DNA from: a virus
Lineage: Duplodnaviria; Caudoviricetes
Length of the DNA stretch: 52,578 nucleotides
Reading direction: 5' to 3' (one strand)
IMG/VR virus record: IMGVR_UViG_3300025141_014116
Span: 1-52,578 of that record
Shown: positions 1 through 52,578 of the stretch, in pieces
Position numbering within the stretch: position 1 is the stretch's first letter
How the letters are laid out: each line of letters opens with the position of its first letter
Position numbers and translations under genes: made by a program
The notes under the pieces: generated by a model
The model's database searches: none
Seen by the model: the letters and a program-made list of their open reading frames with translations, nothing else
Told to the model about the DNA's origin: nothing

Positions 1-65
1 TCATTGTTGGTCCGGTAGCCGGTCCCCAACACATTAGTCAGTATCTTTAGCTTCTTCTCTTTCAC
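1..65 (-). CDS. Partial CDS running off the left edge; possibly the N-terminus of a phage DNA primase
   Basis: GTG at 65-63 opens MKEKKLKILTNVLGTGYRTNN(D/E) with no stop to the edge and overlaps the end of the RuvC-like gene. The primase call rests only on recalled resemblance to the 'L..VLG......N' lead-in before the zinc finger of large-phage primases; the CxxC is outside the window. Confidence 0.4.
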   Translation of the reverse strand, partial: MKEKKLKILTNVLGTGYRTNN

Positions 66-573
66 GGATCCAACCTGCCTTTGCTATCACATAGCTATCC
101 GACCGGTCGGTATAACCAGCCTTTGGATTTCCATGTCTAGTGTATTCTACCTCAAAGCTGGGCACATTGTCAACAACAAACTGCAAAGAGACCTTTTTCG
201 CTTTCTGCCCCTTTGGAATCTTAATCCCTACAGCTTTGCGCGCGCTGGTAGCAGCCAGATATTTGGGATCGGTATCAAACAAATCACTACAGATCCATGA
301 TAGTACACCGTTAAATCGCGACAAGAGAGAAAGAGTTTGAGCGGAAGAGAAGCCAGAACGAAAAGATTGCAGTGACTGTTCAATATAAATCTTCTTTATC
401 CATGATTTCGACTCTTTATCGATCGCCACAAGTGCATCGCGGGCTACACGAGCCTTGTCGAAAAAATCTTTATGCTTTCGTAAATCTATATGTCCGATCT
501 TTTCTATTTCTCCATCATCATTCAGGAGAGTATAGCCAGTTATACTGGTTGAGATGTCTAAGCCTAATATCAT
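34..573 (-). CDS. ruvC: RuvC-like Holliday junction resolvase (RNase H fold)
   Basis: N-terminal ILGLDISTSITG (catalytic Asp), IYIEQ (catalytic Glu) and C-terminal DRSDSYVIA (DxxD); 179 aa is typical for the family. Confidence 0.85.
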   Translation of the reverse strand: MILGLDISTSITGYTLLNDDGEIEKIGHIDLRKHKDFFDKARVARDALVAIDKESKSWIKKIYIEQSLQSFRSGFSSAQTLSLLSRFNGVLSWICSDLFDTDPKYLAATSARKAVGIKIPKGQKAKKVSLQFVVDNVPSFEVEYTRHGNPKAGYTDRSDSYVIAKAGWIREREEAKDTD

Positions 574-791
574 TATTTCCTCTTTACGCCAAAATCAATT
601 TTATACCAAGCGCGTTCGTGTAAGTAATATAATATCATTTTTGTCAATACTTCTAAAGACCCGATTGTGAGCCCTATACGGGGGTCGCCTGACACCATCC
701 ATCCCAAGGCCACAGTATCTAACGTTCCAACAACGCGCCAAGTAATAGCCTTAAAGATATGCCGAAGGCGATTAATACGGGGCTTTGTCAT
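573..791 (-). CDS. DUF2061-family small membrane protein
   Basis: RHIFKAITWRVVGTLDT...EVLTKMILYYLHERAW matches the DUF2061 pattern (KAxTWR...YYxHERxW); TAATG stop/start overlap with ruvC. Confidence 0.8.
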   Translation of the reverse strand: MTKPRINRLRHIFKAITWRVVGTLDTVALGWMVSGDPRIGLTIGSLEVLTKMILYYLHERAWYKIDFGVKRK

Positions 792-793
792 TC

Positions 794-991
794 CTATAAT
801 TTTTCATTCATGGCCCATTTAGCTGAATGTGCAAAAACATATCCATGTTCGGGATGGTCGGCGAGTACGGCGTCAGCTCGGCGGAGTGCTGTTTGCAGTG
901 TATCCACTAGGGCGCGCAGGTCCCCTATTTGTTTTTCCATATCCCTATTTTTTTTACGCGCGATTGTGTCGAGTGTTGAATCGGTTGTCAT
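794..991 (-). CDS. Small hypothetical protein, predicted coiled coil
   Basis: 65 aa filling the gap exactly, with a TAATG overlap to the upstream gene; heptad-like IGDLRALVDTLQTALRRAD. Confidence 0.55.
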   Translation of the reverse strand: MTTDSTLDTIARKKNRDMEKQIGDLRALVDTLQTALRRADAVLADHPEHGYVFAHSAKWAMNEKL

Positions 992-2334
992 TAGTAATCT
1001 AATTTCAATTTAAAAGTAAGCTCTCTCTCTTCTAGCTTTTTCACCGGTTTTGCAACCTTAGCAACTCCAATTAAGTTTTTATCAATGTCATACAGGCCGA
1101 TCGTAGTAATATAAGTTATCTTTTGAAATGATCCTGTGGGATCTGCGTACGCCGAACTAACCGTGTTTTTGATGTCTGCATTAAAATTTTGTTTATAAGA
1201 AAGTGAGGAGGTCGTCATTGCTAACGGTGTGGTGTAGTCCCGATATGTTATATTATTTGAATGATTTAATTGATTCTTGGGAGCTGTTATAAAATACATC
1301 TGTGTTGGGATCTTGTTCGACCCGCTATAATTTAATAGACAACTAGAAGAAATAGCGTGAGGCGCAGACGCAGAGATAGTTTGTGCAAAATTAACCCATG
1401 CAGGATAATTGCGATTAGTTCCATAGCTTTCAGTATGAGATCCGCTCGAAAGATCCCAAGAGCCAGTAAGTATAATAAACCCCTCATTATATAAAATTAT
1501 TCCTGCGGTACTTCCCGAGCCGACCGAATTACGGGGCGCTGTTTGAATTAAGTCGCCGTTATAGTTGATATCTTGAAGGCGCCCTACAAGAGTGCCGGTC
1601 ACATAGAACCGAAGATCGGTGCTCCCTTTATTAATACTATCACCATAAAAAATTGAGGGGATCGATACTAGTCCAACGTCAATTGAGCCGGGATCTGAGC
1701 CAGAAGCTCCCAAATTTCTAGCAGAGGAGGAGAAAGCATAATTAGTATTTAAAATTTGATAATAATTTAGTGTGTTTTTAAGTGCATAAAGATATGTAAC
1801 GTTTCCCGTCACTGGGGTGCTTGGTCCCGGCGGAACGCCGTCATCTGATTTAACAAACCTAGCAAAGCTTGCAGAATAATAATATTTTTGAAGTGATGAG
1901 CTAAGCGGCTGATATGAATATAAGACATCTCCAATATTCTTGGCGTTGTACTCCGCGTTCGACACGGATCTAAAATTGATACGCGTGCCATTTTTCACCA
2001 AAAAGGTGGCGTAATGTGGATTGGGGCCCACGTAATACGATGTAGGATCTGTGCCTGCTGCAACTGCTAGAGCAAAAGGATCTAGAGCTTGACCCGTCGT
2101 AGCAGAAGAGCTTGCTAGGGCAAAATCAAGTGTGCCGCTGCGATCAACATCCTGTTCATACAGGCTGATGTGGCCAGGAGGGACCCCTAAGATTCTAGAA
2201 GAAAAGGCCCCACTAATAGGCGCTTGGTTGTTATAGTACGACTCACCAGCATAAAAGACAAACGACGCCCTAGGAAAGGTCCCTACAACATTGATTATTT
2301 TGTCAGTGTTTTTAAGCTTGTAAAGATGCGGCAT
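991..2334 (-). CDS. Virion structural protein with tail-collar-fibre-like C-terminus (paralogue A)
   Basis: C-terminal YITTIGLYDIDKNLIGVAKVAKPVKK...FKLKLDY resembles the 'ElGLyD..G.LiAva' half of the P2 gpH/DUF3751 domain; Ser/Thr/Gly-rich; lies in the tail module. Confidence 0.65.
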   Translation of the reverse strand: MPHLYKLKNTDKIINVVGTFPRASFVFYAGESYYNNQAPISGAFSSRILGVPPGHISLYEQDVDRSGTLDFALASSSATTGQALDPFALAVAAGTDPTSYYVGPNPHYATFLVKNGTRINFRSVSNAEYNAKNIGDVLYSYQPLSSSLQKYYYSASFARFVKSDDGVPPGPSTPVTGNVTYLYALKNTLNYYQILNTNYAFSSSARNLGASGSDPGSIDVGLVSIPSIFYGDSINKGSTDLRFYVTGTLVGRLQDINYNGDLIQTAPRNSVGSGSTAGIILYNEGFIILTGSWDLSSGSHTESYGTNRNYPAWVNFAQTISASAPHAISSSCLLNYSGSNKIPTQMYFITAPKNQLNHSNNITYRDYTTPLAMTTSSLSYKQNFNADIKNTVSSAYADPTGSFQKITYITTIGLYDIDKNLIGVAKVAKPVKKLEERELTFKLKLDY

Positions 2335-2343
2335 TGCATTGGT

Positions 2344-3447
2344 TTAATAGTCTAGTCTAACACGAAACACCACTTCATCAGTCTTATTTTTCTCCACCGG
2401 GGTGCTACAAGCGAAAGTTGCCATGCATACCTTATTGGCATTGTAGAGGCCGCCGCCGGTAATATAGGCCCGGGCCATCGAGGTAGCAGAGGTCTTAACA
2501 CGAATTTGGCTGGCACTCAAATAAGTTGGATTACTTGAATAATTAAATTCATTGAAGTGAGCCCTACAATAATATATTGTTGAATTAATCTGAGTGGTGT
2601 TATTAAAAGAAATATTATACAAACGATTACGCAAAGCCGAACAACATCCTGAAACAGATGCACTTACCAATAACTTGCTTACGGTCTTATAGTTATTGGT
2701 GCCGCCGCCGGCTCCATTGTTGCCAATATAATTATCAGCGCCGGGGGTTGCGGGTACGTTGGATCCGGGGTCGCCCGGTTTTGGGAAGATACTGGCTGTC
2801 AGCACACATAAGCCTGTCTGATAAAAGATAAGACCCACACCAGATCCTGCAATAGCTGCAGAACCGGAGTACAGAATAGCATATTCGCCAACTGGTGAGT
2901 TATCTCTATACTGGCTAAGGGCTCCAAAGTCAGAAATTGTTTTTACCTTAGTGGGCGCTGCAACAGTGTTTCCCGTGAGAACTTGGATTGTAAATGACTG
3001 TTTCTGAATTTCATCCTTCGTCAGCAGTCGGGCGAAGTTAATAAAAAACACGTCTTTCATCTTTGTCCCGGTGGCGTCGCCCTTATTATCAAACTGCTTA
3101 ATATTGCCGCTAATGTCCGGATAAAGGTGAGTCAGGGCCATCTGATTGTAAATATTTAGCTTGTACTCTTCCATGTTTTTGCCGATGGAGCCCGAAAGAG
3201 AGGATTTCGGTGATATCCCCACAGTCAAATCAAAAATATGATTGGCCGACGAACTTAAGTAGGGATAATCATAAACCGACTGAAGCATTTCTTTACCAGG
3301 AACGTAGTCTTTTATGTTGGTGGTAAATACGGAAGCTTCGCTGTATGTACCGGAGGCGATTGTTCCCGTAACGGGTACCGTCTCGTGGAGGAAGTCCTCC
3401 ACCATATTAATATCATTGGGTCCAAGTTGTTTATAAGTGCTGGCCAT
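2344..3447 (-). CDS. Virion structural protein, paralogue B of 991..2334
   Basis: Shares GLIFYQTGLCVLTAS / GIILYNEGFIILTGS, NEFNYSSNPTY / NQLNHSNNITY and YIT..GLY...P..K...F...LDY with the neighbouring gene; AGGAG RBS upstream. Confidence 0.65.
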   Translation of the reverse strand: MASTYKQLGPNDINMVEDFLHETVPVTGTIASGTYSEASVFTTNIKDYVPGKEMLQSVYDYPYLSSSANHIFDLTVGISPKSSLSGSIGKNMEEYKLNIYNQMALTHLYPDISGNIKQFDNKGDATGTKMKDVFFINFARLLTKDEIQKQSFTIQVLTGNTVAAPTKVKTISDFGALSQYRDNSPVGEYAILYSGSAAIAGSGVGLIFYQTGLCVLTASIFPKPGDPGSNVPATPGADNYIGNNGAGGGTNNYKTVSKLLVSASVSGCCSALRNRLYNISFNNTTQINSTIYYCRAHFNEFNYSSNPTYLSASQIRVKTSATSMARAYITGGGLYNANKVCMATFACSTPVEKNKTDEVVFRVRLDY

Positions 3448-3461
3448 TTTCTACTCCTATT

Positions 3462-4430
3462 CTATACAATCGCTTTTACATACCGGACTGGAACATCTAT
3501 CCTATACCCGGTTGTCTGCCCAGAAACACTAATCATACTATCCAGATAATAATAAGACGACATGCTGCCAATATTGTCTCCAGAAGATACTGTGTTTCCT
3601 AGCTTAGTAAATAGCTCGTTATTGCTTCGAAGGTCCATAGAAGCATTCAGTTTAAACTTAATTCTCGCACCAAATGCGCCGGCGACTGCCTTATAGGGAG
3701 GATCCGGCGACAAAGCTGACGACTGGAGAAACTGGGGCGATGACGACACGTACTGACCATCGGTTTGATCCGTAAAGACATAAGTGGCAATATGATTGTC
3801 ATCTGTGAAGGACCACTGTGCTGCGCGTCCTCCGGTGTGGCCTTGACCACTCGTCTCTGCAGAGAATGGTGAACCTAGGCGCGCATCTGCGCGCACTACA
3901 AATTGAGTTTCGCGAAGCTGGGGGTTCATTGTCAAAACTTTAGCATTATCAATTCCTTGATCAAGAACAATCGCTCGCCCATCCTGTTGGCCGGGGGAGT
4001 TACCATCAAGTACACCGGCGGGGAGGCCGTTTGAGGCAGGATTGTCGCTTCCTAAAATCTTTTTAACGGTTGTGGCATCCACGGCTACGACAAAAGCCTT
4101 GTTACCAGTGGAGAGCTTAAACGGAGAAAAGCCCCCGCCGCTATATAAATTAATAACGGGCAGATAAAGCAGGTTGTCGGGAAGACCCTTGAGAAGTTTA
4201 TATTTACACCCCCCCGTGCCAAATGCTTCAGGTATGGGGGTGCGAAAGATCCCTAAACCTTTGTAGGCAGTTATCTGATTTGTCTTAAATAATTCATAAT
4301 TGATAGGATCATCACAAAACGCGAAATAGGTAATCGTGAACTCGCCAGTGCCTGTAGCACAAGCCTTCCGGCCCGCGGGGGTTAACAGGGCATCTACTAT
4401 GATGTCTCCTGAGTTATCTAAAAATGCCAT
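3462..4430 (-). CDS. Virion structural protein with tail-collar-fibre-like N-terminus
   Basis: N-terminal DALLTPAGRKACATG...ITYFAFCDD resembles the 'T.AG...LA.......IT.MAVGDG' start of P2 gpH/DUF3751; AAGGA RBS upstream. Confidence 0.6.
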   Translation of the reverse strand: MAFLDNSGDIIVDALLTPAGRKACATGTGEFTITYFAFCDDPINYELFKTNQITAYKGLGIFRTPIPEAFGTGGCKYKLLKGLPDNLLYLPVINLYSGGGFSPFKLSTGNKAFVVAVDATTVKKILGSDNPASNGLPAGVLDGNSPGQQDGRAIVLDQGIDNAKVLTMNPQLRETQFVVRADARLGSPFSAETSGQGHTGGRAAQWSFTDDNHIATYVFTDQTDGQYVSSSPQFLQSSALSPDPPYKAVAGAFGARIKFKLNASMDLRSNNELFTKLGNTVSSGDNIGSMSSYYYLDSMISVSGQTTGYRIDVPVRYVKAIV

Positions 4431-4451
4431 AATATATCTTCCTTGCTTTAA

Positions 4452-4459
4452 TAAATAGT
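4452..4459 (-). promoter_or_regulatory. Candidate late-promoter motif ACTATTTA
   Basis: In the 38-bp gap upstream of 3462..4430; the similar ACTAATTA lies in the gap at 27917-27924. The motif is short and also occurs inside CDSs. Confidence 0.3.
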
Positions 4460-4468
4460 TTTATCAAA

Positions 4469-7400
4469 CTAATTCTCCTCTGGTAATTTTGGGTTTAGCA
4501 TGGGCTGCAATTTAAACCTCAAATTCAGGTCGACCTTTCTTCCAGTGTCTTTGCTGGTTATCCTAACCTTAAACTTTTCTGTAGATGAGTTCCAGAATCC
4601 ATTCGCCGGGTCGCCCACGTAACAATCCGGGAGTTCATCTAAGAGGCCGGCCGTTGTTGCTGCCGGGTTCGTATGAGTAACTAGTGTGTGGTCTAGCGCG
4701 GCGCCGATTTCCAAGTACTTTCGGAACGATTTTTCTGGTTTTCCGAGGGGAGGGGGTACCATCGGGAAGGGCTCCGATATAAAATACATCCGGCCGTTCT
4801 CATCAATCAACTCTACTTTCATAACAGGAGTCGGATTAGATGGAAAACCACCCTTGTCGAGTACTCGGAAACAATAATAGTAAGCCCTGTTTGGCTCAAT
4901 CTCATCTACGATCGCAATGTTGGTCGACCGGAAGCCAGTGGTTGTTCTCCCTTCCAAAGCATATCTCTTGTAATCACCAAAATCTACATAACTAGAAGGG
5001 ACCCTTGTTGTTCGGAATACTTCAAAAGTGAGTCTTGCATCGTCTGTCCCATATTCTAACATACCGTCGGTCCGCTCTTGTACGGTAGCCAACTGGTCGA
5101 ACTTCGACTGGTCGGTGGCCTCAATAAGAACTGGCGGGGCCTCGAAATGATTGCTGTTTTGATTCAAAAGAATCTTCACCTTATTGTTAACCCCATAGGT
5201 GGGGAAGAAGTTAAAATCAGGTGGGGCGGGGGGCAAGTCATGAACTAGTTTGGTAGGGCTTGTCCAGTATGGCACTTCTATTAATTTTAAAGACAGCTTG
5301 TTAACCATGTGTACTGTGGCTGTGCCGGCGTCGTCCAGGTCCCAAGGCACTTGTGGGTTATATCCATGTGGGCCGTCCAAGAACTTCAGGCTCGTGACTT
5401 GCGGTATGCCGGGAGTAACGGGGGCATACTGTAGCCCAAAAAATACATTAAACGCCATGGCGGCTCCATTCGACACGACCGCGGTCGACGCGTTATAGTT
5501 AGGAAAAATGCTTGTCAAATAATTCGGGTTAAGAATATTTAGCAAATACAACGCATGCGCTTTCTGGCTCTTTGTAAGTTTGGACATCATACTCCTTTCA
5601 CCAAGAAGGAAACGACCTTCGCCGCGGACGGCGACGTTAAAGCTAGGATCACCCGAAAGTAGAGAGGGAGGGGCGCCGGGCAAGATTGTCACGTCGTCGC
5701 CCGAACTTATAAAACGCGCGATCATAAAAGGATTGAGACACCCAGCATTAAGGCCGCTGCATATGCTCCTTATACTAACGTAACGAGACCAACTTTCTCC
5801 CTCGTTGGGTGGGAAAGGGCGCGTCAAATTCGTACTTTGAAACACGCGCTGTCGAAGGACTTCGTCAGAGCACTCTAAATCTAGGACAAAGGGGTAGCCC
5901 GCAGTATAATCGGGATATGTCATCGGGGACATCATCCCGGGTTCGCCCAAATCAACTGCAACATCGCTGCTTTGAACGAAACCCACTATCGATTGGAGGG
6001 TACCTTCGGCAAGATTTGGCGAAGCTTGAAAATATTCCAGAATGTTTCCGGGCGAAGGCTCTGCGTCGCCATGATACGCCTGATTCAGGCCGGCTACAAT
6101 GCCATAGTGTTTAAGGGCGGCCCGGGCTTCGGTCTTAGTTGGTATAGGGGAAGTGTTCACCAGACCGCCTCCGAGGAGGTAGTTCTCGGTCGAGTAATCA
6201 GTCAAATTCACATTCATGAGGCTGCTGTAGTCGATGCTGGCGTCGTACGCCGTCGAGGAGGGGTCTGGTCCGGCCCACAGTGAGCCCATTTCAAGTATCG
6301 CTTCTCCAATTCGAGAAGGATAAGGCTGGATGTCCAGGGCCGGGTAGACTTGAGGATTATAATAGTTATACTCATTTCCAAAAACTAGTTTATATGCACT
6401 CACCTCATAAAAATACGAGCGTCCATATTCTACCTGACTATCAAAATATTCAAATGTCTGGCTATTTGCCGGGATATAAATATGTTGTATTGGGGTTTTG
6501 GATGCCTCATGATCTCGGCCACCGCCGGGGACTTGCTCATATTTTGTGATCTTATACGCAATTGTATCACTATAGGCCGGCTGCCCTGTCAAGAGTTGCT
6601 CAATCGTCCGGGTTGCTCCATCTTGGAGACGAGGAGGAGTCGCAGGATGGCCATTCTCCCCGTACTGAAACGAAGACTGGTCCGATGAATTAAACTTGGC
6701 TACTTCTAACAGCGTAGATAAAAAGTCTAGGTAGGTTCCTTCAAAGAGGCCTAGAAAACCGTCGCCGAAAAGAACATTTCCATTGTAGGGAGGGTCCGTG
6801 GGAAGCTGAGTGAAGTCGCGACCGATCATTAGGCCATAACCTCCAGCAATACCGCCGAGGCCCGAATCTCCGGGGGTACTGGGCGTTTGACCTATGAACC
6901 CATTAGTTCCTAGATTTAGACCATAGTGTAATCCCCCGCCTGTCCCGGCATCCGTTGAATTTTGGGTCACCTTGCCTATACCCTGCAAGAGGATGTTTCT
7001 TACATCTATGCACTTTGTAGTGGAGTACTGGCGCTGCCAATAGTCATCCCCAGCTATTTCATAATTATCGTTACCATTAAATACGGGAGCCTCGCCTCCT
7101 AGAATCGGCTTGTTGATATGTTCTCCCGCATCTGTCGTCATGCCGTGTTGCGTGGTCCACGAAGTCATAGACATGGTATGATAAAGTTGAGCTTTATAGG
7201 GAGGTGATGAACCAGCGGCGAGGGCGCCGGCGGTCCCTCCGTGGAGCCCAACCACACCAGTGTGCCATTCGGTGTCGTTGATCTCTGCGGCGATATTTGC
7301 TTTCATTATTTCGAACAGAAAATAATCATAAAACGCTTCACGCATAGTTGTTTCGCGGCCGGTGCCGGGCGTCGCGGCGCTGGGGCCGGCGACGTCGGAG

Positions 7401-8857
7401 TACTCCTGGGCTACTTCACTAGTCGGCAAATCACTGATAGTGAGGGCTAGCCCGTAAGGCATAATATGAGTCTGACTATTCATAGCGTTCATGGTGTTCT
7501 TTGCCGCAACAGATAACCCAACGTGTTTCATAATAATTTTAATACGATCTCGCTCAGCTAGCCCGAGCGCGGAGTTGGGGCCCAATACATACTCAGAAAA
7601 TAAATTAATATAATTTTCTGGGCTCTGCGGGGCGCCGGCGACCTTCTCGGCATATATTATAGTTCGGCCGGTGGACGGTTCTTCCAGAGGTATGGCATCG
7701 AAATATCCGAATATGTTCCTCATCGTTGCTGCTGATGCTTCTGAGGAATAAAGACCGTACGGGATGCTCGGGGCAGGAGAATATATATAGTTACCTAGGG
7801 TTTCGGTTTCTAAGATACTACATAGCCCATAATAATTGGGTAACAAGAGTGGAGAATCATACATGGTTGACCCTAAACCCGGGTACTCCATCCTAGAATT
7901 ATAATAATTATAGTGACAAGACACCTGGACAGTCCCCTCTTTCGGAAAGATCCCCTCTGTAGCAAATGCGTGATCCCAAAATGCCTTTTGGGCAGATGTC
8001 ATTGATGAGGCCATAAATCCGCCAAAAACAATAGGCCCGAGAAGTCCGGGCATGCCAGAATTAGCCTGGGGTATTCCTGCTAGGCGCGGGTCTGCTGATC
8101 CCAGCACATATGTCTTCCACGTGTTATACATAGGATGATCAAATAACTCCCCAAACGTCGGCTCCACATTACTATTTGCAGCAATTTGATCCCATTGGTT
8201 AGCATTACCAGTTAAATATATCTCGCCTATCTGGCGGCCCGGGGGTAAACGGAAGGTTGGGGCCGCGATATTCTGCCCCGGCAACAGTAAATTTTCATAT
8301 GTTCCGTCCTCTCCGGGAATTGGTGCATTTAGGGGCCGGGGGCCACGATCAAATTCCCAATCTTCATTTGCCGGAAAGCCGCCGGCGGTGGCTTCATAGA
8401 GCTGGCCCGGCATATCGCTGGAGCAAAATACCATCCAATGAGGGGGATTGGCTGCGGCATATCCCCCGGGGTAAACAGAATCGAGTTCTTCGGTCAAGGG
8501 CGCGGTTTCGATTTTGTAAATCGAAGCGCCGGCGAAAAGATCGGTCGGAGGAACGGCGCCGGGGTTGTCGACAATTTGATGGGGCTCCTCATTAAGGTAT
8601 AAGTAAGAATAGTTGCCCAGAGTAGCGCGGCTGGTGCCATCTTTAAAGCTGTAGTAACGCCCGAGGGAGCGACGAAAATAATCTATAGTATCCATATCGC
8701 GCTCACTACTTGGGTTATACGTTTTTCCCGGTGCAGTGACGGCAGGATGGGCGCGTTCTTCCGAGGCGGGCCCGACGCGATATCCTTTTCTGCGATAATA
8801 CTTAGACGGGAGGCCAGCTTGGTATCGCCTATCTACATATTGTATTTTATACCCCAT
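4469..8857 (-). CDS. Large putative virion protein (1462 aa) with FN3/Ig-like segments
   Basis: Long uninterrupted ORF in the structural operon; FEYFDSQVEYGRSYFYEVSAY and IVDEIEPNRAYYYCFRVLD...SNP resemble fibronectin type III signatures. Confidence 0.55.
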   Translation of the reverse strand: MGYKIQYVDRRYQAGLPSKYYRRKGYRVGPASEERAHPAVTAPGKTYNPSSERDMDTIDYFRRSLGRYYSFKDGTSRATLGNYSYLYLNEEPHQIVDNPGAVPPTDLFAGASIYKIETAPLTEELDSVYPGGYAAANPPHWMVFCSSDMPGQLYEATAGGFPANEDWEFDRGPRPLNAPIPGEDGTYENLLLPGQNIAAPTFRLPPGRQIGEIYLTGNANQWDQIAANSNVEPTFGELFDHPMYNTWKTYVLGSADPRLAGIPQANSGMPGLLGPIVFGGFMASSMTSAQKAFWDHAFATEGIFPKEGTVQVSCHYNYYNSRMEYPGLGSTMYDSPLLLPNYYGLCSILETETLGNYIYSPAPSIPYGLYSSEASAATMRNIFGYFDAIPLEEPSTGRTIIYAEKVAGAPQSPENYINLFSEYVLGPNSALGLAERDRIKIIMKHVGLSVAAKNTMNAMNSQTHIMPYGLALTISDLPTSEVAQEYSDVAGPSAATPGTGRETTMREAFYDYFLFEIMKANIAAEINDTEWHTGVVGLHGGTAGALAAGSSPPYKAQLYHTMSMTSWTTQHGMTTDAGEHINKPILGGEAPVFNGNDNYEIAGDDYWQRQYSTTKCIDVRNILLQGIGKVTQNSTDAGTGGGLHYGLNLGTNGFIGQTPSTPGDSGLGGIAGGYGLMIGRDFTQLPTDPPYNGNVLFGDGFLGLFEGTYLDFLSTLLEVAKFNSSDQSSFQYGENGHPATPPRLQDGATRTIEQLLTGQPAYSDTIAYKITKYEQVPGGGRDHEASKTPIQHIYIPANSQTFEYFDSQVEYGRSYFYEVSAYKLVFGNEYNYYNPQVYPALDIQPYPSRIGEAILEMGSLWAGPDPSSTAYDASIDYSSLMNVNLTDYSTENYLLGGGLVNTSPIPTKTEARAALKHYGIVAGLNQAYHGDAEPSPGNILEYFQASPNLAEGTLQSIVGFVQSSDVAVDLGEPGMMSPMTYPDYTAGYPFVLDLECSDEVLRQRVFQSTNLTRPFPPNEGESWSRYVSIRSICSGLNAGCLNPFMIARFISSGDDVTILPGAPPSLLSGDPSFNVAVRGEGRFLLGERSMMSKLTKSQKAHALYLLNILNPNYLTSIFPNYNASTAVVSNGAAMAFNVFFGLQYAPVTPGIPQVTSLKFLDGPHGYNPQVPWDLDDAGTATVHMVNKLSLKLIEVPYWTSPTKLVHDLPPAPPDFNFFPTYGVNNKVKILLNQNSNHFEAPPVLIEATDQSKFDQLATVQERTDGMLEYGTDDARLTFEVFRTTRVPSSYVDFGDYKRYALEGRTTTGFRSTNIAIVDEIEPNRAYYYCFRVLDKGGFPSNPTPVMKVELIDENGRMYFISEPFPMVPPPLGKPEKSFRKYLEIGAALDHTLVTHTNPAATTAGLLDELPDCYVGDPANGFWNSSTEKFKVRITSKDTGRKVDLNLRFKLQPMLNPKLPEEN

Positions 8858-8859
8858 CT

Positions 8860-11800
8860 TTAATATCCCTGCCTGCTTGATGCAAGTTTGTTTTGTGTTG
8901 CCCCTAAGGCAGCTTTAGCAACTTCGCTTTTGGCGCGTTTTGAAACAGGTACCAACTCTCTATGAGGATTATTGGAGTGTCGGGGTCCTTCCATAGCTAT
9001 AGCGACGCCATTCTCCTTAATGTGAATATGGTAGGCCCCTGCGTACCTACCCCCGTTTACCACCCTATAATCTCTTCCGTCAGTATACCTCACCTTATCT
9101 CGTTTTTTAGCACCTGATTGCAATTCTTTTTCAGTCTGGGCGGCGCGGATTGAGCGAAGTCCCTGATTGTATCCTACTGTTGTCTCGACTGAGTGTGCAT
9201 ATTTATTATAGTGGTCCGGGGGGGCGCCATTGGTTCTGCCCCCCTTAAGTGATATTGTCGAAACTGTCTTCGAGGACGATTGGCCTCGTTGGGGAATATC
9301 ACTAGTCCCATAAGGAGAGATAATAAAAATTTTATTGTATAACGGGCCGCGGACTCCATCATATCTCTTAAATTTACTATCAGTTTCTACTAGACGACAC
9401 AGCACCGTAGTGTTTTTAGCCCTCAGGGTATTATACTGCGCAACTGTAAAGTCTACCCAAGTAGGAACAGCGGGAGATATAATATTATTAAGTTTTTTAA
9501 ACCCCGCAAGATATTGGCATTTGCGTATCATTCCGTATTTAAGAGCCATGGCCTGGATTTCAGTGGCACGAGGCTTGGCGTTGAGGTGCGACGCATAATC
9601 TAATTCTTGTTGGGATGGCTTTTTAACATGGGTGTCGTCGTTCGCAAGAAGTGCAATCAGAGCATTCTTCGGCTCCGGATCTGTGCTGGCCTCCAAAACA
9701 TCCTGATAAATTGTATTGGTGGACATTCCCCTATCTCGGAAAACGTGTCCCGATGTTATTTCAAGGGGGGAAAATTCATGTTGATGGAGTCGATCTACTA
9801 AAAAGTCAGTCTGGATTAGGTGGCAGAGAACTTCGAGATTTATCTTGGCTGCGTTTTGGACTTCCACGCTATGATTACCATGAGCAATTGCTGCCATGGT
9901 GGAGGGATCCGGGATTTGGGCCGTATTTCTAATAAAAGGTGACTTCTCGGACAGTATATCGGCCGCATCAATTAATTCTGAGTTTAAGGATACAGTGGGA
10001 CTTATTATATCCCCGAAGGCATTAGAGGCCGCCGGAGGGCCGCATGGATTACCATCGGAGGTGGCCGGCTCAGATAGTATTTGGGGTGTACAATTGTTAG
10101 CTCCCATAATTGCAGTAATACTATTAACGATGTTCATTCGAAGAGGCGAGATATCTGATGGTGCCTCTGGGGGCGTCAGTTGCTGAAAATTCACAGCCGA
10201 GGACCTTAACAAGTTTGCCGCTGTTAACAGGGTGGCGGCTGCCAGATTATTCTCTTGTTGATCTGGGGCCGAAGAATTCACTGTAAATCGATTTTTTCCT
10301 AGTGTTAAAAAATTTGGTGTCAAATAAATACTAGTATTAGAGGCTTGCCCGGACATCGGCAAGTCCCCGATATCTGCTGCTTGCCCCGATGGGGTCTTAG
10401 TTGCTTCGCGATCCATAATATTTTGCATATGATCATAGGATATAACCTTAAAGGGGCCCTTTGAAGCTGGCATCTCATTACTAAGGTTTAAATAATCATA
10501 CCCAAAATCAAGAAAGTCATCAGCATCAACGCAGTCTTGAAAATAAAATTTAAGCTTCATTGTTCGGCGAGTTGATGTTAGGTCTTGGGAAGAAGCCTCA
10601 ATAATGTCTGCTTCGCCGTCGCGAGAACGACGATGGCCAACCAGAATGGTTTCTATTTCTGCTTTAAGGCCGTTTAAGAGTGAAGATAACTTCATCAAGC
10701 CTGAAGGTCCAGGGCCCTTCCAACCGGTTAAGGCTGCTAACTCAGCATCTAATTCATCAATATTTATTGAAGGATAAAAAAGATGCAGCGCCCGTAGATA
10801 GCTCTTCCTAGCTTGAACATCAGGTCTAGAATCAAATTTCATTTTATGATAAGACGACAATATTTTTGCACTATAAACCCCAGAACGTCGGTTATATGCG
10901 GGGCTGCGCGAGATGGTGGCAAAAAAGTTGTCCAAATTTTTAATGGCTTCGTCCAAACCAGAGTCCGGAGAGTCAATAAGGCTTCGAAGTTTGTCTGAAG
11001 TGTGATCTAAGAACTCAAATTCTACACCATATGCGTAGGTCCCAAAAGTTAGTTCTCCAAAATCCTTATCAATGGCTCCCAGGGTGAGAATGTCCTTATT
11101 TCCTACTAAATCATAGAACTGAGGGATTGCCGGTAAGAGCTCTTCGCTGTCTGGAATCGTCTTCGAGGCGCCTCCGCCGCCTGTTAGCCGGCTAATGGGG
11201 GCGTCACTCACCACTCTTCTTCTAAATATTTTAGTAGAGAGAAGAGAAAAGGATGTATTAAGTTCTGATGGATTTTTAATAAGATTTGAATAGAGACCGT
11301 GGTTCTGGAAGTATGCTTTTCTGTTAAATGCAAAAAATAACCCTACTCCGTGATCATCCAATTTAGCTGTATAAAGTGGGGAGAAATATGTGGTTGTCTC
11401 ACTATGTAATTTTTGGATTACGGCCGTGATGTCACTTACTTTAGAATTAAAGTTATAAAACTTTGCCATTGAACTTGAGAGAGTACCCTTCAATATAGAC
11501 AAGGAAGAGTCTTCTGTTACTATAGTATTCGGAACCAATACGGCATACAACGGGTCATAGGGGGCCTCCCCCTTGTACCATTTATCTCCTCGCTGGGTGA
11601 TCCGCCCTCGCCATAGTTTGGTGTGGCCCGGGCCTTCAAATAATAAAACATTTGTTTTGCTAATTGCGCCATCGCGGCGGAGAATTAGTGCGTCCATGGC
11701 CAGAAGAGTGTAAGTCGGTGACGCTGTAGAGTGTGGTGAACTGGCTCGCGGCTGAGCGATGCCTACAAATAGAGTTACATGAGGAGATTTTCCTTCGAAG

Positions 11801-12174
11801 GCCGTGTCTAAAAATCGTTTTTGAACCCAAGAAAGAGTCGTAGTCGAGGATTGAGCTAATTCCTCGTTATCCGGCAATTGAGCCAGCGGGTACCGAGAGA
11901 CAAAAACACCAGGTTTTGGGGTGGCAGTTTGTGTCAGATATTGTAATACGCGGCCTGGGTGGGCGTAAAGTGTATCTGCAATCTCTGGATTGTTAACTGC
12001 CACCAGATACACTATAGGGGAACTATTAATTTGAGGTGTCCGCGAAAGTATCGTATGATTATTTACGTCCACCAGGAGAGATAATTGAACCTGCATCTGT
12101 AATGAGTCGGGGTTAGATAGACGAACATGGTCAATATTAATCCCTAAGTTGGTGTTCCCCAGCGCGATAGCCAT
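8860..12174 (-). CDS. Large putative virion protein (1104 aa) with a C-terminal His-rich mini-domain
   Basis: Long ORF coupled by TAATG to the upstream gene; C-terminal YAGAYHIH...MEGPRH...H motif. Confidence 0.55.
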   Translation of the reverse strand: MAIALGNTNLGINIDHVRLSNPDSLQMQVQLSLLVDVNNHTILSRTPQINSSPIVYLVAVNNPEIADTLYAHPGRVLQYLTQTATPKPGVFVSRYPLAQLPDNEELAQSSTTTLSWVQKRFLDTAFEGKSPHVTLFVGIAQPRASSPHSTASPTYTLLAMDALILRRDGAISKTNVLLFEGPGHTKLWRGRITQRGDKWYKGEAPYDPLYAVLVPNTIVTEDSSLSILKGTLSSSMAKFYNFNSKVSDITAVIQKLHSETTTYFSPLYTAKLDDHGVGLFFAFNRKAYFQNHGLYSNLIKNPSELNTSFSLLSTKIFRRRVVSDAPISRLTGGGGASKTIPDSEELLPAIPQFYDLVGNKDILTLGAIDKDFGELTFGTYAYGVEFEFLDHTSDKLRSLIDSPDSGLDEAIKNLDNFFATISRSPAYNRRSGVYSAKILSSYHKMKFDSRPDVQARKSYLRALHLFYPSINIDELDAELAALTGWKGPGPSGLMKLSSLLNGLKAEIETILVGHRRSRDGEADIIEASSQDLTSTRRTMKLKFYFQDCVDADDFLDFGYDYLNLSNEMPASKGPFKVISYDHMQNIMDREATKTPSGQAADIGDLPMSGQASNTSIYLTPNFLTLGKNRFTVNSSAPDQQENNLAAATLLTAANLLRSSAVNFQQLTPPEAPSDISPLRMNIVNSITAIMGANNCTPQILSEPATSDGNPCGPPAASNAFGDIISPTVSLNSELIDAADILSEKSPFIRNTAQIPDPSTMAAIAHGNHSVEVQNAAKINLEVLCHLIQTDFLVDRLHQHEFSPLEITSGHVFRDRGMSTNTIYQDVLEASTDPEPKNALIALLANDDTHVKKPSQQELDYASHLNAKPRATEIQAMALKYGMIRKCQYLAGFKKLNNIISPAVPTWVDFTVAQYNTLRAKNTTVLCRLVETDSKFKRYDGVRGPLYNKIFIISPYGTSDIPQRGQSSSKTVSTISLKGGRTNGAPPDHYNKYAHSVETTVGYNQGLRSIRAAQTEKELQSGAKKRDKVRYTDGRDYRVVNGGRYAGAYHIHIKENGVAIAMEGPRHSNNPHRELVPVSKRAKSEVAKAALGATQNKLASSRQGY

Positions 12175-13265
12175 TAGTCACACTCCTCCTCGGAAGGTTT
12201 GTAGATGTCCCTAACCAAAAATTCTTTCGTGCTCACCACGTTTGCTATCGTAGAATCGGCGCGGAGCTCTTGGAGGTTAATAAAACTTAGATCCTTGAGG
12301 CTAGCGTGTTCGATGGCTCGGTCAAATGCTATATTTAAGTATTTTCCCACATTCATCGATCCTACTGAGTTCACGGAATCCGGTGCGAAGTAGAGGCGGT
12401 CGACGCCTAGGCTCGTACTATGAAACACCTGTATATCAAAGTTCTCTTTTTTATAAAGCGTATTTTTTTCTTCCACTTCAAAAATAATCTTCCCATCTAC
12501 TAAACGGAAAAAGGTACCATCGGGAAACAACTCAGAAGAAATCTCTTGTACAGCCTCGATATAAGATACCTGATCTGTGGTTATAGACGGCGACATATTT
12601 TCAGGCATAATAAAGGAGTCTGCACTGAAGCTTATGGAGGCCGTTGCCGCAAACACCGTGTTACCCATGTAGCCAGCTGGAAGGGGGAGCTTCTCGACAT
12701 AAACAGGATAATTCATATCAATATTTATTTGAGGAATTAGTTTGTGTGCGTCGCCGCCTATTTTCTTTTCGATTAGTAGATTTTGACTAGAACTTATTTC
12801 ACCTTTTAGAGCAGATATGCTCCATGCGGGGTACTTATTGGAGGAAAGTTCAGAAGTACCGAGGGGTTTCCACTCAAATCCATATTCTTCAGGCTGCTGT
12901 TGGAGAAGAGGATCGTTATAGATAGTATCTAAATACGTATCTTGAACCACAAAAGAGGACCCTGTTATCTCTATCCCATATGCCTCCTCAATATTGGTCC
13001 TAATTATTTGATTTTTAGTTGCAACTCTAGTTTCAATGCCGGCTGGGGTCGAAGGAGGGGCTGTATACGGGCTCTTCTCTTGAATTCTCGGTTCAATACT
13101 ATTTTGCCCTTCGCCGTTGCGGCCTCCCCACGAAGAGTCATACATAATGTCCTCATCAAAAAAGGCGTAATATTCTGGGTTGAAGCGGCCGCGGGCCTGA
13201 AGATTTCGGCCCCATGGGGTCAATACTATTTCCAAGACATCTTCTTTAGGATTAAAGAACTTCAT
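12174..13265 (-). CDS. Virion structural protein; N-terminus paralogous to 3462..4430
   Basis: MKFFNPKEDVLEIVLTPWGRNLQARG..NPEYYAFFDEDIMY aligns by eye with MAFLDNSGDIIVDALLTPAGRKACATG..TITYFAFCDDPINY. Confidence 0.6.
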   Translation of the reverse strand: MKFFNPKEDVLEIVLTPWGRNLQARGRFNPEYYAFFDEDIMYDSSWGGRNGEGQNSIEPRIQEKSPYTAPPSTPAGIETRVATKNQIIRTNIEEAYGIEITGSSFVVQDTYLDTIYNDPLLQQQPEEYGFEWKPLGTSELSSNKYPAWSISALKGEISSSQNLLIEKKIGGDAHKLIPQINIDMNYPVYVEKLPLPAGYMGNTVFAATASISFSADSFIMPENMSPSITTDQVSYIEAVQEISSELFPDGTFFRLVDGKIIFEVEEKNTLYKKENFDIQVFHSTSLGVDRLYFAPDSVNSVGSMNVGKYLNIAFDRAIEHASLKDLSFINLQELRADSTIANVVSTKEFLVRDIYKPSEEECD

Positions 13266-16200
13266 TTATTCATCTCCAAACCAATCCGGGTCGATCAAGG
13301 GTGATGAACCCAAGCCGGGCAGCGCTGCAGCTGTCGCGGTAAAGTTGCTGGTTGGAACTGCAGGTGCAGTTGGGATATTCTGCGGTGCTGCGGAGGCTGC
13401 CGTCGGACTTGGGGGCGCCGAGGGGGGAGCATCGTCACAGTCTCCGCCGCGGCCGGTGTATGTAATACTTTCATCTATCTTAACTAGTTCGACCAAGGAT
13501 AACCAATCGTACGGCCAGTTATAAGTATACTTATTTCTCGATCGTGATCTCGTATCTGTCTCTGTTATGAGTTGAGGCTCGCAGGGATCGTCTATTAATT
13601 CTGTCGTATACTGCTCACGGAAAGACTCAAAATTAGATTGGGCGCGCTGTTTAACTCTAAATACGAGCCATCTTAAGTCCTCCCGTAACTTGCGCGTTGT
13701 TTTATTAATCAATTCCCCAGCGCCAATGGGATCAAGCTGAATTCGCGCGTCGTGTTGGAAAACAGCTGTACAGGGGCTCGCAGTAGGATCCCGGAATTTT
13801 TGTGGTAATACATTTTGCCAGATATCAGTTAGATCTTGTTTAGTAAGATCCACGTGGAATTCAAAAACATACATAGCTACCTTTTCTTTTTCAAAAAGCG
13901 GCGGGAATATGTAAGTCTTGAGATGTTGATCGATCTCTGGCGCCCTCCTCGCGGAGCGGGGGAGCTTAAAGAACTTTCTTCTTCCGTCACTAGCAAGAAT
14001 AAACGGCACAGCTATGACGGCTTCTTTTACCCTAAGACCTTCACGTACTGTTCCGAGCCTTTTTTCAACTCCCTCTTCAAATCCCACGAGGTCTGCTAAA
14101 GAGCGCGGGGCCCGGTAGGTTTGGCCGGCTAAAGTTACAGATGTAGGAGTATCAATTGATGCAAACACTCCATTATGCCCCGTCGGAATTTGACCATATT
14201 GGTGCCACATTCCCACACTAGTGAGTCGCCGGTCCGCGTCTGCAGCCATAGGAGTGGCGGATTGAGGCGGTAGTGTGACGGAGGAAGCTATATCTGAGAA
14301 ATCAAGGACGGGGCATTCCCACTTGGGCGCTATTTCCCATACAACTTCGAGATCAGTGGTGCCTTTAATTTTAGCCTGTCTTATTGTATTTAAATGATAA
14401 CTTTCTGATAGCTGTTGAGCAAACCAATAGCCCACAGCACCAGTATGGTAATTATCTGACTCATAGTCGCGACTATAAATATACTTAGCATTACTCAATA
14501 AGTCACCTAAGGTAGGAGCGGCTCCGAAGGAAGCACTAGTCAAAATAGTCACAGAACTCTTCCCGTAGAAATATGAAGGAAGGTTGGGCGCCTGAGAAGC
14601 AGAGTGAACTATCGTGCTTGTGCCATTAATGCCGCCTGCCATGCCGCCAGACGCGTAATAGCTGGCGGAGGTTATAGAGGACCAAATATTCTTATTTCCC
14701 GCTGAGCCGCCGCCCTGATTTGTTAAGCTAATGCGCGCGTTGGCTGCGGAGCCGTTGACTGTACCAGAGATATTCATGGTAGCAGAATCATGAAGTTTAT
14801 TAATGAAATTGGTAGCGGTGGTAGCGGCGTTTTCCGCTAGCAACTGAAAATCGGTACCAAGGCTCGGAGAGCCCTTCATAGTGAAGGTCGTCGTCGTTGC
14901 GCTACCGTCAGTGCCCCCATCTCGCAGAGTAAAGCTATCACCAGATGTAAGAGAATATCTAGCCATGGCTCCGCCGGCCATACCATGCACCTTCGAGAAT
15001 CGATTTAGGCCTGGGTATCCGAGCGAATTGGTGACGGCAGTAATCGCGACATTACCATCGCTGCCAGTTGTCCCATTGGTCACCACCACTCGGGACGTGT
15101 TCAAGACTGTACTAGGTTCATGATTTGTTGCCGTAGCTGTAACATTAAATGCAGCTTGTGCATTAATAGCAGCTGCTAAGTTCGTTCCCGTTTGCATTGC
15201 ACTACTAGTAATTAACGCCACCATCTTATCCTCGGCGCCTTCTGCGCAAAGGCCGGCCTGTTGCTGAAGGTAAAAGTCGAAAGCCGTAGTACTTCCGTCC
15301 GTGCCTCCATCAGATATAGTATAAGCATCGCAATTTAACGAACCAGTCCAGGAGCCGGTGGCTCCATTGGCGAAGCCGGATTTTGAGGCGCCGGCGAAAG
15401 TGTATTCAATACCGTAGTTGTAATCAGGGCCGGCGGTGCTCTGAGTGAGCTGAACGTATTCGGTACCTCCCTTATTGCATGTGCCGCCAGTCTTGACAAA
15501 CGCGGAATTTGTAATGGCGGTGAACAAATTCTCGCGCTGAGTGGTATTGCTCGTTCCTACATTAACATCCCATTCGGTATTTTCCTCATTAATTACGGCT
15601 GTTGGGCCGTCGCTCAGAATAAAAGTATAAACGGTTCCGCTAGAGCCGGTGAAGTACATCCGTTGCCCGGCGACGTTGTCAGCGTAGCTCCATATTCTTA
15701 CATAACCATTAGCTTTAACGCCTGGGCCGCGGCTGGCCGTAAGTAAGATGTAGCCGCTTGCAGCTTTGCCGGCAATTGCGATACTACTAGTCAGATCAAT
15801 GTAGCCGGATGACGAAACTGCGCTTGTTGTCTGTGCGCTGCCGCTGTCTAAAACAAATGGTGCACCAAAAGCTGTTGCGCGATTATACATCTCGAAATTA
15901 GTACGGTCTGCGCGGAGATCCTTGCCCAGCGTACGTCTTAAATTAAATGTCATAGCGTAATGCTGACCGGCGATGACGTCTTCTTTAAACTGGCCTTCCG
16001 GCTTCGAACGAAAAACTGGGCGCTGAGATTCATCGATAAACCAATACATGCTGGAAGCCAAAAAGTTATCAATAGCTAAATTATATAACGGGCTGGCTTG
16101 TCCGGACCACCGTACCTTATTAAGTTGTGAGGTGGTGCCCGCAGACTGGGATAAACTAGCAGATGCAAGTCCATTATCATAAAAAGATCCTTTTGTGGAG

Positions 16201-19200
16201 CTAGAGCCGCTCACCACGTTCGCGGAAAATCCTATCGCGGGACGATACAACGCCTCAAATGGAACACGCTGGAAGTTATAGAAATTATCCGACCGGTTGG
16301 ATGAGGCTGAAAGAAGACTAGAGCTTCCATAATTCACGATTCCTTCGGGGAAGGTGGTATTTCTACAATTAGCTGAAGCTGAGGCTCTAGGCTTGGAAAT
16401 ATCATATAGCTTTCCGGCTCTCTCGTGGGCAGTACAAATATGGCTTCCTACGGCGATACCAGATTTAACTGAATTGAGTAGGAGGGACGTCCATGGTTCC
16501 AGGAAGGCGCGCCAAGTTGCCCTATAGGACGTTTCTTTGCCGTCAGCGTCGGTCCCGTTAAGGGCGACGTCGTCGGTGATCGACTTAGAAAACAAGGTGC
16601 CAAGTTTAAGAGCATATTCTGCCGGGAAGAATCCTTCATACGGAAGTGGTTTTACTAAAGCGGTGCACATCAAGCCAAACTGAGATTTTTCTAAAACAGA
16701 GCCGTCAACCAGTTCCGCTGATTCTGCAGTATCAACGAACTTAAAGAATTTCATGAAATCTGAGTTTGCGTAGTCTCGGAAAAAGCCGTCTTGGGATGAG
16801 TTTGCATACTTGGAACCCGTAATCTCAAACCAATCATCGATATTATCGAGAGTAAAGAAGTCTTCTTTATTGGTCTCATAATATTCTTCTAAGTGTTCAG
16901 AGATGCGGAATTCTGGAACCAAGGAGTGGTCCTTTCCTATAAGCATAATATTCTTACTATAAACTTTATAGGTTTCGTGAGGAATGCGAGTATGATAGTC
17001 TGATGTGCCGGCATAGGTGCCTGACAATTGAAATTCAGTTCCGCCGCCGAGGGCCAAGTTCCCGTACGTGTCTGAGCCCACAGGCACTTTCCAGGCATAG
17101 GTCACGGCGCCAGAGATAGAATTTCTCCCGGCTTTGCCGTAGCGGCTATACGAATTTTGTAGTTCTCCATCGCCCATTGAGGCGCCAGGGTTGATTCCAG
17201 GCAAAATCGGAACAACTGTTTTAAAGTTAACATGTGCATCGAGTGGCCACGCGCTTTGGCTCAGAATAATTTGTCCTTGTGAATTGCGAGTAGTAAAGCC
17301 CTGTTGAATAGGGATGGATGTCCTCAATTTACGGCGATCGTTCCAATATCTATCAATACTAAAGTTCTGTCGTAAGAATGTGCGACCCAAATAAGAATTA
17401 TAAGCCGCAGGGTAGACGCGCTGGCGGTATACCAACGAGATTCCTGAAATAGCAGCCCCCAAATCACTATCGTTATTACTTTTGAATATCAAATTATTAA
17501 TACGATTTACGTATAAATCAGCAGCTGCAGGGTTAGAACTATTAGGTACGCGGCTGTTCAAGTCATAATCAGCGAAATTAATCAACTTATTCCCATACGT
17601 ATTGGTAAGAACCACATTCGAATTTGCGGCGCCGTACTGTACACTGGCGTCGGCGGCGTTTGTGGTCTGCTGAACCTCGGGTGTGAAAGCACTAACCTTC
17701 ATGCGATGAACAATTGGATGTTCTTCCGAATACATCGCGGGCTCGACATACTGGCGGAAGGAATTTCCTCGTGTAGAGTTTATTTCTCTATCGTATGCTG
17801 TTTGTGTAACGATAGTAATAAGATTATTTTTCCTATTATGCCTCATCACGGGGCTCTCGGCCACCCTCATTTGTTTCCAAGAGGGCCACTGATATGGACC
17901 GTTGCGCATAAGCATCAAATGATGAAAAATATCTCCTATCCTAACGCGGCGTTTAAGCTTCTCATCGCGGGCGAGAATCCGATAAGCTGTGAGATTTTTT
18001 GTGAGTGGGTACCCTAACGTATTGATCGAGGATGTTATCGGATCATAGAGGAGCAAGTTTAGATTATCAAAGTTGGTTTCGAGACGTGACATCCAACCGC
18101 TGGCCGGGGATTCGTCAATCTCTACTGCCGGCGTTGTAGAAGAGGTTATCACCGGCAACGTTGGTATAAAATATCCGCCGCTTAGGTGTGAGTAGCCAAA
18201 TATAGAGGCTCCCCGCTGTAGGGATGATGTTACCCACATATATCCCTGGGTAGACCGTGGGATCGGATGTTGGATATACCAGTTATCATACCAGGATGAA
18301 GTAATATAACTCGTAGCACCAGTTTCTTTGATTCGCTTTCGAGGATTCATGTTAACTTTGTGCCAGGAAGCAGACAAGCGCGTCTGGGTAGGACTCCCGT
18401 AAACAGCATCAAGACCATACTGGCCACAGTGGAGGGTCTGAAGTTGCTTAAGGCCTCGCTGGTGGTTAATTTGATCCACCACTCTTATGCTTCCAGTTAT
18501 AGATTTGTCTGGAAGGACGCTGGTTGAGCCGCTAGTGGTACCGGGATATCCGTAATCACGAACTCGTAAGTTTCGATATGGAAGTACACTATAGACCGAT
18601 TTCTCTTCATGGGGTGGTTCCAGATACCCGCGTGATACAGATTCGTAAGAGCCGGGTGACCTAAACAAGCAAACCATCACTGTCTCATTGGAGTTGGGAC
18701 CATCACGGTTTGGCAGTTGATAGTCTAAGTTGCCTCCCACATTAGGTGTTTCGGTAGTGGGAGTTAAAAGCGGGAATCGGCCACGAGTGGCTAATGTCTC
18801 GGGATAACTAGCAAAACTGAAATTTGTGCGTTCGAAAAACAAATCGTTAGTAGTGCGGCCCGGCGCTTGAATAACTTGCAAATTTTGATTATAATTGCCA
18901 ATACGGCCGTGAGCTATTGTACCCGAGAGTCTGGTGCCTAGTGACTCAGTTGTTATTAAAATATTACTAATATTAACCGGCCGCTTGGTTCCAACATTGC
19001 GCCACAAGTTACCAACCGGAGTATTTGGATTTTCAGTGAATCCGGTGCCAGCCGTATAAGACGTAAAGTTGGGAGGCAAAAGGCCGATATTGCGTCCCGA
19101 TATAAAACCCCCTCCTGAGGAGGAGACCTTCTGATATCCTAGGCGTATCAGCCAACCTTCTTGACGCGTCGTGGCCATTGGCTCAACGTGTCGATACTCG

Positions 19201-22200
19201 CGGCCGCCGACGAATCTTTCAGCAAAGGGGCCTTGGAGGGGTTTCCGGCCGTCATTACTGATTAAATCATCATGTAAATTAGTAAGAATAACATCCCTCT
19301 TGAGCTCGTAATTACGTGGGCCTGAGGAGTTAAAATCCGCAATCGATGAAGAATACATACTAAATGGAGCACCAACGTTACCATTGCCTCCCCATGGAGA
19401 TGTGAATGATGATCCGCTTTCATTTGGGGCCCCCAATAATGAAAAGCCTAGACGCGGCGAAGGAGTGGGGATAGTCGGACTATAGCGGGGCCTCTTTTTA
19501 AACCGCTGAATATTGCTCCCCGTTGCTGGGGCCATCATCACCTTTGCCGGAGCATTCGTCGGCCCAACCTTTCCCCCAAAAGGTCTTGTTTCTTCAAAAA
19601 CAATGCCTACTTGTTTGTTCGGAGAAAAGTTAGAGCCGGGGCTGAGAGGTGTACGCAATCGAGCGCTGATTCGATAGGGGCGATATGGAATTCGTACGCC
19701 ATATTCAATTTTCCTCTTGGCCTCCGGGACGTTCTTCTTATCTTCATCTTTACCCGGGTGGGTGTGCGGCGGCTTCCATGGTGTGTCCTGTGAGTGGTGA
19801 CCCGGCTTATCGGGCGAAGGGCTGTCGGATTCTGGGCTCGGGGCGCCACCACCGCCGGACGGCGCGCCGCCAGGGTGGAAGGGGGGATCCGGCAGGTTTA
19901 TGACCTCCGGCGGCGTTTCGACACTAGGAGGGGCGCCAGCGCTGGCCGGCGCGTTGGCATTGTTGTTGCCTGGGTTTGTCGTGGCGGGGCTTGTCAGGGT
20001 GGTCGTAAAAACGTCGGGGTATCTAACAATTCTGGGGATACGATGCTGGTATTTGTTCCTCTCTAATATATGACTTTCTATAGTGGTCCGGATTGATTCA
20101 CTAAAATCTGCGCCGGCGGGAACAAGCTGTTGCAAGATGCTTGTGAGAGCAGAGTCAAACCATTTATAAAACTCAATATAGTGATCAAGGTCCGGGATGT
20201 TGCCAACACGTAAAAAGAAGTTCTCTCGTAAAATGCGTAAGTCCTTATATTCGCGGCGGTACTTATTAACCGGATTACCTACTAAATTATTAAAATCTAC
20301 AATTTCAGAAAACATTTTGAGCATATTTTCCGAGATAGTCTGGTACATGCTCTTTTCGATGGCAAATTTAAAATTGATGGGACGTGAGTCTCGCTTAAAA
20401 ATAATATCATCCTGACGATTGAGTACCTTAATCATATCCATCGAGGTAAGCTGTTCGAAGTTTAAGAGTTCGGCTGCCAAGACATAATCAGGATCTATGA
20501 CTTGTGTAGAACTGGCTGGAAATCCATACCCTTGACCTGTATGTTGCGCTCCCAGTAAATTGCCTAATAGGCCATATTGAGAAGCCTGGGCTGCAACGGA
20601 GCCAGAGGAGAAGTCGGGAACTGTAAACTGACCCGAGGCGTTAGAGCCCGTAACGGTTTCAAAATCCCAGTTAAGAGCTAAGGTCTGATTTTGTTTAATT
20701 TCGGTGTTTTGCTGGGCGGCCGGTCCGTCAAACAGATATGCATTATGACTTGGGTTCTGGCGCCCATAGTTGTGTACATCTTGACCATGCAGCAGAAGGT
20801 CGGTTGCTGTAAGTTCATCAACCCAATAGCGACAAAAGCCCGGGCGTGAATCCGTACGAGTCAAAACTGCACCGGTGAAATCTTGGCGATGGGCGCCGAC
20901 ATAAACACGAGTGGAGCCAGTTATAAAGCCATATCCCACCGTGGTCGGGTTGAGAGACGCAGTAACGCTGAAGGAGTTAATCTGTGTTCCAGCATCTACT
21001 TGAGATCCCTTAAATTCTATAGTATAGTTAGGGGGTGACGAACCTGTAAAATTCCATCCCTCGCGGGTGCGAGATGGCTTAAGCGTAACAGCTAAAATCC
21101 AATTACTATTGCTGTATACATCGTCGAAATAAGATGAACTAAGTAAAGGAATTACTCCGCCGGCGGAAGAGGTAAGAACGAATCTAGCAGCGCGCGAGTT
21201 CCTCTCGTTGCGAACCGCATAAACTTGGAAATTAGCGTTATCCGGAGTATTCCATGTTAATGAATTCGGAGAGACTCCAAAACGTCCAACGGTGTGTCGG
21301 CCGAATAAAGAAGCGCTTAAATATCTAAACTCTTGGTTGCTATAGCCTTCGTCATATACCTCCGGCTTGTCAGGAAACAGAACATAGGTCTCAAGAGTAG
21401 ATGCGTAGCCTCCGGTAAGCTGATTGGATGCGCTTAAATAAGATACTGAGTTACTGTTTGAGCTCGCAGTTTGTTGGAACACAGTGCTATCAAAGCGCTG
21501 TTTATGATTAAAATCAACAAACGTTTTCTTAACTGAGTTGAGTTCCCTGTTGTTCCGGATGCGATACTCGATGTTATTGCCATAAACATTAATCTTGTAA
21601 ATTTCATCGTCGACACCGAAGCATCGGAGAACATTTCTAAAGGAGCGCAAAGTTCCCTTGCTCTTAAAAATGCTACTTAAATTATTGTAGATATTTTGAT
21701 AAATAGCATTTTTAATATCTGTGAGGCTCTTCTGATAAACTATGCTCTCACTTCGGTCGCCGAGTTGCTCAAGAATATCTGCATCTAAAAATAACTCTGG
21801 TACCAACAGACCTTTGGCCTCTAAAAGACGGTTTGCGATCGTATTAGGTTTGCGAGAGCCGCTTACATATTGGATTGCATGAACTTCATTCAATTGTTGA
21901 ATTTGTACATAGAGAGTATCCAGATAGCTACTCATAATTTGAGTTAACTTCTGTAGCTCGTTGCCGTTTTGACCGTCTGCCTCTTGTATCCACGATGGGA
22001 AGGTTGTAAGAAGCTGCGCTGGGTTATTTAAATCATGGGCCGAACCTGTTAGACCTAGGCGCGTTATCGTAGCCTCAACTGCCGGATGGGTACTATAAAT
22101 AATTGGATCTTTAAACTCAGCAGTGGCCGCCTCACTTTCGACAATAGCTGAGCCGGTGTTACGCGAGCCGTCAGCAGAGTAGCCAGTCCAGGAACCATTG

Positions 22201-24140
22201 GTTACTCGACCCGAATAATCTAGAATTGTAGTATCATAGGAAGTAGTGCCAGTAATCCCTTCATTGAACTTGTAATAGACCCCTAAGGTGGTATTTGCCG
22301 GATCTGTGTTGGTTCCTCCTCCTACTTGTGTAAACCAATAGCGCCCTATATCCTTGGAGCTTCGCTGTGTTTTCCAGTAACGGAACTCATCGAGAGAGGC
22401 CGATAGTTTACCGGAATAGGCAGACGCTATGGGAGCAGAAGAAGAAGGGGCGGCGGCAAGGGCACCAATGGTGGCCACAAGGCCCCCTTGGATTGGGCCG
22501 ATAGCGGACGCTGTTAGAGTAGTCAGGCCAGTACTCACATATTGTGTTTTATTCAAATTGCCATCAATATAAAACTTAGCTGTAATCGTGTTATTAAGGG
22601 GAGAATATGCCTGAATTTGATCATTTTCAATCTTGCCGCTGATGGCGAAGGCTGTCGGGGCGCCATTTACTAAGCTCGGTAATTGATTTGTAAAAGAGGG
22701 TACGTTTGTCCCGTCGAGTTGGTCGCGGGGGCCGTTGCCGAGTGGATACCAGGCGGTAAGATAATCTGCGGCACTATGACCCATAAGATCGTCGGGAACG
22801 CCGGAATTATATATTTCCTGGGCTTCTGCCAGGGAGAGTTCTTTTTTCCAGATACTTGCATTGTTAAGATTCCCGCCAAGGGAATATTGTAACAGATTGG
22901 CACTCTTACCGATCGTCGACGCCTGGTCGCCGCCCAGGAGGCCAGGGGCGCCGGCGGTCGAGGTGGAGTCGTCAGCGAGGACGCCATTAACATAAATATG
23001 TGATGCTCCGGCGATGCCGCCAGCATATGTAGCAACGACATGATACCATTCGCCGGTTGCAAGATTGACAGAACTCTTCCGCCAATTGGTGGCGGCATTT
23101 TTGAGGGTGATCTGGCCAGTGGCTGTGGTGATATAGAGCCTTCTGGTTCCGCCGCTATAGCCAAAGGACATCAAGTCCTCGGCGACTTCAGTAGAAGATC
23201 CATCACGATAGACCCATATTGATAAGGTGTATGGCTTCGCTGCAGTGCCGGCCCCACCTATAGAGGCATTCCAGTCATCCGTAACTCCAATTTGAATACC
23301 ATCATCTATTCCATCAAAATTAACAGATTTTCCTTCCGTTGTATTTTTGAGCGAGACAGCATAATGTTGCCACTGATCATTTGCCACCGAAGCTGTGGTG
23401 ACAGTGTTCTGCGCCAAAGACACCGATTGAAATCCCGTGGTGCCCGAAAGCACTGTGAGGCGCCATGGGCTAGCTGCAGCCGATGTTAACTCTAATCTAA
23501 AGCGACCGTACTGTGCTGAGCTCGTTAATTCATTATTCCACAGATCGAATATGACTTCTTTCTGAGTTTTAGTCGGGTCATAGGCTGCTTTACGCATCCA
23601 AAACTCTAACGTTGTACCGGTGGCCAAATTAAATTCTAGATTTGATTTACGATTTTGGGATGGTTCCCAAACATTGGCGGTTTGTGTGTGAGGCCCTCCT
23701 CCTAGGCCCGGGCCACCCTTAATAAAAATATATTCGGTGCTGGCAGGTAATCCGTAGCCCTGTGCAGCTGACGAAACCGCGCCCCAGCCTCCATAAGAAA
23801 AATTAATATACCCCGTGGTACGTGGATATTCATTATCAAAAACATGCTGATCTAAATACGAGCCACTGTTCCTCCATGCCAACCGTTCGTATAAAGAGCC
23901 GTCATATGGATAAGAATTATAAATGTACTTACAAGCATTAAGATAATATTGCTCTGCCGAGCCATATTGAGCAAACTCTTCTGGATGTGAAAAATTGAGA
24001 TTGGGCACAAACCGTTTCTCATTGACAATATCGGCCGCGTGAAATCTCTCGGACTCGACATTATTGCCAATTTGATCGGCTGTTTTGTTAGCAACTGTCT
24101 TAACAACAGAAACCTTTTCGAATAAACCTTTAAGTGTCAT
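13266..24140 (-). CDS. Giant (3624 aa) baseplate/tail-associated protein with multiple LamG/concanavalin-A-like domains
   Basis: LamG motifs (TLEFWM...WQHYAVS, WYHVVATY...IYVNG, LDEFRYW...LGVYYKFNEG). The segment IFKSKGTLRSFRNVLRCFG resembles the 'KGT' motif of baseplate wedge/P2 gpI-like proteins. Lies two genes downstream of the gp6-like gene. Confidence 0.7.
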   Translation of the reverse strand: MTLKGLFEKVSVVKTVANKTADQIGNNVESERFHAADIVNEKRFVPNLNFSHPEEFAQYGSAEQYYLNACKYIYNSYPYDGSLYERLAWRNSGSYLDQHVFDNEYPRTTGYINFSYGGWGAVSSAAQGYGLPASTEYIFIKGGPGLGGGPHTQTANVWEPSQNRKSNLEFNLATGTTLEFWMRKAAYDPTKTQKEVIFDLWNNELTSSAQYGRFRLELTSAAASPWRLTVLSGTTGFQSVSLAQNTVTTASVANDQWQHYAVSLKNTTEGKSVNFDGIDDGIQIGVTDDWNASIGGAGTAAKPYTLSIWVYRDGSSTEVAEDLMSFGYSGGTRRLYITTATGQITLKNAATNWRKSSVNLATGEWYHVVATYAGGIAGASHIYVNGVLADDSTSTAGAPGLLGGDQASTIGKSANLLQYSLGGNLNNASIWKKELSLAEAQEIYNSGVPDDLMGHSAADYLTAWYPLGNGPRDQLDGTNVPSFTNQLPSLVNGAPTAFAISGKIENDQIQAYSPLNNTITAKFYIDGNLNKTQYVSTGLTTLTASAIGPIQGGLVATIGALAAAPSSSAPIASAYSGKLSASLDEFRYWKTQRSSKDIGRYWFTQVGGGTNTDPANTTLGVYYKFNEGITGTTSYDTTILDYSGRVTNGSWTGYSADGSRNTGSAIVESEAATAEFKDPIIYSTHPAVEATITRLGLTGSAHDLNNPAQLLTTFPSWIQEADGQNGNELQKLTQIMSSYLDTLYVQIQQLNEVHAIQYVSGSRKPNTIANRLLEAKGLLVPELFLDADILEQLGDRSESIVYQKSLTDIKNAIYQNIYNNLSSIFKSKGTLRSFRNVLRCFGVDDEIYKINVYGNNIEYRIRNNRELNSVKKTFVDFNHKQRFDSTVFQQTASSNSNSVSYLSASNQLTGGYASTLETYVLFPDKPEVYDEGYSNQEFRYLSASLFGRHTVGRFGVSPNSLTWNTPDNANFQVYAVRNERNSRAARFVLTSSAGGVIPLLSSSYFDDVYSNSNWILAVTLKPSRTREGWNFTGSSPPNYTIEFKGSQVDAGTQINSFSVTASLNPTTVGYGFITGSTRVYVGAHRQDFTGAVLTRTDSRPGFCRYWVDELTATDLLLHGQDVHNYGRQNPSHNAYLFDGPAAQQNTEIKQNQTLALNWDFETVTGSNASGQFTVPDFSSGSVAAQASQYGLLGNLLGAQHTGQGYGFPASSTQVIDPDYVLAAELLNFEQLTSMDMIKVLNRQDDIIFKRDSRPINFKFAIEKSMYQTISENMLKMFSEIVDFNNLVGNPVNKYRREYKDLRILRENFFLRVGNIPDLDHYIEFYKWFDSALTSILQQLVPAGADFSESIRTTIESHILERNKYQHRIPRIVRYPDVFTTTLTSPATTNPGNNNANAPASAGAPPSVETPPEVINLPDPPFHPGGAPSGGGGAPSPESDSPSPDKPGHHSQDTPWKPPHTHPGKDEDKKNVPEAKRKIEYGVRIPYRPYRISARLRTPLSPGSNFSPNKQVGIVFEETRPFGGKVGPTNAPAKVMMAPATGSNIQRFKKRPRYSPTIPTPSPRLGFSLLGAPNESGSSFTSPWGGNGNVGAPFSMYSSSIADFNSSGPRNYELKRDVILTNLHDDLISNDGRKPLQGPFAERFVGGREYRHVEPMATTRQEGWLIRLGYQKVSSSGGGFISGRNIGLLPPNFTSYTAGTGFTENPNTPVGNLWRNVGTKRPVNISNILITTESLGTRLSGTIAHGRIGNYNQNLQVIQAPGRTTNDLFFERTNFSFASYPETLATRGRFPLLTPTTETPNVGGNLDYQLPNRDGPNSNETVMVCLFRSPGSYESVSRGYLEPPHEEKSVYSVLPYRNLRVRDYGYPGTTSGSTSVLPDKSITGSIRVVDQINHQRGLKQLQTLHCGQYGLDAVYGSPTQTRLSASWHKVNMNPRKRIKETGATSYITSSWYDNWYIQHPIPRSTQGYMWVTSSLQRGASIFGYSHLSGGYFIPTLPVITSSTTPAVEIDESPASGWMSRLETNFDNLNLLLYDPITSSINTLGYPLTKNLTAYRILARDEKLKRRVRIGDIFHHLMLMRNGPYQWPSWKQMRVAESPVMRHNRKNNLITIVTQTAYDREINSTRGNSFRQYVEPAMYSEEHPIVHRMKVSAFTPEVQQTTNAADASVQYGAANSNVVLTNTYGNKLINFADYDLNSRVPNSSNPAAADLYVNRINNLIFKSNNDSDLGAAISGISLVYRQRVYPAAYNSYLGRTFLRQNFSIDRYWNDRRKLRTSIPIQQGFTTRNSQGQIILSQSAWPLDAHVNFKTVVPILPGINPGASMGDGELQNSYSRYGKAGRNSISGAVTYAWKVPVGSDTYGNLALGGGTEFQLSGTYAGTSDYHTRIPHETYKVYSKNIMLIGKDHSLVPEFRISEHLEEYYETNKEDFFTLDNIDDWFEITGSKYANSSQDGFFRDYANSDFMKFFKFVDTAESAELVDGSVLEKSQFGLMCTALVKPLPYEGFFPAEYALKLGTLFSKSITDDVALNGTDADGKETSYRATWRAFLEPWTSLLLNSVKSGIAVGSHICTAHERAGKLYDISKPRASASANCRNTTFPEGIVNYGSSSLLSASSNRSDNFYNFQRVPFEALYRPAIGFSANVVSGSSSTKGSFYDNGLASASLSQSAGTTSQLNKVRWSGQASPLYNLAIDNFLASSMYWFIDESQRPVFRSKPEGQFKEDVIAGQHYAMTFNLRRTLGKDLRADRTNFEMYNRATAFGAPFVLDSGSAQTTSAVSSSGYIDLTSSIAIAGKAASGYILLTASRGPGVKANGYVRIWSYADNVAGQRMYFTGSSGTVYTFILSDGPTAVINEENTEWDVNVGTSNTTQRENLFTAITNSAFVKTGGTCNKGGTEYVQLTQSTAGPDYNYGIEYTFAGASKSGFANGATGSWTGSLNCDAYTISDGGTDGSTTAFDFYLQQQAGLCAEGAEDKMVALITSSAMQTGTNLAAAINAQAAFNVTATATNHEPSTVLNTSRVVVTNGTTGSDGNVAITAVTNSLGYPGLNRFSKVHGMAGGAMARYSLTSGDSFTLRDGGTDGSATTTTFTMKGSPSLGTDFQLLAENAATTATNFINKLHDSATMNISGTVNGSAANARISLTNQGGGSAGNKNIWSSITSASYYASGGMAGGINGTSTIVHSASQAPNLPSYFYGKSSVTILTSASFGAAPTLGDLLSNAKYIYSRDYESDNYHTGAVGYWFAQQLSESYHLNTIRQAKIKGTTDLEVVWEIAPKWECPVLDFSDIASSVTLPPQSATPMAADADRRLTSVGMWHQYGQIPTGHNGVFASIDTPTSVTLAGQTYRAPRSLADLVGFEEGVEKRLGTVREGLRVKEAVIAVPFILASDGRRKFFKLPRSARRAPEIDQHLKTYIFPPLFEKEKVAMYVFEFHVDLTKQDLTDIWQNVLPQKFRDPTASPCTAVFQHDARIQLDPIGAGELINKTTRKLREDLRWLVFRVKQRAQSNFESFREQYTTELIDDPCEPQLITETDTRSRSRNKYTYNWPYDWLSLVELVKIDESITYTGRGGDCDDAPPSAPPSPTAASAAPQNIPTAPAVPTSNFTATAAALPGLGSSPLIDPDWFGDE
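14620..15815 (-). repeat. Three nested ~100-130 aa protein repeats inside the giant ORF
   Basis: Three consecutive (S/A)(S/N)GY(I/V)x(L/I) strands, then three bodies ending GFANG, GMAGG and GMAGG; DGGTDGS occurs twice (~15291-15311 and ~14901-14921). Confidence 0.65.
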
Positions 24141-24150
24141 CTTATCCTAA

Positions 24151-25662
24151 TTATTCAGTAACCCTAAATTTAAACTCTTCAGGCTGTTCTATCCAACCTC
24201 CTATAGAGTCATTATAATAGGATAATTTAATTTTATACATATATCCGGCCTCCAAAAGCGACATGTCCAAGTCAAAGTAGTTGCCATCGCCATCATAGGA
24301 TAAGAAGGTGTGATAGGTGGATCCCGTTCCATAAGGAACAGCGGCAAATGTGTCCGTAACCCGTTTAATTGTATAGGACGCACTCGTAATAATGTCAGTG
24401 GGGTTTTTAGCTGTAGAGACCGTGTACACTGTTGGGCTCCAATTCTTGTCTCGAACAAAGAAGCGGAATCGAGAGGTATCCTTTCGAGAATAACTCTTCT
24501 TAAGATATACGGCGCTTGTTGCCTTATTAAAAGTAGGTGCCACGCCATAGCGAGGCATCAACTCTGGATATAAAGAGCCGGTAAAATATTGAGTAGTGCC
24601 AGAATACCATACATCAAACATGGCTTGAAGTGGAGTAGTGGACGCAGTGATACAGAGAGATGCTGAGTAGACGCCGCGGCTAACATATCCGCCCGTTACA
24701 TGAGTTTTTCCGTTATGCAAAAGCAATTTGGATCCGGTGGGGGCCGTGGAGCCAGAGTAAAGAGAAACGAAAATTGAACCTGTGCCCACTGCAGGAATAT
24801 TAACCAATCGCCCTTTTACGTAATTGTAATAATAAAGACGATTACGATTGTCGATAGCTGGCGCATTAGAGCTTGAATAATAAAAGTTTTCACGATTATC
24901 CATAGTACGCGAATCCCATCGTGCCTCTATTGTTGGTCTTTTAAAGAAGTATTGAGAAGATCGAGCTGAAAATCGTTTTGTATAATATGTGTCGATTGAG
25001 CCGACAGTGTTCTGAATAGCGCCACTGGTGTCGTTCCCCGTAGAGCTTGAATAGTACGCCTCAAGAGTATCAGGGAGCTTAATGATCAGTCCATTATTTG
25101 CCAGTGTGCCGGACATCCAACGCTCTACCGTGGGGGATATGTCTATTTCTAGATCCTCCGGGCCCTTAGCGAAGCTAGCTGAATATACCGGTAATGAATT
25201 ATAGTGTCCTCCAATGTCGGGAGAGGCAGCGGGGCCCCAGATATTACCCGCGGATCTCTTCATCCAATTAGCGGTACCTATATCACTATACTCTTCCATG
25301 TCGAGGCCAGTGCCCTCCGACCACGACTGTGAGACGGCATGAATATTGAGCGAAAAGTCTTGAGGCAGTGTAAAAGCAGTTTCTACATTAAACAGACGTA
25401 GAAAAAACGATACGTTTCCTGATGCGGGCAACGAGCCGGCCGTCCGGTCAGAAGACAAAGTTGCAATAGGAAACTGTACCAAGGTCCTTGCTAGTTCTTG
25501 TGACTTGCCTTTAGCTGACGAGGATGTCTGGCCAGATATAGAATAGACTTCGAGCGAGTCAGCATACCCCATATTGGAGCCCGTGCCGCGGGTCGTCAGT
25601 GTATAATCGTAACCATTGGTGATAATGGTGTCCTGGCTCGCGATATAGCGCCTGATTCCCAT
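24151..25662 (-). CDS. Virion protein with N-terminal DNRLRE/CBM96-like beta-sandwich domain
   Basis: ASQDTII...NMG....LEV...RTLVQF...LRLF...IHAVSQSWSEG...W...IDISPTVERW....NNGLIIK...PTIEARW follows the DNRLRE-domain pattern. Confidence 0.6.
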   Translation of the reverse strand: MGIRRYIASQDTIITNGYDYTLTTRGTGSNMGYADSLEVYSISGQTSSSAKGKSQELARTLVQFPIATLSSDRTAGSLPASGNVSFFLRLFNVETAFTLPQDFSLNIHAVSQSWSEGTGLDMEEYSDIGTANWMKRSAGNIWGPAASPDIGGHYNSLPVYSASFAKGPEDLEIDISPTVERWMSGTLANNGLIIKLPDTLEAYYSSSTGNDTSGAIQNTVGSIDTYYTKRFSARSSQYFFKRPTIEARWDSRTMDNRENFYYSSSNAPAIDNRNRLYYYNYVKGRLVNIPAVGTGSIFVSLYSGSTAPTGSKLLLHNGKTHVTGGYVSRGVYSASLCITASTTPLQAMFDVWYSGTTQYFTGSLYPELMPRYGVAPTFNKATSAVYLKKSYSRKDTSRFRFFVRDKNWSPTVYTVSTAKNPTDIITSASYTIKRVTDTFAAVPYGTGSTYHTFLSYDGDGNYFDLDMSLLEAGYMYKIKLSYYNDSIGGWIEQPEEFKFRVTE

Positions 25663-27479
25663 TATGTAACACTCCCTTGTATGTCGCCGCCCGGGAATTT
25701 CAATTCAAAAATCACATCCACTGGGGCGCTGATAAAACGACCATCGACAGACATGCTCGCATCAAAATTAAAACTACTCTCGGAATACGGTGTCCCCTGC
25801 CGATGTAAAATAGCTACATCTAACACATCGACGACGCCCGGTACTCGATGCAATTCTTTATAAATATCAACAATTTGAAGGGACTCTCCTAAATCAAACC
25901 GGCGCCGGCTGTAAACATTTCGTAGGCGCTGGGTTGCCAAATTTACAACGTTGAACCGGTTCTCCTCATAATCTGCCACTATAGTAAAATTTATCCCAAA
26001 ATTCACCACGCGTGCGTCGCGAATATCAATTGTATCATTAACCATTTTATAGTTCGCGAGCCATGTTTTTAAGTTTTGTTTGATTGTCTGATTAGTCGTA
26101 GTGAAGAATCCCTTTTGATCGTAAGATATAACAAACATGTTTAAATTTCTTTTAAAAGAATTAAAATCCCTTTCAAAAGAACAGCGTTGGATTCCCCCAA
26201 AACTAGGAGGCATCGCGTAACTAATTGCCTTATAATCTTCTAAAGTAACGGCTCGATTTTGTGCGGCGAAATGACTATAAACACGCTGTTTAAGTTCGTC
26301 TACATTCGGGATAGAAACACTTCCAACGATTGGCTCTTCATTAGATACTTCCAATGAGTTCTGAACAGTGCCTATTTGGCCGGGATTTAAAGCTGTACTA
26401 TTCTTAAAGGCAAAAAGAGGAATAGCAACACCTGACAATTTCTTAGCGGCGACATTCACATCCTGGGCATCATTTAGTCGATAAACAATGGTGAGGCGTG
26501 TATTAGAAGGGCCCACTCCAAACTTGTCTGTACTAGTTAAATTAGTGGGATCAAAATCAGGTTGAGTAATATAGTCCCGGCCATGTAATTTTAAAACAAT
26601 TTTACTCGGGTCTACCACTGACTCGTTCGTTAACTCCTTTTCTGATCCGTACCCAAATTGAAGATAGGCCTGGTTGACCGTCTTCTCTAAAGTAAACCGT
26701 CGCGTGACCGGGATGGCCTTTAGGATTGATGGAGCGGAGTTTCGGTCTGCATTATTATTAATAATTGCTTTGAAAACGACTTCCTGGGCCAAATGATCAA
26801 CCTGATAATAACGATGGCCCTCTGAATCTGTAACACGGGTGATCTCTACGGGATTGGCAATATCGAGGAAGACTTTACGAAATTTTGAAAATCCGCCAAT
26901 ATCTACTTGTTGGCTCCTAAGCTGCCCAGAGATTACTGTGCCAGCGGACTTAACTGCATAACTAGTGGGCACCCCTGTTACGGAGTCGACTTTATCAACC
27001 ACTACGCGATTAGAGGTGACCGAAAAGTCTACATCATTGATTAAAGTAAATAGTTGGCCCCCCTGCGCAGTGAAGGTTGAGTTAGCTTTTAGAATAGGCA
27101 TATACGCCTGGTTTGGTGCGCCAGCACTGTCAGCCGGCACAGAAATGTAAAATTCAGCAATCCCTGTAGATGAAAAATCAGTTGAGTATTTATACCCCAG
27201 CTGCCGGGCGATTTTAACTACATTTTGATATTCCCCGGCAGTGTCTAAAAAACTTTCATTTAAATTGTAATCCAAATAGAATGATAGAACATCCCCCACG
27301 TAAGATACTGTGTCTAATACTAGGGAACCAAAGCCAGCAGTATTAAAATCTTGGTAGGAATCAGGATAATATCGCTTTACATAATCTAGTAAGCTAGCGC
27401 GGATTGATCCAAAATCTCGCCCCGCATAATTAATTACCTTTAGCTGTTTTGTGCTATTGTTTGCCCTATCATCTGCCAT
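25662..27479 (-). CDS. Baseplate wedge protein (T4 gp6 / baseplate J-like)
   Basis: INYAGRDFGSIRASLLDY...YQDFN..GFGSLVLD.VSYVGDVLSFYLD..LNESFLDTA, LQFGYG and AQNRAVTLEDY are hallmark gp6 motifs; adjacent to the gp25-like gene. Confidence 0.9.
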   Translation of the reverse strand: MADDRANNSTKQLKVINYAGRDFGSIRASLLDYVKRYYPDSYQDFNTAGFGSLVLDTVSYVGDVLSFYLDYNLNESFLDTAGEYQNVVKIARQLGYKYSTDFSSTGIAEFYISVPADSAGAPNQAYMPILKANSTFTAQGGQLFTLINDVDFSVTSNRVVVDKVDSVTGVPTSYAVKSAGTVISGQLRSQQVDIGGFSKFRKVFLDIANPVEITRVTDSEGHRYYQVDHLAQEVVFKAIINNNADRNSAPSILKAIPVTRRFTLEKTVNQAYLQFGYGSEKELTNESVVDPSKIVLKLHGRDYITQPDFDPTNLTSTDKFGVGPSNTRLTIVYRLNDAQDVNVAAKKLSGVAIPLFAFKNSTALNPGQIGTVQNSLEVSNEEPIVGSVSIPNVDELKQRVYSHFAAQNRAVTLEDYKAISYAMPPSFGGIQRCSFERDFNSFKRNLNMFVISYDQKGFFTTTNQTIKQNLKTWLANYKMVNDTIDIRDARVVNFGINFTIVADYEENRFNVVNLATQRLRNVYSRRRFDLGESLQIVDIYKELHRVPGVVDVLDVAILHRQGTPYSESSFNFDASMSVDGRFISAPVDVIFELKFPGGDIQGSVT

Positions 27480-27502
27480 TTTTTAAAGATCCCATATAAT
27501 TC

Positions 27503-27898
27503 TTAGGTCGCTGTCGTCGTTGATAAAATTTCTATAACTTCAGTGTCCGTATTGCCCCCTAAATTGTAATGTATTGCCATCTTTAGAAGGTGATCGCCAG
27601 CCTGGGAACCTTCCGAGTCATTAAAATGGATGTGCTCTAATTGTATAAAATTCATATATCTGGCGACCTGGGTTCGGATCTGTTGTCCTATTGTTCTATG
27701 CAGCGCTCTCGTATTTTGCTCAAATAAATAATGGCGTAAGCCTGCCCCAAAATGGGGATCCATAACCCGCTCGCCGGGAGCTGTTAAAAGTAAATTTTTA
27801 AAATTTTGTTGAACCACTGCACTGACAGTTTTATTCAGCGAATAAGCGCCGACGTCGTTATCTATTAGCAGCGGAAACTTGGGGGATATACCAATCAT
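27503..27898 (-). CDS. Baseplate wedge / sheath initiator (T4 gp25, GPW-like)
   Basis: VQQNFKNLLLTAPGERVMDPHFGAGLRHYLFE is the GPW_gp25 signature; GGAGAGG RBS upstream. Confidence 0.92.
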   Translation of the reverse strand: MIGISPKFPLLIDNDVGAYSLNKTVSAVVQQNFKNLLLTAPGERVMDPHFGAGLRHYLFEQNTRALHRTIGQQIRTQVARYMNFIQLEHIHFNDSEGSQAGDHLLKMAIHYNLGGNTDTEVIEILSTTTAT

Positions 27899-27916
27899 GC
27901 TCTACCTCTCCACCCC

Positions 27917-27924
27917 TAATTAGT
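27917..27924 (-). promoter_or_regulatory. Candidate late-promoter motif ACTAATTA
   Basis: In the 48-bp gap upstream of the gp25-like gene, 18 nt before ATG; 7/8 match to the motif at 4452-4459 (21 nt before ATG). Confidence 0.3.
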
Positions 27925-27946
27925 CTATAGGAATATTTAGATCCCA

Positions 27947-30900
27947 TTAAGAAGGGGGCCATGACCTTTCTGTGCACGCTGGGTCCACCACCACTTGGGA
28001 CGATGGGAATTGTGATAGCTGCAATAAAAGATAAATTATACCGAAAGGAGTAATCGGCGGAATCGCAAAAATATATGGAATAGACCCCTCTAAATCTATC
28101 CCATCCTTTACAGAGATTATAGGTTTCATGGATGCGGGGAAGTCGGAGGGATAGTGCTCGTCGATCCCCTCACGGATCAGGCCGAGGACGTCCTCCAGCG
28201 ACAACGGAATACTTGGAATCACGGCATTCGGGTCGCCGGCTAAGGACATATCTTGTACTTCGGGGCCCCAGCATGGAGCGCCCGGGGGATTGAGGCCTGC
28301 CATGGCTTCCGAAATCCCTCCGACACCCTCAGCGATGGCTTTAAATTGTTCTGCCGATTCGATAGACTGAAAAATCTGTTTAGACACATCGCGAATGACC
28401 TTAGCCACAATCACATGAGGCTCTGTAAGCTCCACCACGCCCTTGAGGATTTGCTTGGGGGTCTCCTTCAGCATTGTACTAATGAATGAGGTACCTAGGT
28501 TGCCCAGCTGGCTTGTAAGGCCGTCCATGGCGCTATTCTGCAAGGCACTTACGTCACAATTGCTTGTAGCGGTATAATCATCCCCTGCAAAAGCTGCTTG
28601 CAATGCTAGAACGATAATTTCCTTTGTATCTGCAAACATCTCTGTGGAGTCGAAGTTCCCAAATAGCGTTTGTATTTCACCTATGAGATAGAGGAATTGA
28701 AGCACTCTTCCCACATCCAACAATTGTTTATTACCAAAAAGGCGTTGGACTCCCGCATACGACGCAAGATTTTGAGCCATCTGCTCTCGGTGATTATCGT
28801 AGGTATCATCAATAAATGCAGAAAAAGAAGCATTAGGAAAGGTCTCAAGATGATTTGTGAACTTATCTCCAAACAAAAGGTCGGAGACGTCGATACGTGT
28901 ACTGTAGGGGGTTGCGATATGAGCAAGGTACGTAGGCATATCTCCGTCAAACTTATAGAAAAAATACGACTTATATTGTTTTATTATATTGCTGTCCACC
29001 CCGTTCAGCAGGTTTACCAAGGTACGCGAGTGGCCATTGTTGGGGTATGCACGTATAGTAGCGTCCGTGCCGTCAACCGTGGCCGCGGCAGGACTCAGAG
29101 ATACGAGACGAGTACCCATTTCTACGATAGGAAATATTATTTGCAGCGCGTCGGAGATCGCGTTGCCCGATGGCTGGCCGGGATCCTGGATCAACGGGCC
29201 GTCGATATCTTGCTCCCGCAAAGCTGCTAGCAACATATTACCAAGAGACGTCTGAAGTTCTTCCTCTGTTTCATAGTCGTCAAACATGTTTACTGCCGCT
29301 TGGCGCATTCCGGTCCAGCCGGCTTGGGAGACTGTGACGCCAGGGATGGTGCCCGGGGACCAGGCCCAAGAGAGGAATGGATATACATTATTATTGCTCA
29401 CGTTGGTCGCACCCGTCGTCCCAACGCCGCCGCCTAATTCAATTCCGTTTTTATCGTGTTTTGCCTCGAGGTACACATAGATGCCTGCCTCGTCGCAGTC
29501 GACGAGCGGGTCAGCGTCGGTGAAGTACGAGCTGTGGTATATTCCGGACTCCGGCGCAGCTGCTTTCGGGTAGACTTTTTCCATTCGAGCCACAACGCGA
29601 TAATTCTGGGACTCAAACAAGGTATACCAGTTCTCGTTATGAGTGCCGCCTTCAGGTGTTATTTGGCCGTTGTACCATTTTGCGCCTGCGTTCCACATGA
29701 CCACGTGGCCAAGCCCAGTGCGGCGTTGTGAGGTGACTTCGGTGGTGGGGTCTAAGTACTCAGCGTTGGCGTTGAGCATCTTGCCGCGGCGGCTGCAGTA
29801 ATTCAAAAAGCGCAGGCGCGCTTCAGCCAGCACCTTGGTGCACTGCCGCTCGGCAACATCGGCGAATCCATAATCTCCTCCTGTCCGTATAGGATTCCAC
29901 GCCTGTCGTGTAATTCCTGCTTGTTGATCAACAATATTCTCCCCATATGGAAAATTGCCAAATTTTTTGTCAACTAGGTCTCTTAACTGCATTACTGGCC
30001 ATGAAGACTTAAATACTAAGTCGCCACTACAGGTGATGCTTACTTTCTTACTATCACGAGGAGTGTCAAGGTGACCCGATTCGACTATGCGTTTCTGGAA
30101 ATCCATGGTCCAGTTTCGAATTAATGTATAGTCCGACATGAGGTACGGGTTCGATCCATTATCCCCAGAGCCCCATGGAATAGGATCGTTAATATCAAAG
30201 TCAGGATTTGCAGGATTGATACCTAAATACATGCCCATACTTTGCCTTCGTTGGCGCCAGCCGGGCATTTCGTCATTAAACCAAGCATAAAAAGTAGTAT
30301 CATTGTTGCCTCGGGCGGTCGCTTCGGGCGAGCACAACTCGTTAGCAGCTGCAACCGAGCCGCGCCAAGTTGCGCCATCCGCGTCGCCAACATATTCCCT
30401 TATTTTAGAATTAATCTTATAAGGAGTGGTGCCTCGCAAAGAGAAGGGAAGCGGCAGGAATCCCTGTATCCGGCCGTCGGCTAATTGTGCAATTGTCGCA
30501 AACATCCTTTTAAACGCATCAAAGCCAATATAATATGTATTAATCTCATCGGTGGACTCGACGCCGCTCTGGTCCAGGGCGGCGCTCTGGTATGTGGTGA
30601 ACCCTAATCCTTCGAGGGGGGTTTGGCGTTCCAGGGTCGCCGCGATTTCGTTCAGGCGCCCGGCAGCGAGCTGTAAAGTTGAGTTTCCCGAATTTTGGAT
30701 GGTCGCGATCAATTCATTTATTTTCGTCAGATTGACCTGAATTTTAAAGAACTTTTCTAGTACGAGTCCTCCGTACGTCATAAACGAGTCAACCTCTTTA
30801 TTGGCTTTGATGACCTCTGCTGACTCATCTGTATAGTCCGTGCCGCGGCGAGTTACATAATTATCCCATATCTTAGACCCTTCATTCACATAGTTATGAG

Positions 30901-33900
30901 CAAAGAAAAAATAATTCCTCGGGGTGCGCGTGTCTTCCATCCCTGAGGATTTCTGCCATGTCGCGATCGCATAATCCGGGTCGTCCGTCGGAAGACCATT
31001 TGTGATAGTGCCGTACTCTACTTCCGCGTCGTCGTCGTACGGTCTCATAAGTGGCAGCTCATCTGCAGCGTCAATCAGTTCCACGTGAGGAATTCCATGA
31101 ATTAAGAAAGTCTCGATCGTATTATTTCCTAACAACTTAAAATATTCGTTAATGGTGGGGCCGGCTTTGAGCAGCCGGTTTTCAAAAAGATATCTCACCG
31201 CAACTGCTTGCAGGGCCGAGTTCTCGATACTGGGTGACATCGAGATGGGTGGGTCCGCGGACCATGCAGCTGTCAAACTTGTTATAAGGTTGACCTCGTC
31301 GCTGCCATACCCCCACACATTGGCTGGCTCGCCGGAGATGGGGAGTAAGAAGCTTCCATTAGCTTGGACTTCTCTTTTTATAATTTTCTTTACTGTCAGC
31401 GCGGCTCCCTTGCCCACAATCGGAGGTATCCCCGGAACTTCAATTGCGATAAAGCCTTGATGAATGCGTCGGGTTATCGTCTGCGATGCCAATTCCTTCA
31501 CAATGGTTTCCTGTTCCCCACCCGAGAAAAAATTTATACCAAACTCGCTTACAATAAAAATATTCTTAAGAATAAAATCCACAACCAATACTTGCATATA
31601 TGCATTTACGAGGCCAAGTATCCCAGCATCGCGGACGGGTCCTAATTCAGTTTCTTGATCGGAACATCCATTATCCACGAACTCTTGAAGCGACTCTCTT
31701 TTAATTTGATTCGCGTCAAGGAGGTCTATATCACCGGGTTGGCCGTCGCTGCAAAACTTGGGGAATAGGCTAAAATTTTCAAGCGCGCGTGGAGAAAAAA
31801 GATCAGAGTTCGCAATTTGGTAGGCGAACATGTTAATAAGTGAAAAATAAGCAAAAGGATATATTTTTTTAGTATAAATGGCCGCGGAAGGGAGCGATGG
31901 CGAAAGGCCATGGGAACCTAAGACGTCTAGTACTGACTCCGGGCCGCTGGCTATCGCATGCAAAAAAGACTCGCCCTCTAGAATTCGGGCTGATATTTGG
32001 TTAGGAGTTGAAGCAGGGCCCAGAAGAGCGTTAGCGGCCGTACCAGTAGTGGCATTTATATCCCCTGCGGTTATTACGTCGTTGAAAATATTTATGGTAT
32101 CCCCGTATACATGCGTGCCCTCCTCGTTCGCTAGCTGAGGATCACCGGGGGAGCCGGGGTTGCCTGAGCCTTCTATGTTATAGACCACCGTTTTACCAAA
32201 CCCAGTATTGGCCGCATTCGCTCTAATATTAACTAAAAATGCCCAATTTCTGACAAGATCTTGGAGGTTGGCATTCAAGGGATATTCCGGGAGGCCGTGT
32301 TGATCGAACAATGGGCAGCTGCCCACTATATAGTCCTCAATAGTTTCGTATAGCCGTTGAGTGGCCGGCGCGACGGCCCAGGTAAGGGCCGCGGTCATAG
32401 TACTAAGTGATTGGTTTTGAGCATTTTTGATAGCATTATCAAGGGTCTGCTGAAGGCCGCCGAACTCTCCATATGTGCTAGAGACTTGAGCGGGAATTAA
32501 ATTCTCCATCATGGAGCCCAGACCGGGCGGGCCGTCATTGGGGATTCCAGAAGCAAAGGGTCCCGTGTTCATGGCGTCTTGAAGTTGTTCTAGTTTTTCT
32601 TGAAGTTCGGCATTTGCTGGTTCATTGGGGTCCGGGATTATAAGCTGAGTTTTGTACGCGCGAAGATCAGTTAAAAAAGATTGTTGTACGGGGGACAATA
32701 CTGCATCGATAAGTGAGATAACGGAGTGGTTATAGCTCGCGATATCGGAAAGGCTCGGTACAATGCCGGCGCCGCAAGCCATATCCGCGGCAATATCCTT
32801 GATTCCATTTAAAATATCTAGCAAGTCATCAAAGGCATCTCCCAGAGCATCTTCAATGTCGCAGGGATCTATGCTTGTCAACTCAGGCACCAGTGAATCG
32901 TAAATGCCAAGACAATATGCAGGATCAACTAAGTCTCCCAAGCATCCAAAAAATACTTCTAGTTGCCCAATGTTAAATTCACTATCGACCACAAATGTGT
33001 CATGAACCGATTGGTATGACGGTCTCTTTAGTAAATTGGTTACAATCTGTAATACTTCATCAGACGCTGTACGGTTAAACAGATCGCAGGCTTCTCGAGC
33101 CGTAATCAAGGGTGCCAGGGCCTCTAAAAAACTTGTAATCTCTATGATGTTAAGCCCAAAATCTTCATAGCAATCTTGAGCAGTAGTAGCAATACTGGTA
33201 GGATTAGGCCAGGAATCAATAATGTGCGGTAATGGTTCTGAGGGAGGCGCCGTTTCGGCATCTTCTGTTAAGCATAGGTCCCGGATTAACTCTGCTATGG
33301 CTTCCATGGCTCCGTATAAGGCACTCATTGCGGCGCTCTTAAGGCCGGCTTCAATTTGAGCTTGGAGTTCTTTATTTATACTAATAATCGGCAATTTCAT
33401 GTTCACTGCCGGGAAGCGGATCTTAATTTGAGGAGGGGAGGGGAGAAGAGGGTCGATCCCCGGAACGAAGTCTGGCATTGCTCCCTGAAAACCTAGTCGG
33501 TATAAAAGACATTCGAGGGCCGCTTCCAAGAGTACATCAATCTTCCATGTTGCAAGCCATTTGGAAAACTCAGCGGTGCTGTCCGCTACCTTTTGAAGGT
33601 CCTTTGTTGCTTTTTCCAAACGTTTATTTAGGGTGTCCTCTACGCTTTTCATCTCTTTTTGGCGCGCCTCAAGAAAGGCCCGATTTAATACATCAGGCTG
33701 CTTTGCAAACGCACTAAAAATAGTTTTTTCGGCAGATGTTTGCCCTAAGGGCCCCGCTTCACCTTCTTGGCTTTGTGTGGAGGCAAGATTGGCAACTGTA
33801 TTGGTTTTGGGCGTACCAAAGTAATCTACCTCTATACCGGCATTTGACAAAAACGCATCAACAAATTGAGTCCAGTTAAGTTGGGTACGGCGGCGATTGG

Positions 33901-34792
33901 CGAGTGTATCAAAATGAGTAAGGATCTCGATTACATAGGGATTTGTGCCCTTAGGGGGCTTCCACTCCGGTCGAAGGCGTCCGGGCGCTAGCGGGCCTGC
34001 CGGGCCGGCGACGGCCCCAAAATAAAATTCAGTTCCTTTGTTGAGGATTATAGAATCAGCGTTAGTATCTTCTAGCGTTATGGCGCCCTCGGCCTGGGCA
34101 TATGCTACTCTTTTGGGGGGAACCAGAAAGTTAGTTTTATAGAGCTGGACCGCAACCACACGAGGATCTTGTTTGTGCAACCTCAGGCGCATCCACGTAA
34201 AATTAGACTTTTTTAATCCATTAAAATTAATAAATGCATCTAAATGTTGAAAAAATTGTTTAACACGATGATAGAGAGCGGCAAATTGAATTGCCGGGGT
34301 GATTGACCCCTGAAAAAACTTCACTTGCTGATCGTATATTTTGAACGCTGTGTCTAGATTTTTAAGGAAGACTGGGATCTGGCTAAACCGAATATCAACA
34401 TCAGCCCAGTGGGGAGCAGATCCTCGTAGGTCCACGAGTTGGGCCATGGTGCGTACACCGCGGTTGTACTCTGGGTTCGAAGCTATCGATTCGTTTGTCT
34501 TTGCTGTCAGCAATACAACAGGATTAGCCAGCTGACGTTTAGGAAAATAAACATTTTTAACCTCTAAATCATCAGGACCTAGGGCGTCAGAAGAAGATCC
34601 ATAATAATCCAGGATGGTATCTACGGCCCAGGTTCGCAAAGAGAGTGGAGCATAATTGTCAATATCCGGGAGGTTGCGTTCGATGACCGGCGAATACATA
34701 GTAATGTAAACAGTATCAGTGCCGTCCGTGTATGGCTTATTAATTTGGCGATGATACCAATTGCGTTTTTTGTGACGTGGTTCGATTGACAT
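27947..34792 (-). CDS. Very large hypothetical virion protein (2281 aa), largely helical and acidic
   Basis: Uninterrupted ORF between the spike-like and gp25-like genes; scattered Cys, coiled-coil segment and hydrophobic C-terminal IFAIPPITPFGIIYLLLQL. No family recognised. Confidence 0.55.
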   Translation of the reverse strand: MSIEPRHKKRNWYHRQINKPYTDGTDTVYITMYSPVIERNLPDIDNYAPLSLRTWAVDTILDYYGSSSDALGPDDLEVKNVYFPKRQLANPVVLLTAKTNESIASNPEYNRGVRTMAQLVDLRGSAPHWADVDIRFSQIPVFLKNLDTAFKIYDQQVKFFQGSITPAIQFAALYHRVKQFFQHLDAFINFNGLKKSNFTWMRLRLHKQDPRVVAVQLYKTNFLVPPKRVAYAQAEGAITLEDTNADSIILNKGTEFYFGAVAGPAGPLAPGRLRPEWKPPKGTNPYVIEILTHFDTLANRRRTQLNWTQFVDAFLSNAGIEVDYFGTPKTNTVANLASTQSQEGEAGPLGQTSAEKTIFSAFAKQPDVLNRAFLEARQKEMKSVEDTLNKRLEKATKDLQKVADSTAEFSKWLATWKIDVLLEAALECLLYRLGFQGAMPDFVPGIDPLLPSPPQIKIRFPAVNMKLPIISINKELQAQIEAGLKSAAMSALYGAMEAIAELIRDLCLTEDAETAPPSEPLPHIIDSWPNPTSIATTAQDCYEDFGLNIIEITSFLEALAPLITAREACDLFNRTASDEVLQIVTNLLKRPSYQSVHDTFVVDSEFNIGQLEVFFGCLGDLVDPAYCLGIYDSLVPELTSIDPCDIEDALGDAFDDLLDILNGIKDIAADMACGAGIVPSLSDIASYNHSVISLIDAVLSPVQQSFLTDLRAYKTQLIIPDPNEPANAELQEKLEQLQDAMNTGPFASGIPNDGPPGLGSMMENLIPAQVSSTYGEFGGLQQTLDNAIKNAQNQSLSTMTAALTWAVAPATQRLYETIEDYIVGSCPLFDQHGLPEYPLNANLQDLVRNWAFLVNIRANAANTGFGKTVVYNIEGSGNPGSPGDPQLANEEGTHVYGDTINIFNDVITAGDINATTGTAANALLGPASTPNQISARILEGESFLHAIASGPESVLDVLGSHGLSPSLPSAAIYTKKIYPFAYFSLINMFAYQIANSDLFSPRALENFSLFPKFCSDGQPGDIDLLDANQIKRESLQEFVDNGCSDQETELGPVRDAGILGLVNAYMQVLVVDFILKNIFIVSEFGINFFSGGEQETIVKELASQTITRRIHQGFIAIEVPGIPPIVGKGAALTVKKIIKREVQANGSFLLPISGEPANVWGYGSDEVNLITSLTAAWSADPPISMSPSIENSALQAVAVRYLFENRLLKAGPTINEYFKLLGNNTIETFLIHGIPHVELIDAADELPLMRPYDDDAEVEYGTITNGLPTDDPDYAIATWQKSSGMEDTRTPRNYFFFAHNYVNEGSKIWDNYVTRRGTDYTDESAEVIKANKEVDSFMTYGGLVLEKFFKIQVNLTKINELIATIQNSGNSTLQLAAGRLNEIAATLERQTPLEGLGFTTYQSAALDQSGVESTDEINTYYIGFDAFKRMFATIAQLADGRIQGFLPLPFSLRGTTPYKINSKIREYVGDADGATWRGSVAAANELCSPEATARGNNDTTFYAWFNDEMPGWRQRRQSMGMYLGINPANPDFDINDPIPWGSGDNGSNPYLMSDYTLIRNWTMDFQKRIVESGHLDTPRDSKKVSITCSGDLVFKSSWPVMQLRDLVDKKFGNFPYGENIVDQQAGITRQAWNPIRTGGDYGFADVAERQCTKVLAEARLRFLNYCSRRGKMLNANAEYLDPTTEVTSQRRTGLGHVVMWNAGAKWYNGQITPEGGTHNENWYTLFESQNYRVVARMEKVYPKAAAPESGIYHSSYFTDADPLVDCDEAGIYVYLEAKHDKNGIELGGGVGTTGATNVSNNNVYPFLSWAWSPGTIPGVTVSQAGWTGMRQAAVNMFDDYETEEELQTSLGNMLLAALREQDIDGPLIQDPGQPSGNAISDALQIIFPIVEMGTRLVSLSPAAATVDGTDATIRAYPNNGHSRTLVNLLNGVDSNIIKQYKSYFFYKFDGDMPTYLAHIATPYSTRIDVSDLLFGDKFTNHLETFPNASFSAFIDDTYDNHREQMAQNLASYAGVQRLFGNKQLLDVGRVLQFLYLIGEIQTLFGNFDSTEMFADTKEIIVLALQAAFAGDDYTATSNCDVSALQNSAMDGLTSQLGNLGTSFISTMLKETPKQILKGVVELTEPHVIVAKVIRDVSKQIFQSIESAEQFKAIAEGVGGISEAMAGLNPPGAPCWGPEVQDMSLAGDPNAVIPSIPLSLEDVLGLIREGIDEHYPSDFPASMKPIISVKDGIDLEGSIPYIFAIPPITPFGIIYLLLQLSQFPSSQVVVDPACTERSWPPS

Positions 34793-34796
34793 TTTC

Positions 34797-35771
34797 CTAG
34801 TTTACATGATTGAGCGCGCTCAATACATATTTTTCTCCGAGCGGGCTAAAATAGTTATTTTTGTCCGTAGCTTTGTTAACAACCATACTAAAGGCCGACA
34901 CCTCGGTCGTGGCTACTAGTTGAAAAGTGCTTTTGATGCCTTCAAACAATAGATTAAAGGACATCGAAGTTGGGGATCCCCAAAAGGGAGAATTATGATT
35001 ATGTTCCGTTAGCTTCTGGTTGAGGCCTTTCTGATACTTAATAAACGAACTGACGACCTCCCGCAGATCATCGGTTTCAGCTGCAACTGTGGAAAGAGCT
35101 TCGAGCATGTTCTCTCCCAATACCATGGGCTGCAGACCTCCTGCTCCTCCTGCTATTATATCGACACCGGCATTTGTCATGGTACGATTGGACGAAGAGC
35201 TGCGGGGATCTGAGCCCGCTACTATTTTAATTCCAGCATCCCGAGATACGAGACGAATAGCGTCTGCTTTCAACCCTATAACAGAGGTGCCCATATAGTT
35301 TCCAATAGACCCCTCGGGGAGACCGCCCGCCATAAGATTATCATCCAAATCTGATTTTTGAGATACATACACCTTCGCAGCATCTAAAATCATATTGGGA
35401 TTATTGTATAAAGAGTTCCCCTCCGCATCCACATTGGTTGCATAATCGCCCATAGAACCGGCGGTTATATCGATGGCGCCTGCAGGGACTCCTTCGCCTC
35501 CGTATCCACTAAACAGATCGCCCGGGCGGTCGACTCCTATACATATTCCTGCATTAGTGAGTCCACACAAGTAGGTCTCAGCCGGGGCGAGATTGCGCTC
35601 GGGGGTACGATCCAATGTAGGCCTGCAGCCTAGGCCGGACTGGTCTATACGGGCTGAGGGGGCTGGTTTTGATGCTGACCCGTTTCTGTTTACAAGAGAG
35701 TCGCCGGCGACGTCGGTTATCTCGGAAAGGAGCTTGCGAAACGGGCTAACATATTTCAAATAGTTTTTCAT
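34797..35771 (-). CDS. Putative baseplate central spike / gp5-gpV-like protein
   Basis: Short beta-repeat segments (IGLKADAIRLVSRDAGIKIVAG), QPMVLGENM and an HxH motif (EHNH, 34995-35003) like the iron-binding motif of P2 gpV / phi92 gp138; located between the lysin and wedge genes. Confidence 0.55.
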   Translation of the reverse strand: MKNYLKYVSPFRKLLSEITDVAGDSLVNRNGSASKPAPSARIDQSGLGCRPTLDRTPERNLAPAETYLCGLTNAGICIGVDRPGDLFSGYGGEGVPAGAIDITAGSMGDYATNVDAEGNSLYNNPNMILDAAKVYVSQKSDLDDNLMAGGLPEGSIGNYMGTSVIGLKADAIRLVSRDAGIKIVAGSDPRSSSSNRTMTNAGVDIIAGGAGGLQPMVLGENMLEALSTVAAETDDLREVVSSFIKYQKGLNQKLTEHNHNSPFWGSPTSMSFNLLFEGIKSTFQLVATTEVSAFSMVVNKATDKNNYFSPLGEKYVLSALNHVN

Positions 35772-37312
35772 TATACTGCGCTTGGGAGGTTCAAAGGAAT
35801 TTCCTGGGGGTTGTCGGAAGCTTCAAGGTGCTGTACTATCGCTTTAAAATACGCGAGGGCAATCATATCTTGTCCTGTATGGCTGGACTGAATTTGGGCA
35901 TCTTCTAAGTTGGTGAAGAATCCTATTTCCCCTAGGCACGAATCCATTCTTGTTTGGCTAAGTACATAAAAATTGGCCTCGTAATCATGCTTGTAAGTTT
36001 GTGTCGCCTGTAGGTATTTCGGGTCGAACTCTTTGCATGTCTGCAGCTGCTTTGTCTTTTTTCGGTTCATCTGGGGCGACCCATCGTCGTTCCACAACGG
36101 GGTGCAATCTATTGTCTTCCACTTGCTGCTAGCTGCATATTCCTCGCCGCGGCGAGATTTTACTTTCATGCCGGTTGCCGTCGACTTAAAGGAGTTATAA
36201 AGAGTGTCCCCGAAGGCATCGCTGCCGTCGCTGCCTCCGGAAGTGAAGATGATCACGCCGCGGGTTTTGTTCCCGTTGCCAGCTGCGAGTTCCTTGCTCG
36301 AGCCGGCTGCGTTTCCATGTAAACTAATATACAGCGAATCTTTGGGCTCTTTGTTGGCATATCTTGTGCGGGCTCTGAGAGAGACGTTAGATTGCTCTAA
36401 GTCGTAGAAGGTAACTGGCTTATCAATCTTTTTGCCGGCAACTACATCATGGACTTCAACTTCTTGTTCCTGGATGGTGATGGCTTCTTCATGTACGTCA
36501 GTGGTGGGGGTTGTTATATTCAGCAACATGTTAATCAGCCTCCACGCGACCTCTCTATTATATTCTCCCTCAAAAAGAGTATTTGGATCTCCGTGAGCAC
36601 TCAAAGGGGGGCCGCTATAGTTCTTGAATGTATATTTTTTCCCCTCCGAAGGTTTCATTTGGTACTTCTCTCCCACCATACCTCCATGACCATAATCAAT
36701 GTAAATTCTTTTGTACTTAGGCTTATTTTGGCCGGTCGAGCTCGGTAAATCCTCGAGGGAGACGTCCTCTCGGAATAGGTCAGGCTTCGGGCTGCTCAGA
36801 TCTTCGGCTAGTTCGGCCTCCATAAGATGTTGCACGTTCATATCCAAGGCACTATTAATACGACCTACGTCTAGGGATCCTGCGCTAAATGTTGCACTCA
36901 CCAGAGCACCTGTCACAATTTTTCCATTTAACGATTTATCGTAGAAAAACTCAGGATATACATCGATTAGCGATTGGGCGTGAGAATCTCGTGGATCGAC
37001 GGTGCGTGGTATGGGCAGCAGTGTAGTATGAAAATTATCCATAATCATCAACTTCGCTATTTGTGCATCATCGTCGGGCAGGCTGTCGCTCGTGCTCTGG
37101 ATTGCTGGATCAAGACGAAGGACGATGCCTACAACCGAATCAGCGTTTCCAAAAGCTGAGGGGGTTGCTGCATTCAAAATGGTCCTACGTATTACATCAA
37201 AAGAACTCTCAAAACGAGTATCAATTAAAGCGCTAGGAATCCACTTAGGCTTCGGAAACATATCATACAGAGTTCTTAATGTGTGGTTCGGCAGCTCGTC
37301 GTTTTTACCCAT
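35771..37312 (-). CDS. Putative virion-associated N-acetylmuramoyl-L-alanine amidase (Amidase_3) with a non-catalytic N-terminal domain
   Basis: IYIDYGHGG, FEGEYN, LRARTRYAN, YISLHGNA and NFYVL..T.MDSCLGEIGFFTN give all three Zn ligands (H, E, H) and the catalytic Glu. Start set at ATG 37312 (GAGG upstream) rather than GTG 37327. Confidence 0.85.
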   Translation of the reverse strand: MGKNDELPNHTLRTLYDMFPKPKWIPSALIDTRFESSFDVIRRTILNAATPSAFGNADSVVGIVLRLDPAIQSTSDSLPDDDAQIAKLMIMDNFHTTLLPIPRTVDPRDSHAQSLIDVYPEFFYDKSLNGKIVTGALVSATFSAGSLDVGRINSALDMNVQHLMEAELAEDLSSPKPDLFREDVSLEDLPSSTGQNKPKYKRIYIDYGHGGMVGEKYQMKPSEGKKYTFKNYSGPPLSAHGDPNTLFEGEYNREVAWRLINMLLNITTPTTDVHEEAITIQEQEVEVHDVVAGKKIDKPVTFYDLEQSNVSLRARTRYANKEPKDSLYISLHGNAAGSSKELAAGNGNKTRGVIIFTSGGSDGSDAFGDTLYNSFKSTATGMKVKSRRGEEYAASSKWKTIDCTPLWNDDGSPQMNRKKTKQLQTCKEFDPKYLQATQTYKHDYEANFYVLSQTRMDSCLGEIGFFTNLEDAQIQSSHTGQDMIALAYFKAIVQHLEASDNPQEIPLNLPSAV

Positions 37313-37613
37313 CGCTCTGATCCTCACTTAAGAGATCAAATAATTGTTCTTTATCATCGGCTGTTAAGCCAAACTGCTCTGATTTTTGTTTTTGAATTAT
37401 CGCCGCCAATTTCACCATTTGTTCATTAGAACGTTGCAGGTTTTCTACATATTTGGCGGCAATAGGCCCGAGGTCCTTCCGGGCGGCGTCGGAAACTTTC
37501 ATATCACTAATCGCATCCATAAGCAATGATTTTGCCATGGCCCGGTCTTCGCGAATATTCGTGGTAGTTTCCCCGATATATTCTTCTAATTTTAAAGGTC
37601 GCCTTTTTCCCAT
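37305..37613 (-). CDS. Hypothetical helical phage protein
   Basis: 102 aa overlapping both neighbours in operon fashion; amphipathic helices. Confidence 0.6.
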   Translation of the reverse strand: MGKRRPLKLEEYIGETTTNIREDRAMAKSLLMDAISDMKVSDAARKDLGPIAAKYVENLQRSNEQMVKLAAIIQKQKSEQFGLTADDKEQLFDLLSEDQSDG

Positions 37614-38296
37614 TTATCTTTAAATACCCTATATCTCTTTCGGAGTTTGTTCAGATTATTAACAACCTGTTTAGTGTTAAGACCGGTGATCTCCCGTAGA
37701 TATAAGTAAATAGCTTTTTTATTGAAAATTTCAATATGATCTGCAGAATCTAAAAGAATACGTACAGCCATCAACACTCGTTTTTCATTTTCTCTTAACA
37801 TAAAAGAGTCCCAAGTATCAATCTCTCCGTATAGAGAAGTCCAAAATTCTTGCTCTGTCCGAACTTGTTCGTAAGTAGGCTCTTGCGATATCAGCTTTTC
37901 ATCGAACTGGCAGAGGATATCCTCCATAAAAACTTCTATGCGGTTGCGCTTTTGGGTCTTTTTTACCTGGTGTATAAACCAATTTTTAGTTACCACACTA
38001 AAATAAGAAAATGCTTTGGACCCCTTTGAGGGATCATACTTATTAAGAATAGTGGTGAGCCAGATTTTACAATCGTCTTTAAGATAGTCAATGTTGGGCA
38101 GCGTTGTAAATTTATATGTATAAATTATTTTATCGACCATCTGGTCGAAGGCCGGCTGAATATATTCTATGTATAGTTTAGTTCGAAGTTCGCGGTCCTC
38201 TGTGTTAGAGTACTTAACTATTGCATCTTCGTGTACTTGGGTGAAATAATGATTTTTATTCCGTTTCTTTCTCTTCTTCTTCGGTAAGGTCATCAA
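37592..38296 (-). CDS. Phage RNA polymerase sigma-factor-like protein (possible late sigma)
   Basis: Region-2-like LNKYDPSKGSKAFSYFSVVTKNWF (cf. sigma70 'kFDp.kG.kFstYa'); C-terminal HTH-like LREITGLNTKQVVNNLNKLR; sits at the head of the structural module. Confidence 0.7.
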   Translation of the reverse strand: MMTLPKKKRKKRNKNHYFTQVHEDAIVKYSNTEDRELRTKLYIEYIQPAFDQMVDKIIYTYKFTTLPNIDYLKDDCKIWLTTILNKYDPSKGSKAFSYFSVVTKNWFIHQVKKTQKRNRIEVFMEDILCQFDEKLISQEPTYEQVRTEQEFWTSLYGEIDTWDSFMLRENEKRVLMAVRILLDSADHIEIFNKKAIYLYLREITGLNTKQVVNNLNKLRKRYRVFKDKWEKGDL

Positions 38297-38585
38297 GTTC
38301 CTCCTCTAACTCTTCATCTAATGTATATTCGAATACATCTCTAAATACCTCAATTTCATTCTGGACTTCATCGATGCGTTGGACCATTTCTTGAATCATT
38401 GGTTCTCCATGATAATTATTCATACTATATAAAGACTTTACAAACACTTGAAAGGCTTTAGTGGTTAGGTGTAGATCTGCCAAAGTTTGCGAAATATACA
38501 GAAACTTTCGCAAAAGACGTGACACATACCACAATAATAGCCCATTTAGGCCCACCGAAAGTGCCAGAGAGAGGTAGGTTATCAT
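38256..38585 (-). CDS. Small membrane-anchored protein with acidic tail
   Basis: N-terminal hydrophobic helix MITYLSLALSVGLNGLLLWYV; C-terminal EELEEELDDLTEEEEKETE; ATGA overlap. Confidence 0.65.
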   Translation of the reverse strand: MITYLSLALSVGLNGLLLWYVSRLLRKFLYISQTLADLHLTTKAFQVFVKSLYSMNNYHGEPMIQEMVQRIDEVQNEIEVFRDVFEYTLDEELEEELDDLTEEEEKETE

Positions 38586-38833
38586 CTCTTTTTCACCAAT
38601 TCCTCTCTCTGACTCCGCAACTCTCGTCGACTCGTTTCAATAAATTCTTCTGTTACATCACCCACTTTCTTCGGTGATGTCTCTTTTTTTGGGGCCGTGG
38701 CAAAAGCTGTTAATACTTTTATCAAGCTATCTGCCCCACTGCACTTTGGACAATCCACCATACTTTCGGTGGAGAGATGAGACAAAGTCATGTGAGCGGT
38801 GCATGCTGAGCACCTATAATTATAGCGTGGCAC
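38582..38833 (-). CDS. FmdB-family zinc-ribbon protein
   Basis: MPRYNYRCSAC...CPKC matches the MPxYxYxCxxC...CPxC pattern; GTG start with GAGGA RBS. Confidence 0.8.
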   Translation of the reverse strand: MPRYNYRCSACTAHMTLSHLSTESMVDCPKCSGADSLIKVLTAFATAPKKETSPKKVGDVTEEFIETSRRELRSQREELVKKR

Positions 38834-38839
38834 TTTCCT

Positions 38840-39025
38840 CTAACGACCCTCAAGTGCGACGAGGCGATTGTGAATGTTCTCGAGGTGCGCTTCCATCTCC
38901 CGTGCTTGTGTACGCAGCGCATTGGCGACGGTATCTTCAACAATCTGACGGACGGCCGCATCGCTGACTGTAAAGGCACCGGTGGATTTACCATTTTTTG
39001 CTGATTTTTTTATATTACGTGGCAT
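38840..39025 (-). CDS. Small hypothetical coiled-coil protein
   Basis: 61 aa with a strong AAGGAG RBS; fills the gap. Confidence 0.6.
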   Translation of the reverse strand: MPRNIKKSAKNGKSTGAFTVSDAAVRQIVEDTVANALRTQAREMEAHLENIHNRLVALEGR

Positions 39026-39093
39026 ATTCTGTTTCTCCTTTCTCTATTTCTATTATTTTTCAAACTTTTATTCGAATCTGTCGAGATGTTCAA

Positions 39094-39285
39094 TTACTCG
39101 TCACTATCGCCATCGGGGGCGCGGACGACGGGAGGGTTGGTAACAATCAACACTGTTCCTTCACCTTCATGTGTAGCTTCCTCAAAAACCATCTCTTTCA
39201 ATGTTGGTACGATATCACTTTGTTCCATCAAAGATTTTTGAAGGGCCATCATAACGGCACCAACCGCTTGATCTGATAAATTCAT
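39094..39285 (-). CDS. Small hypothetical phage protein
   Basis: 63 aa with TAAGGAG RBS 6 nt upstream of ATG. Confidence 0.65.
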   Translation of the reverse strand: MNLSDQAVGAVMMALQKSLMEQSDIVPTLKEMVFEEATHEGEGTVLIVTNPPVVRAPDGDSDE

Positions 39286-39303
39286 CTTTTTCTCCTTATT
39301 TTG

Positions 39304-39372
39304 TGCTTCGCGTATTTACCGCGCGCATATCATCTTGTTATATATTCTATCTGTTTCTCACAGATAATTTAA
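39304..39372 (-). promoter_or_regulatory. Candidate sigma70-type promoter with leader hairpin
   Basis: Minus strand: TTAAAT-17 nt-TAGAAT, then TAACAAGA (also present after both 40-bp repeat promoters), then a CGCG-GTAAATA-CGCG stem-loop before the RBS. Confidence 0.4.
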
Positions 39373-40213
39373 CCTGTTTATTCCACTCCCTAAAATTTTC
39401 TATCACATACTCAGGGTTTGGATGCCATTCGTAGGCAGACAAAAACAAAACAGGGGTATCGAGGGGATTCCAGTTGTCTAAATAACGTAGTTCGTTTTGG
39501 GGCCTCGACCATACAACATGGGGCGCCCCGCATAAGCTCGCTAAGTGCATTGGCCCCGATGAGGGACCGAAGGCGGCCTCACAATTATGCAGAATATCAA
39601 CTAATTCGGTGAGGGGGGCGCCCCTTAAATCATCTGTTCCGGGGAGGACCTGGGCCTCCGCTTGAGATCCCATGCACGCAACGGTGTGCCCCTCTTTTGT
39701 ACATAACTCTAATAATTCCTCCCATTTAGCCATACTCCAGTTATCTTCCTTCCGGATCGAGCGAGTTCGGATATGAAAAATATAATCATATTTCCGCCGT
39801 TGGCAAGAACCATAACGAATATAATCCGGGACGATCGAAGCATTCGCGAGACTCACAGAGTCTTCAAAACTAGTAATACCATCGTTGGGGATACCAATGC
39901 GCCGCGGCAATAAGACACTAGTACCAGGACTTACAAGCAGCTTTTTGTGTTGTGTAAATAAATCTTTTAAGCATCGTTGTATATCACAGCCGCGACGAAA
40001 CCACTGGTCAGACGGGCCTCCAGGTGGTTCGTAATGTAAAATAGAAGAGGCAAAATCTTCATAAAGAAGGCTCGAGGATTCTCGACAAATTATCACCGTT
40101 GTGTCGTAGTGTTTGGCCAATGAGCGCAGATATGCCTGCCACGCAAACAATTCCCATCCAAATTCTCCTACCCACGGCCCAGCAACTAATGTTGATTTAG
40201 GCTGGTCGTTCAT
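39347..40213 (-). CDS. GT-B glycosyltransferase, GT9 (heptosyltransferase)-like
   Basis: GPWVGEFGWEL, NWSMAKWEEL and DLRGAPLTELVDILHNCEAAFGPSSGPMHLASLCGAPHVV (GT9 'DSGpmHlA' motif). Confidence 0.75.
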   Translation of the reverse strand: MNDQPKSTLVAGPWVGEFGWELFAWQAYLRSLAKHYDTTVIICRESSSLLYEDFASSILHYEPPGGPSDQWFRRGCDIQRCLKDLFTQHKKLLVSPGTSVLLPRRIGIPNDGITSFEDSVSLANASIVPDYIRYGSCQRRKYDYIFHIRTRSIRKEDNWSMAKWEELLELCTKEGHTVACMGSQAEAQVLPGTDDLRGAPLTELVDILHNCEAAFGPSSGPMHLASLCGAPHVVWSRPQNELRYLDNWNPLDTPVLFLSAYEWHPNPEYVIENFREWNKQVKLSVRNR

Positions 40214-41048
40214 AGATCTCTCTGAAATCTTCGATTCCCTCTAGATGCTCTATCCATTGAGGCAGTGTGTCTTCTCTATGAAAAAGGCGACCCTGCTCAT
40301 CACCATGGGATTGACCCTTTGCAATATGAAATAAATTGCGATGACCGTACGTTTTAGCACAGTAGTCTAACCAGTAGTCTTCGTCTTCTAACGAAACTCG
40401 TTGATATACATCTCGCATCCACTGAACCTTATGATTTTGGTTATGGTTATATTCAGTCATCCAAAACTCTTCTTTCGCATAAGGATTACATAAGAAAGAG
40501 AGATGATGCATTAGACCTGTGCGTATCTGATTTTGTGGGGGGGATGACCAAACTTGTGTGGGCACAAAATAATCATTATCCTTTTGAATTTTCCACAGGC
40601 GGGGGCGGCCGGTGGATTGATTGAGGTATCGATGAAGATTAATATAGTAGAACCTCTCATTAAACAAGACTGAATCATACTTCGACTCTTCTACTATTTT
40701 TTTCACGTCGTCGATGGTTTCTTTGCTATAAAACTCATCATCATCGAGGAGCCATAGCCAATTTCCGGGTTGAAAATATTCACTTTGTTGGAGCATCTTG
40801 TTCAAAGTCACATTCTTAGTAGTGACATGGTTTCCTTGATGTTCAACAGTAACAAACTTAACCGGATATTCTTTAAAAATCTCTAGAGTTTCATCCTCAT
40901 ATTTGCGCATGTTATCAGTATGTGCCTCCACACATACCAATACTTCATCACACATATATGCAGCCTGCTCCATTACCGGGCGAGCAAAGGGGCCTGAGCC
41001 CCATGCAAATATAAGGCCCGTAATTTTAGCTTTCTTTTCTTCTCTCAT
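40197..41048 (-). CDS. GT-A glycosyltransferase, GT2-like
   Basis: CDEVLVC, KNVTLN, WLWLLDDDEF (DxD motif), RPRLWK, MHHLSF. Confidence 0.7.
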   Translation of the reverse strand: MREEKKAKITGLIFAWGSGPFARPVMEQAAYMCDEVLVCVEAHTDNMRKYEDETLEIFKEYPVKFVTVEHQGNHVTTKNVTLNKMLQQSEYFQPGNWLWLLDDDEFYSKETIDDVKKIVEESKYDSVLFNERFYYINLHRYLNQSTGRPRLWKIQKDNDYFVPTQVWSSPPQNQIRTGLMHHLSFLCNPYAKEEFWMTEYNHNQNHKVQWMRDVYQRVSLEDEDYWLDYCAKTYGHRNLFHIAKGQSHGDEQGRLFHREDTLPQWIEHLEGIEDFREIYERPA

Positions 41049-41070
41049 AAGAATATCCTATTTTAACATA

Positions 41071-41976
41071 TTAAAGCTGGTTTTTCAACCAGTCAATGAA
41101 TTCAATTTGTGCTTTCCAGCCGAGCCGTTGATGAATCTTGTCACAGTTGGCCAATGTTGCAGCTGCTTCGCCGCGGCGAGGGGGCAGAAATTCGCAGGGG
41201 GCATCGATTAATTCAGCAATTTCCAAGATAGAGGTGTTGACTCCGGTACCTACATTAAACAATTCCCCGAAAACCTTCCGATTAGTCGTCTCCAGACATG
41301 CTATATTCGCCTGTACGACGTCTGAGACATGTGTGAAATCACGTCTTTGTCGCCCATTTCCCACGATTGTAAGAGGTTGGTTGTGTTTTTTTTGTTCTAA
41401 AAAGAGGCCTATTACCGGCGCATATTGCCCTTTTAAGGGCTGTCGGGCTCCATATACATTAAAATAACGTAATATTACTGTCTGAAGGCCGAACAAAGCA
41501 GTATACATAGAACACATATCTTCCCCTGCACACTTAGTAACTGAATATGGAGTTAGGCAATCCCGGGGCATCTCCTCTCTCAGCGCCGGAGGGGGCGGGT
41601 TCACAAGGCCATAAGCTGATGAAGTAGACGAATAAACAACTCTATCTACCAGGTGCTCCCGAGCAGCCTGTAGGACGTTACAGGTCCCTAGAACGTTAAC
41701 TTTCGTAGTGGCCCGAGGGTCCCGAATAGAAGGTTGTATACGAGATCTAGCTGCAAGGTGAAACACAGCGTAAACGCCATCAAATAAAGGATATATTTTT
41801 TCGTAATCACAGATATCATAAGCATAGTATTGAGCCTTATCATTGTAATAAAATTTACTATTCGATGTCGCCGATAAATCGTCGATTACTACCACTTCAC
41901 AGCCTTTCTCAATTAACGCATCAGTAATATGGCTTCCGATAAAGCCGCAGCCGCCTGTTACCAAAACTTTATTCAT
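41071..41976 (-). CDS. NAD-dependent NDP-sugar epimerase/dehydratase (GalE/WbpP-like extended SDR)
   Basis: VLVTGGCGFIGSH, VFHLAA, YSSTSSAYG, YSVTK (YxxxK), LRYFNVYG, RDFTHVSDV. Start set at ATG 41976 (MNKVLV). Confidence 0.9.
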   Translation of the reverse strand: MNKVLVTGGCGFIGSHITDALIEKGCEVVVIDDLSATSNSKFYYNDKAQYYAYDICDYEKIYPLFDGVYAVFHLAARSRIQPSIRDPRATTKVNVLGTCNVLQAAREHLVDRVVYSSTSSAYGLVNPPPPALREEMPRDCLTPYSVTKCAGEDMCSMYTALFGLQTVILRYFNVYGARQPLKGQYAPVIGLFLEQKKHNQPLTIVGNGRQRRDFTHVSDVVQANIACLETTNRKVFGELFNVGTGVNTSILEIAELIDAPCEFLPPRRGEAAATLANCDKIHQRLGWKAQIEFIDWLKNQL

Positions 41977-42631
41977 AGATGCAAACATGCTTATGCCACT
42001 CCTTTACCATACCTACGCGAACGCTAACAGCGTGACGATCCGATTCATTGCGAAGAAAGATATGTGTCAACACTTTTTGACTACAGGCAAAAAACGATAG
42101 TAACCCTTGGGGACCGTAAAAATTAGATGCTGCTGCAATCACTGAGAAACTCTCCGCTATAGTCGTCTTATTACGTAGGTCTACATAATTTCGATCGCCA
42201 AGAAGATCCAACGATTCATCATCCGTTCCCACGATTGCTAGAGGAAGGTCTGAAGCAATATGCTTTACATCCCCTAGGTATAGGCGGCGCCACGCTTGAT
42301 TGATGCCCGAACTGAGCTGCACAACGTTATAGGCCTCAGGTAACGTTTTTGCCGCATATGGGGGCAAATCAAATTGAGGGTATGGTTCCCACGTTTCATG
42401 GTCCTCCATGTAACCGTTCACACAGACTTGATCAAGGGGGTCTTTTAGTAGTTCCACGGGAACCTGTGGGTATAAATTATAGATTTCTTGGATTGCGGAA
42501 TATACATGTTGATGTTTTGAGTAGTGCTGTACCCTGGCGATGTTGTCAGTGTTTGCAATGAGCTTTAACACTATCATAAATGCATCGCCTAACGTGCCGC
42601 GGGCGTAAATAGTTTGTTTACTTTTGGTCAT
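41969..42631 (-). CDS. Divergent, short GT9-like glycosyltransferase
   Basis: GTLGDAFM N-terminal motif and VDLRNKTTIAESFSVIAAASNFYG, the GT9 'DL.GKTsl.e...li..a..fig' motif. Confidence 0.6.
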   Translation of the reverse strand: MTKSKQTIYARGTLGDAFMIVLKLIANTDNIARVQHYSKHQHVYSAIQEIYNLYPQVPVELLKDPLDQVCVNGYMEDHETWEPYPQFDLPPYAAKTLPEAYNVVQLSSGINQAWRRLYLGDVKHIASDLPLAIVGTDDESLDLLGDRNYVDLRNKTTIAESFSVIAAASNFYGPQGLLSFFACSQKVLTHIFLRNESDRHAVSVRVGMVKEWHKHVCIYE

Positions 42632-43317
42632 CCATAAATTTTGGCATAATCATGGCGGAGCTGTTCAGAGCCCGTGCGCACGCCGCTGTCAAAAACTCCC
42701 TGGCCGGCATAATGGATTATATGGGAGGCAAACCGATCAGCGCTTTTATTCCATTTCTCGGAAAACATTGTCATATGATTAAATTTATACCCCAAGTCCT
42801 GGATTTCAAAACCATGTTTGTAGATATTATACCCCAAATGTACATCGTCCTGCCCGGCGCCTTTCCAATAGTCATCATTAATGGTTTGATAGATATCCTT
42901 ATGACACTTTGATGTAATAAAAACTCCTGTATTAATATATTGTTCTTTCCAACCAATGGAGCCATATTGTTGCTGAATGGCTGAAATACGATGTAGCCGG
43001 TCGCCGCGGCGCGTTCCTTTGTCTTCCAAAACAGTGCCGATTTTATTATATTCAACCATCTCAAAAATATTTGGACAATCAGGAGTGAGAAGAAGATCGG
43101 TGTCCAAGATGAGGATCCGGTCATATTCTTCATGCAATTCTCCATGCTTAAGAATACGATAGTGGGAGCGGCCATTTCCTTCTTTGCATCCCGACTCATG
43201 ATCCAAAACCATAAAATCAGCCCCGACTCTATCGGCGTATCTTTTGAACAGTGGATGAGTGATATCGGCATCATCTTGAACAGTTGCATCTGCTCTGGTT
43301 GTAATTAATAACTTCAT
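42628..43317 (-). CDS. GT-A glycosyltransferase, GT8/GT34-like
   Basis: YDRILILDTDLLLTPDCPNIF (DxD), YINTGVF, LGYKFNHM, HIIHYAG. Confidence 0.8.
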   Translation of the reverse strand: MKLLITTRADATVQDDADITHPLFKRYADRVGADFMVLDHESGCKEGNGRSHYRILKHGELHEEYDRILILDTDLLLTPDCPNIFEMVEYNKIGTVLEDKGTRRGDRLHRISAIQQQYGSIGWKEQYINTGVFITSKCHKDIYQTINDDYWKGAGQDDVHLGYNIYKHGFEIQDLGYKFNHMTMFSEKWNKSADRFASHIIHYAGQGVFDSGVRTGSEQLRHDYAKIYG

Positions 43318-43991
43318 TGGTACCCAAACTCCTTTTGGTATTTCTCTAAATTTGCGAACAAGGATTCCAAATCTATATCATGCGTTGTAAAAAACCCCTC
43401 ATAGACTGTGTCAACCCTTTCGTGTAATGCAACCTGGCTCGGATCTAGTGTTTTATATCGTGTAGCTTTATGTGAATTTCTATAACGATGGGTAAAGTTT
43501 TTCATTTCTTCCCTGTACTCGATCTCGCAAAAGGTACATACTCCTTGAATGGTTTCGTCAAATTTTAAAATAATATCTTCCATCTTCACTACCAGAAGCT
43601 GAGTAGGGTGACGCTCTTGAAGAAAAGTATAAACTTTATGCATCCATTCTATGTCTTCTAGACACCCCTCATAGGTAGCATCGTCCGATAGGTTGGGCGA
43701 ATCTCCATTAGGCTGGCCGCGATATATTTTAGACAGCGCAGTGTCCCGGAGGTCGCGAATAGTCCACAAGACTTTAAGATCCGGATTCAGTGTTAACAGG
43801 CGATCTGCCATTTCAAGTTGTGGCAAATAGACAGTGTCACATTTGCTCAAATAATTAGATGGAAGCTCGGCTCTGTGGAATACCTGCTTATCTTCTACAA
43901 AGGGTATTGCCTGTAGTTCCGGTGCCCCCCTTAAAATCTCCAGCAGCATGTTGGTGCCCGTACGGCCGCAGCTAAATACTAATACGCTCAT
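43314..43991 (-). CDS. PAPS-dependent sulfotransferase
   Basis: 5'-PSB loop CGRTGTNML, 3'-PB motif IRDLRDTALS, and VKMEDII..F...I..VC.F (cf. 'vrYEDL'). Confidence 0.75.
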   Translation of the reverse strand: MSVLVFSCGRTGTNMLLEILRGAPELQAIPFVEDKQVFHRAELPSNYLSKCDTVYLPQLEMADRLLTLNPDLKVLWTIRDLRDTALSKIYRGQPNGDSPNLSDDATYEGCLEDIEWMHKVYTFLQERHPTQLLVVKMEDIILKFDETIQGVCTFCEIEYREEMKNFTHRYRNSHKATRYKTLDPSQVALHERVDTVYEGFFTTHDIDLESLFANLEKYQKEFGYQ

Positions 43992-44251
43992 GGTTTGTTT
44001 TTTCCATACATCTTGGTTGACCCTTGTTTATATAGTTTTTGTAGGTGACCGGTCTCAATCATGTGGTTAAGTGATTCGTCAATCTCTTGAATAAGATCAT
44101 TTCTATATGAATTCGCCACATTGGTGATCCGACATGCATCAGCTATTTCTTTATCCGTGGCGTTACTTTTTCTTTTAACATCCTCTGCTGTCCAAATTCT
44201 GATGTTGGCGATCGTCAATTTATCCACTAGATTTCCTATTGTATCAGACAT
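43988..44251 (-). CDS. DUF4254/DUF6165-like small helical protein
   Basis: TIGNLVDKLTIANIRIW..ED..R...N..RNDLIQEID pattern; has its own promoter and AAGGA RBS. Confidence 0.6.
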   Translation of the reverse strand: MSDTIGNLVDKLTIANIRIWTAEDVKRKSNATDKEIADACRITNVANSYRNDLIQEIDESLNHMIETGHLQKLYKQGSTKMYGKNKP

Positions 44252-44265
44252 AGTTCTTCCTTTAC

Positions 44266-44305
44266 TCTTGTTACTTTCTATTATATCAGTCTACAAGAGA
44301 AATTA
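44266..44305. repeat. 40-bp dispersed repeat, copy 1 (followed by a 12-bp tandem duplication)
   Basis: tcttgttactttctattatatcagtctacaagagaaatta; 38/40 identical to 51589-51628. The unit caagagaaatta is repeated in tandem (44294-44305, 44306-44317). Confidence 0.9.
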
Positions 44306-44308
44306 CAA
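44280..44308 (-). promoter_or_regulatory. Near-consensus sigma70 promoter with extended -10
   Basis: Minus strand TTGTAA-tttctcttgtagactga (17 nt)-TATAAT, with TGn immediately before the -10; 28 nt upstream of the ATG at 44251. Confidence 0.75.
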
Positions 44309-44336
44309 GAGAAATTACAGTTTTCTCTTTTCTGTT

Positions 44337-45029
44337 TTATTTTTTTCTCTTATAAACGGCATTATACTTAGCCTTCTCTGCTTTGAAGTTTGTCCCGAAG
44401 TTTTCCGTAGTGACCGTAGCGCACATTTCAACATATCGAGAGTACCAAGGATCCGGGATTTTTTCATAACCCCAGGCCCCAAGGTAGGCAGCAAGAGACT
44501 TGTTCTGATTTTTGCTGTTGTGGATTACTTCGGTCTTTATGTACTTGGGTTTAACAAGATCAAAGTCTGTAGTCATTATAATATCATAATCAAGTTTCTC
44601 TACGTCTGTAATTAGTAAATCAAAGTCTTGGCCGGCCATATCATACTTGACCACCAGTTCTAATAATGTCATTGCATCAACAAGGAACTCGTCGGGGCCT
44701 GTGGGGACTGCGCCGCGGACAATACTGCTTTGCTCCCCTGTTTTACCAGTTTGATGGATAAGAACTTTGCCTTCTCTGTCGAGCGGAAATCCTTGATTAC
44801 CGTGATCAAGTCCTAACTCTTTTTTAGGTGGCGGCGCTGGGTCGGGGATGATAGCTATGGGCTCAAAATAACTCCCTGTAAGATTTTCATAACATTTAGT
44901 AAGTTTATCAAAGCACTCCGGGACCGGCTCGACGAAAATCCCATTCCAACCCATCTCGGGGGCAAGCCACCACATCATATCTGACATTGACTTGCCAACG
45001 TTTGCTCCGAGTTGAATAAAATTAATCAT
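44337..45029 (-). CDS. FkbM-family methyltransferase
   Basis: FIQLGANVG, GWNGIFVEPVP, FDLLITDVEKLDYDII, KPKYIKTE. Confidence 0.8.
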   Translation of the reverse strand: MINFIQLGANVGKSMSDMMWWLAPEMGWNGIFVEPVPECFDKLTKCYENLTGSYFEPIAIIPDPAPPPKKELGLDHGNQGFPLDREGKVLIHQTGKTGEQSSIVRGAVPTGPDEFLVDAMTLLELVVKYDMAGQDFDLLITDVEKLDYDIIMTTDFDLVKPKYIKTEVIHNSKNQNKSLAAYLGAWGYEKIPDPWYSRYVEMCATVTTENFGTNFKAEKAKYNAVYKRKK

Positions 45030-46261
45030 TTGCCAATAATCTCGAACTCAGGACATGGAACAATAAACTTGCCACCTCCCTCTAAAAATTCTTCTTCGCG
45101 CTCGACGAACTCTTTAATAAAATGCCAGGGTAACACCAACAAATAGTCTGGCTTGTCTGCACGCATTTCCTTTTCCGATACGATCGGAATATTGGTTCCT
45201 ACTACATATTTGCCAAACTTTTGAGGAGATCTTTCAGCAATTGCTATAATGTCTTCTGTTGTCAGGCCATAATATTGTAACAAGGTGTTTCCCTTCGTTG
45301 AAGCACCATAGCCGTATACTTTTTTCCCCTTCGCGACCTCGGCGCGAATAAAAGAAACTGTTTGTTCCTTCATTGACTCCAACTTTTGAGAAAATTCCTT
45401 CCATACGGCTGGGTCAGAAATGTCCATATGCGCTTTTTCATATGCCAAAAGCGATTCTACTCGAAAGGCACAAACATCACGTAATGGGGTTGTTCCGAAG
45501 GAGGTCTCCTTGGCGCCTTCTTTCTGAACATACACCCGGAAACTCCCTCCATTGGTATCGTTCAATGAACAATCCATAATTTTCAGGCCATGGGCCTCCA
45601 TAAGCTGTTTGATACTGGCAAGAGAATAATAATAAACATGTTCATGGCAAATATTGTCAAAAGCCATCTGTTTTACCATTAAGGGAGTATATGACATCTG
45701 TAGGACCCAAATTCCATCGTCTTCCAAAACTTCTTTCACGTCCTCTATAAAGGGCGCCGGGTCGTCGATATCATAAAACATAGCGATAGTGGTGATAACC
45801 TTACATTTTTTATCTCCATGGCCTGTTCGTTGGTAGGCACGGAGCGAAAAGTAATCTTGTACCACCGAGTCCGCTAGCTGTGAGGAAAACTCAAGAAAGG
45901 AATCTTCGACGGGATCAATTCCCACTTTTGTAAACTCATCGGGTATAAAATTAAACATCGTACCGTCGTTACACGCGATGTCCAACCATACATCGCCGGA
46001 CGAGTATTTAACTCGGCTGGCAGCTTCTTCAGCTATCTCTTTCAATTGATTTGTCATGGAGGCATTTGTCCCAGAGCGGTACCAATAGGTGCCGTACATT
46101 TTATCGGGGTCGACCGCCTGAGTGAGGCGAAGGGCCCCCTTCTTCTCATCTAATATAAGTGTTAGCGGCGCTAACTCCCTCCCTTCGTATTCAACGTCAG
46201 GATCAGCTAAAAAATCCGAAACGTATAAACTTCCTAAGTCTAGTAATATATCAGCCATCAT
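45026..46261 (-). CDS. NDP-hexose C3-methyltransferase (TcaB9/EryBIII/NovU-like) lacking zinc-binding cysteines
   Basis: YWYRSG, LDIACNDG, FDNICHEHVYYYS, NGGSFR, YGASTKGNTLL, PDYLLVLPWHF, GGKFIVPCP. Confidence 0.88.
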   Translation of the reverse strand: MMADILLDLGSLYVSDFLADPDVEYEGRELAPLTLILDEKKGALRLTQAVDPDKMYGTYWYRSGTNASMTNQLKEIAEEAASRVKYSSGDVWLDIACNDGTMFNFIPDEFTKVGIDPVEDSFLEFSSQLADSVVQDYFSLRAYQRTGHGDKKCKVITTIAMFYDIDDPAPFIEDVKEVLEDDGIWVLQMSYTPLMVKQMAFDNICHEHVYYYSLASIKQLMEAHGLKIMDCSLNDTNGGSFRVYVQKEGAKETSFGTTPLRDVCAFRVESLLAYEKAHMDISDPAVWKEFSQKLESMKEQTVSFIRAEVAKGKKVYGYGASTKGNTLLQYYGLTTEDIIAIAERSPQKFGKYVVGTNIPIVSEKEMRADKPDYLLVLPWHFIKEFVEREEEFLEGGGKFIVPCPEFEIIGK

Positions 46262-46896
46262 TCTCTCCTTTTACAATAAAAATCATTTATTTTCCAGCGT
46301 GCATCTTTATAATAGCCTTTATGTGCTAAATACGCTTCGATCTCTGGGTCATTAAAATTATTCTCTACCACCAGCAAAGATACATCCCACAAATCCAGAT
46401 TTAAGCCCTTAAGTGCATCAAGCTCTGTACCTTCGGTATCAATTGAAATAAAATCAATCTGTGTATCAAATTCTTGTTGTGCCAGTATTGTATCTAATGT
46501 CTTTACGTCCACCATAATTTCTGATTTAGAATTAATGATATGATCGTGTTGTTCGACAAGCCGCGTATCGGGCATTAGTCCACTCACTGACGACATAATA
46601 TTGTGTTTCCCAATATCAAAAACAGTAAAAGGCACATTATTTTGGTTTTCGCTTCCGCATGCGCATCGGACCGACTCTTTACGGATCTTTTGAACCATTT
46701 CATAGTATTGAGGATTGGGTTCGATACATAGGGCGCGCCAGCCGAGCTTTTCAAAGTAGAGGGTGTTAGACCCACGCTCTCCATTAGCGGCGCCCACTTC
46801 AACACATGTCCCGCGCAGCTCGCCAGGGAAATATAATTCTATTAACAAATCAGTACTAAACTGACCATGATATCCGGTTAGTGGTTCGTAATTCAT
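46258..46896 (-). CDS. FkbM-family methyltransferase
   Basis: CVEVGAANG...SNT.YFE..GW..LCIEPNP, KTLDTIL, IDFISIDTEGTELDALKG, LVVENN. Confidence 0.9.
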   Translation of the reverse strand: MNYEPLTGYHGQFSTDLLIELYFPGELRGTCVEVGAANGERGSNTLYFEKLGWRALCIEPNPQYYEMVQKIRKESVRCACGSENQNNVPFTVFDIGKHNIMSSVSGLMPDTRLVEQHDHIINSKSEIMVDVKTLDTILAQQEFDTQIDFISIDTEGTELDALKGLNLDLWDVSLLVVENNFNDPEIEAYLAHKGYYKDARWKINDFYCKRRE

Positions 46897-47612
46897 TGTC
46901 GGAGTTTGTCCTTGTGTCTTTGGAGATATGCAAGTAAATAGTCAATATCTTCTGGGTTGGGAACGACATCATTGCTAGTACCATACAAACGACCACACCA
47001 TGGTCGAGGGATTGGTCGGCCTTTGAAAAATACGTTACAGTTATAATAAAGATCTTGCTCTTGATCTAATGTAAGAATAAGGGCGCCGTCGTTGTAAGAG
47101 GCTCCCATGTTTTTTAGTTCAAAATCCCAGGCCGTGTAGCCGGGCTTTAAAAATTTAAGAAAATATTCCTTTCTCCAAATTGCAGGGGCCAAGCTAGTCC
47201 GATAGGAGGCGTTCTGTCTCATCATAAGAAGACCCTCCTGGTATGGGTCGGATCGATTTTGTATCGTGTTGTCTAAATGAGCCTTTTGAGCGCCGGCTTT
47301 TACACAGCCTTCAAGAAGATCTACCTTCTTTTGTTCTATATGATTTAGTAACACCACATCTTCTACCGTAAAACCAAAATATTCATCTTCTAAGTTTTCA
47401 ATGTACGGAATAAGAGGATCAGTCCAATTGCTACCAAAATTTTCTTGTTTTCCTAGGGATACAAAGTCAAAGCCATCAGGGAGTGGTGCATACTGGCATT
47501 CATCGAATCCAAGGAAAACCACTTCTTGTCCCGGCCAGTATTTTTGATAGAGAGTTACAAACGCTTCTAATAAAAACGAATACTGCGACGACGTGGCTAC
47601 AAACATTTTCAT
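46893..47612 (-). CDS. Putative GT-A glycosyltransferase (divergent)
   Basis: KYWP, EYFGFTVEDVVL (ED motif), YRTSLAPAIWRKEY, WDFE; context within the glycan island. Confidence 0.5.
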   Translation of the reverse strand: MKMFVATSSQYSFLLEAFVTLYQKYWPGQEVVFLGFDECQYAPLPDGFDFVSLGKQENFGSNWTDPLIPYIENLEDEYFGFTVEDVVLLNHIEQKKVDLLEGCVKAGAQKAHLDNTIQNRSDPYQEGLLMMRQNASYRTSLAPAIWRKEYFLKFLKPGYTAWDFELKNMGASYNDGALILTLDQEQDLYYNCNVFFKGRPIPRPWCGRLYGTSNDVVPNPEDIDYLLAYLQRHKDKLRQ

Positions 47613-48583
47613 AAGTTATGAACTGCCTTCGTTAGTTCAATATCGTTGGTGACCATCCTAGAAACCATTTCATCAAACGATACTTTCGGCTTCCAACCTA
47701 AAATGCGATGCGCCTTTGAGCAATCACCGATTAACACATCTACTTCTGCAGGTCGCATGAAAGCCGGGTCTTGTACCACATAACGCTCCCAATCCGCAAT
47801 TCCCACACAAGCAAAAGCCTTGCTTAAAAAGCTTTTAATAGAATGACTTTTGCCAGTTGCTATAACATAATCATCAGGAGTATCCTGCTGGAGCATCAGC
47901 CACATAGCTTCTACGTAGTCCGGGGCATATCCCCAGTCACGCTTAGCCTCGATATTTCCCAAGGCTATGTGGTCCGCCAAGCCTAGGTGGATTTGAGCGA
48001 CACCATCCGTAATTTTACGGGTGACAAATTCCTTGCCACGGCGTTCGGACTCATGATTAAACAGAATACCACTGCATGCAACAATCCCATATGATTCTCT
48101 ATAATTTTTTGTAATCCAGTGCCCGTATAACTTTGAAACCCCATAGGGACTGCGGGGGTAAAACCGGGTCGTCTCAATCTGTGGTGTCTCAGTTACTCTG
48201 CCAAACATTTCAGATGTCGAGGCTTGATAAAACTTAATAGGGCGATCATATTCTCGAATGGCTTCCAGCATCCGTAAAACTCCTAGTCCATCAATATCCC
48301 CAGTCGTCTCCGGAGTATTCCAACTCTCACCCACAAAAGACATGGCGCCTAGATTATAAATTTCGTCTGGTTTTGACTCTTTAATCACCCGTAGTAGTGA
48401 GTTTTGGTCTCCCAAGTCGCCGTTAATAAATGTGATCTGGCCTTCTAGGTGGCCAGTATTTACCCTATTTTTACGGGAAGAGCGGCGCTCCATACCATAT
48501 ACATTATATCCTTTAGTAAGCAAGAAATCTGCCAGATAGCTGCCATCTTGACCATTGACTCCCGTGATAAGGGCTGTTTTCAT
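47609..48583 (-). CDS. gmd: GDP-mannose 4,6-dehydratase
   Basis: ALITGVNGQDGSYLA, PDEIYNLGAMSFV, FYQASTSEMFG, FYPRSPYGVSK, GILFNHES, FVTRKIT, RDWGYA, RPAEVD. Confidence 0.96.
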   Translation of the reverse strand: MKTALITGVNGQDGSYLADFLLTKGYNVYGMERRSSRKNRVNTGHLEGQITFINGDLGDQNSLLRVIKESKPDEIYNLGAMSFVGESWNTPETTGDIDGLGVLRMLEAIREYDRPIKFYQASTSEMFGRVTETPQIETTRFYPRSPYGVSKLYGHWITKNYRESYGIVACSGILFNHESERRGKEFVTRKITDGVAQIHLGLADHIALGNIEAKRDWGYAPDYVEAMWLMLQQDTPDDYVIATGKSHSIKSFLSKAFACVGIADWERYVVQDPAFMRPAEVDVLIGDCSKAHRILGWKPKVSFDEMVSRMVTNDIELTKAVHNL

Positions 48584-49215
48584 TCTTTATCTCCCAAGTT
48601 TCTCAAAACTGTCATGTGGTAGTTGTATTGCGGATATTTAAAAATATCAACTATTTCAAAATTATACTTGCTGCAAATTTTCGGGATATCGTATCTTCCC
48701 GGGATCTCATGGGCTGATTCTACCAATCGATCCAATCCACCCATTAATATTAAAATCCCGCCCTCGGTTAATATGGCTTTTGTTTTGTGTATGGCTGCGG
48801 CTTGACCCCCTTTTTTCAAGGCCTTACTGCTGCCTGTTTCATCTTTAAAATTAAAAAGATAAAAAACGCCGTTCATAAAAATGATATCATACTTTTGGGC
48901 GCCCATCCAATCGGGTATATCGAAATCCATCAGACCAATTTGTTGATAGTGTAAATTATCAGCCACAAAAAGAGGGTTGAGATGTTGCCATGGATCTATG
49001 GCACTGACGTTCTTTACGTAGGTTTTAAAAAAATTAGAGAACCTTCCATTTCCACATCCAACATCTAGCACTGTTTTATCTTTAGAAAAACAATCCTCTA
49101 TGTGGGGCCAAATATCTTTTTCAAAATCCGACACCCTTGGGCGACCCTTGATATCACTGTAATCATTATCATACCAGGAGTCGCAGCCCCTCATCGGGGT
49201 ACTTTTCTTTTCCAT
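48580..49215 (-). CDS. Class I SAM-dependent methyltransferase
   Basis: VLDVGCGNGR, AIDP, YDIIFMNGVF, LTEGGILI. Confidence 0.85.
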   Translation of the reverse strand: MEKKSTPMRGCDSWYDNDYSDIKGRPRVSDFEKDIWPHIEDCFSKDKTVLDVGCGNGRFSNFFKTYVKNVSAIDPWQHLNPLFVADNLHYQQIGLMDFDIPDWMGAQKYDIIFMNGVFYLFNFKDETGSSKALKKGGQAAAIHKTKAILTEGGILILMGGLDRLVESAHEIPGRYDIPKICSKYNFEIVDIFKYPQYNYHMTVLRNLGDKE

Positions 49216-49226
49216 CTTTTTCTCTT

Positions 49227-49283
49227 CTAATCTCTCTTAAGTTTTAGTGCCAAGGTGGCACCGTGTAAATCATCTAAATTCAT
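49227..49283 (-). other. 18-aa mini-ORF (MNLDDLHGATLALKLKRD*) containing a GTGCCA-cct-TGGCAC inverted repeat; possible gene remnant
   Basis: ATG 4 nt after the rmlA stop with AAGGAG upstream; fills most of the 72-bp gap; perfect 6-bp inverted repeat at 49247-49261. Confidence 0.3.
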
Positions 49284-49287
49284 TGTT

Positions 49288-50013
49288 CTATGTTTTCTCC
49301 TTGTACATTAGCCAATTGGTTGTATGATACGAATCCATCGTGCCGGCGTCGGACCAAACGTCTTCCAGTACGGAATGGCCGCATGCGTCGCGTGCAATAA
49401 AAGCATTATTAACGCTGGTAATCTCATACTCCCCCCGATCTGACGGGGTGGTTCCCTCAATAATATCAAAAACTTTATTGTTGTAAAAATAAATTCCAAC
49501 ACAAGCCAAATTGCTCTCAGGTTTTTCTGGTTTTTCGTTTATCTCGCTGATTTTGTCGCCCTTGAATGTGACAACACCATACCGACGTGGGTCGCATACT
49601 CGTTTAAAGAAAAGGTGGCATTCTTCCTCACTCTTCGCATACGCTTCGACAGCCGATTTCAGGTTGTCTTTAAATATATTATCACCAAGGAGGACTACAC
49701 ACGATGAATCTCCCACAAAGTTTCTGCACAACCGCAGGGCCCCGGCGATGCCGTCGGGCTCATCCTGAACCTTGTATGTAAGGGAGCACCCATGGTCTTT
49801 GCCGGATCCCAATAAAGAAGTAATTCCGGTGGCATGGTCGACTCCCGTTACAATCATAATCTCCTTGATGCCGGCTTCTGTCAACTTACGAAGGGGGTAG
49901 TAGATCATGGGTTCACCAGCAATAGGTAAAAGGTGCTTGTTGGTAACTTTTGTAAGAGGGTAGAGGCGTGTACCTTGACCTCCCGCTAAAATAATTCCTT
50001 TAATATCTCTCAT
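49288..50013 (-). CDS. rfbA: Glucose-1-phosphate thymidylyltransferase (short SpsI/RmlA type)
   Basis: KGIILAGGQGTRLYPLTKVTNKHLLPI, QDEPDGIA, LGDNIF, YGV, EKP, SDRGEYEIT, WSDAGT. Confidence 0.93.
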   Translation of the reverse strand: MRDIKGIILAGGQGTRLYPLTKVTNKHLLPIAGEPMIYYPLRKLTEAGIKEIMIVTGVDHATGITSLLGSGKDHGCSLTYKVQDEPDGIAGALRLCRNFVGDSSCVVLLGDNIFKDNLKSAVEAYAKSEEECHLFFKRVCDPRRYGVVTFKGDKISEINEKPEKPESNLACVGIYFYNNKVFDIIEGTTPSDRGEYEITSVNNAFIARDACGHSVLEDVWSDAGTMDSYHTTNWLMYKEKT

Positions 50014-50953
50014 TATACCACCTTACTGTTGATGCGATACCTTCTTCAAACGATGTTCGAGGAGTCCACCCCAACTCATTTTGAATTTTCGTATTGTCAA
50101 TCGCATACCTAAAATCATGACCTAAGCGATCCGTCACATGTTCTATGCATTCCTCGGGCACAACCTGAAGATGGTGGCATAGAACCTGAATCATTTCAAT
50201 ATTCTTCTTTTCGCAATCAGCGCCCATACAATATGTTTCTCCCAGTTTCCCTTCAGTGAAAACCTTCCAAATACCATCGCAGTGATCCTCAACATAAATC
50301 CAATCGCGCACATTCAAACCAGCTCCATACAAAGGTATTTTTTTCCCTTGAAGCACCGACCGAATAACAGTAGGTATGAATTTTTCATCGTTCTGGTGAG
50401 GTCCATAATTATTCGAGCAATTCGATATGGTGACCGGGAAACCATATGTATGGTAATAGGAGCGCGCAATAAAATCAGAAGACGCTTTTGATGCAGAATA
50501 CGGATTTTTTGGATTATAGGGAGTCTCTTCGTTGAATTTACCCGTATCTCCTAATTCCCCATAAACCTCGTCGGTAGATACATGATGGAATCGCTGCACT
50601 TTTTGTCGACGAGATATCTTCAGCAAATTGTGGGTTCCCACAACATTGCTTGTCACAAAGGAACTCGGGTCATCAATAGACTTATCCACATGCGACTCTG
50701 CCGCCAGGTGTACAACGTGAGTTATACTATGTCGTTCAAATACTTCCAAAAGATCCGACGCGTTACGCAAGTCGACCTCTTCAAACACATATTTTTCGTC
50801 ATCCTGAAAGTCTTTAGTATTTTGGAGGCTGCCGGCATATGTCAAAGCATCTACATTAACCACCTTTGATACCGAATCTCTATGACGATCCAGTACCATT
50901 TTTACAAAATTAGATCCTATAAATCCACATCCTCCGGTTACAAGCAGATTCAT
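50000..50953 (-). CDS. rfbB: dTDP-glucose 4,6-dehydratase (RmlB)
   Basis: LVTGGCGFIGSNF, DALTYAG, HLAAESHVD, HHVSTDEVYG, PYSASKA, SNCSNNYGP, RDWIYVEDH, DRLGHDFRYAID. Confidence 0.96.
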   Translation of the reverse strand: MNLLVTGGCGFIGSNFVKMVLDRHRDSVSKVVNVDALTYAGSLQNTKDFQDDEKYVFEEVDLRNASDLLEVFERHSITHVVHLAAESHVDKSIDDPSSFVTSNVVGTHNLLKISRRQKVQRFHHVSTDEVYGELGDTGKFNEETPYNPKNPYSASKASSDFIARSYYHTYGFPVTISNCSNNYGPHQNDEKFIPTVIRSVLQGKKIPLYGAGLNVRDWIYVEDHCDGIWKVFTEGKLGETYCMGADCEKKNIEMIQVLCHHLQVVPEECIEHVTDRLGHDFRYAIDNTKIQNELGWTPRTSFEEGIASTVRWYNERY

Positions 50954-51570
50954 TATATTACCTTTACATCCTTAAATATTTCAAACTCCGTCAAATCTCT
51001 ATATGGTGGATCTTCCGGGATATCTGGCATGTGCTCAGGATAATTTTGCATCAGCATGAGACCAAAGGCTGCCTGTTCGGGGGTCATATACATATTCCAC
51101 CCCCCTTCATCCATCTGATCTTCATGATACATCTTGGCAGAGCGCCCTTCATAGCGGCGCGCTTTTAGCCATTCGACTGCTTCCGCGTTATCTGTTAATA
51201 TGATGCCGCCTTTACCAATTTTGAGATGCTTCTTGATATGAAAAGAAAGACACATATAGGCACCGGGAATATACATCCCAGAAGTAAAGCGCTTGGCCGC
51301 GTCATAAATGGGAAAGGGTTTCAATTGATACGCACCCTCCCACTTTCTCTCATCAAAAATCAGTATTCCCCCCGCTTGTTGTATAGATTGGGGAGTTGAG
51401 AGATAAGTGCGCTTTGGAATTGTAACCTCTTGGTCTGCAACATTATTCCACTTACACGCCAAGAATAATGCATTGGTACAGCTATTCACCGAAACGGCAT
51501 ATGGTGCTCCGGTATAATGAGCTACCTCCTCCTCAAACATCTCAACTATTTTATAAGGACTGTGTAACAT
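50953..51570 (-). CDS. Miniature DegT/DnrJ/EryC1/StrS-family PLP aminotransferase (205 aa)
   Basis: FEEEVAHYTGAPYAVSVNSCTNALFLA, YDAA, CLSFHIKKHL.IGKGG.ILTD (PLP lysine loop), GWNMYMT..QAA.GL. Confidence 0.8.
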   Translation of the reverse strand: MLHSPYKIVEMFEEEVAHYTGAPYAVSVNSCTNALFLACKWNNVADQEVTIPKRTYLSTPQSIQQAGGILIFDERKWEGAYQLKPFPIYDAAKRFTSGMYIPGAYMCLSFHIKKHLKIGKGGIILTDNAEAVEWLKARRYEGRSAKMYHEDQMDEGGWNMYMTPEQAAFGLMLMQNYPEHMPDIPEDPPYRDLTEFEIFKDVKVI

Positions 51571-51588
51571 TGTTCCTTGTCTCCATAT

Positions 51589-51628
51589 TCTTGTTATTTT
51601 CTATTATATCATTCTACAAGAGAAATTA
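51589..51628. repeat. 40-bp dispersed repeat, copy 2; contains extended -10 promoter TGaTATAAT
   Basis: tcttgttattttctattatatcattctacaagagaaatta; overlaps the last codons and TGA stop of 51609..52493 and lies upstream of the DegT-like gene. Confidence 0.9.
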
Positions 51629-52493
51629 TAGTTCTAGCCCAATTTTTTGGCATATACTTTTGAACTGTATTAAAGCCGTGTGTTCGGATCTGTTCTCTCT
51701 TGTCTTCGTTGCTAAGATAATATCTTATTTTTTCTTGGAGTTCGGCCGGCGACGTAAAGATGTCGAAATCCTTTCCTGGTGTAAAGAGATCATCCATCCC
51801 CTTCCAGGGTGTCGTAAGCAAAAAGCCTCTGGCGGCTAGAATCTTATATAAGCGCACAGACGTTCCTTCTGTGGAAGTATGTGAGAAATTAAGATTTATT
51901 TTGCTCTGATTGACCACCAGGTTGTGCTCTAGACCATGGACGTTCTCAAAATGCTGAAATTTTACTGTGTCGAGGTACTTTTGGCGGTCTGTATGTGTGC
52001 CCGTGGGGGCTCTTACATTTCCGATAAACGTTACATCATATTTTGAGTCACAGTCGGGGAGGGGATAATTCATCTTGTCGTCCGGACATTGAGGGATAAA
52101 TTCCGAATTAGGATTATATTTAGCCGCCTCCTGTACAACACCCTCAATTCCTCCCACAAAGTACGATACTTTTTTGATTTTCTCTATCAACTCAATGTTA
52201 AAGTTATTCATTCCGTCCATATACCAAAGCACACTAGACCCTATAAGGTTGGCCGCGTCCACGACGCGCGAGGCCATCATATTACACTTACTAAAAAGGA
52301 TGATATGAGGCTGAATTTCATTGATCTTTTCTATTAGATCATCATCCCGTGATTTAGCAGACGAGTACTCTCGTAATTTTGCTCGATAATCGTATGCATA
52401 AGTCTCCCAGCTATTGTCGAGGAATCCTCGAGCTTGGGCCACATTTGTTGAGTTGGGGGTAAAAACTCCCACAAACAGTATTTTACGGCTCAT
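51609..52493 (-). CDS. CgeB-like GT-B glycosyltransferase (Glyco_trans_1_2)
   Basis: YDVTFIG, VVNQSKINLNF, SVRLYKILAARGFLLT, LFTPGKD, ELQEKIRYYL.NEDKREQIR..G; AAGGAG RBS. Confidence 0.82.
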   Translation of the reverse strand: MSRKILFVGVFTPNSTNVAQARGFLDNSWETYAYDYRAKLREYSSAKSRDDDLIEKINEIQPHIILFSKCNMMASRVVDAANLIGSSVLWYMDGMNNFNIELIEKIKKVSYFVGGIEGVVQEAAKYNPNSEFIPQCPDDKMNYPLPDCDSKYDVTFIGNVRAPTGTHTDRQKYLDTVKFQHFENVHGLEHNLVVNQSKINLNFSHTSTEGTSVRLYKILAARGFLLTTPWKGMDDLFTPGKDFDIFTSPAELQEKIRYYLSNEDKREQIRTHGFNTVQKYMPKNWARTIISLVE

Positions 52494-52496
52494 TTA

Positions 52497-52578
52497 TCAG
52501 TCTCCTTTCTCGATTCGATGACTATCAGAATCAAAATGCTGCGTTGAAAATTCAAATACTTCAGTATCTTCTAAGGCT
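52497..52578 (-). CDS. C-terminal fragment of a cupin (mannose-6-phosphate isomerase-like) protein
   Basis: Hand translation gives ALEDTEVFEFSTQHFDSDSHRIEKGD*, matching the 'AleD....E.ST.....D..R' end of small sugar-isomerase cupins; not in the ORF track because it is cut by the window edge. Confidence 0.7.
   Translation of the reverse strand, partial: ALEDTEVFEFSTQHFDSDSHRIEKGD

Follow-up and report, generated by a model that had tools for sequence, protein, structure and literature searches.

Virion glycosylation in tailed phages has, to our knowledge, so far been demonstrated for mycobacteriophages, in a system of the Che8 type reportedly described by Freeman et al. 2023. Outside the tailed phages, the chloroviruses PBCV-1 and NY-2A possess cytoplasmic glycosyltransferases of their own, thought to glycosylate the capsid protein; cytoplasmic glycosylation of Ser in contexts of the S-x-S type is carried out by tandem GT4 pairs, namely GtfA/GtfB on serine-rich-repeat proteins (SRRP) and SdgA/SdgB on SD-repeat proteins. 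In the available text of PMC12619734, mycobacteriophage glycans are reported on capsid and tail-tube subunits, at the C-termini; the available portion of PMC4358343 describes TibC/AAH as modifying Ser, not Thr, in a cytoplasmic, lipid-carrier-independent hyper-O-glycosylation of beta-rich surface proteins within a context of small residues. It is also on record that marine T4-like phages harbour hypervariable islands of glycosyltransferase and nucleotide-sugar genes next to their genes for tail fibres and baseplate (PMC7029224, PMC12801897); in the accessible parts of these sources, the islands of marine myophages are read as modifiers of the host O-chain (PMC7029224), those of cyano- and pelagimyophages as modifiers of either host O-chain or DNA (PMC7029224, PMC12801897), and in those parts neither source mentions virion-protein acceptor motifs or a conserved GT4 pair bounding the cassette. 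The searchable literature yielded neither a general acceptor rule for tailed-phage virion glycosylation nor any description of a sequon of the form discussed below.

The window considered here, that is, the whole stretch of viral DNA analysed (52,578 nucleotides), bears the hallmarks of a T4-like myovirus (gp25 and gp6-like PHROGs, the inner wedge families being phrog_10646/219/6 and PF04965 for gp25); in the complete relative G001, Portal_T4, Gp23, Peptidase_S77, T4_baseplate and sheath are present. A sugar cassette is found on the same strand as the structural and lysis block, some 1.7 kb upstream of it, a layout shared with G001, G005 and G009 (Table 1). As in the Che8 type, soluble phage glycosyltransferases adjoin the structural genes and a glycan coat is proposed for the virion. 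The sites of that type are C-terminal, whereas the candidates here are internal positions of baseplate, fibre and sheath proteins, dozens in each protein, and in place of mycobacteria the hosts are Gram-negative bacteria, cyanobacteria or marine organisms of unknown identity.

Table 1. Features of the window; every gene lies on the minus strand.
Feature	Coordinates	Strand	Remarks
447-aa distal baseplate/fibre protein	991..2334	-	motif-rich; paralog of the 367-aa protein, 22% identity
367-aa distal baseplate/fibre protein	2344..3447	-	moderately motif-rich
Structural-module proteins of 322, 1462, 1104 and 363 aa	3462..13265	-	none enriched
3624-aa giant baseplate/fibre protein	13266..24140	-	motif-rich, three blocks
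503-aa protein	24151..25662	-	motif-rich; directly downstream of the gp6-like gene
Inner baseplate wedge: 605-aa gp6/J-like and 131-aa gp25/W-like proteins	25662..27898	-	motif-free
2281-aa (two TM-like segments), 324-aa, 518-aa amidase-domain and 234-aa late-sigma-like proteins, small ORFs	27947..38585	-	none enriched
Variable sugar cassette, 16 proteins	39347..52578	-	membrane-free; cut by the window end

With 1000 composition-preserving shuffles of each protein as the yardstick, four virion proteins (447, 367, 3624 and 503 aa) hold between them 83 copies of the motif [ST][GAS]S where 25.4 are expected, and the density of such tripeptides that had been noticed by eye in the initial annotation thus withstands the shuffle check. 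The rough counts given there, about 13 (503 aa), about 12 (447 aa) and dozens (3624 aa), come close to the 14, 13 and 50 found, versus 3.8 (z 5.7), 2.8 (z 6.4) and 16.9 (z 8.2) expected, and the six pentapeptides it quoted are all present; the 367-aa protein, which it omitted, has 6 versus 1.7 (z 3.4, p 0.009). The blocks of the 3624-aa protein span residues about 543-1179, 1540-2036 and 2587-3202. In the shuffles the remaining 29 proteins of the window stand at or below expectation, in agreement with the sparsity claimed for the 2281-aa protein (2 versus 4.4), the 1462-aa protein (0 versus 3.5), the gp6-like protein (0 versus 1.5) and the sugar enzymes (0 or 1 in each of the 16 island proteins); the gp25-like protein has 0 versus 0.1, and the 322-, 1104- and 363-aa proteins have 1 versus 1.1, 3 versus 3.9 and 3 versus 1.0, the G001 counterparts (924 and 787 aa) of the non-enriched structural-module proteins being likewise not enriched. 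An unbiased tripeptide scan of the four proteins placed TGS (19 versus 3.6), SAS (17 versus 4.1), SGS and SSS within the top seven, and in the same scan none of these was among the ranked tripeptides of eight other structural proteins. The excess is real, specific and limited to a subset of the virion proteins.

The preceding aromatic or aliphatic residue remarked upon at the outset is borne out by the counts: the four proteins contain 50 instances of hydrophobic-[ST][GAS]S versus 7.6 expected (z 16), hydrophobic-[ST][GAS]-nonSer is flat (67 versus 67.4), and the sharpened form hydrophobic-[S/T]-[G/A/S]-S-hydrophobic reaches 30 versus 3.0. The third position admits only Ser (Thr there 12 versus 6.4, Asp/Asn 7 versus 8.7), with hydrophobic-[ST][GAS][GA] at 18 versus 12.0; at the first, S and T are alike (27 versus 4.3 and 23 versus 3.7) and D/N stand at 5 versus 4.6; in the middle, G, A and S are alike (16 versus 2.4, 16 versus 2.4 and 18 versus 2.9) and swap at single sites between orthologs. 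A Gly-specific turn is disfavoured by this equality and swapping, and the proposed analogy with the Ser-Gly sites of glycosaminoglycans fails because it is the third residue that must be Ser and because the middle one may be G, A or S alike. A Ser-only third position, S or T in first position and a small middle residue rather resemble enzyme recognition, and support the reading of the motif as an O-glycosylation sequon, for which the TibC/AAH and mycobacteriophage precedents also count; unlike TibC/AAH on TibA/AIDA-I, where Ser precedes two small residues (GG or AA) in beta-helix repeats, here Ser is third in [ST][GAS]S, and, unlike the long low-complexity serine-rich repeats of SRRP substrates, the motifs here are isolated within folded beta domains. 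The Bacteroidota O-glycosylation sequon D-[ST]-[AILVMT] (12 versus 15.9) and the N-glycosylation sequon N-x-[ST] (55 versus 58.1) are not enriched in the target proteins.

An artefact of composition, of low-complexity Ser/Gly linkers, of a DNA word or of recent duplication is refuted by the controls and retains practically no probability. The four proteins are somewhat rich in Ser and Thr (Ser 9.7-12.3%), and the permutation S[GAS][ST] is raised too (65 versus 25.6), mostly via overlap at SGS, SAS and SSS; against this, z values are 11-16 with composition-preserving shuffles, neither [GA][GAS]S (25 versus 21.6) nor the nonSer variant departs from expectation, and codons are diverse at all three positions, with six of the six Ser codons used at position 3, so that no DNA word lies beneath the motif, which acts at the protein level. 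BLAST pairs only the 447- and 367-aa proteins among the carriers, all hhalign probabilities are <=1.3%, and internal or cross homology, looked for in the 3624-aa protein, was not detected; neither repeats nor detectable paralogy account for the excess, which is kept moreover at 14 of 14 orthologous loci at 40-65% identity.

Among orthologs, the 447-aa family has 12.6 +/- 2.6 motifs versus 2.7 expected (119 orthologs) and the 503-aa family, whose window member has at least 3806 database homologs, has 14.1 +/- 1.6, with 10 sites kept in at least 88% (130 orthologs); the orthologous giants of the 3624-aa protein in L001-L013 reach z 4-10.7, and pieces homologous to the 367-aa protein recur in several Mel-JY01 fibre-region proteins, themselves enriched. 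The sites are positionally conserved in relatives, and the conserved sites supply most of the excess. Such conservation is expected also of structural residues and to that extent weighs against a sequon; it suits an explanation that we consider nearly as likely, according to which the motif is an unmodified, lineage-specific micro-motif of beta strands or strand ends, which came down with the beta-sandwich and beta-helical modules from which this lineage builds its outer virion; its small middle residue and the hydrophobic ones on either side would point into the core or into a beta-helix, its two hydroxyl residues towards the solvent. Indeed, the spacing hydrophobic-x-small-x-hydrophobic (30 versus 3.0, as above) has the periodicity of a beta strand. 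The same explanation is favoured by a phylogeny-preserving control, in which the motif's positions were permuted and the distinct variable columns occupied were counted: the true motif occupied 28 columns versus 13-26 for the permutations in the 447-aa family and 3 versus 3-9 in the 503-aa family, i.e., there is little or no extra gain in variable columns, and the excess is mainly retention rather than repeated gain.

The predicted folds can be read in the same sense. The AF2 models of the 447-aa protein (pLDDT 60; no fold match, Pfam or PHROG family found) and of the 503-aa protein (pLDDT 65) put the motif sites within beta strands or at their ends; the latter protein is predicted to carry Ig/FN3-like beta-sandwich modules, its Foldseek matches being tandem Ig/FN3/MAM-like chains, and its N-terminal part is DNRLRE/CBM96-like (NF033679, 28.9 bits, under the cut-off of 34). 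Left-handed beta-helices follow a hexapeptide rule, to which a resemblance is seen in the regular repeats of fibre-like proteins, such as TGS-x3-SGS, and in a TAS-aromatic run with a regular 6-7-residue repeat, seen by eye in the 1053-aa fibre of immuto, which looks structural; in the four window proteins, however, neither a six-residue periodicity nor a match to a Pfam hexapeptide family was found, and the spacing of the sites is irregular (4-405 residues, with up to 6 sites per 68 residues). Several further observations weigh against a purely structural role: Thr is by propensity a better beta-former than Ser and yet is barely enriched at position 3, the capping residues Asp and Asn show no enrichment, G, A and S are interchangeable in the middle, the carrier proteins are without detected homology to each other, and the motif is missing from the homologous machines of T4, Syn9 and the jumbo phage LR756508. 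As to its placement on the virion, in the window and G001 the motif was not found in gp6-like, gp25-like, portal or terminase proteins or in enzymes; the G001 sheath carries 12 of its 13 sites between residues 127 and 601 and not in its conserved C-terminal core, and 4 of the 5 sites of the G001 gp23-like capsid protein fall in residues 164-240. The absence from the proteins named, together with these positions, fits exposed surfaces.

The claim of a soluble glycan toolkit is upheld by the cassette itself. It comprises glycosyltransferases (GT9-like, GT2, weak GT8-like and Glyco_trans_1_2), nucleotide-sugar genes (RmlA-like, RmlB, GDP-mannose 4,6-dehydratase, an epimerase and a DegT-like fragment), modifying enzymes (a sugar C-methyltransferase, two FkbM methyltransferases, another methyltransferase and a sulfotransferase) and two unknowns; TM-like segments were found in 0 of the 16 proteins, and no flippase, polymerase, polyprenyl-phosphate transferase or lipid-carrier enzyme was found among them, which supports a sequon read in the cytoplasm. 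Near the structural genes the cassette is bordered by a block of a 109-aa, a sigma-like and a 102-aa gene, conserved in G001, G003, G005 and G009, and the equivalent cassettes of G001, G005 and G009 measure 10-13 kb and end at a conserved GT4 pair; the cassette is hypervariable between close relatives, and its orthologs in relatives are limited to the nucleotide-sugar enzymes and the C-methyltransferase. The window's glycosyltransferases (288, 283, 229 and 294 aa) have no ortholog in G001-G004, Mel-JY01 or immuto, where the motif sites are conserved, so that none of them can be the reader of a conserved sequon, contrary to the role given them in the initial annotation. The 288-aa protein, with a partial match to PF01075 (GT9; residues 141-233, 27.2 bits, cut-off 22), resembles in its family the bacterial autotransporter heptosyltransferases (BAHT; TibC/AAH), of which TibC is a dodecamer with an iron-finger; it is without ortholog in the motif-keeping relatives. 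A methylated and sulfated coat had also been inferred, from what are Pfam names in one variable cassette; this proposal is not supported, and the sulfotransferase has no ortholog in G001.

The modifying enzymes bear on a further, rather unlikely possibility, namely that the serines undergo a different modification (phosphorylation, acylation, direct sulfation or methylation) or form bare hydroxyl arrays which bind host polysaccharide or particles. Specificity and surface-biased placement would be the same as for a sequon, the acceptors of the sulfotransferase and of several methyltransferases are unassigned, and the N-terminal part of the 503-aa protein resembles a carbohydrate-binding module; but no kinase or acyltransferase is seen in the window, the motif is conserved in G001, where only one FkbM methyltransferase finds a match, a weak one (18 bits), besides the missing sulfotransferase, and nothing ties Ser arrays to binding.

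The only conserved candidates for an enzyme reading the motif are the tandem GT4-A/GT4-B pair, which in close relatives lies on the far side of the sugar cassette and is expected just past the end of this window. GT4-A has at least 7863 database homologs, the best 120 being 71-88% identical, and is a strongly conserved core gene. In GT-B enzymes the N-terminal half is the acceptor side; in GT4-A the N-terminal and donor halves are equally conserved (34/29%, 36/30% and 32/31%) when phages with cyanobacterial, Bacteroidota and Rhodothermus hosts are compared, which points to an acceptor borne by the phage and not to a host glycolipid. Classical hydroxymethyl-base DNA glycosylation is unlikely, since no ThyA-type hydroxymethylase was found in G001 or Mel-JY01, the T4 control being detected. 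Among solved structures, GT4-A comes closest to the chlorovirus NY-2A glycosyltransferase B736L (3oy2, E 3.7e-9), whose function is putative; this counts for the sequon, and in this the machinery is like that of the chloroviruses, although these are eukaryotic algal viruses with capsid glycans N-linked at atypical sequons. The NCBIfam SdgA model matches GT4-A very weakly (E 8e-4, 18 bits, cut-off 800). The EX7E signature is found in 5 of 5 aligned orthologs of GT4-A and in 4 of 5 of GT4-B, the fifth having E-x7-D; both proteins keep it, unlike the catalytic plus non-catalytic GtfA/GtfB pair, so that neither is marked as protein-specific, which counts against the sequon.

In genome comparisons the motif is lineage-specific and its distribution follows that of the GT4 pair, which favours the sequon: over whole genomes, observed/expected stands at 2.74 in G001, 2.43 in Mel-JY01, 2.84 in immuto and 2.72 in RM378, all with the tandem pair, versus 1.07 in T4 and 1.19 in Syn9, both without GT4, and 0.94 in LR756508, which has GT4-A, lacks GT4-B and has homologs of the 605-, 503-, 447- and 367-aa proteins. 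Of the enriched phages, Mel-JY01 is a phage of Microcystis, immuto of Flavobacterium and RM378 of Rhodothermus. All four concordant genomes may, however, belong to one deep clade and would then provide few independent contrasts, and three further cases argue against the sequon: HTVC008M is moderately enriched (1.82) without GT4, a point in favour of a structural motif; LR756508 shows no enrichment although it has GT4-A; and phiPsal1 and TJE1 have distant GT4 homologs and no motif. In phiPsal1, a Pontimonas phage (actinophage), the distant homolog of GT4-A lies directly after the capsid gene, which for its part speaks for the sequon. The co-occurrence of motif and glycosyltransferases suggested at first therefore holds for the motif-keeping relatives, which have both, and for T4 and Syn9, which have neither, but not for HTVC008M, with only one weak GT2-like match.

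On balance we tentatively prefer, at somewhat less than even confidence and on correlative evidence, the reading of hydrophobic-[S/T]-[G/A/S]-S-hydrophobic as an O-glycosylation sequon on beta-rich virion parts that face outward; that a sugar is attached to the protein, that Ser receives it and which enzyme is responsible are points that we infer from the motif, its specificity, conservation and distribution over proteins and lineages, and from the solubility and architecture of the island. O-glycosylation of Ser would take place in the cytoplasm, here on the peripheral proteins of baseplate and fibre; complete relatives would extend it to the sheath, to insertion regions of the capsid and to head fibres. 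The conserved GT4 (GT-B fold) pair would add the first sugar or sugars; the strain-variable soluble cassette would make unusual nucleotide sugars from dTDP-glucose and GDP-mannose by 4,6-dehydration, amination and C- and O-methylation, and its non-conserved glycosyltransferases, methyltransferases and sulfotransferase would lengthen and decorate the chain, the outcome being a strain-specific glycan coat. The broader proposition, for which our confidence is lower, is that the marine T4-like clade and its cultured relatives (with Microcystis, Flavobacterium and Rhodothermus as hosts) O-glycosylate every outward-facing virion surface at an undescribed sequon, the GT4 pair initiating and a cassette resembling an O-antigen locus diversifying the glycan. 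Host O-chain modification, as published for marine myophages, still stands beside these proposals as an alternative account of the islands.

Phages of the carrier clade abound in ocean metagenomes. If the sequon is genuine, its four to five residues would allow glycosylated phage proteins to be predicted from sequence, especially if a conserved initiating pair and a swappable glycan cassette accompany it, and, on the broader proposition, the 'LPS-like auxiliary genes' that marine myophages carry beside their tail-fibre genes would serve the glycan of the virion and not the modification of the host surface. This provides a testable alternative to the assumption that the glycosyltransferase islands of marine myophages remodel the host envelope, and the idea is directly testable, as three or four cultured and harmless phage-host pairs carry both features; should the motif be purely structural, it would still mark the exposed modules of this lineage strongly and in a way that is easy to score.

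All 33 ORFs treated as genes in the 52,578-base window, which is the entire record, lie on the minus strand, and the window looks like that end of a T4-like myovirus genome which encodes the baseplate and fibres: downstream of the gp6-like gene follow, in order, proteins of 503, 3624, 363, 1104, 1462, 322, 367, and 447 aa, none of which matched a Pfam or PHROG family, and upstream of the gp25- and gp6-like genes are those of a 2281-aa protein, a protein with an amidase domain, and one resembling a late sigma factor. The window has no DNA-level match in the phage reference collection, nor was the 503-aa gene matched there by blastn or tblastn. The gp6-like protein is 27–30% identical to its counterparts in Mel-JY01 (a Microcystis phage), immuto (a Flavobacterium phage), and LR756508 (an uncultured 484-kb phage); IMG/VR holds 14 related contigs (503-aa protein identity 40–65%), one of which, G001 (184 kb, rated 100% complete), has genes of T4 type for the portal, gp23 capsid, prohead protease, and sheath. 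The 2281-aa protein, for which no family was found, contains two hydrophobic, TM-like stretches, one near residue 1056 and one near residue 2238, and may be a tape measure or a protein associated with the hub; a small resolvase-like ORF closes the structural block, and the three larger inter-ORF gaps are apparently not non-coding but occupied by short coding frames (<100 aa).

Positions of the features discussed, in the window and in related records
Record	Feature	Position	Strand	Basis
Window	179-aa ORF, RuvC- or Holliday-junction-resolvase-like	34-573		phrog_827/159
Window	Larger inter-ORF gaps	574-990; 38586-39346; 43992-44336		
Window	1462-aa protein	4469-8857		
Window	gp6/J-like 605-aa wedge protein	25662-27479	-	three baseplate-wedge PHROGs
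Window	gp25/W-like protein	27503-27898	-	PF04965
Window	2281-aa protein	27947-34792		
Window	16 sugar-metabolism genes	39347-window end	-	family matches
Window	Sugar-island region	39347-52578		
Window	20-nt word starting TATAAT	44266-44285; 51589-51608	-	2 found vs. 0.02 expected
Window	DegT/aminotransferase-like ORF	50953-51570		
G001	Sugar-island region	93271-109061		
L154 (G005)	Sugar-island region	1-14760		
L155 (G009)	Sugar-island region	4376-17918		
Mel-JY01	1227-aa ORF	4747-8430		GT4-B profile, 54 bits
Mel-JY01	GT4-A split over two adjacent ORFs	83441-84932		profile scores 164 and 380 bits
immuto	1053-aa fibre protein	97658-100819		

The initial annotation had noted by eye that tripeptides of the form [ST][GAS]S are dense in a subset of the structural proteins and sparse in the 2281-aa, 1462-aa, and gp6-like proteins and in the enzymes. 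Both observations are borne out by counts set against 1000 composition-preserving shuffles of each protein's own sequence: the motif is enriched in the 447-, 367-, 3624-, and 503-aa proteins (the carriers) and in no remaining protein of the window, the enzymes of the sugar island having 0 or 1 copy each; all six of the pentapeptides quoted there are present in the sequences. In a blind scan of all tripeptides, TGS, SAS, SGS, and SSS fall within the strongest seven of the four carriers, and nothing comparable is seen in eight other structural proteins; the probability that the enrichment is an artefact is negligible. The 1462-aa protein lies between motif-rich genes and yet is devoid of the motif, perhaps through avoidance or because its fold belongs to another class.

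Observed and shuffled counts of the tripeptide and of its hydrophobic-preceded form
Motif	Protein(s)	Observed	Expected
[ST][GAS]S	447-aa	13	2.8
[ST][GAS]S	367-aa	6	1.7
[ST][GAS]S	3624-aa	50	16.9
[ST][GAS]S	503-aa	14	3.8
[ST][GAS]S	1462-aa	0	3.5
[ST][GAS]S	2281-aa	2	4.4
[ST][GAS]S	gp6-like 605-aa	0	1.5
Hydrophobic-[ST][GAS]S	four carriers	50	7.6
Same, followed by hydrophobic residue or Ala	four carriers	30	3.0
Hydrophobic-[ST][GAS]-nonSer		67	67.4
Thr at position 3		12	6.4
Asp/Asn at position 3		7	8.7
Ser at position 1		27	4.3
Thr at position 1		23	3.7
Asp/Asn at position 1		5	4.6
Gly in middle		16	2.4
Ala in middle		16	2.4
Ser in middle		18	2.9

From the counts of the variants of the hydrophobic-preceded form it follows that position 3 must be Ser, that Ser and Thr serve equally at position 1, and that Gly, Ala, and Ser in the middle are equivalent in enrichment. 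Position 3 uses all six Ser codons and no 9-mer under the motif occurs more than twice; given such diverse codons and the lack of a recurring nucleotide word, selection acts at the protein level, and a DNA-level cause was rejected. The sequons of host general O-glycosylation and of N-glycosylation, also tried, are not enriched. A shared domain or paralogy was likewise rejected, since in an all-against-all BLAST of the carriers only the 447/367 pair is related (22% identity) and the motif is irregularly spaced, as many as six sites falling within 68 residues; the 503-aa family profile reached a probability of at most 1.3% by hhalign against 19 targets, these being single sequences and the sensitivity therefore limited.

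Among the 14 related loci, the orthologs of the 503-aa protein are enriched without exception (9–17 motifs vs. 1.7–4.7 expected), and the gp6-like orthologs next door are not (0–3 vs. 1.2–2.0). Over 130 orthologs the 503-aa family has 14.1 ± 1.6 motifs each, with ten sites kept in at least 88% of them and S263-S264-S265 retained in nearly all; at single sites the middle residue swaps among Gly, Ala, and Ser and position 1 between Ser and Thr, position 3 being Ser in at least 92%. The 447-aa family (119 sequences, more divergent) has 12.6 ± 2.6 motifs vs. 2.7 expected, with 6 sites in at least 80% of the sequences, 11 in 20–80%, and 58 columns in less than 20%. Its variable alignment columns hold 103 motifs vs. 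39.2 by shuffling; under permutations which keep the phylogeny and use the same residue classes, however, this gain mostly dissolves (13–26 variable columns vs. 28 for the true motif), and in the 503-aa family there is no excess of the true motif in variable columns, so that gain was discounted as support and the signal is chiefly one of site retention, not of demonstrable repeated gain. Motif sites thus behaving as conserved structural residues count against a glycosylation sequon; that the motif is purely structural is also rated below even, though almost as probable as the sequon. In AF2 models of moderate confidence (pLDDT 65 for the beta-rich 503-aa protein, 60 for the 447-aa protein, of mixed helices and strands) the sites lie within strands (S-A-S type) or right at strand ends or starts; Foldseek related the former model only to generic tandem Ig/FN3/MAM-like chains (TM 0.11–0.19) and found no match for the latter at E ≤0.001.

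Genome-wide, the enriched proteins of G001 and Mel-JY01 are the post-gp6 protein, the giant proteins, distal fibre-region and head-module fibre-like proteins, and the tail sheath (13 motifs vs. 3.7 expected and 11 vs. 3.0, respectively); in G001, 12 of the 13 sheath sites are within residues 127–601, outside the conserved C-terminal core, and four of the five sites of the gp23-like capsid protein within residues 164–240. Large non-virion ORFs, the 669-aa portal-like ORF, and the 529-aa terminase-like ORF show no enrichment. Among the comparison phages, T4 gp7, gp10, gp34, gp37, and sheath and the giant proteins of Syn9 are not enriched, and the LR756508 homologs of the 605-, 503-, 447-, and 367-aa proteins lack the motif, which is therefore not shared by myovirus fibres in general, nor is it needed by these homologs. 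The immuto fibre protein has 60 copies vs. 20.1 expected, many of them in a regular 6–7-residue repeat, [ST]-A-S-aromatic-A-x.

Genome-wide observed/expected ratio of the four-residue motif and GT4 genes
Genome	Obs/exp	GT4 genes
Window	3.57	pair expected past window end
G001	2.74	tandem pair
Mel-JY01	2.43	tandem pair
immuto	2.84	tandem pair
RM378	2.72	tandem genes, second a weak match
HTVC008M	1.82	none
Syn9	1.19	none
T4	1.07	none
LR756508 (471 ORFs, ~467 of 484 kb covered)	0.94	GT4-A, no GT4-B

The GT4 genes are a tandem pair of glycosyltransferases, GT4-A and GT4-B, bordering a variable sugar cassette. G001 and G009 share the arrangement PhoH, PD-(D/E)XK nuclease, GT4-A, GT4-B, 10–13 kb of variable cassette, 109-aa, sigma-like, and 102-aa genes, lysis genes, and baseplate, and G005 has the same order from GT4-A on, where its contig starts. 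The cassette, whose contents are nearly unshared between genomes, is thus flanked by the nuclease and the pair on one side and by the 109-aa, late-sigma-like, and 102-aa genes on the other, a layout of hypervariable cassette between conserved flanks that recalls bacterial O-antigen loci. The pair, found also in G002 and G004, is present in five of the 14 related contigs, the other nine stopping, to judge from their ranges, before the expected place; as the window holds 13.2 kb of cassette at its end, the pair is expected just past base 52578. Both proteins retain the GT4 EX7E signature. GT4-A is 71–88% identical to its best 120 homologs, conservation between phages of different host phyla is as high in its N-terminal half as in the C-terminal one, and its best solved relative is the chlorovirus glycosyltransferase B736L; for GT4-B no solved sequence relative was found. 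A ThyA-family hydroxymethylase was sought in G001 and Mel-JY01 and not found, that of T4 being recovered as a control. In Mel-JY01, whose record annotates two glycosyltransferases where GT4-A is split, the 1227-aa ORF adjoins a motif-rich fibre-like protein, and its profile match hints that a large protein of the structural region has acquired a glycosyltransferase-like domain by fusion.

In the window, the nucleotide-sugar genes of the island are an RmlA-like nucleotidyltransferase, a dTDP-glucose 4,6-dehydratase, and a GDP-mannose 4,6-dehydratase (both dehydratases exceeding NCBIfam cut-offs); with them are an epimerase/reductase, a short DegT-like piece, a sugar C-methyltransferase, two FkbM methyltransferases and another methyltransferase, a sulfotransferase, four glycosyltransferase-like proteins, and two further proteins; no TM-like segment occurs in any of the 16. 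In G001–G004, Mel-JY01, and immuto only its nucleotide-sugar enzymes and C-methyltransferase have orthologs and its glycosyltransferases have none. No conserved initiating glycosyltransferase was found among the window's own island genes, and a GT8 profile (PF01501) matched in none of five genomes, HTVC008M included. The DegT-like ORF (205 aa) matches a family of ~360 positions in two separate stretches and may be truncated, split, or degenerate. Each copy of the TATAAT word shortly precedes the start of an island gene, and none was found upstream of structural genes; the first looks like a sigma-70-type promoter, because TTGTAA lies 17 nt upstream. The T4 late-promoter consensus, TATAAATA, has 6 matches in the window, against an expectation of 4.1, and not one of them precedes a gene.

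The co-occurrence of motif and glycosyltransferases, which the initial annotation suggested following across relatives, holds in G001, Mel-JY01, immuto, and the Rhodothermus phage RM378 and breaks down in two genomes, HTVC008M being half-enriched without GT4 and LR756508 lacking the motif despite its GT4-A. Also against a sequon are two siphoviruses with distant GT4 homologs but no motif, the one fibre that has the motif within a regular repeat, and the consideration that the concordant genomes may form one deep clade; moreover, such islands are read in the literature (PMC7029224) as host-surface modifiers. That the motifs are Ser arrays with another role is rather unlikely. Keyword searches of literature listings and abstracts gave no description of the motif or of the GT4-bounded cassette, an absence that is no proof of their being unpublished. 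In favour of a sequon are the enzyme-like specificity, the unrelated carriers, the bias to outer modules, the restriction to a lineage, and the co-occurrence with a conserved soluble GT4 pair whose acceptor-side domain is kept across very different hosts; there are precedents for Ser-only cytoplasmic protein O-glycosylation (PMC4358343) and for phage virion glycans (PMC12619734). The motif is tentatively regarded, with a confidence short of even, as a candidate glycosylation sequon on the virion proteins of these phages.
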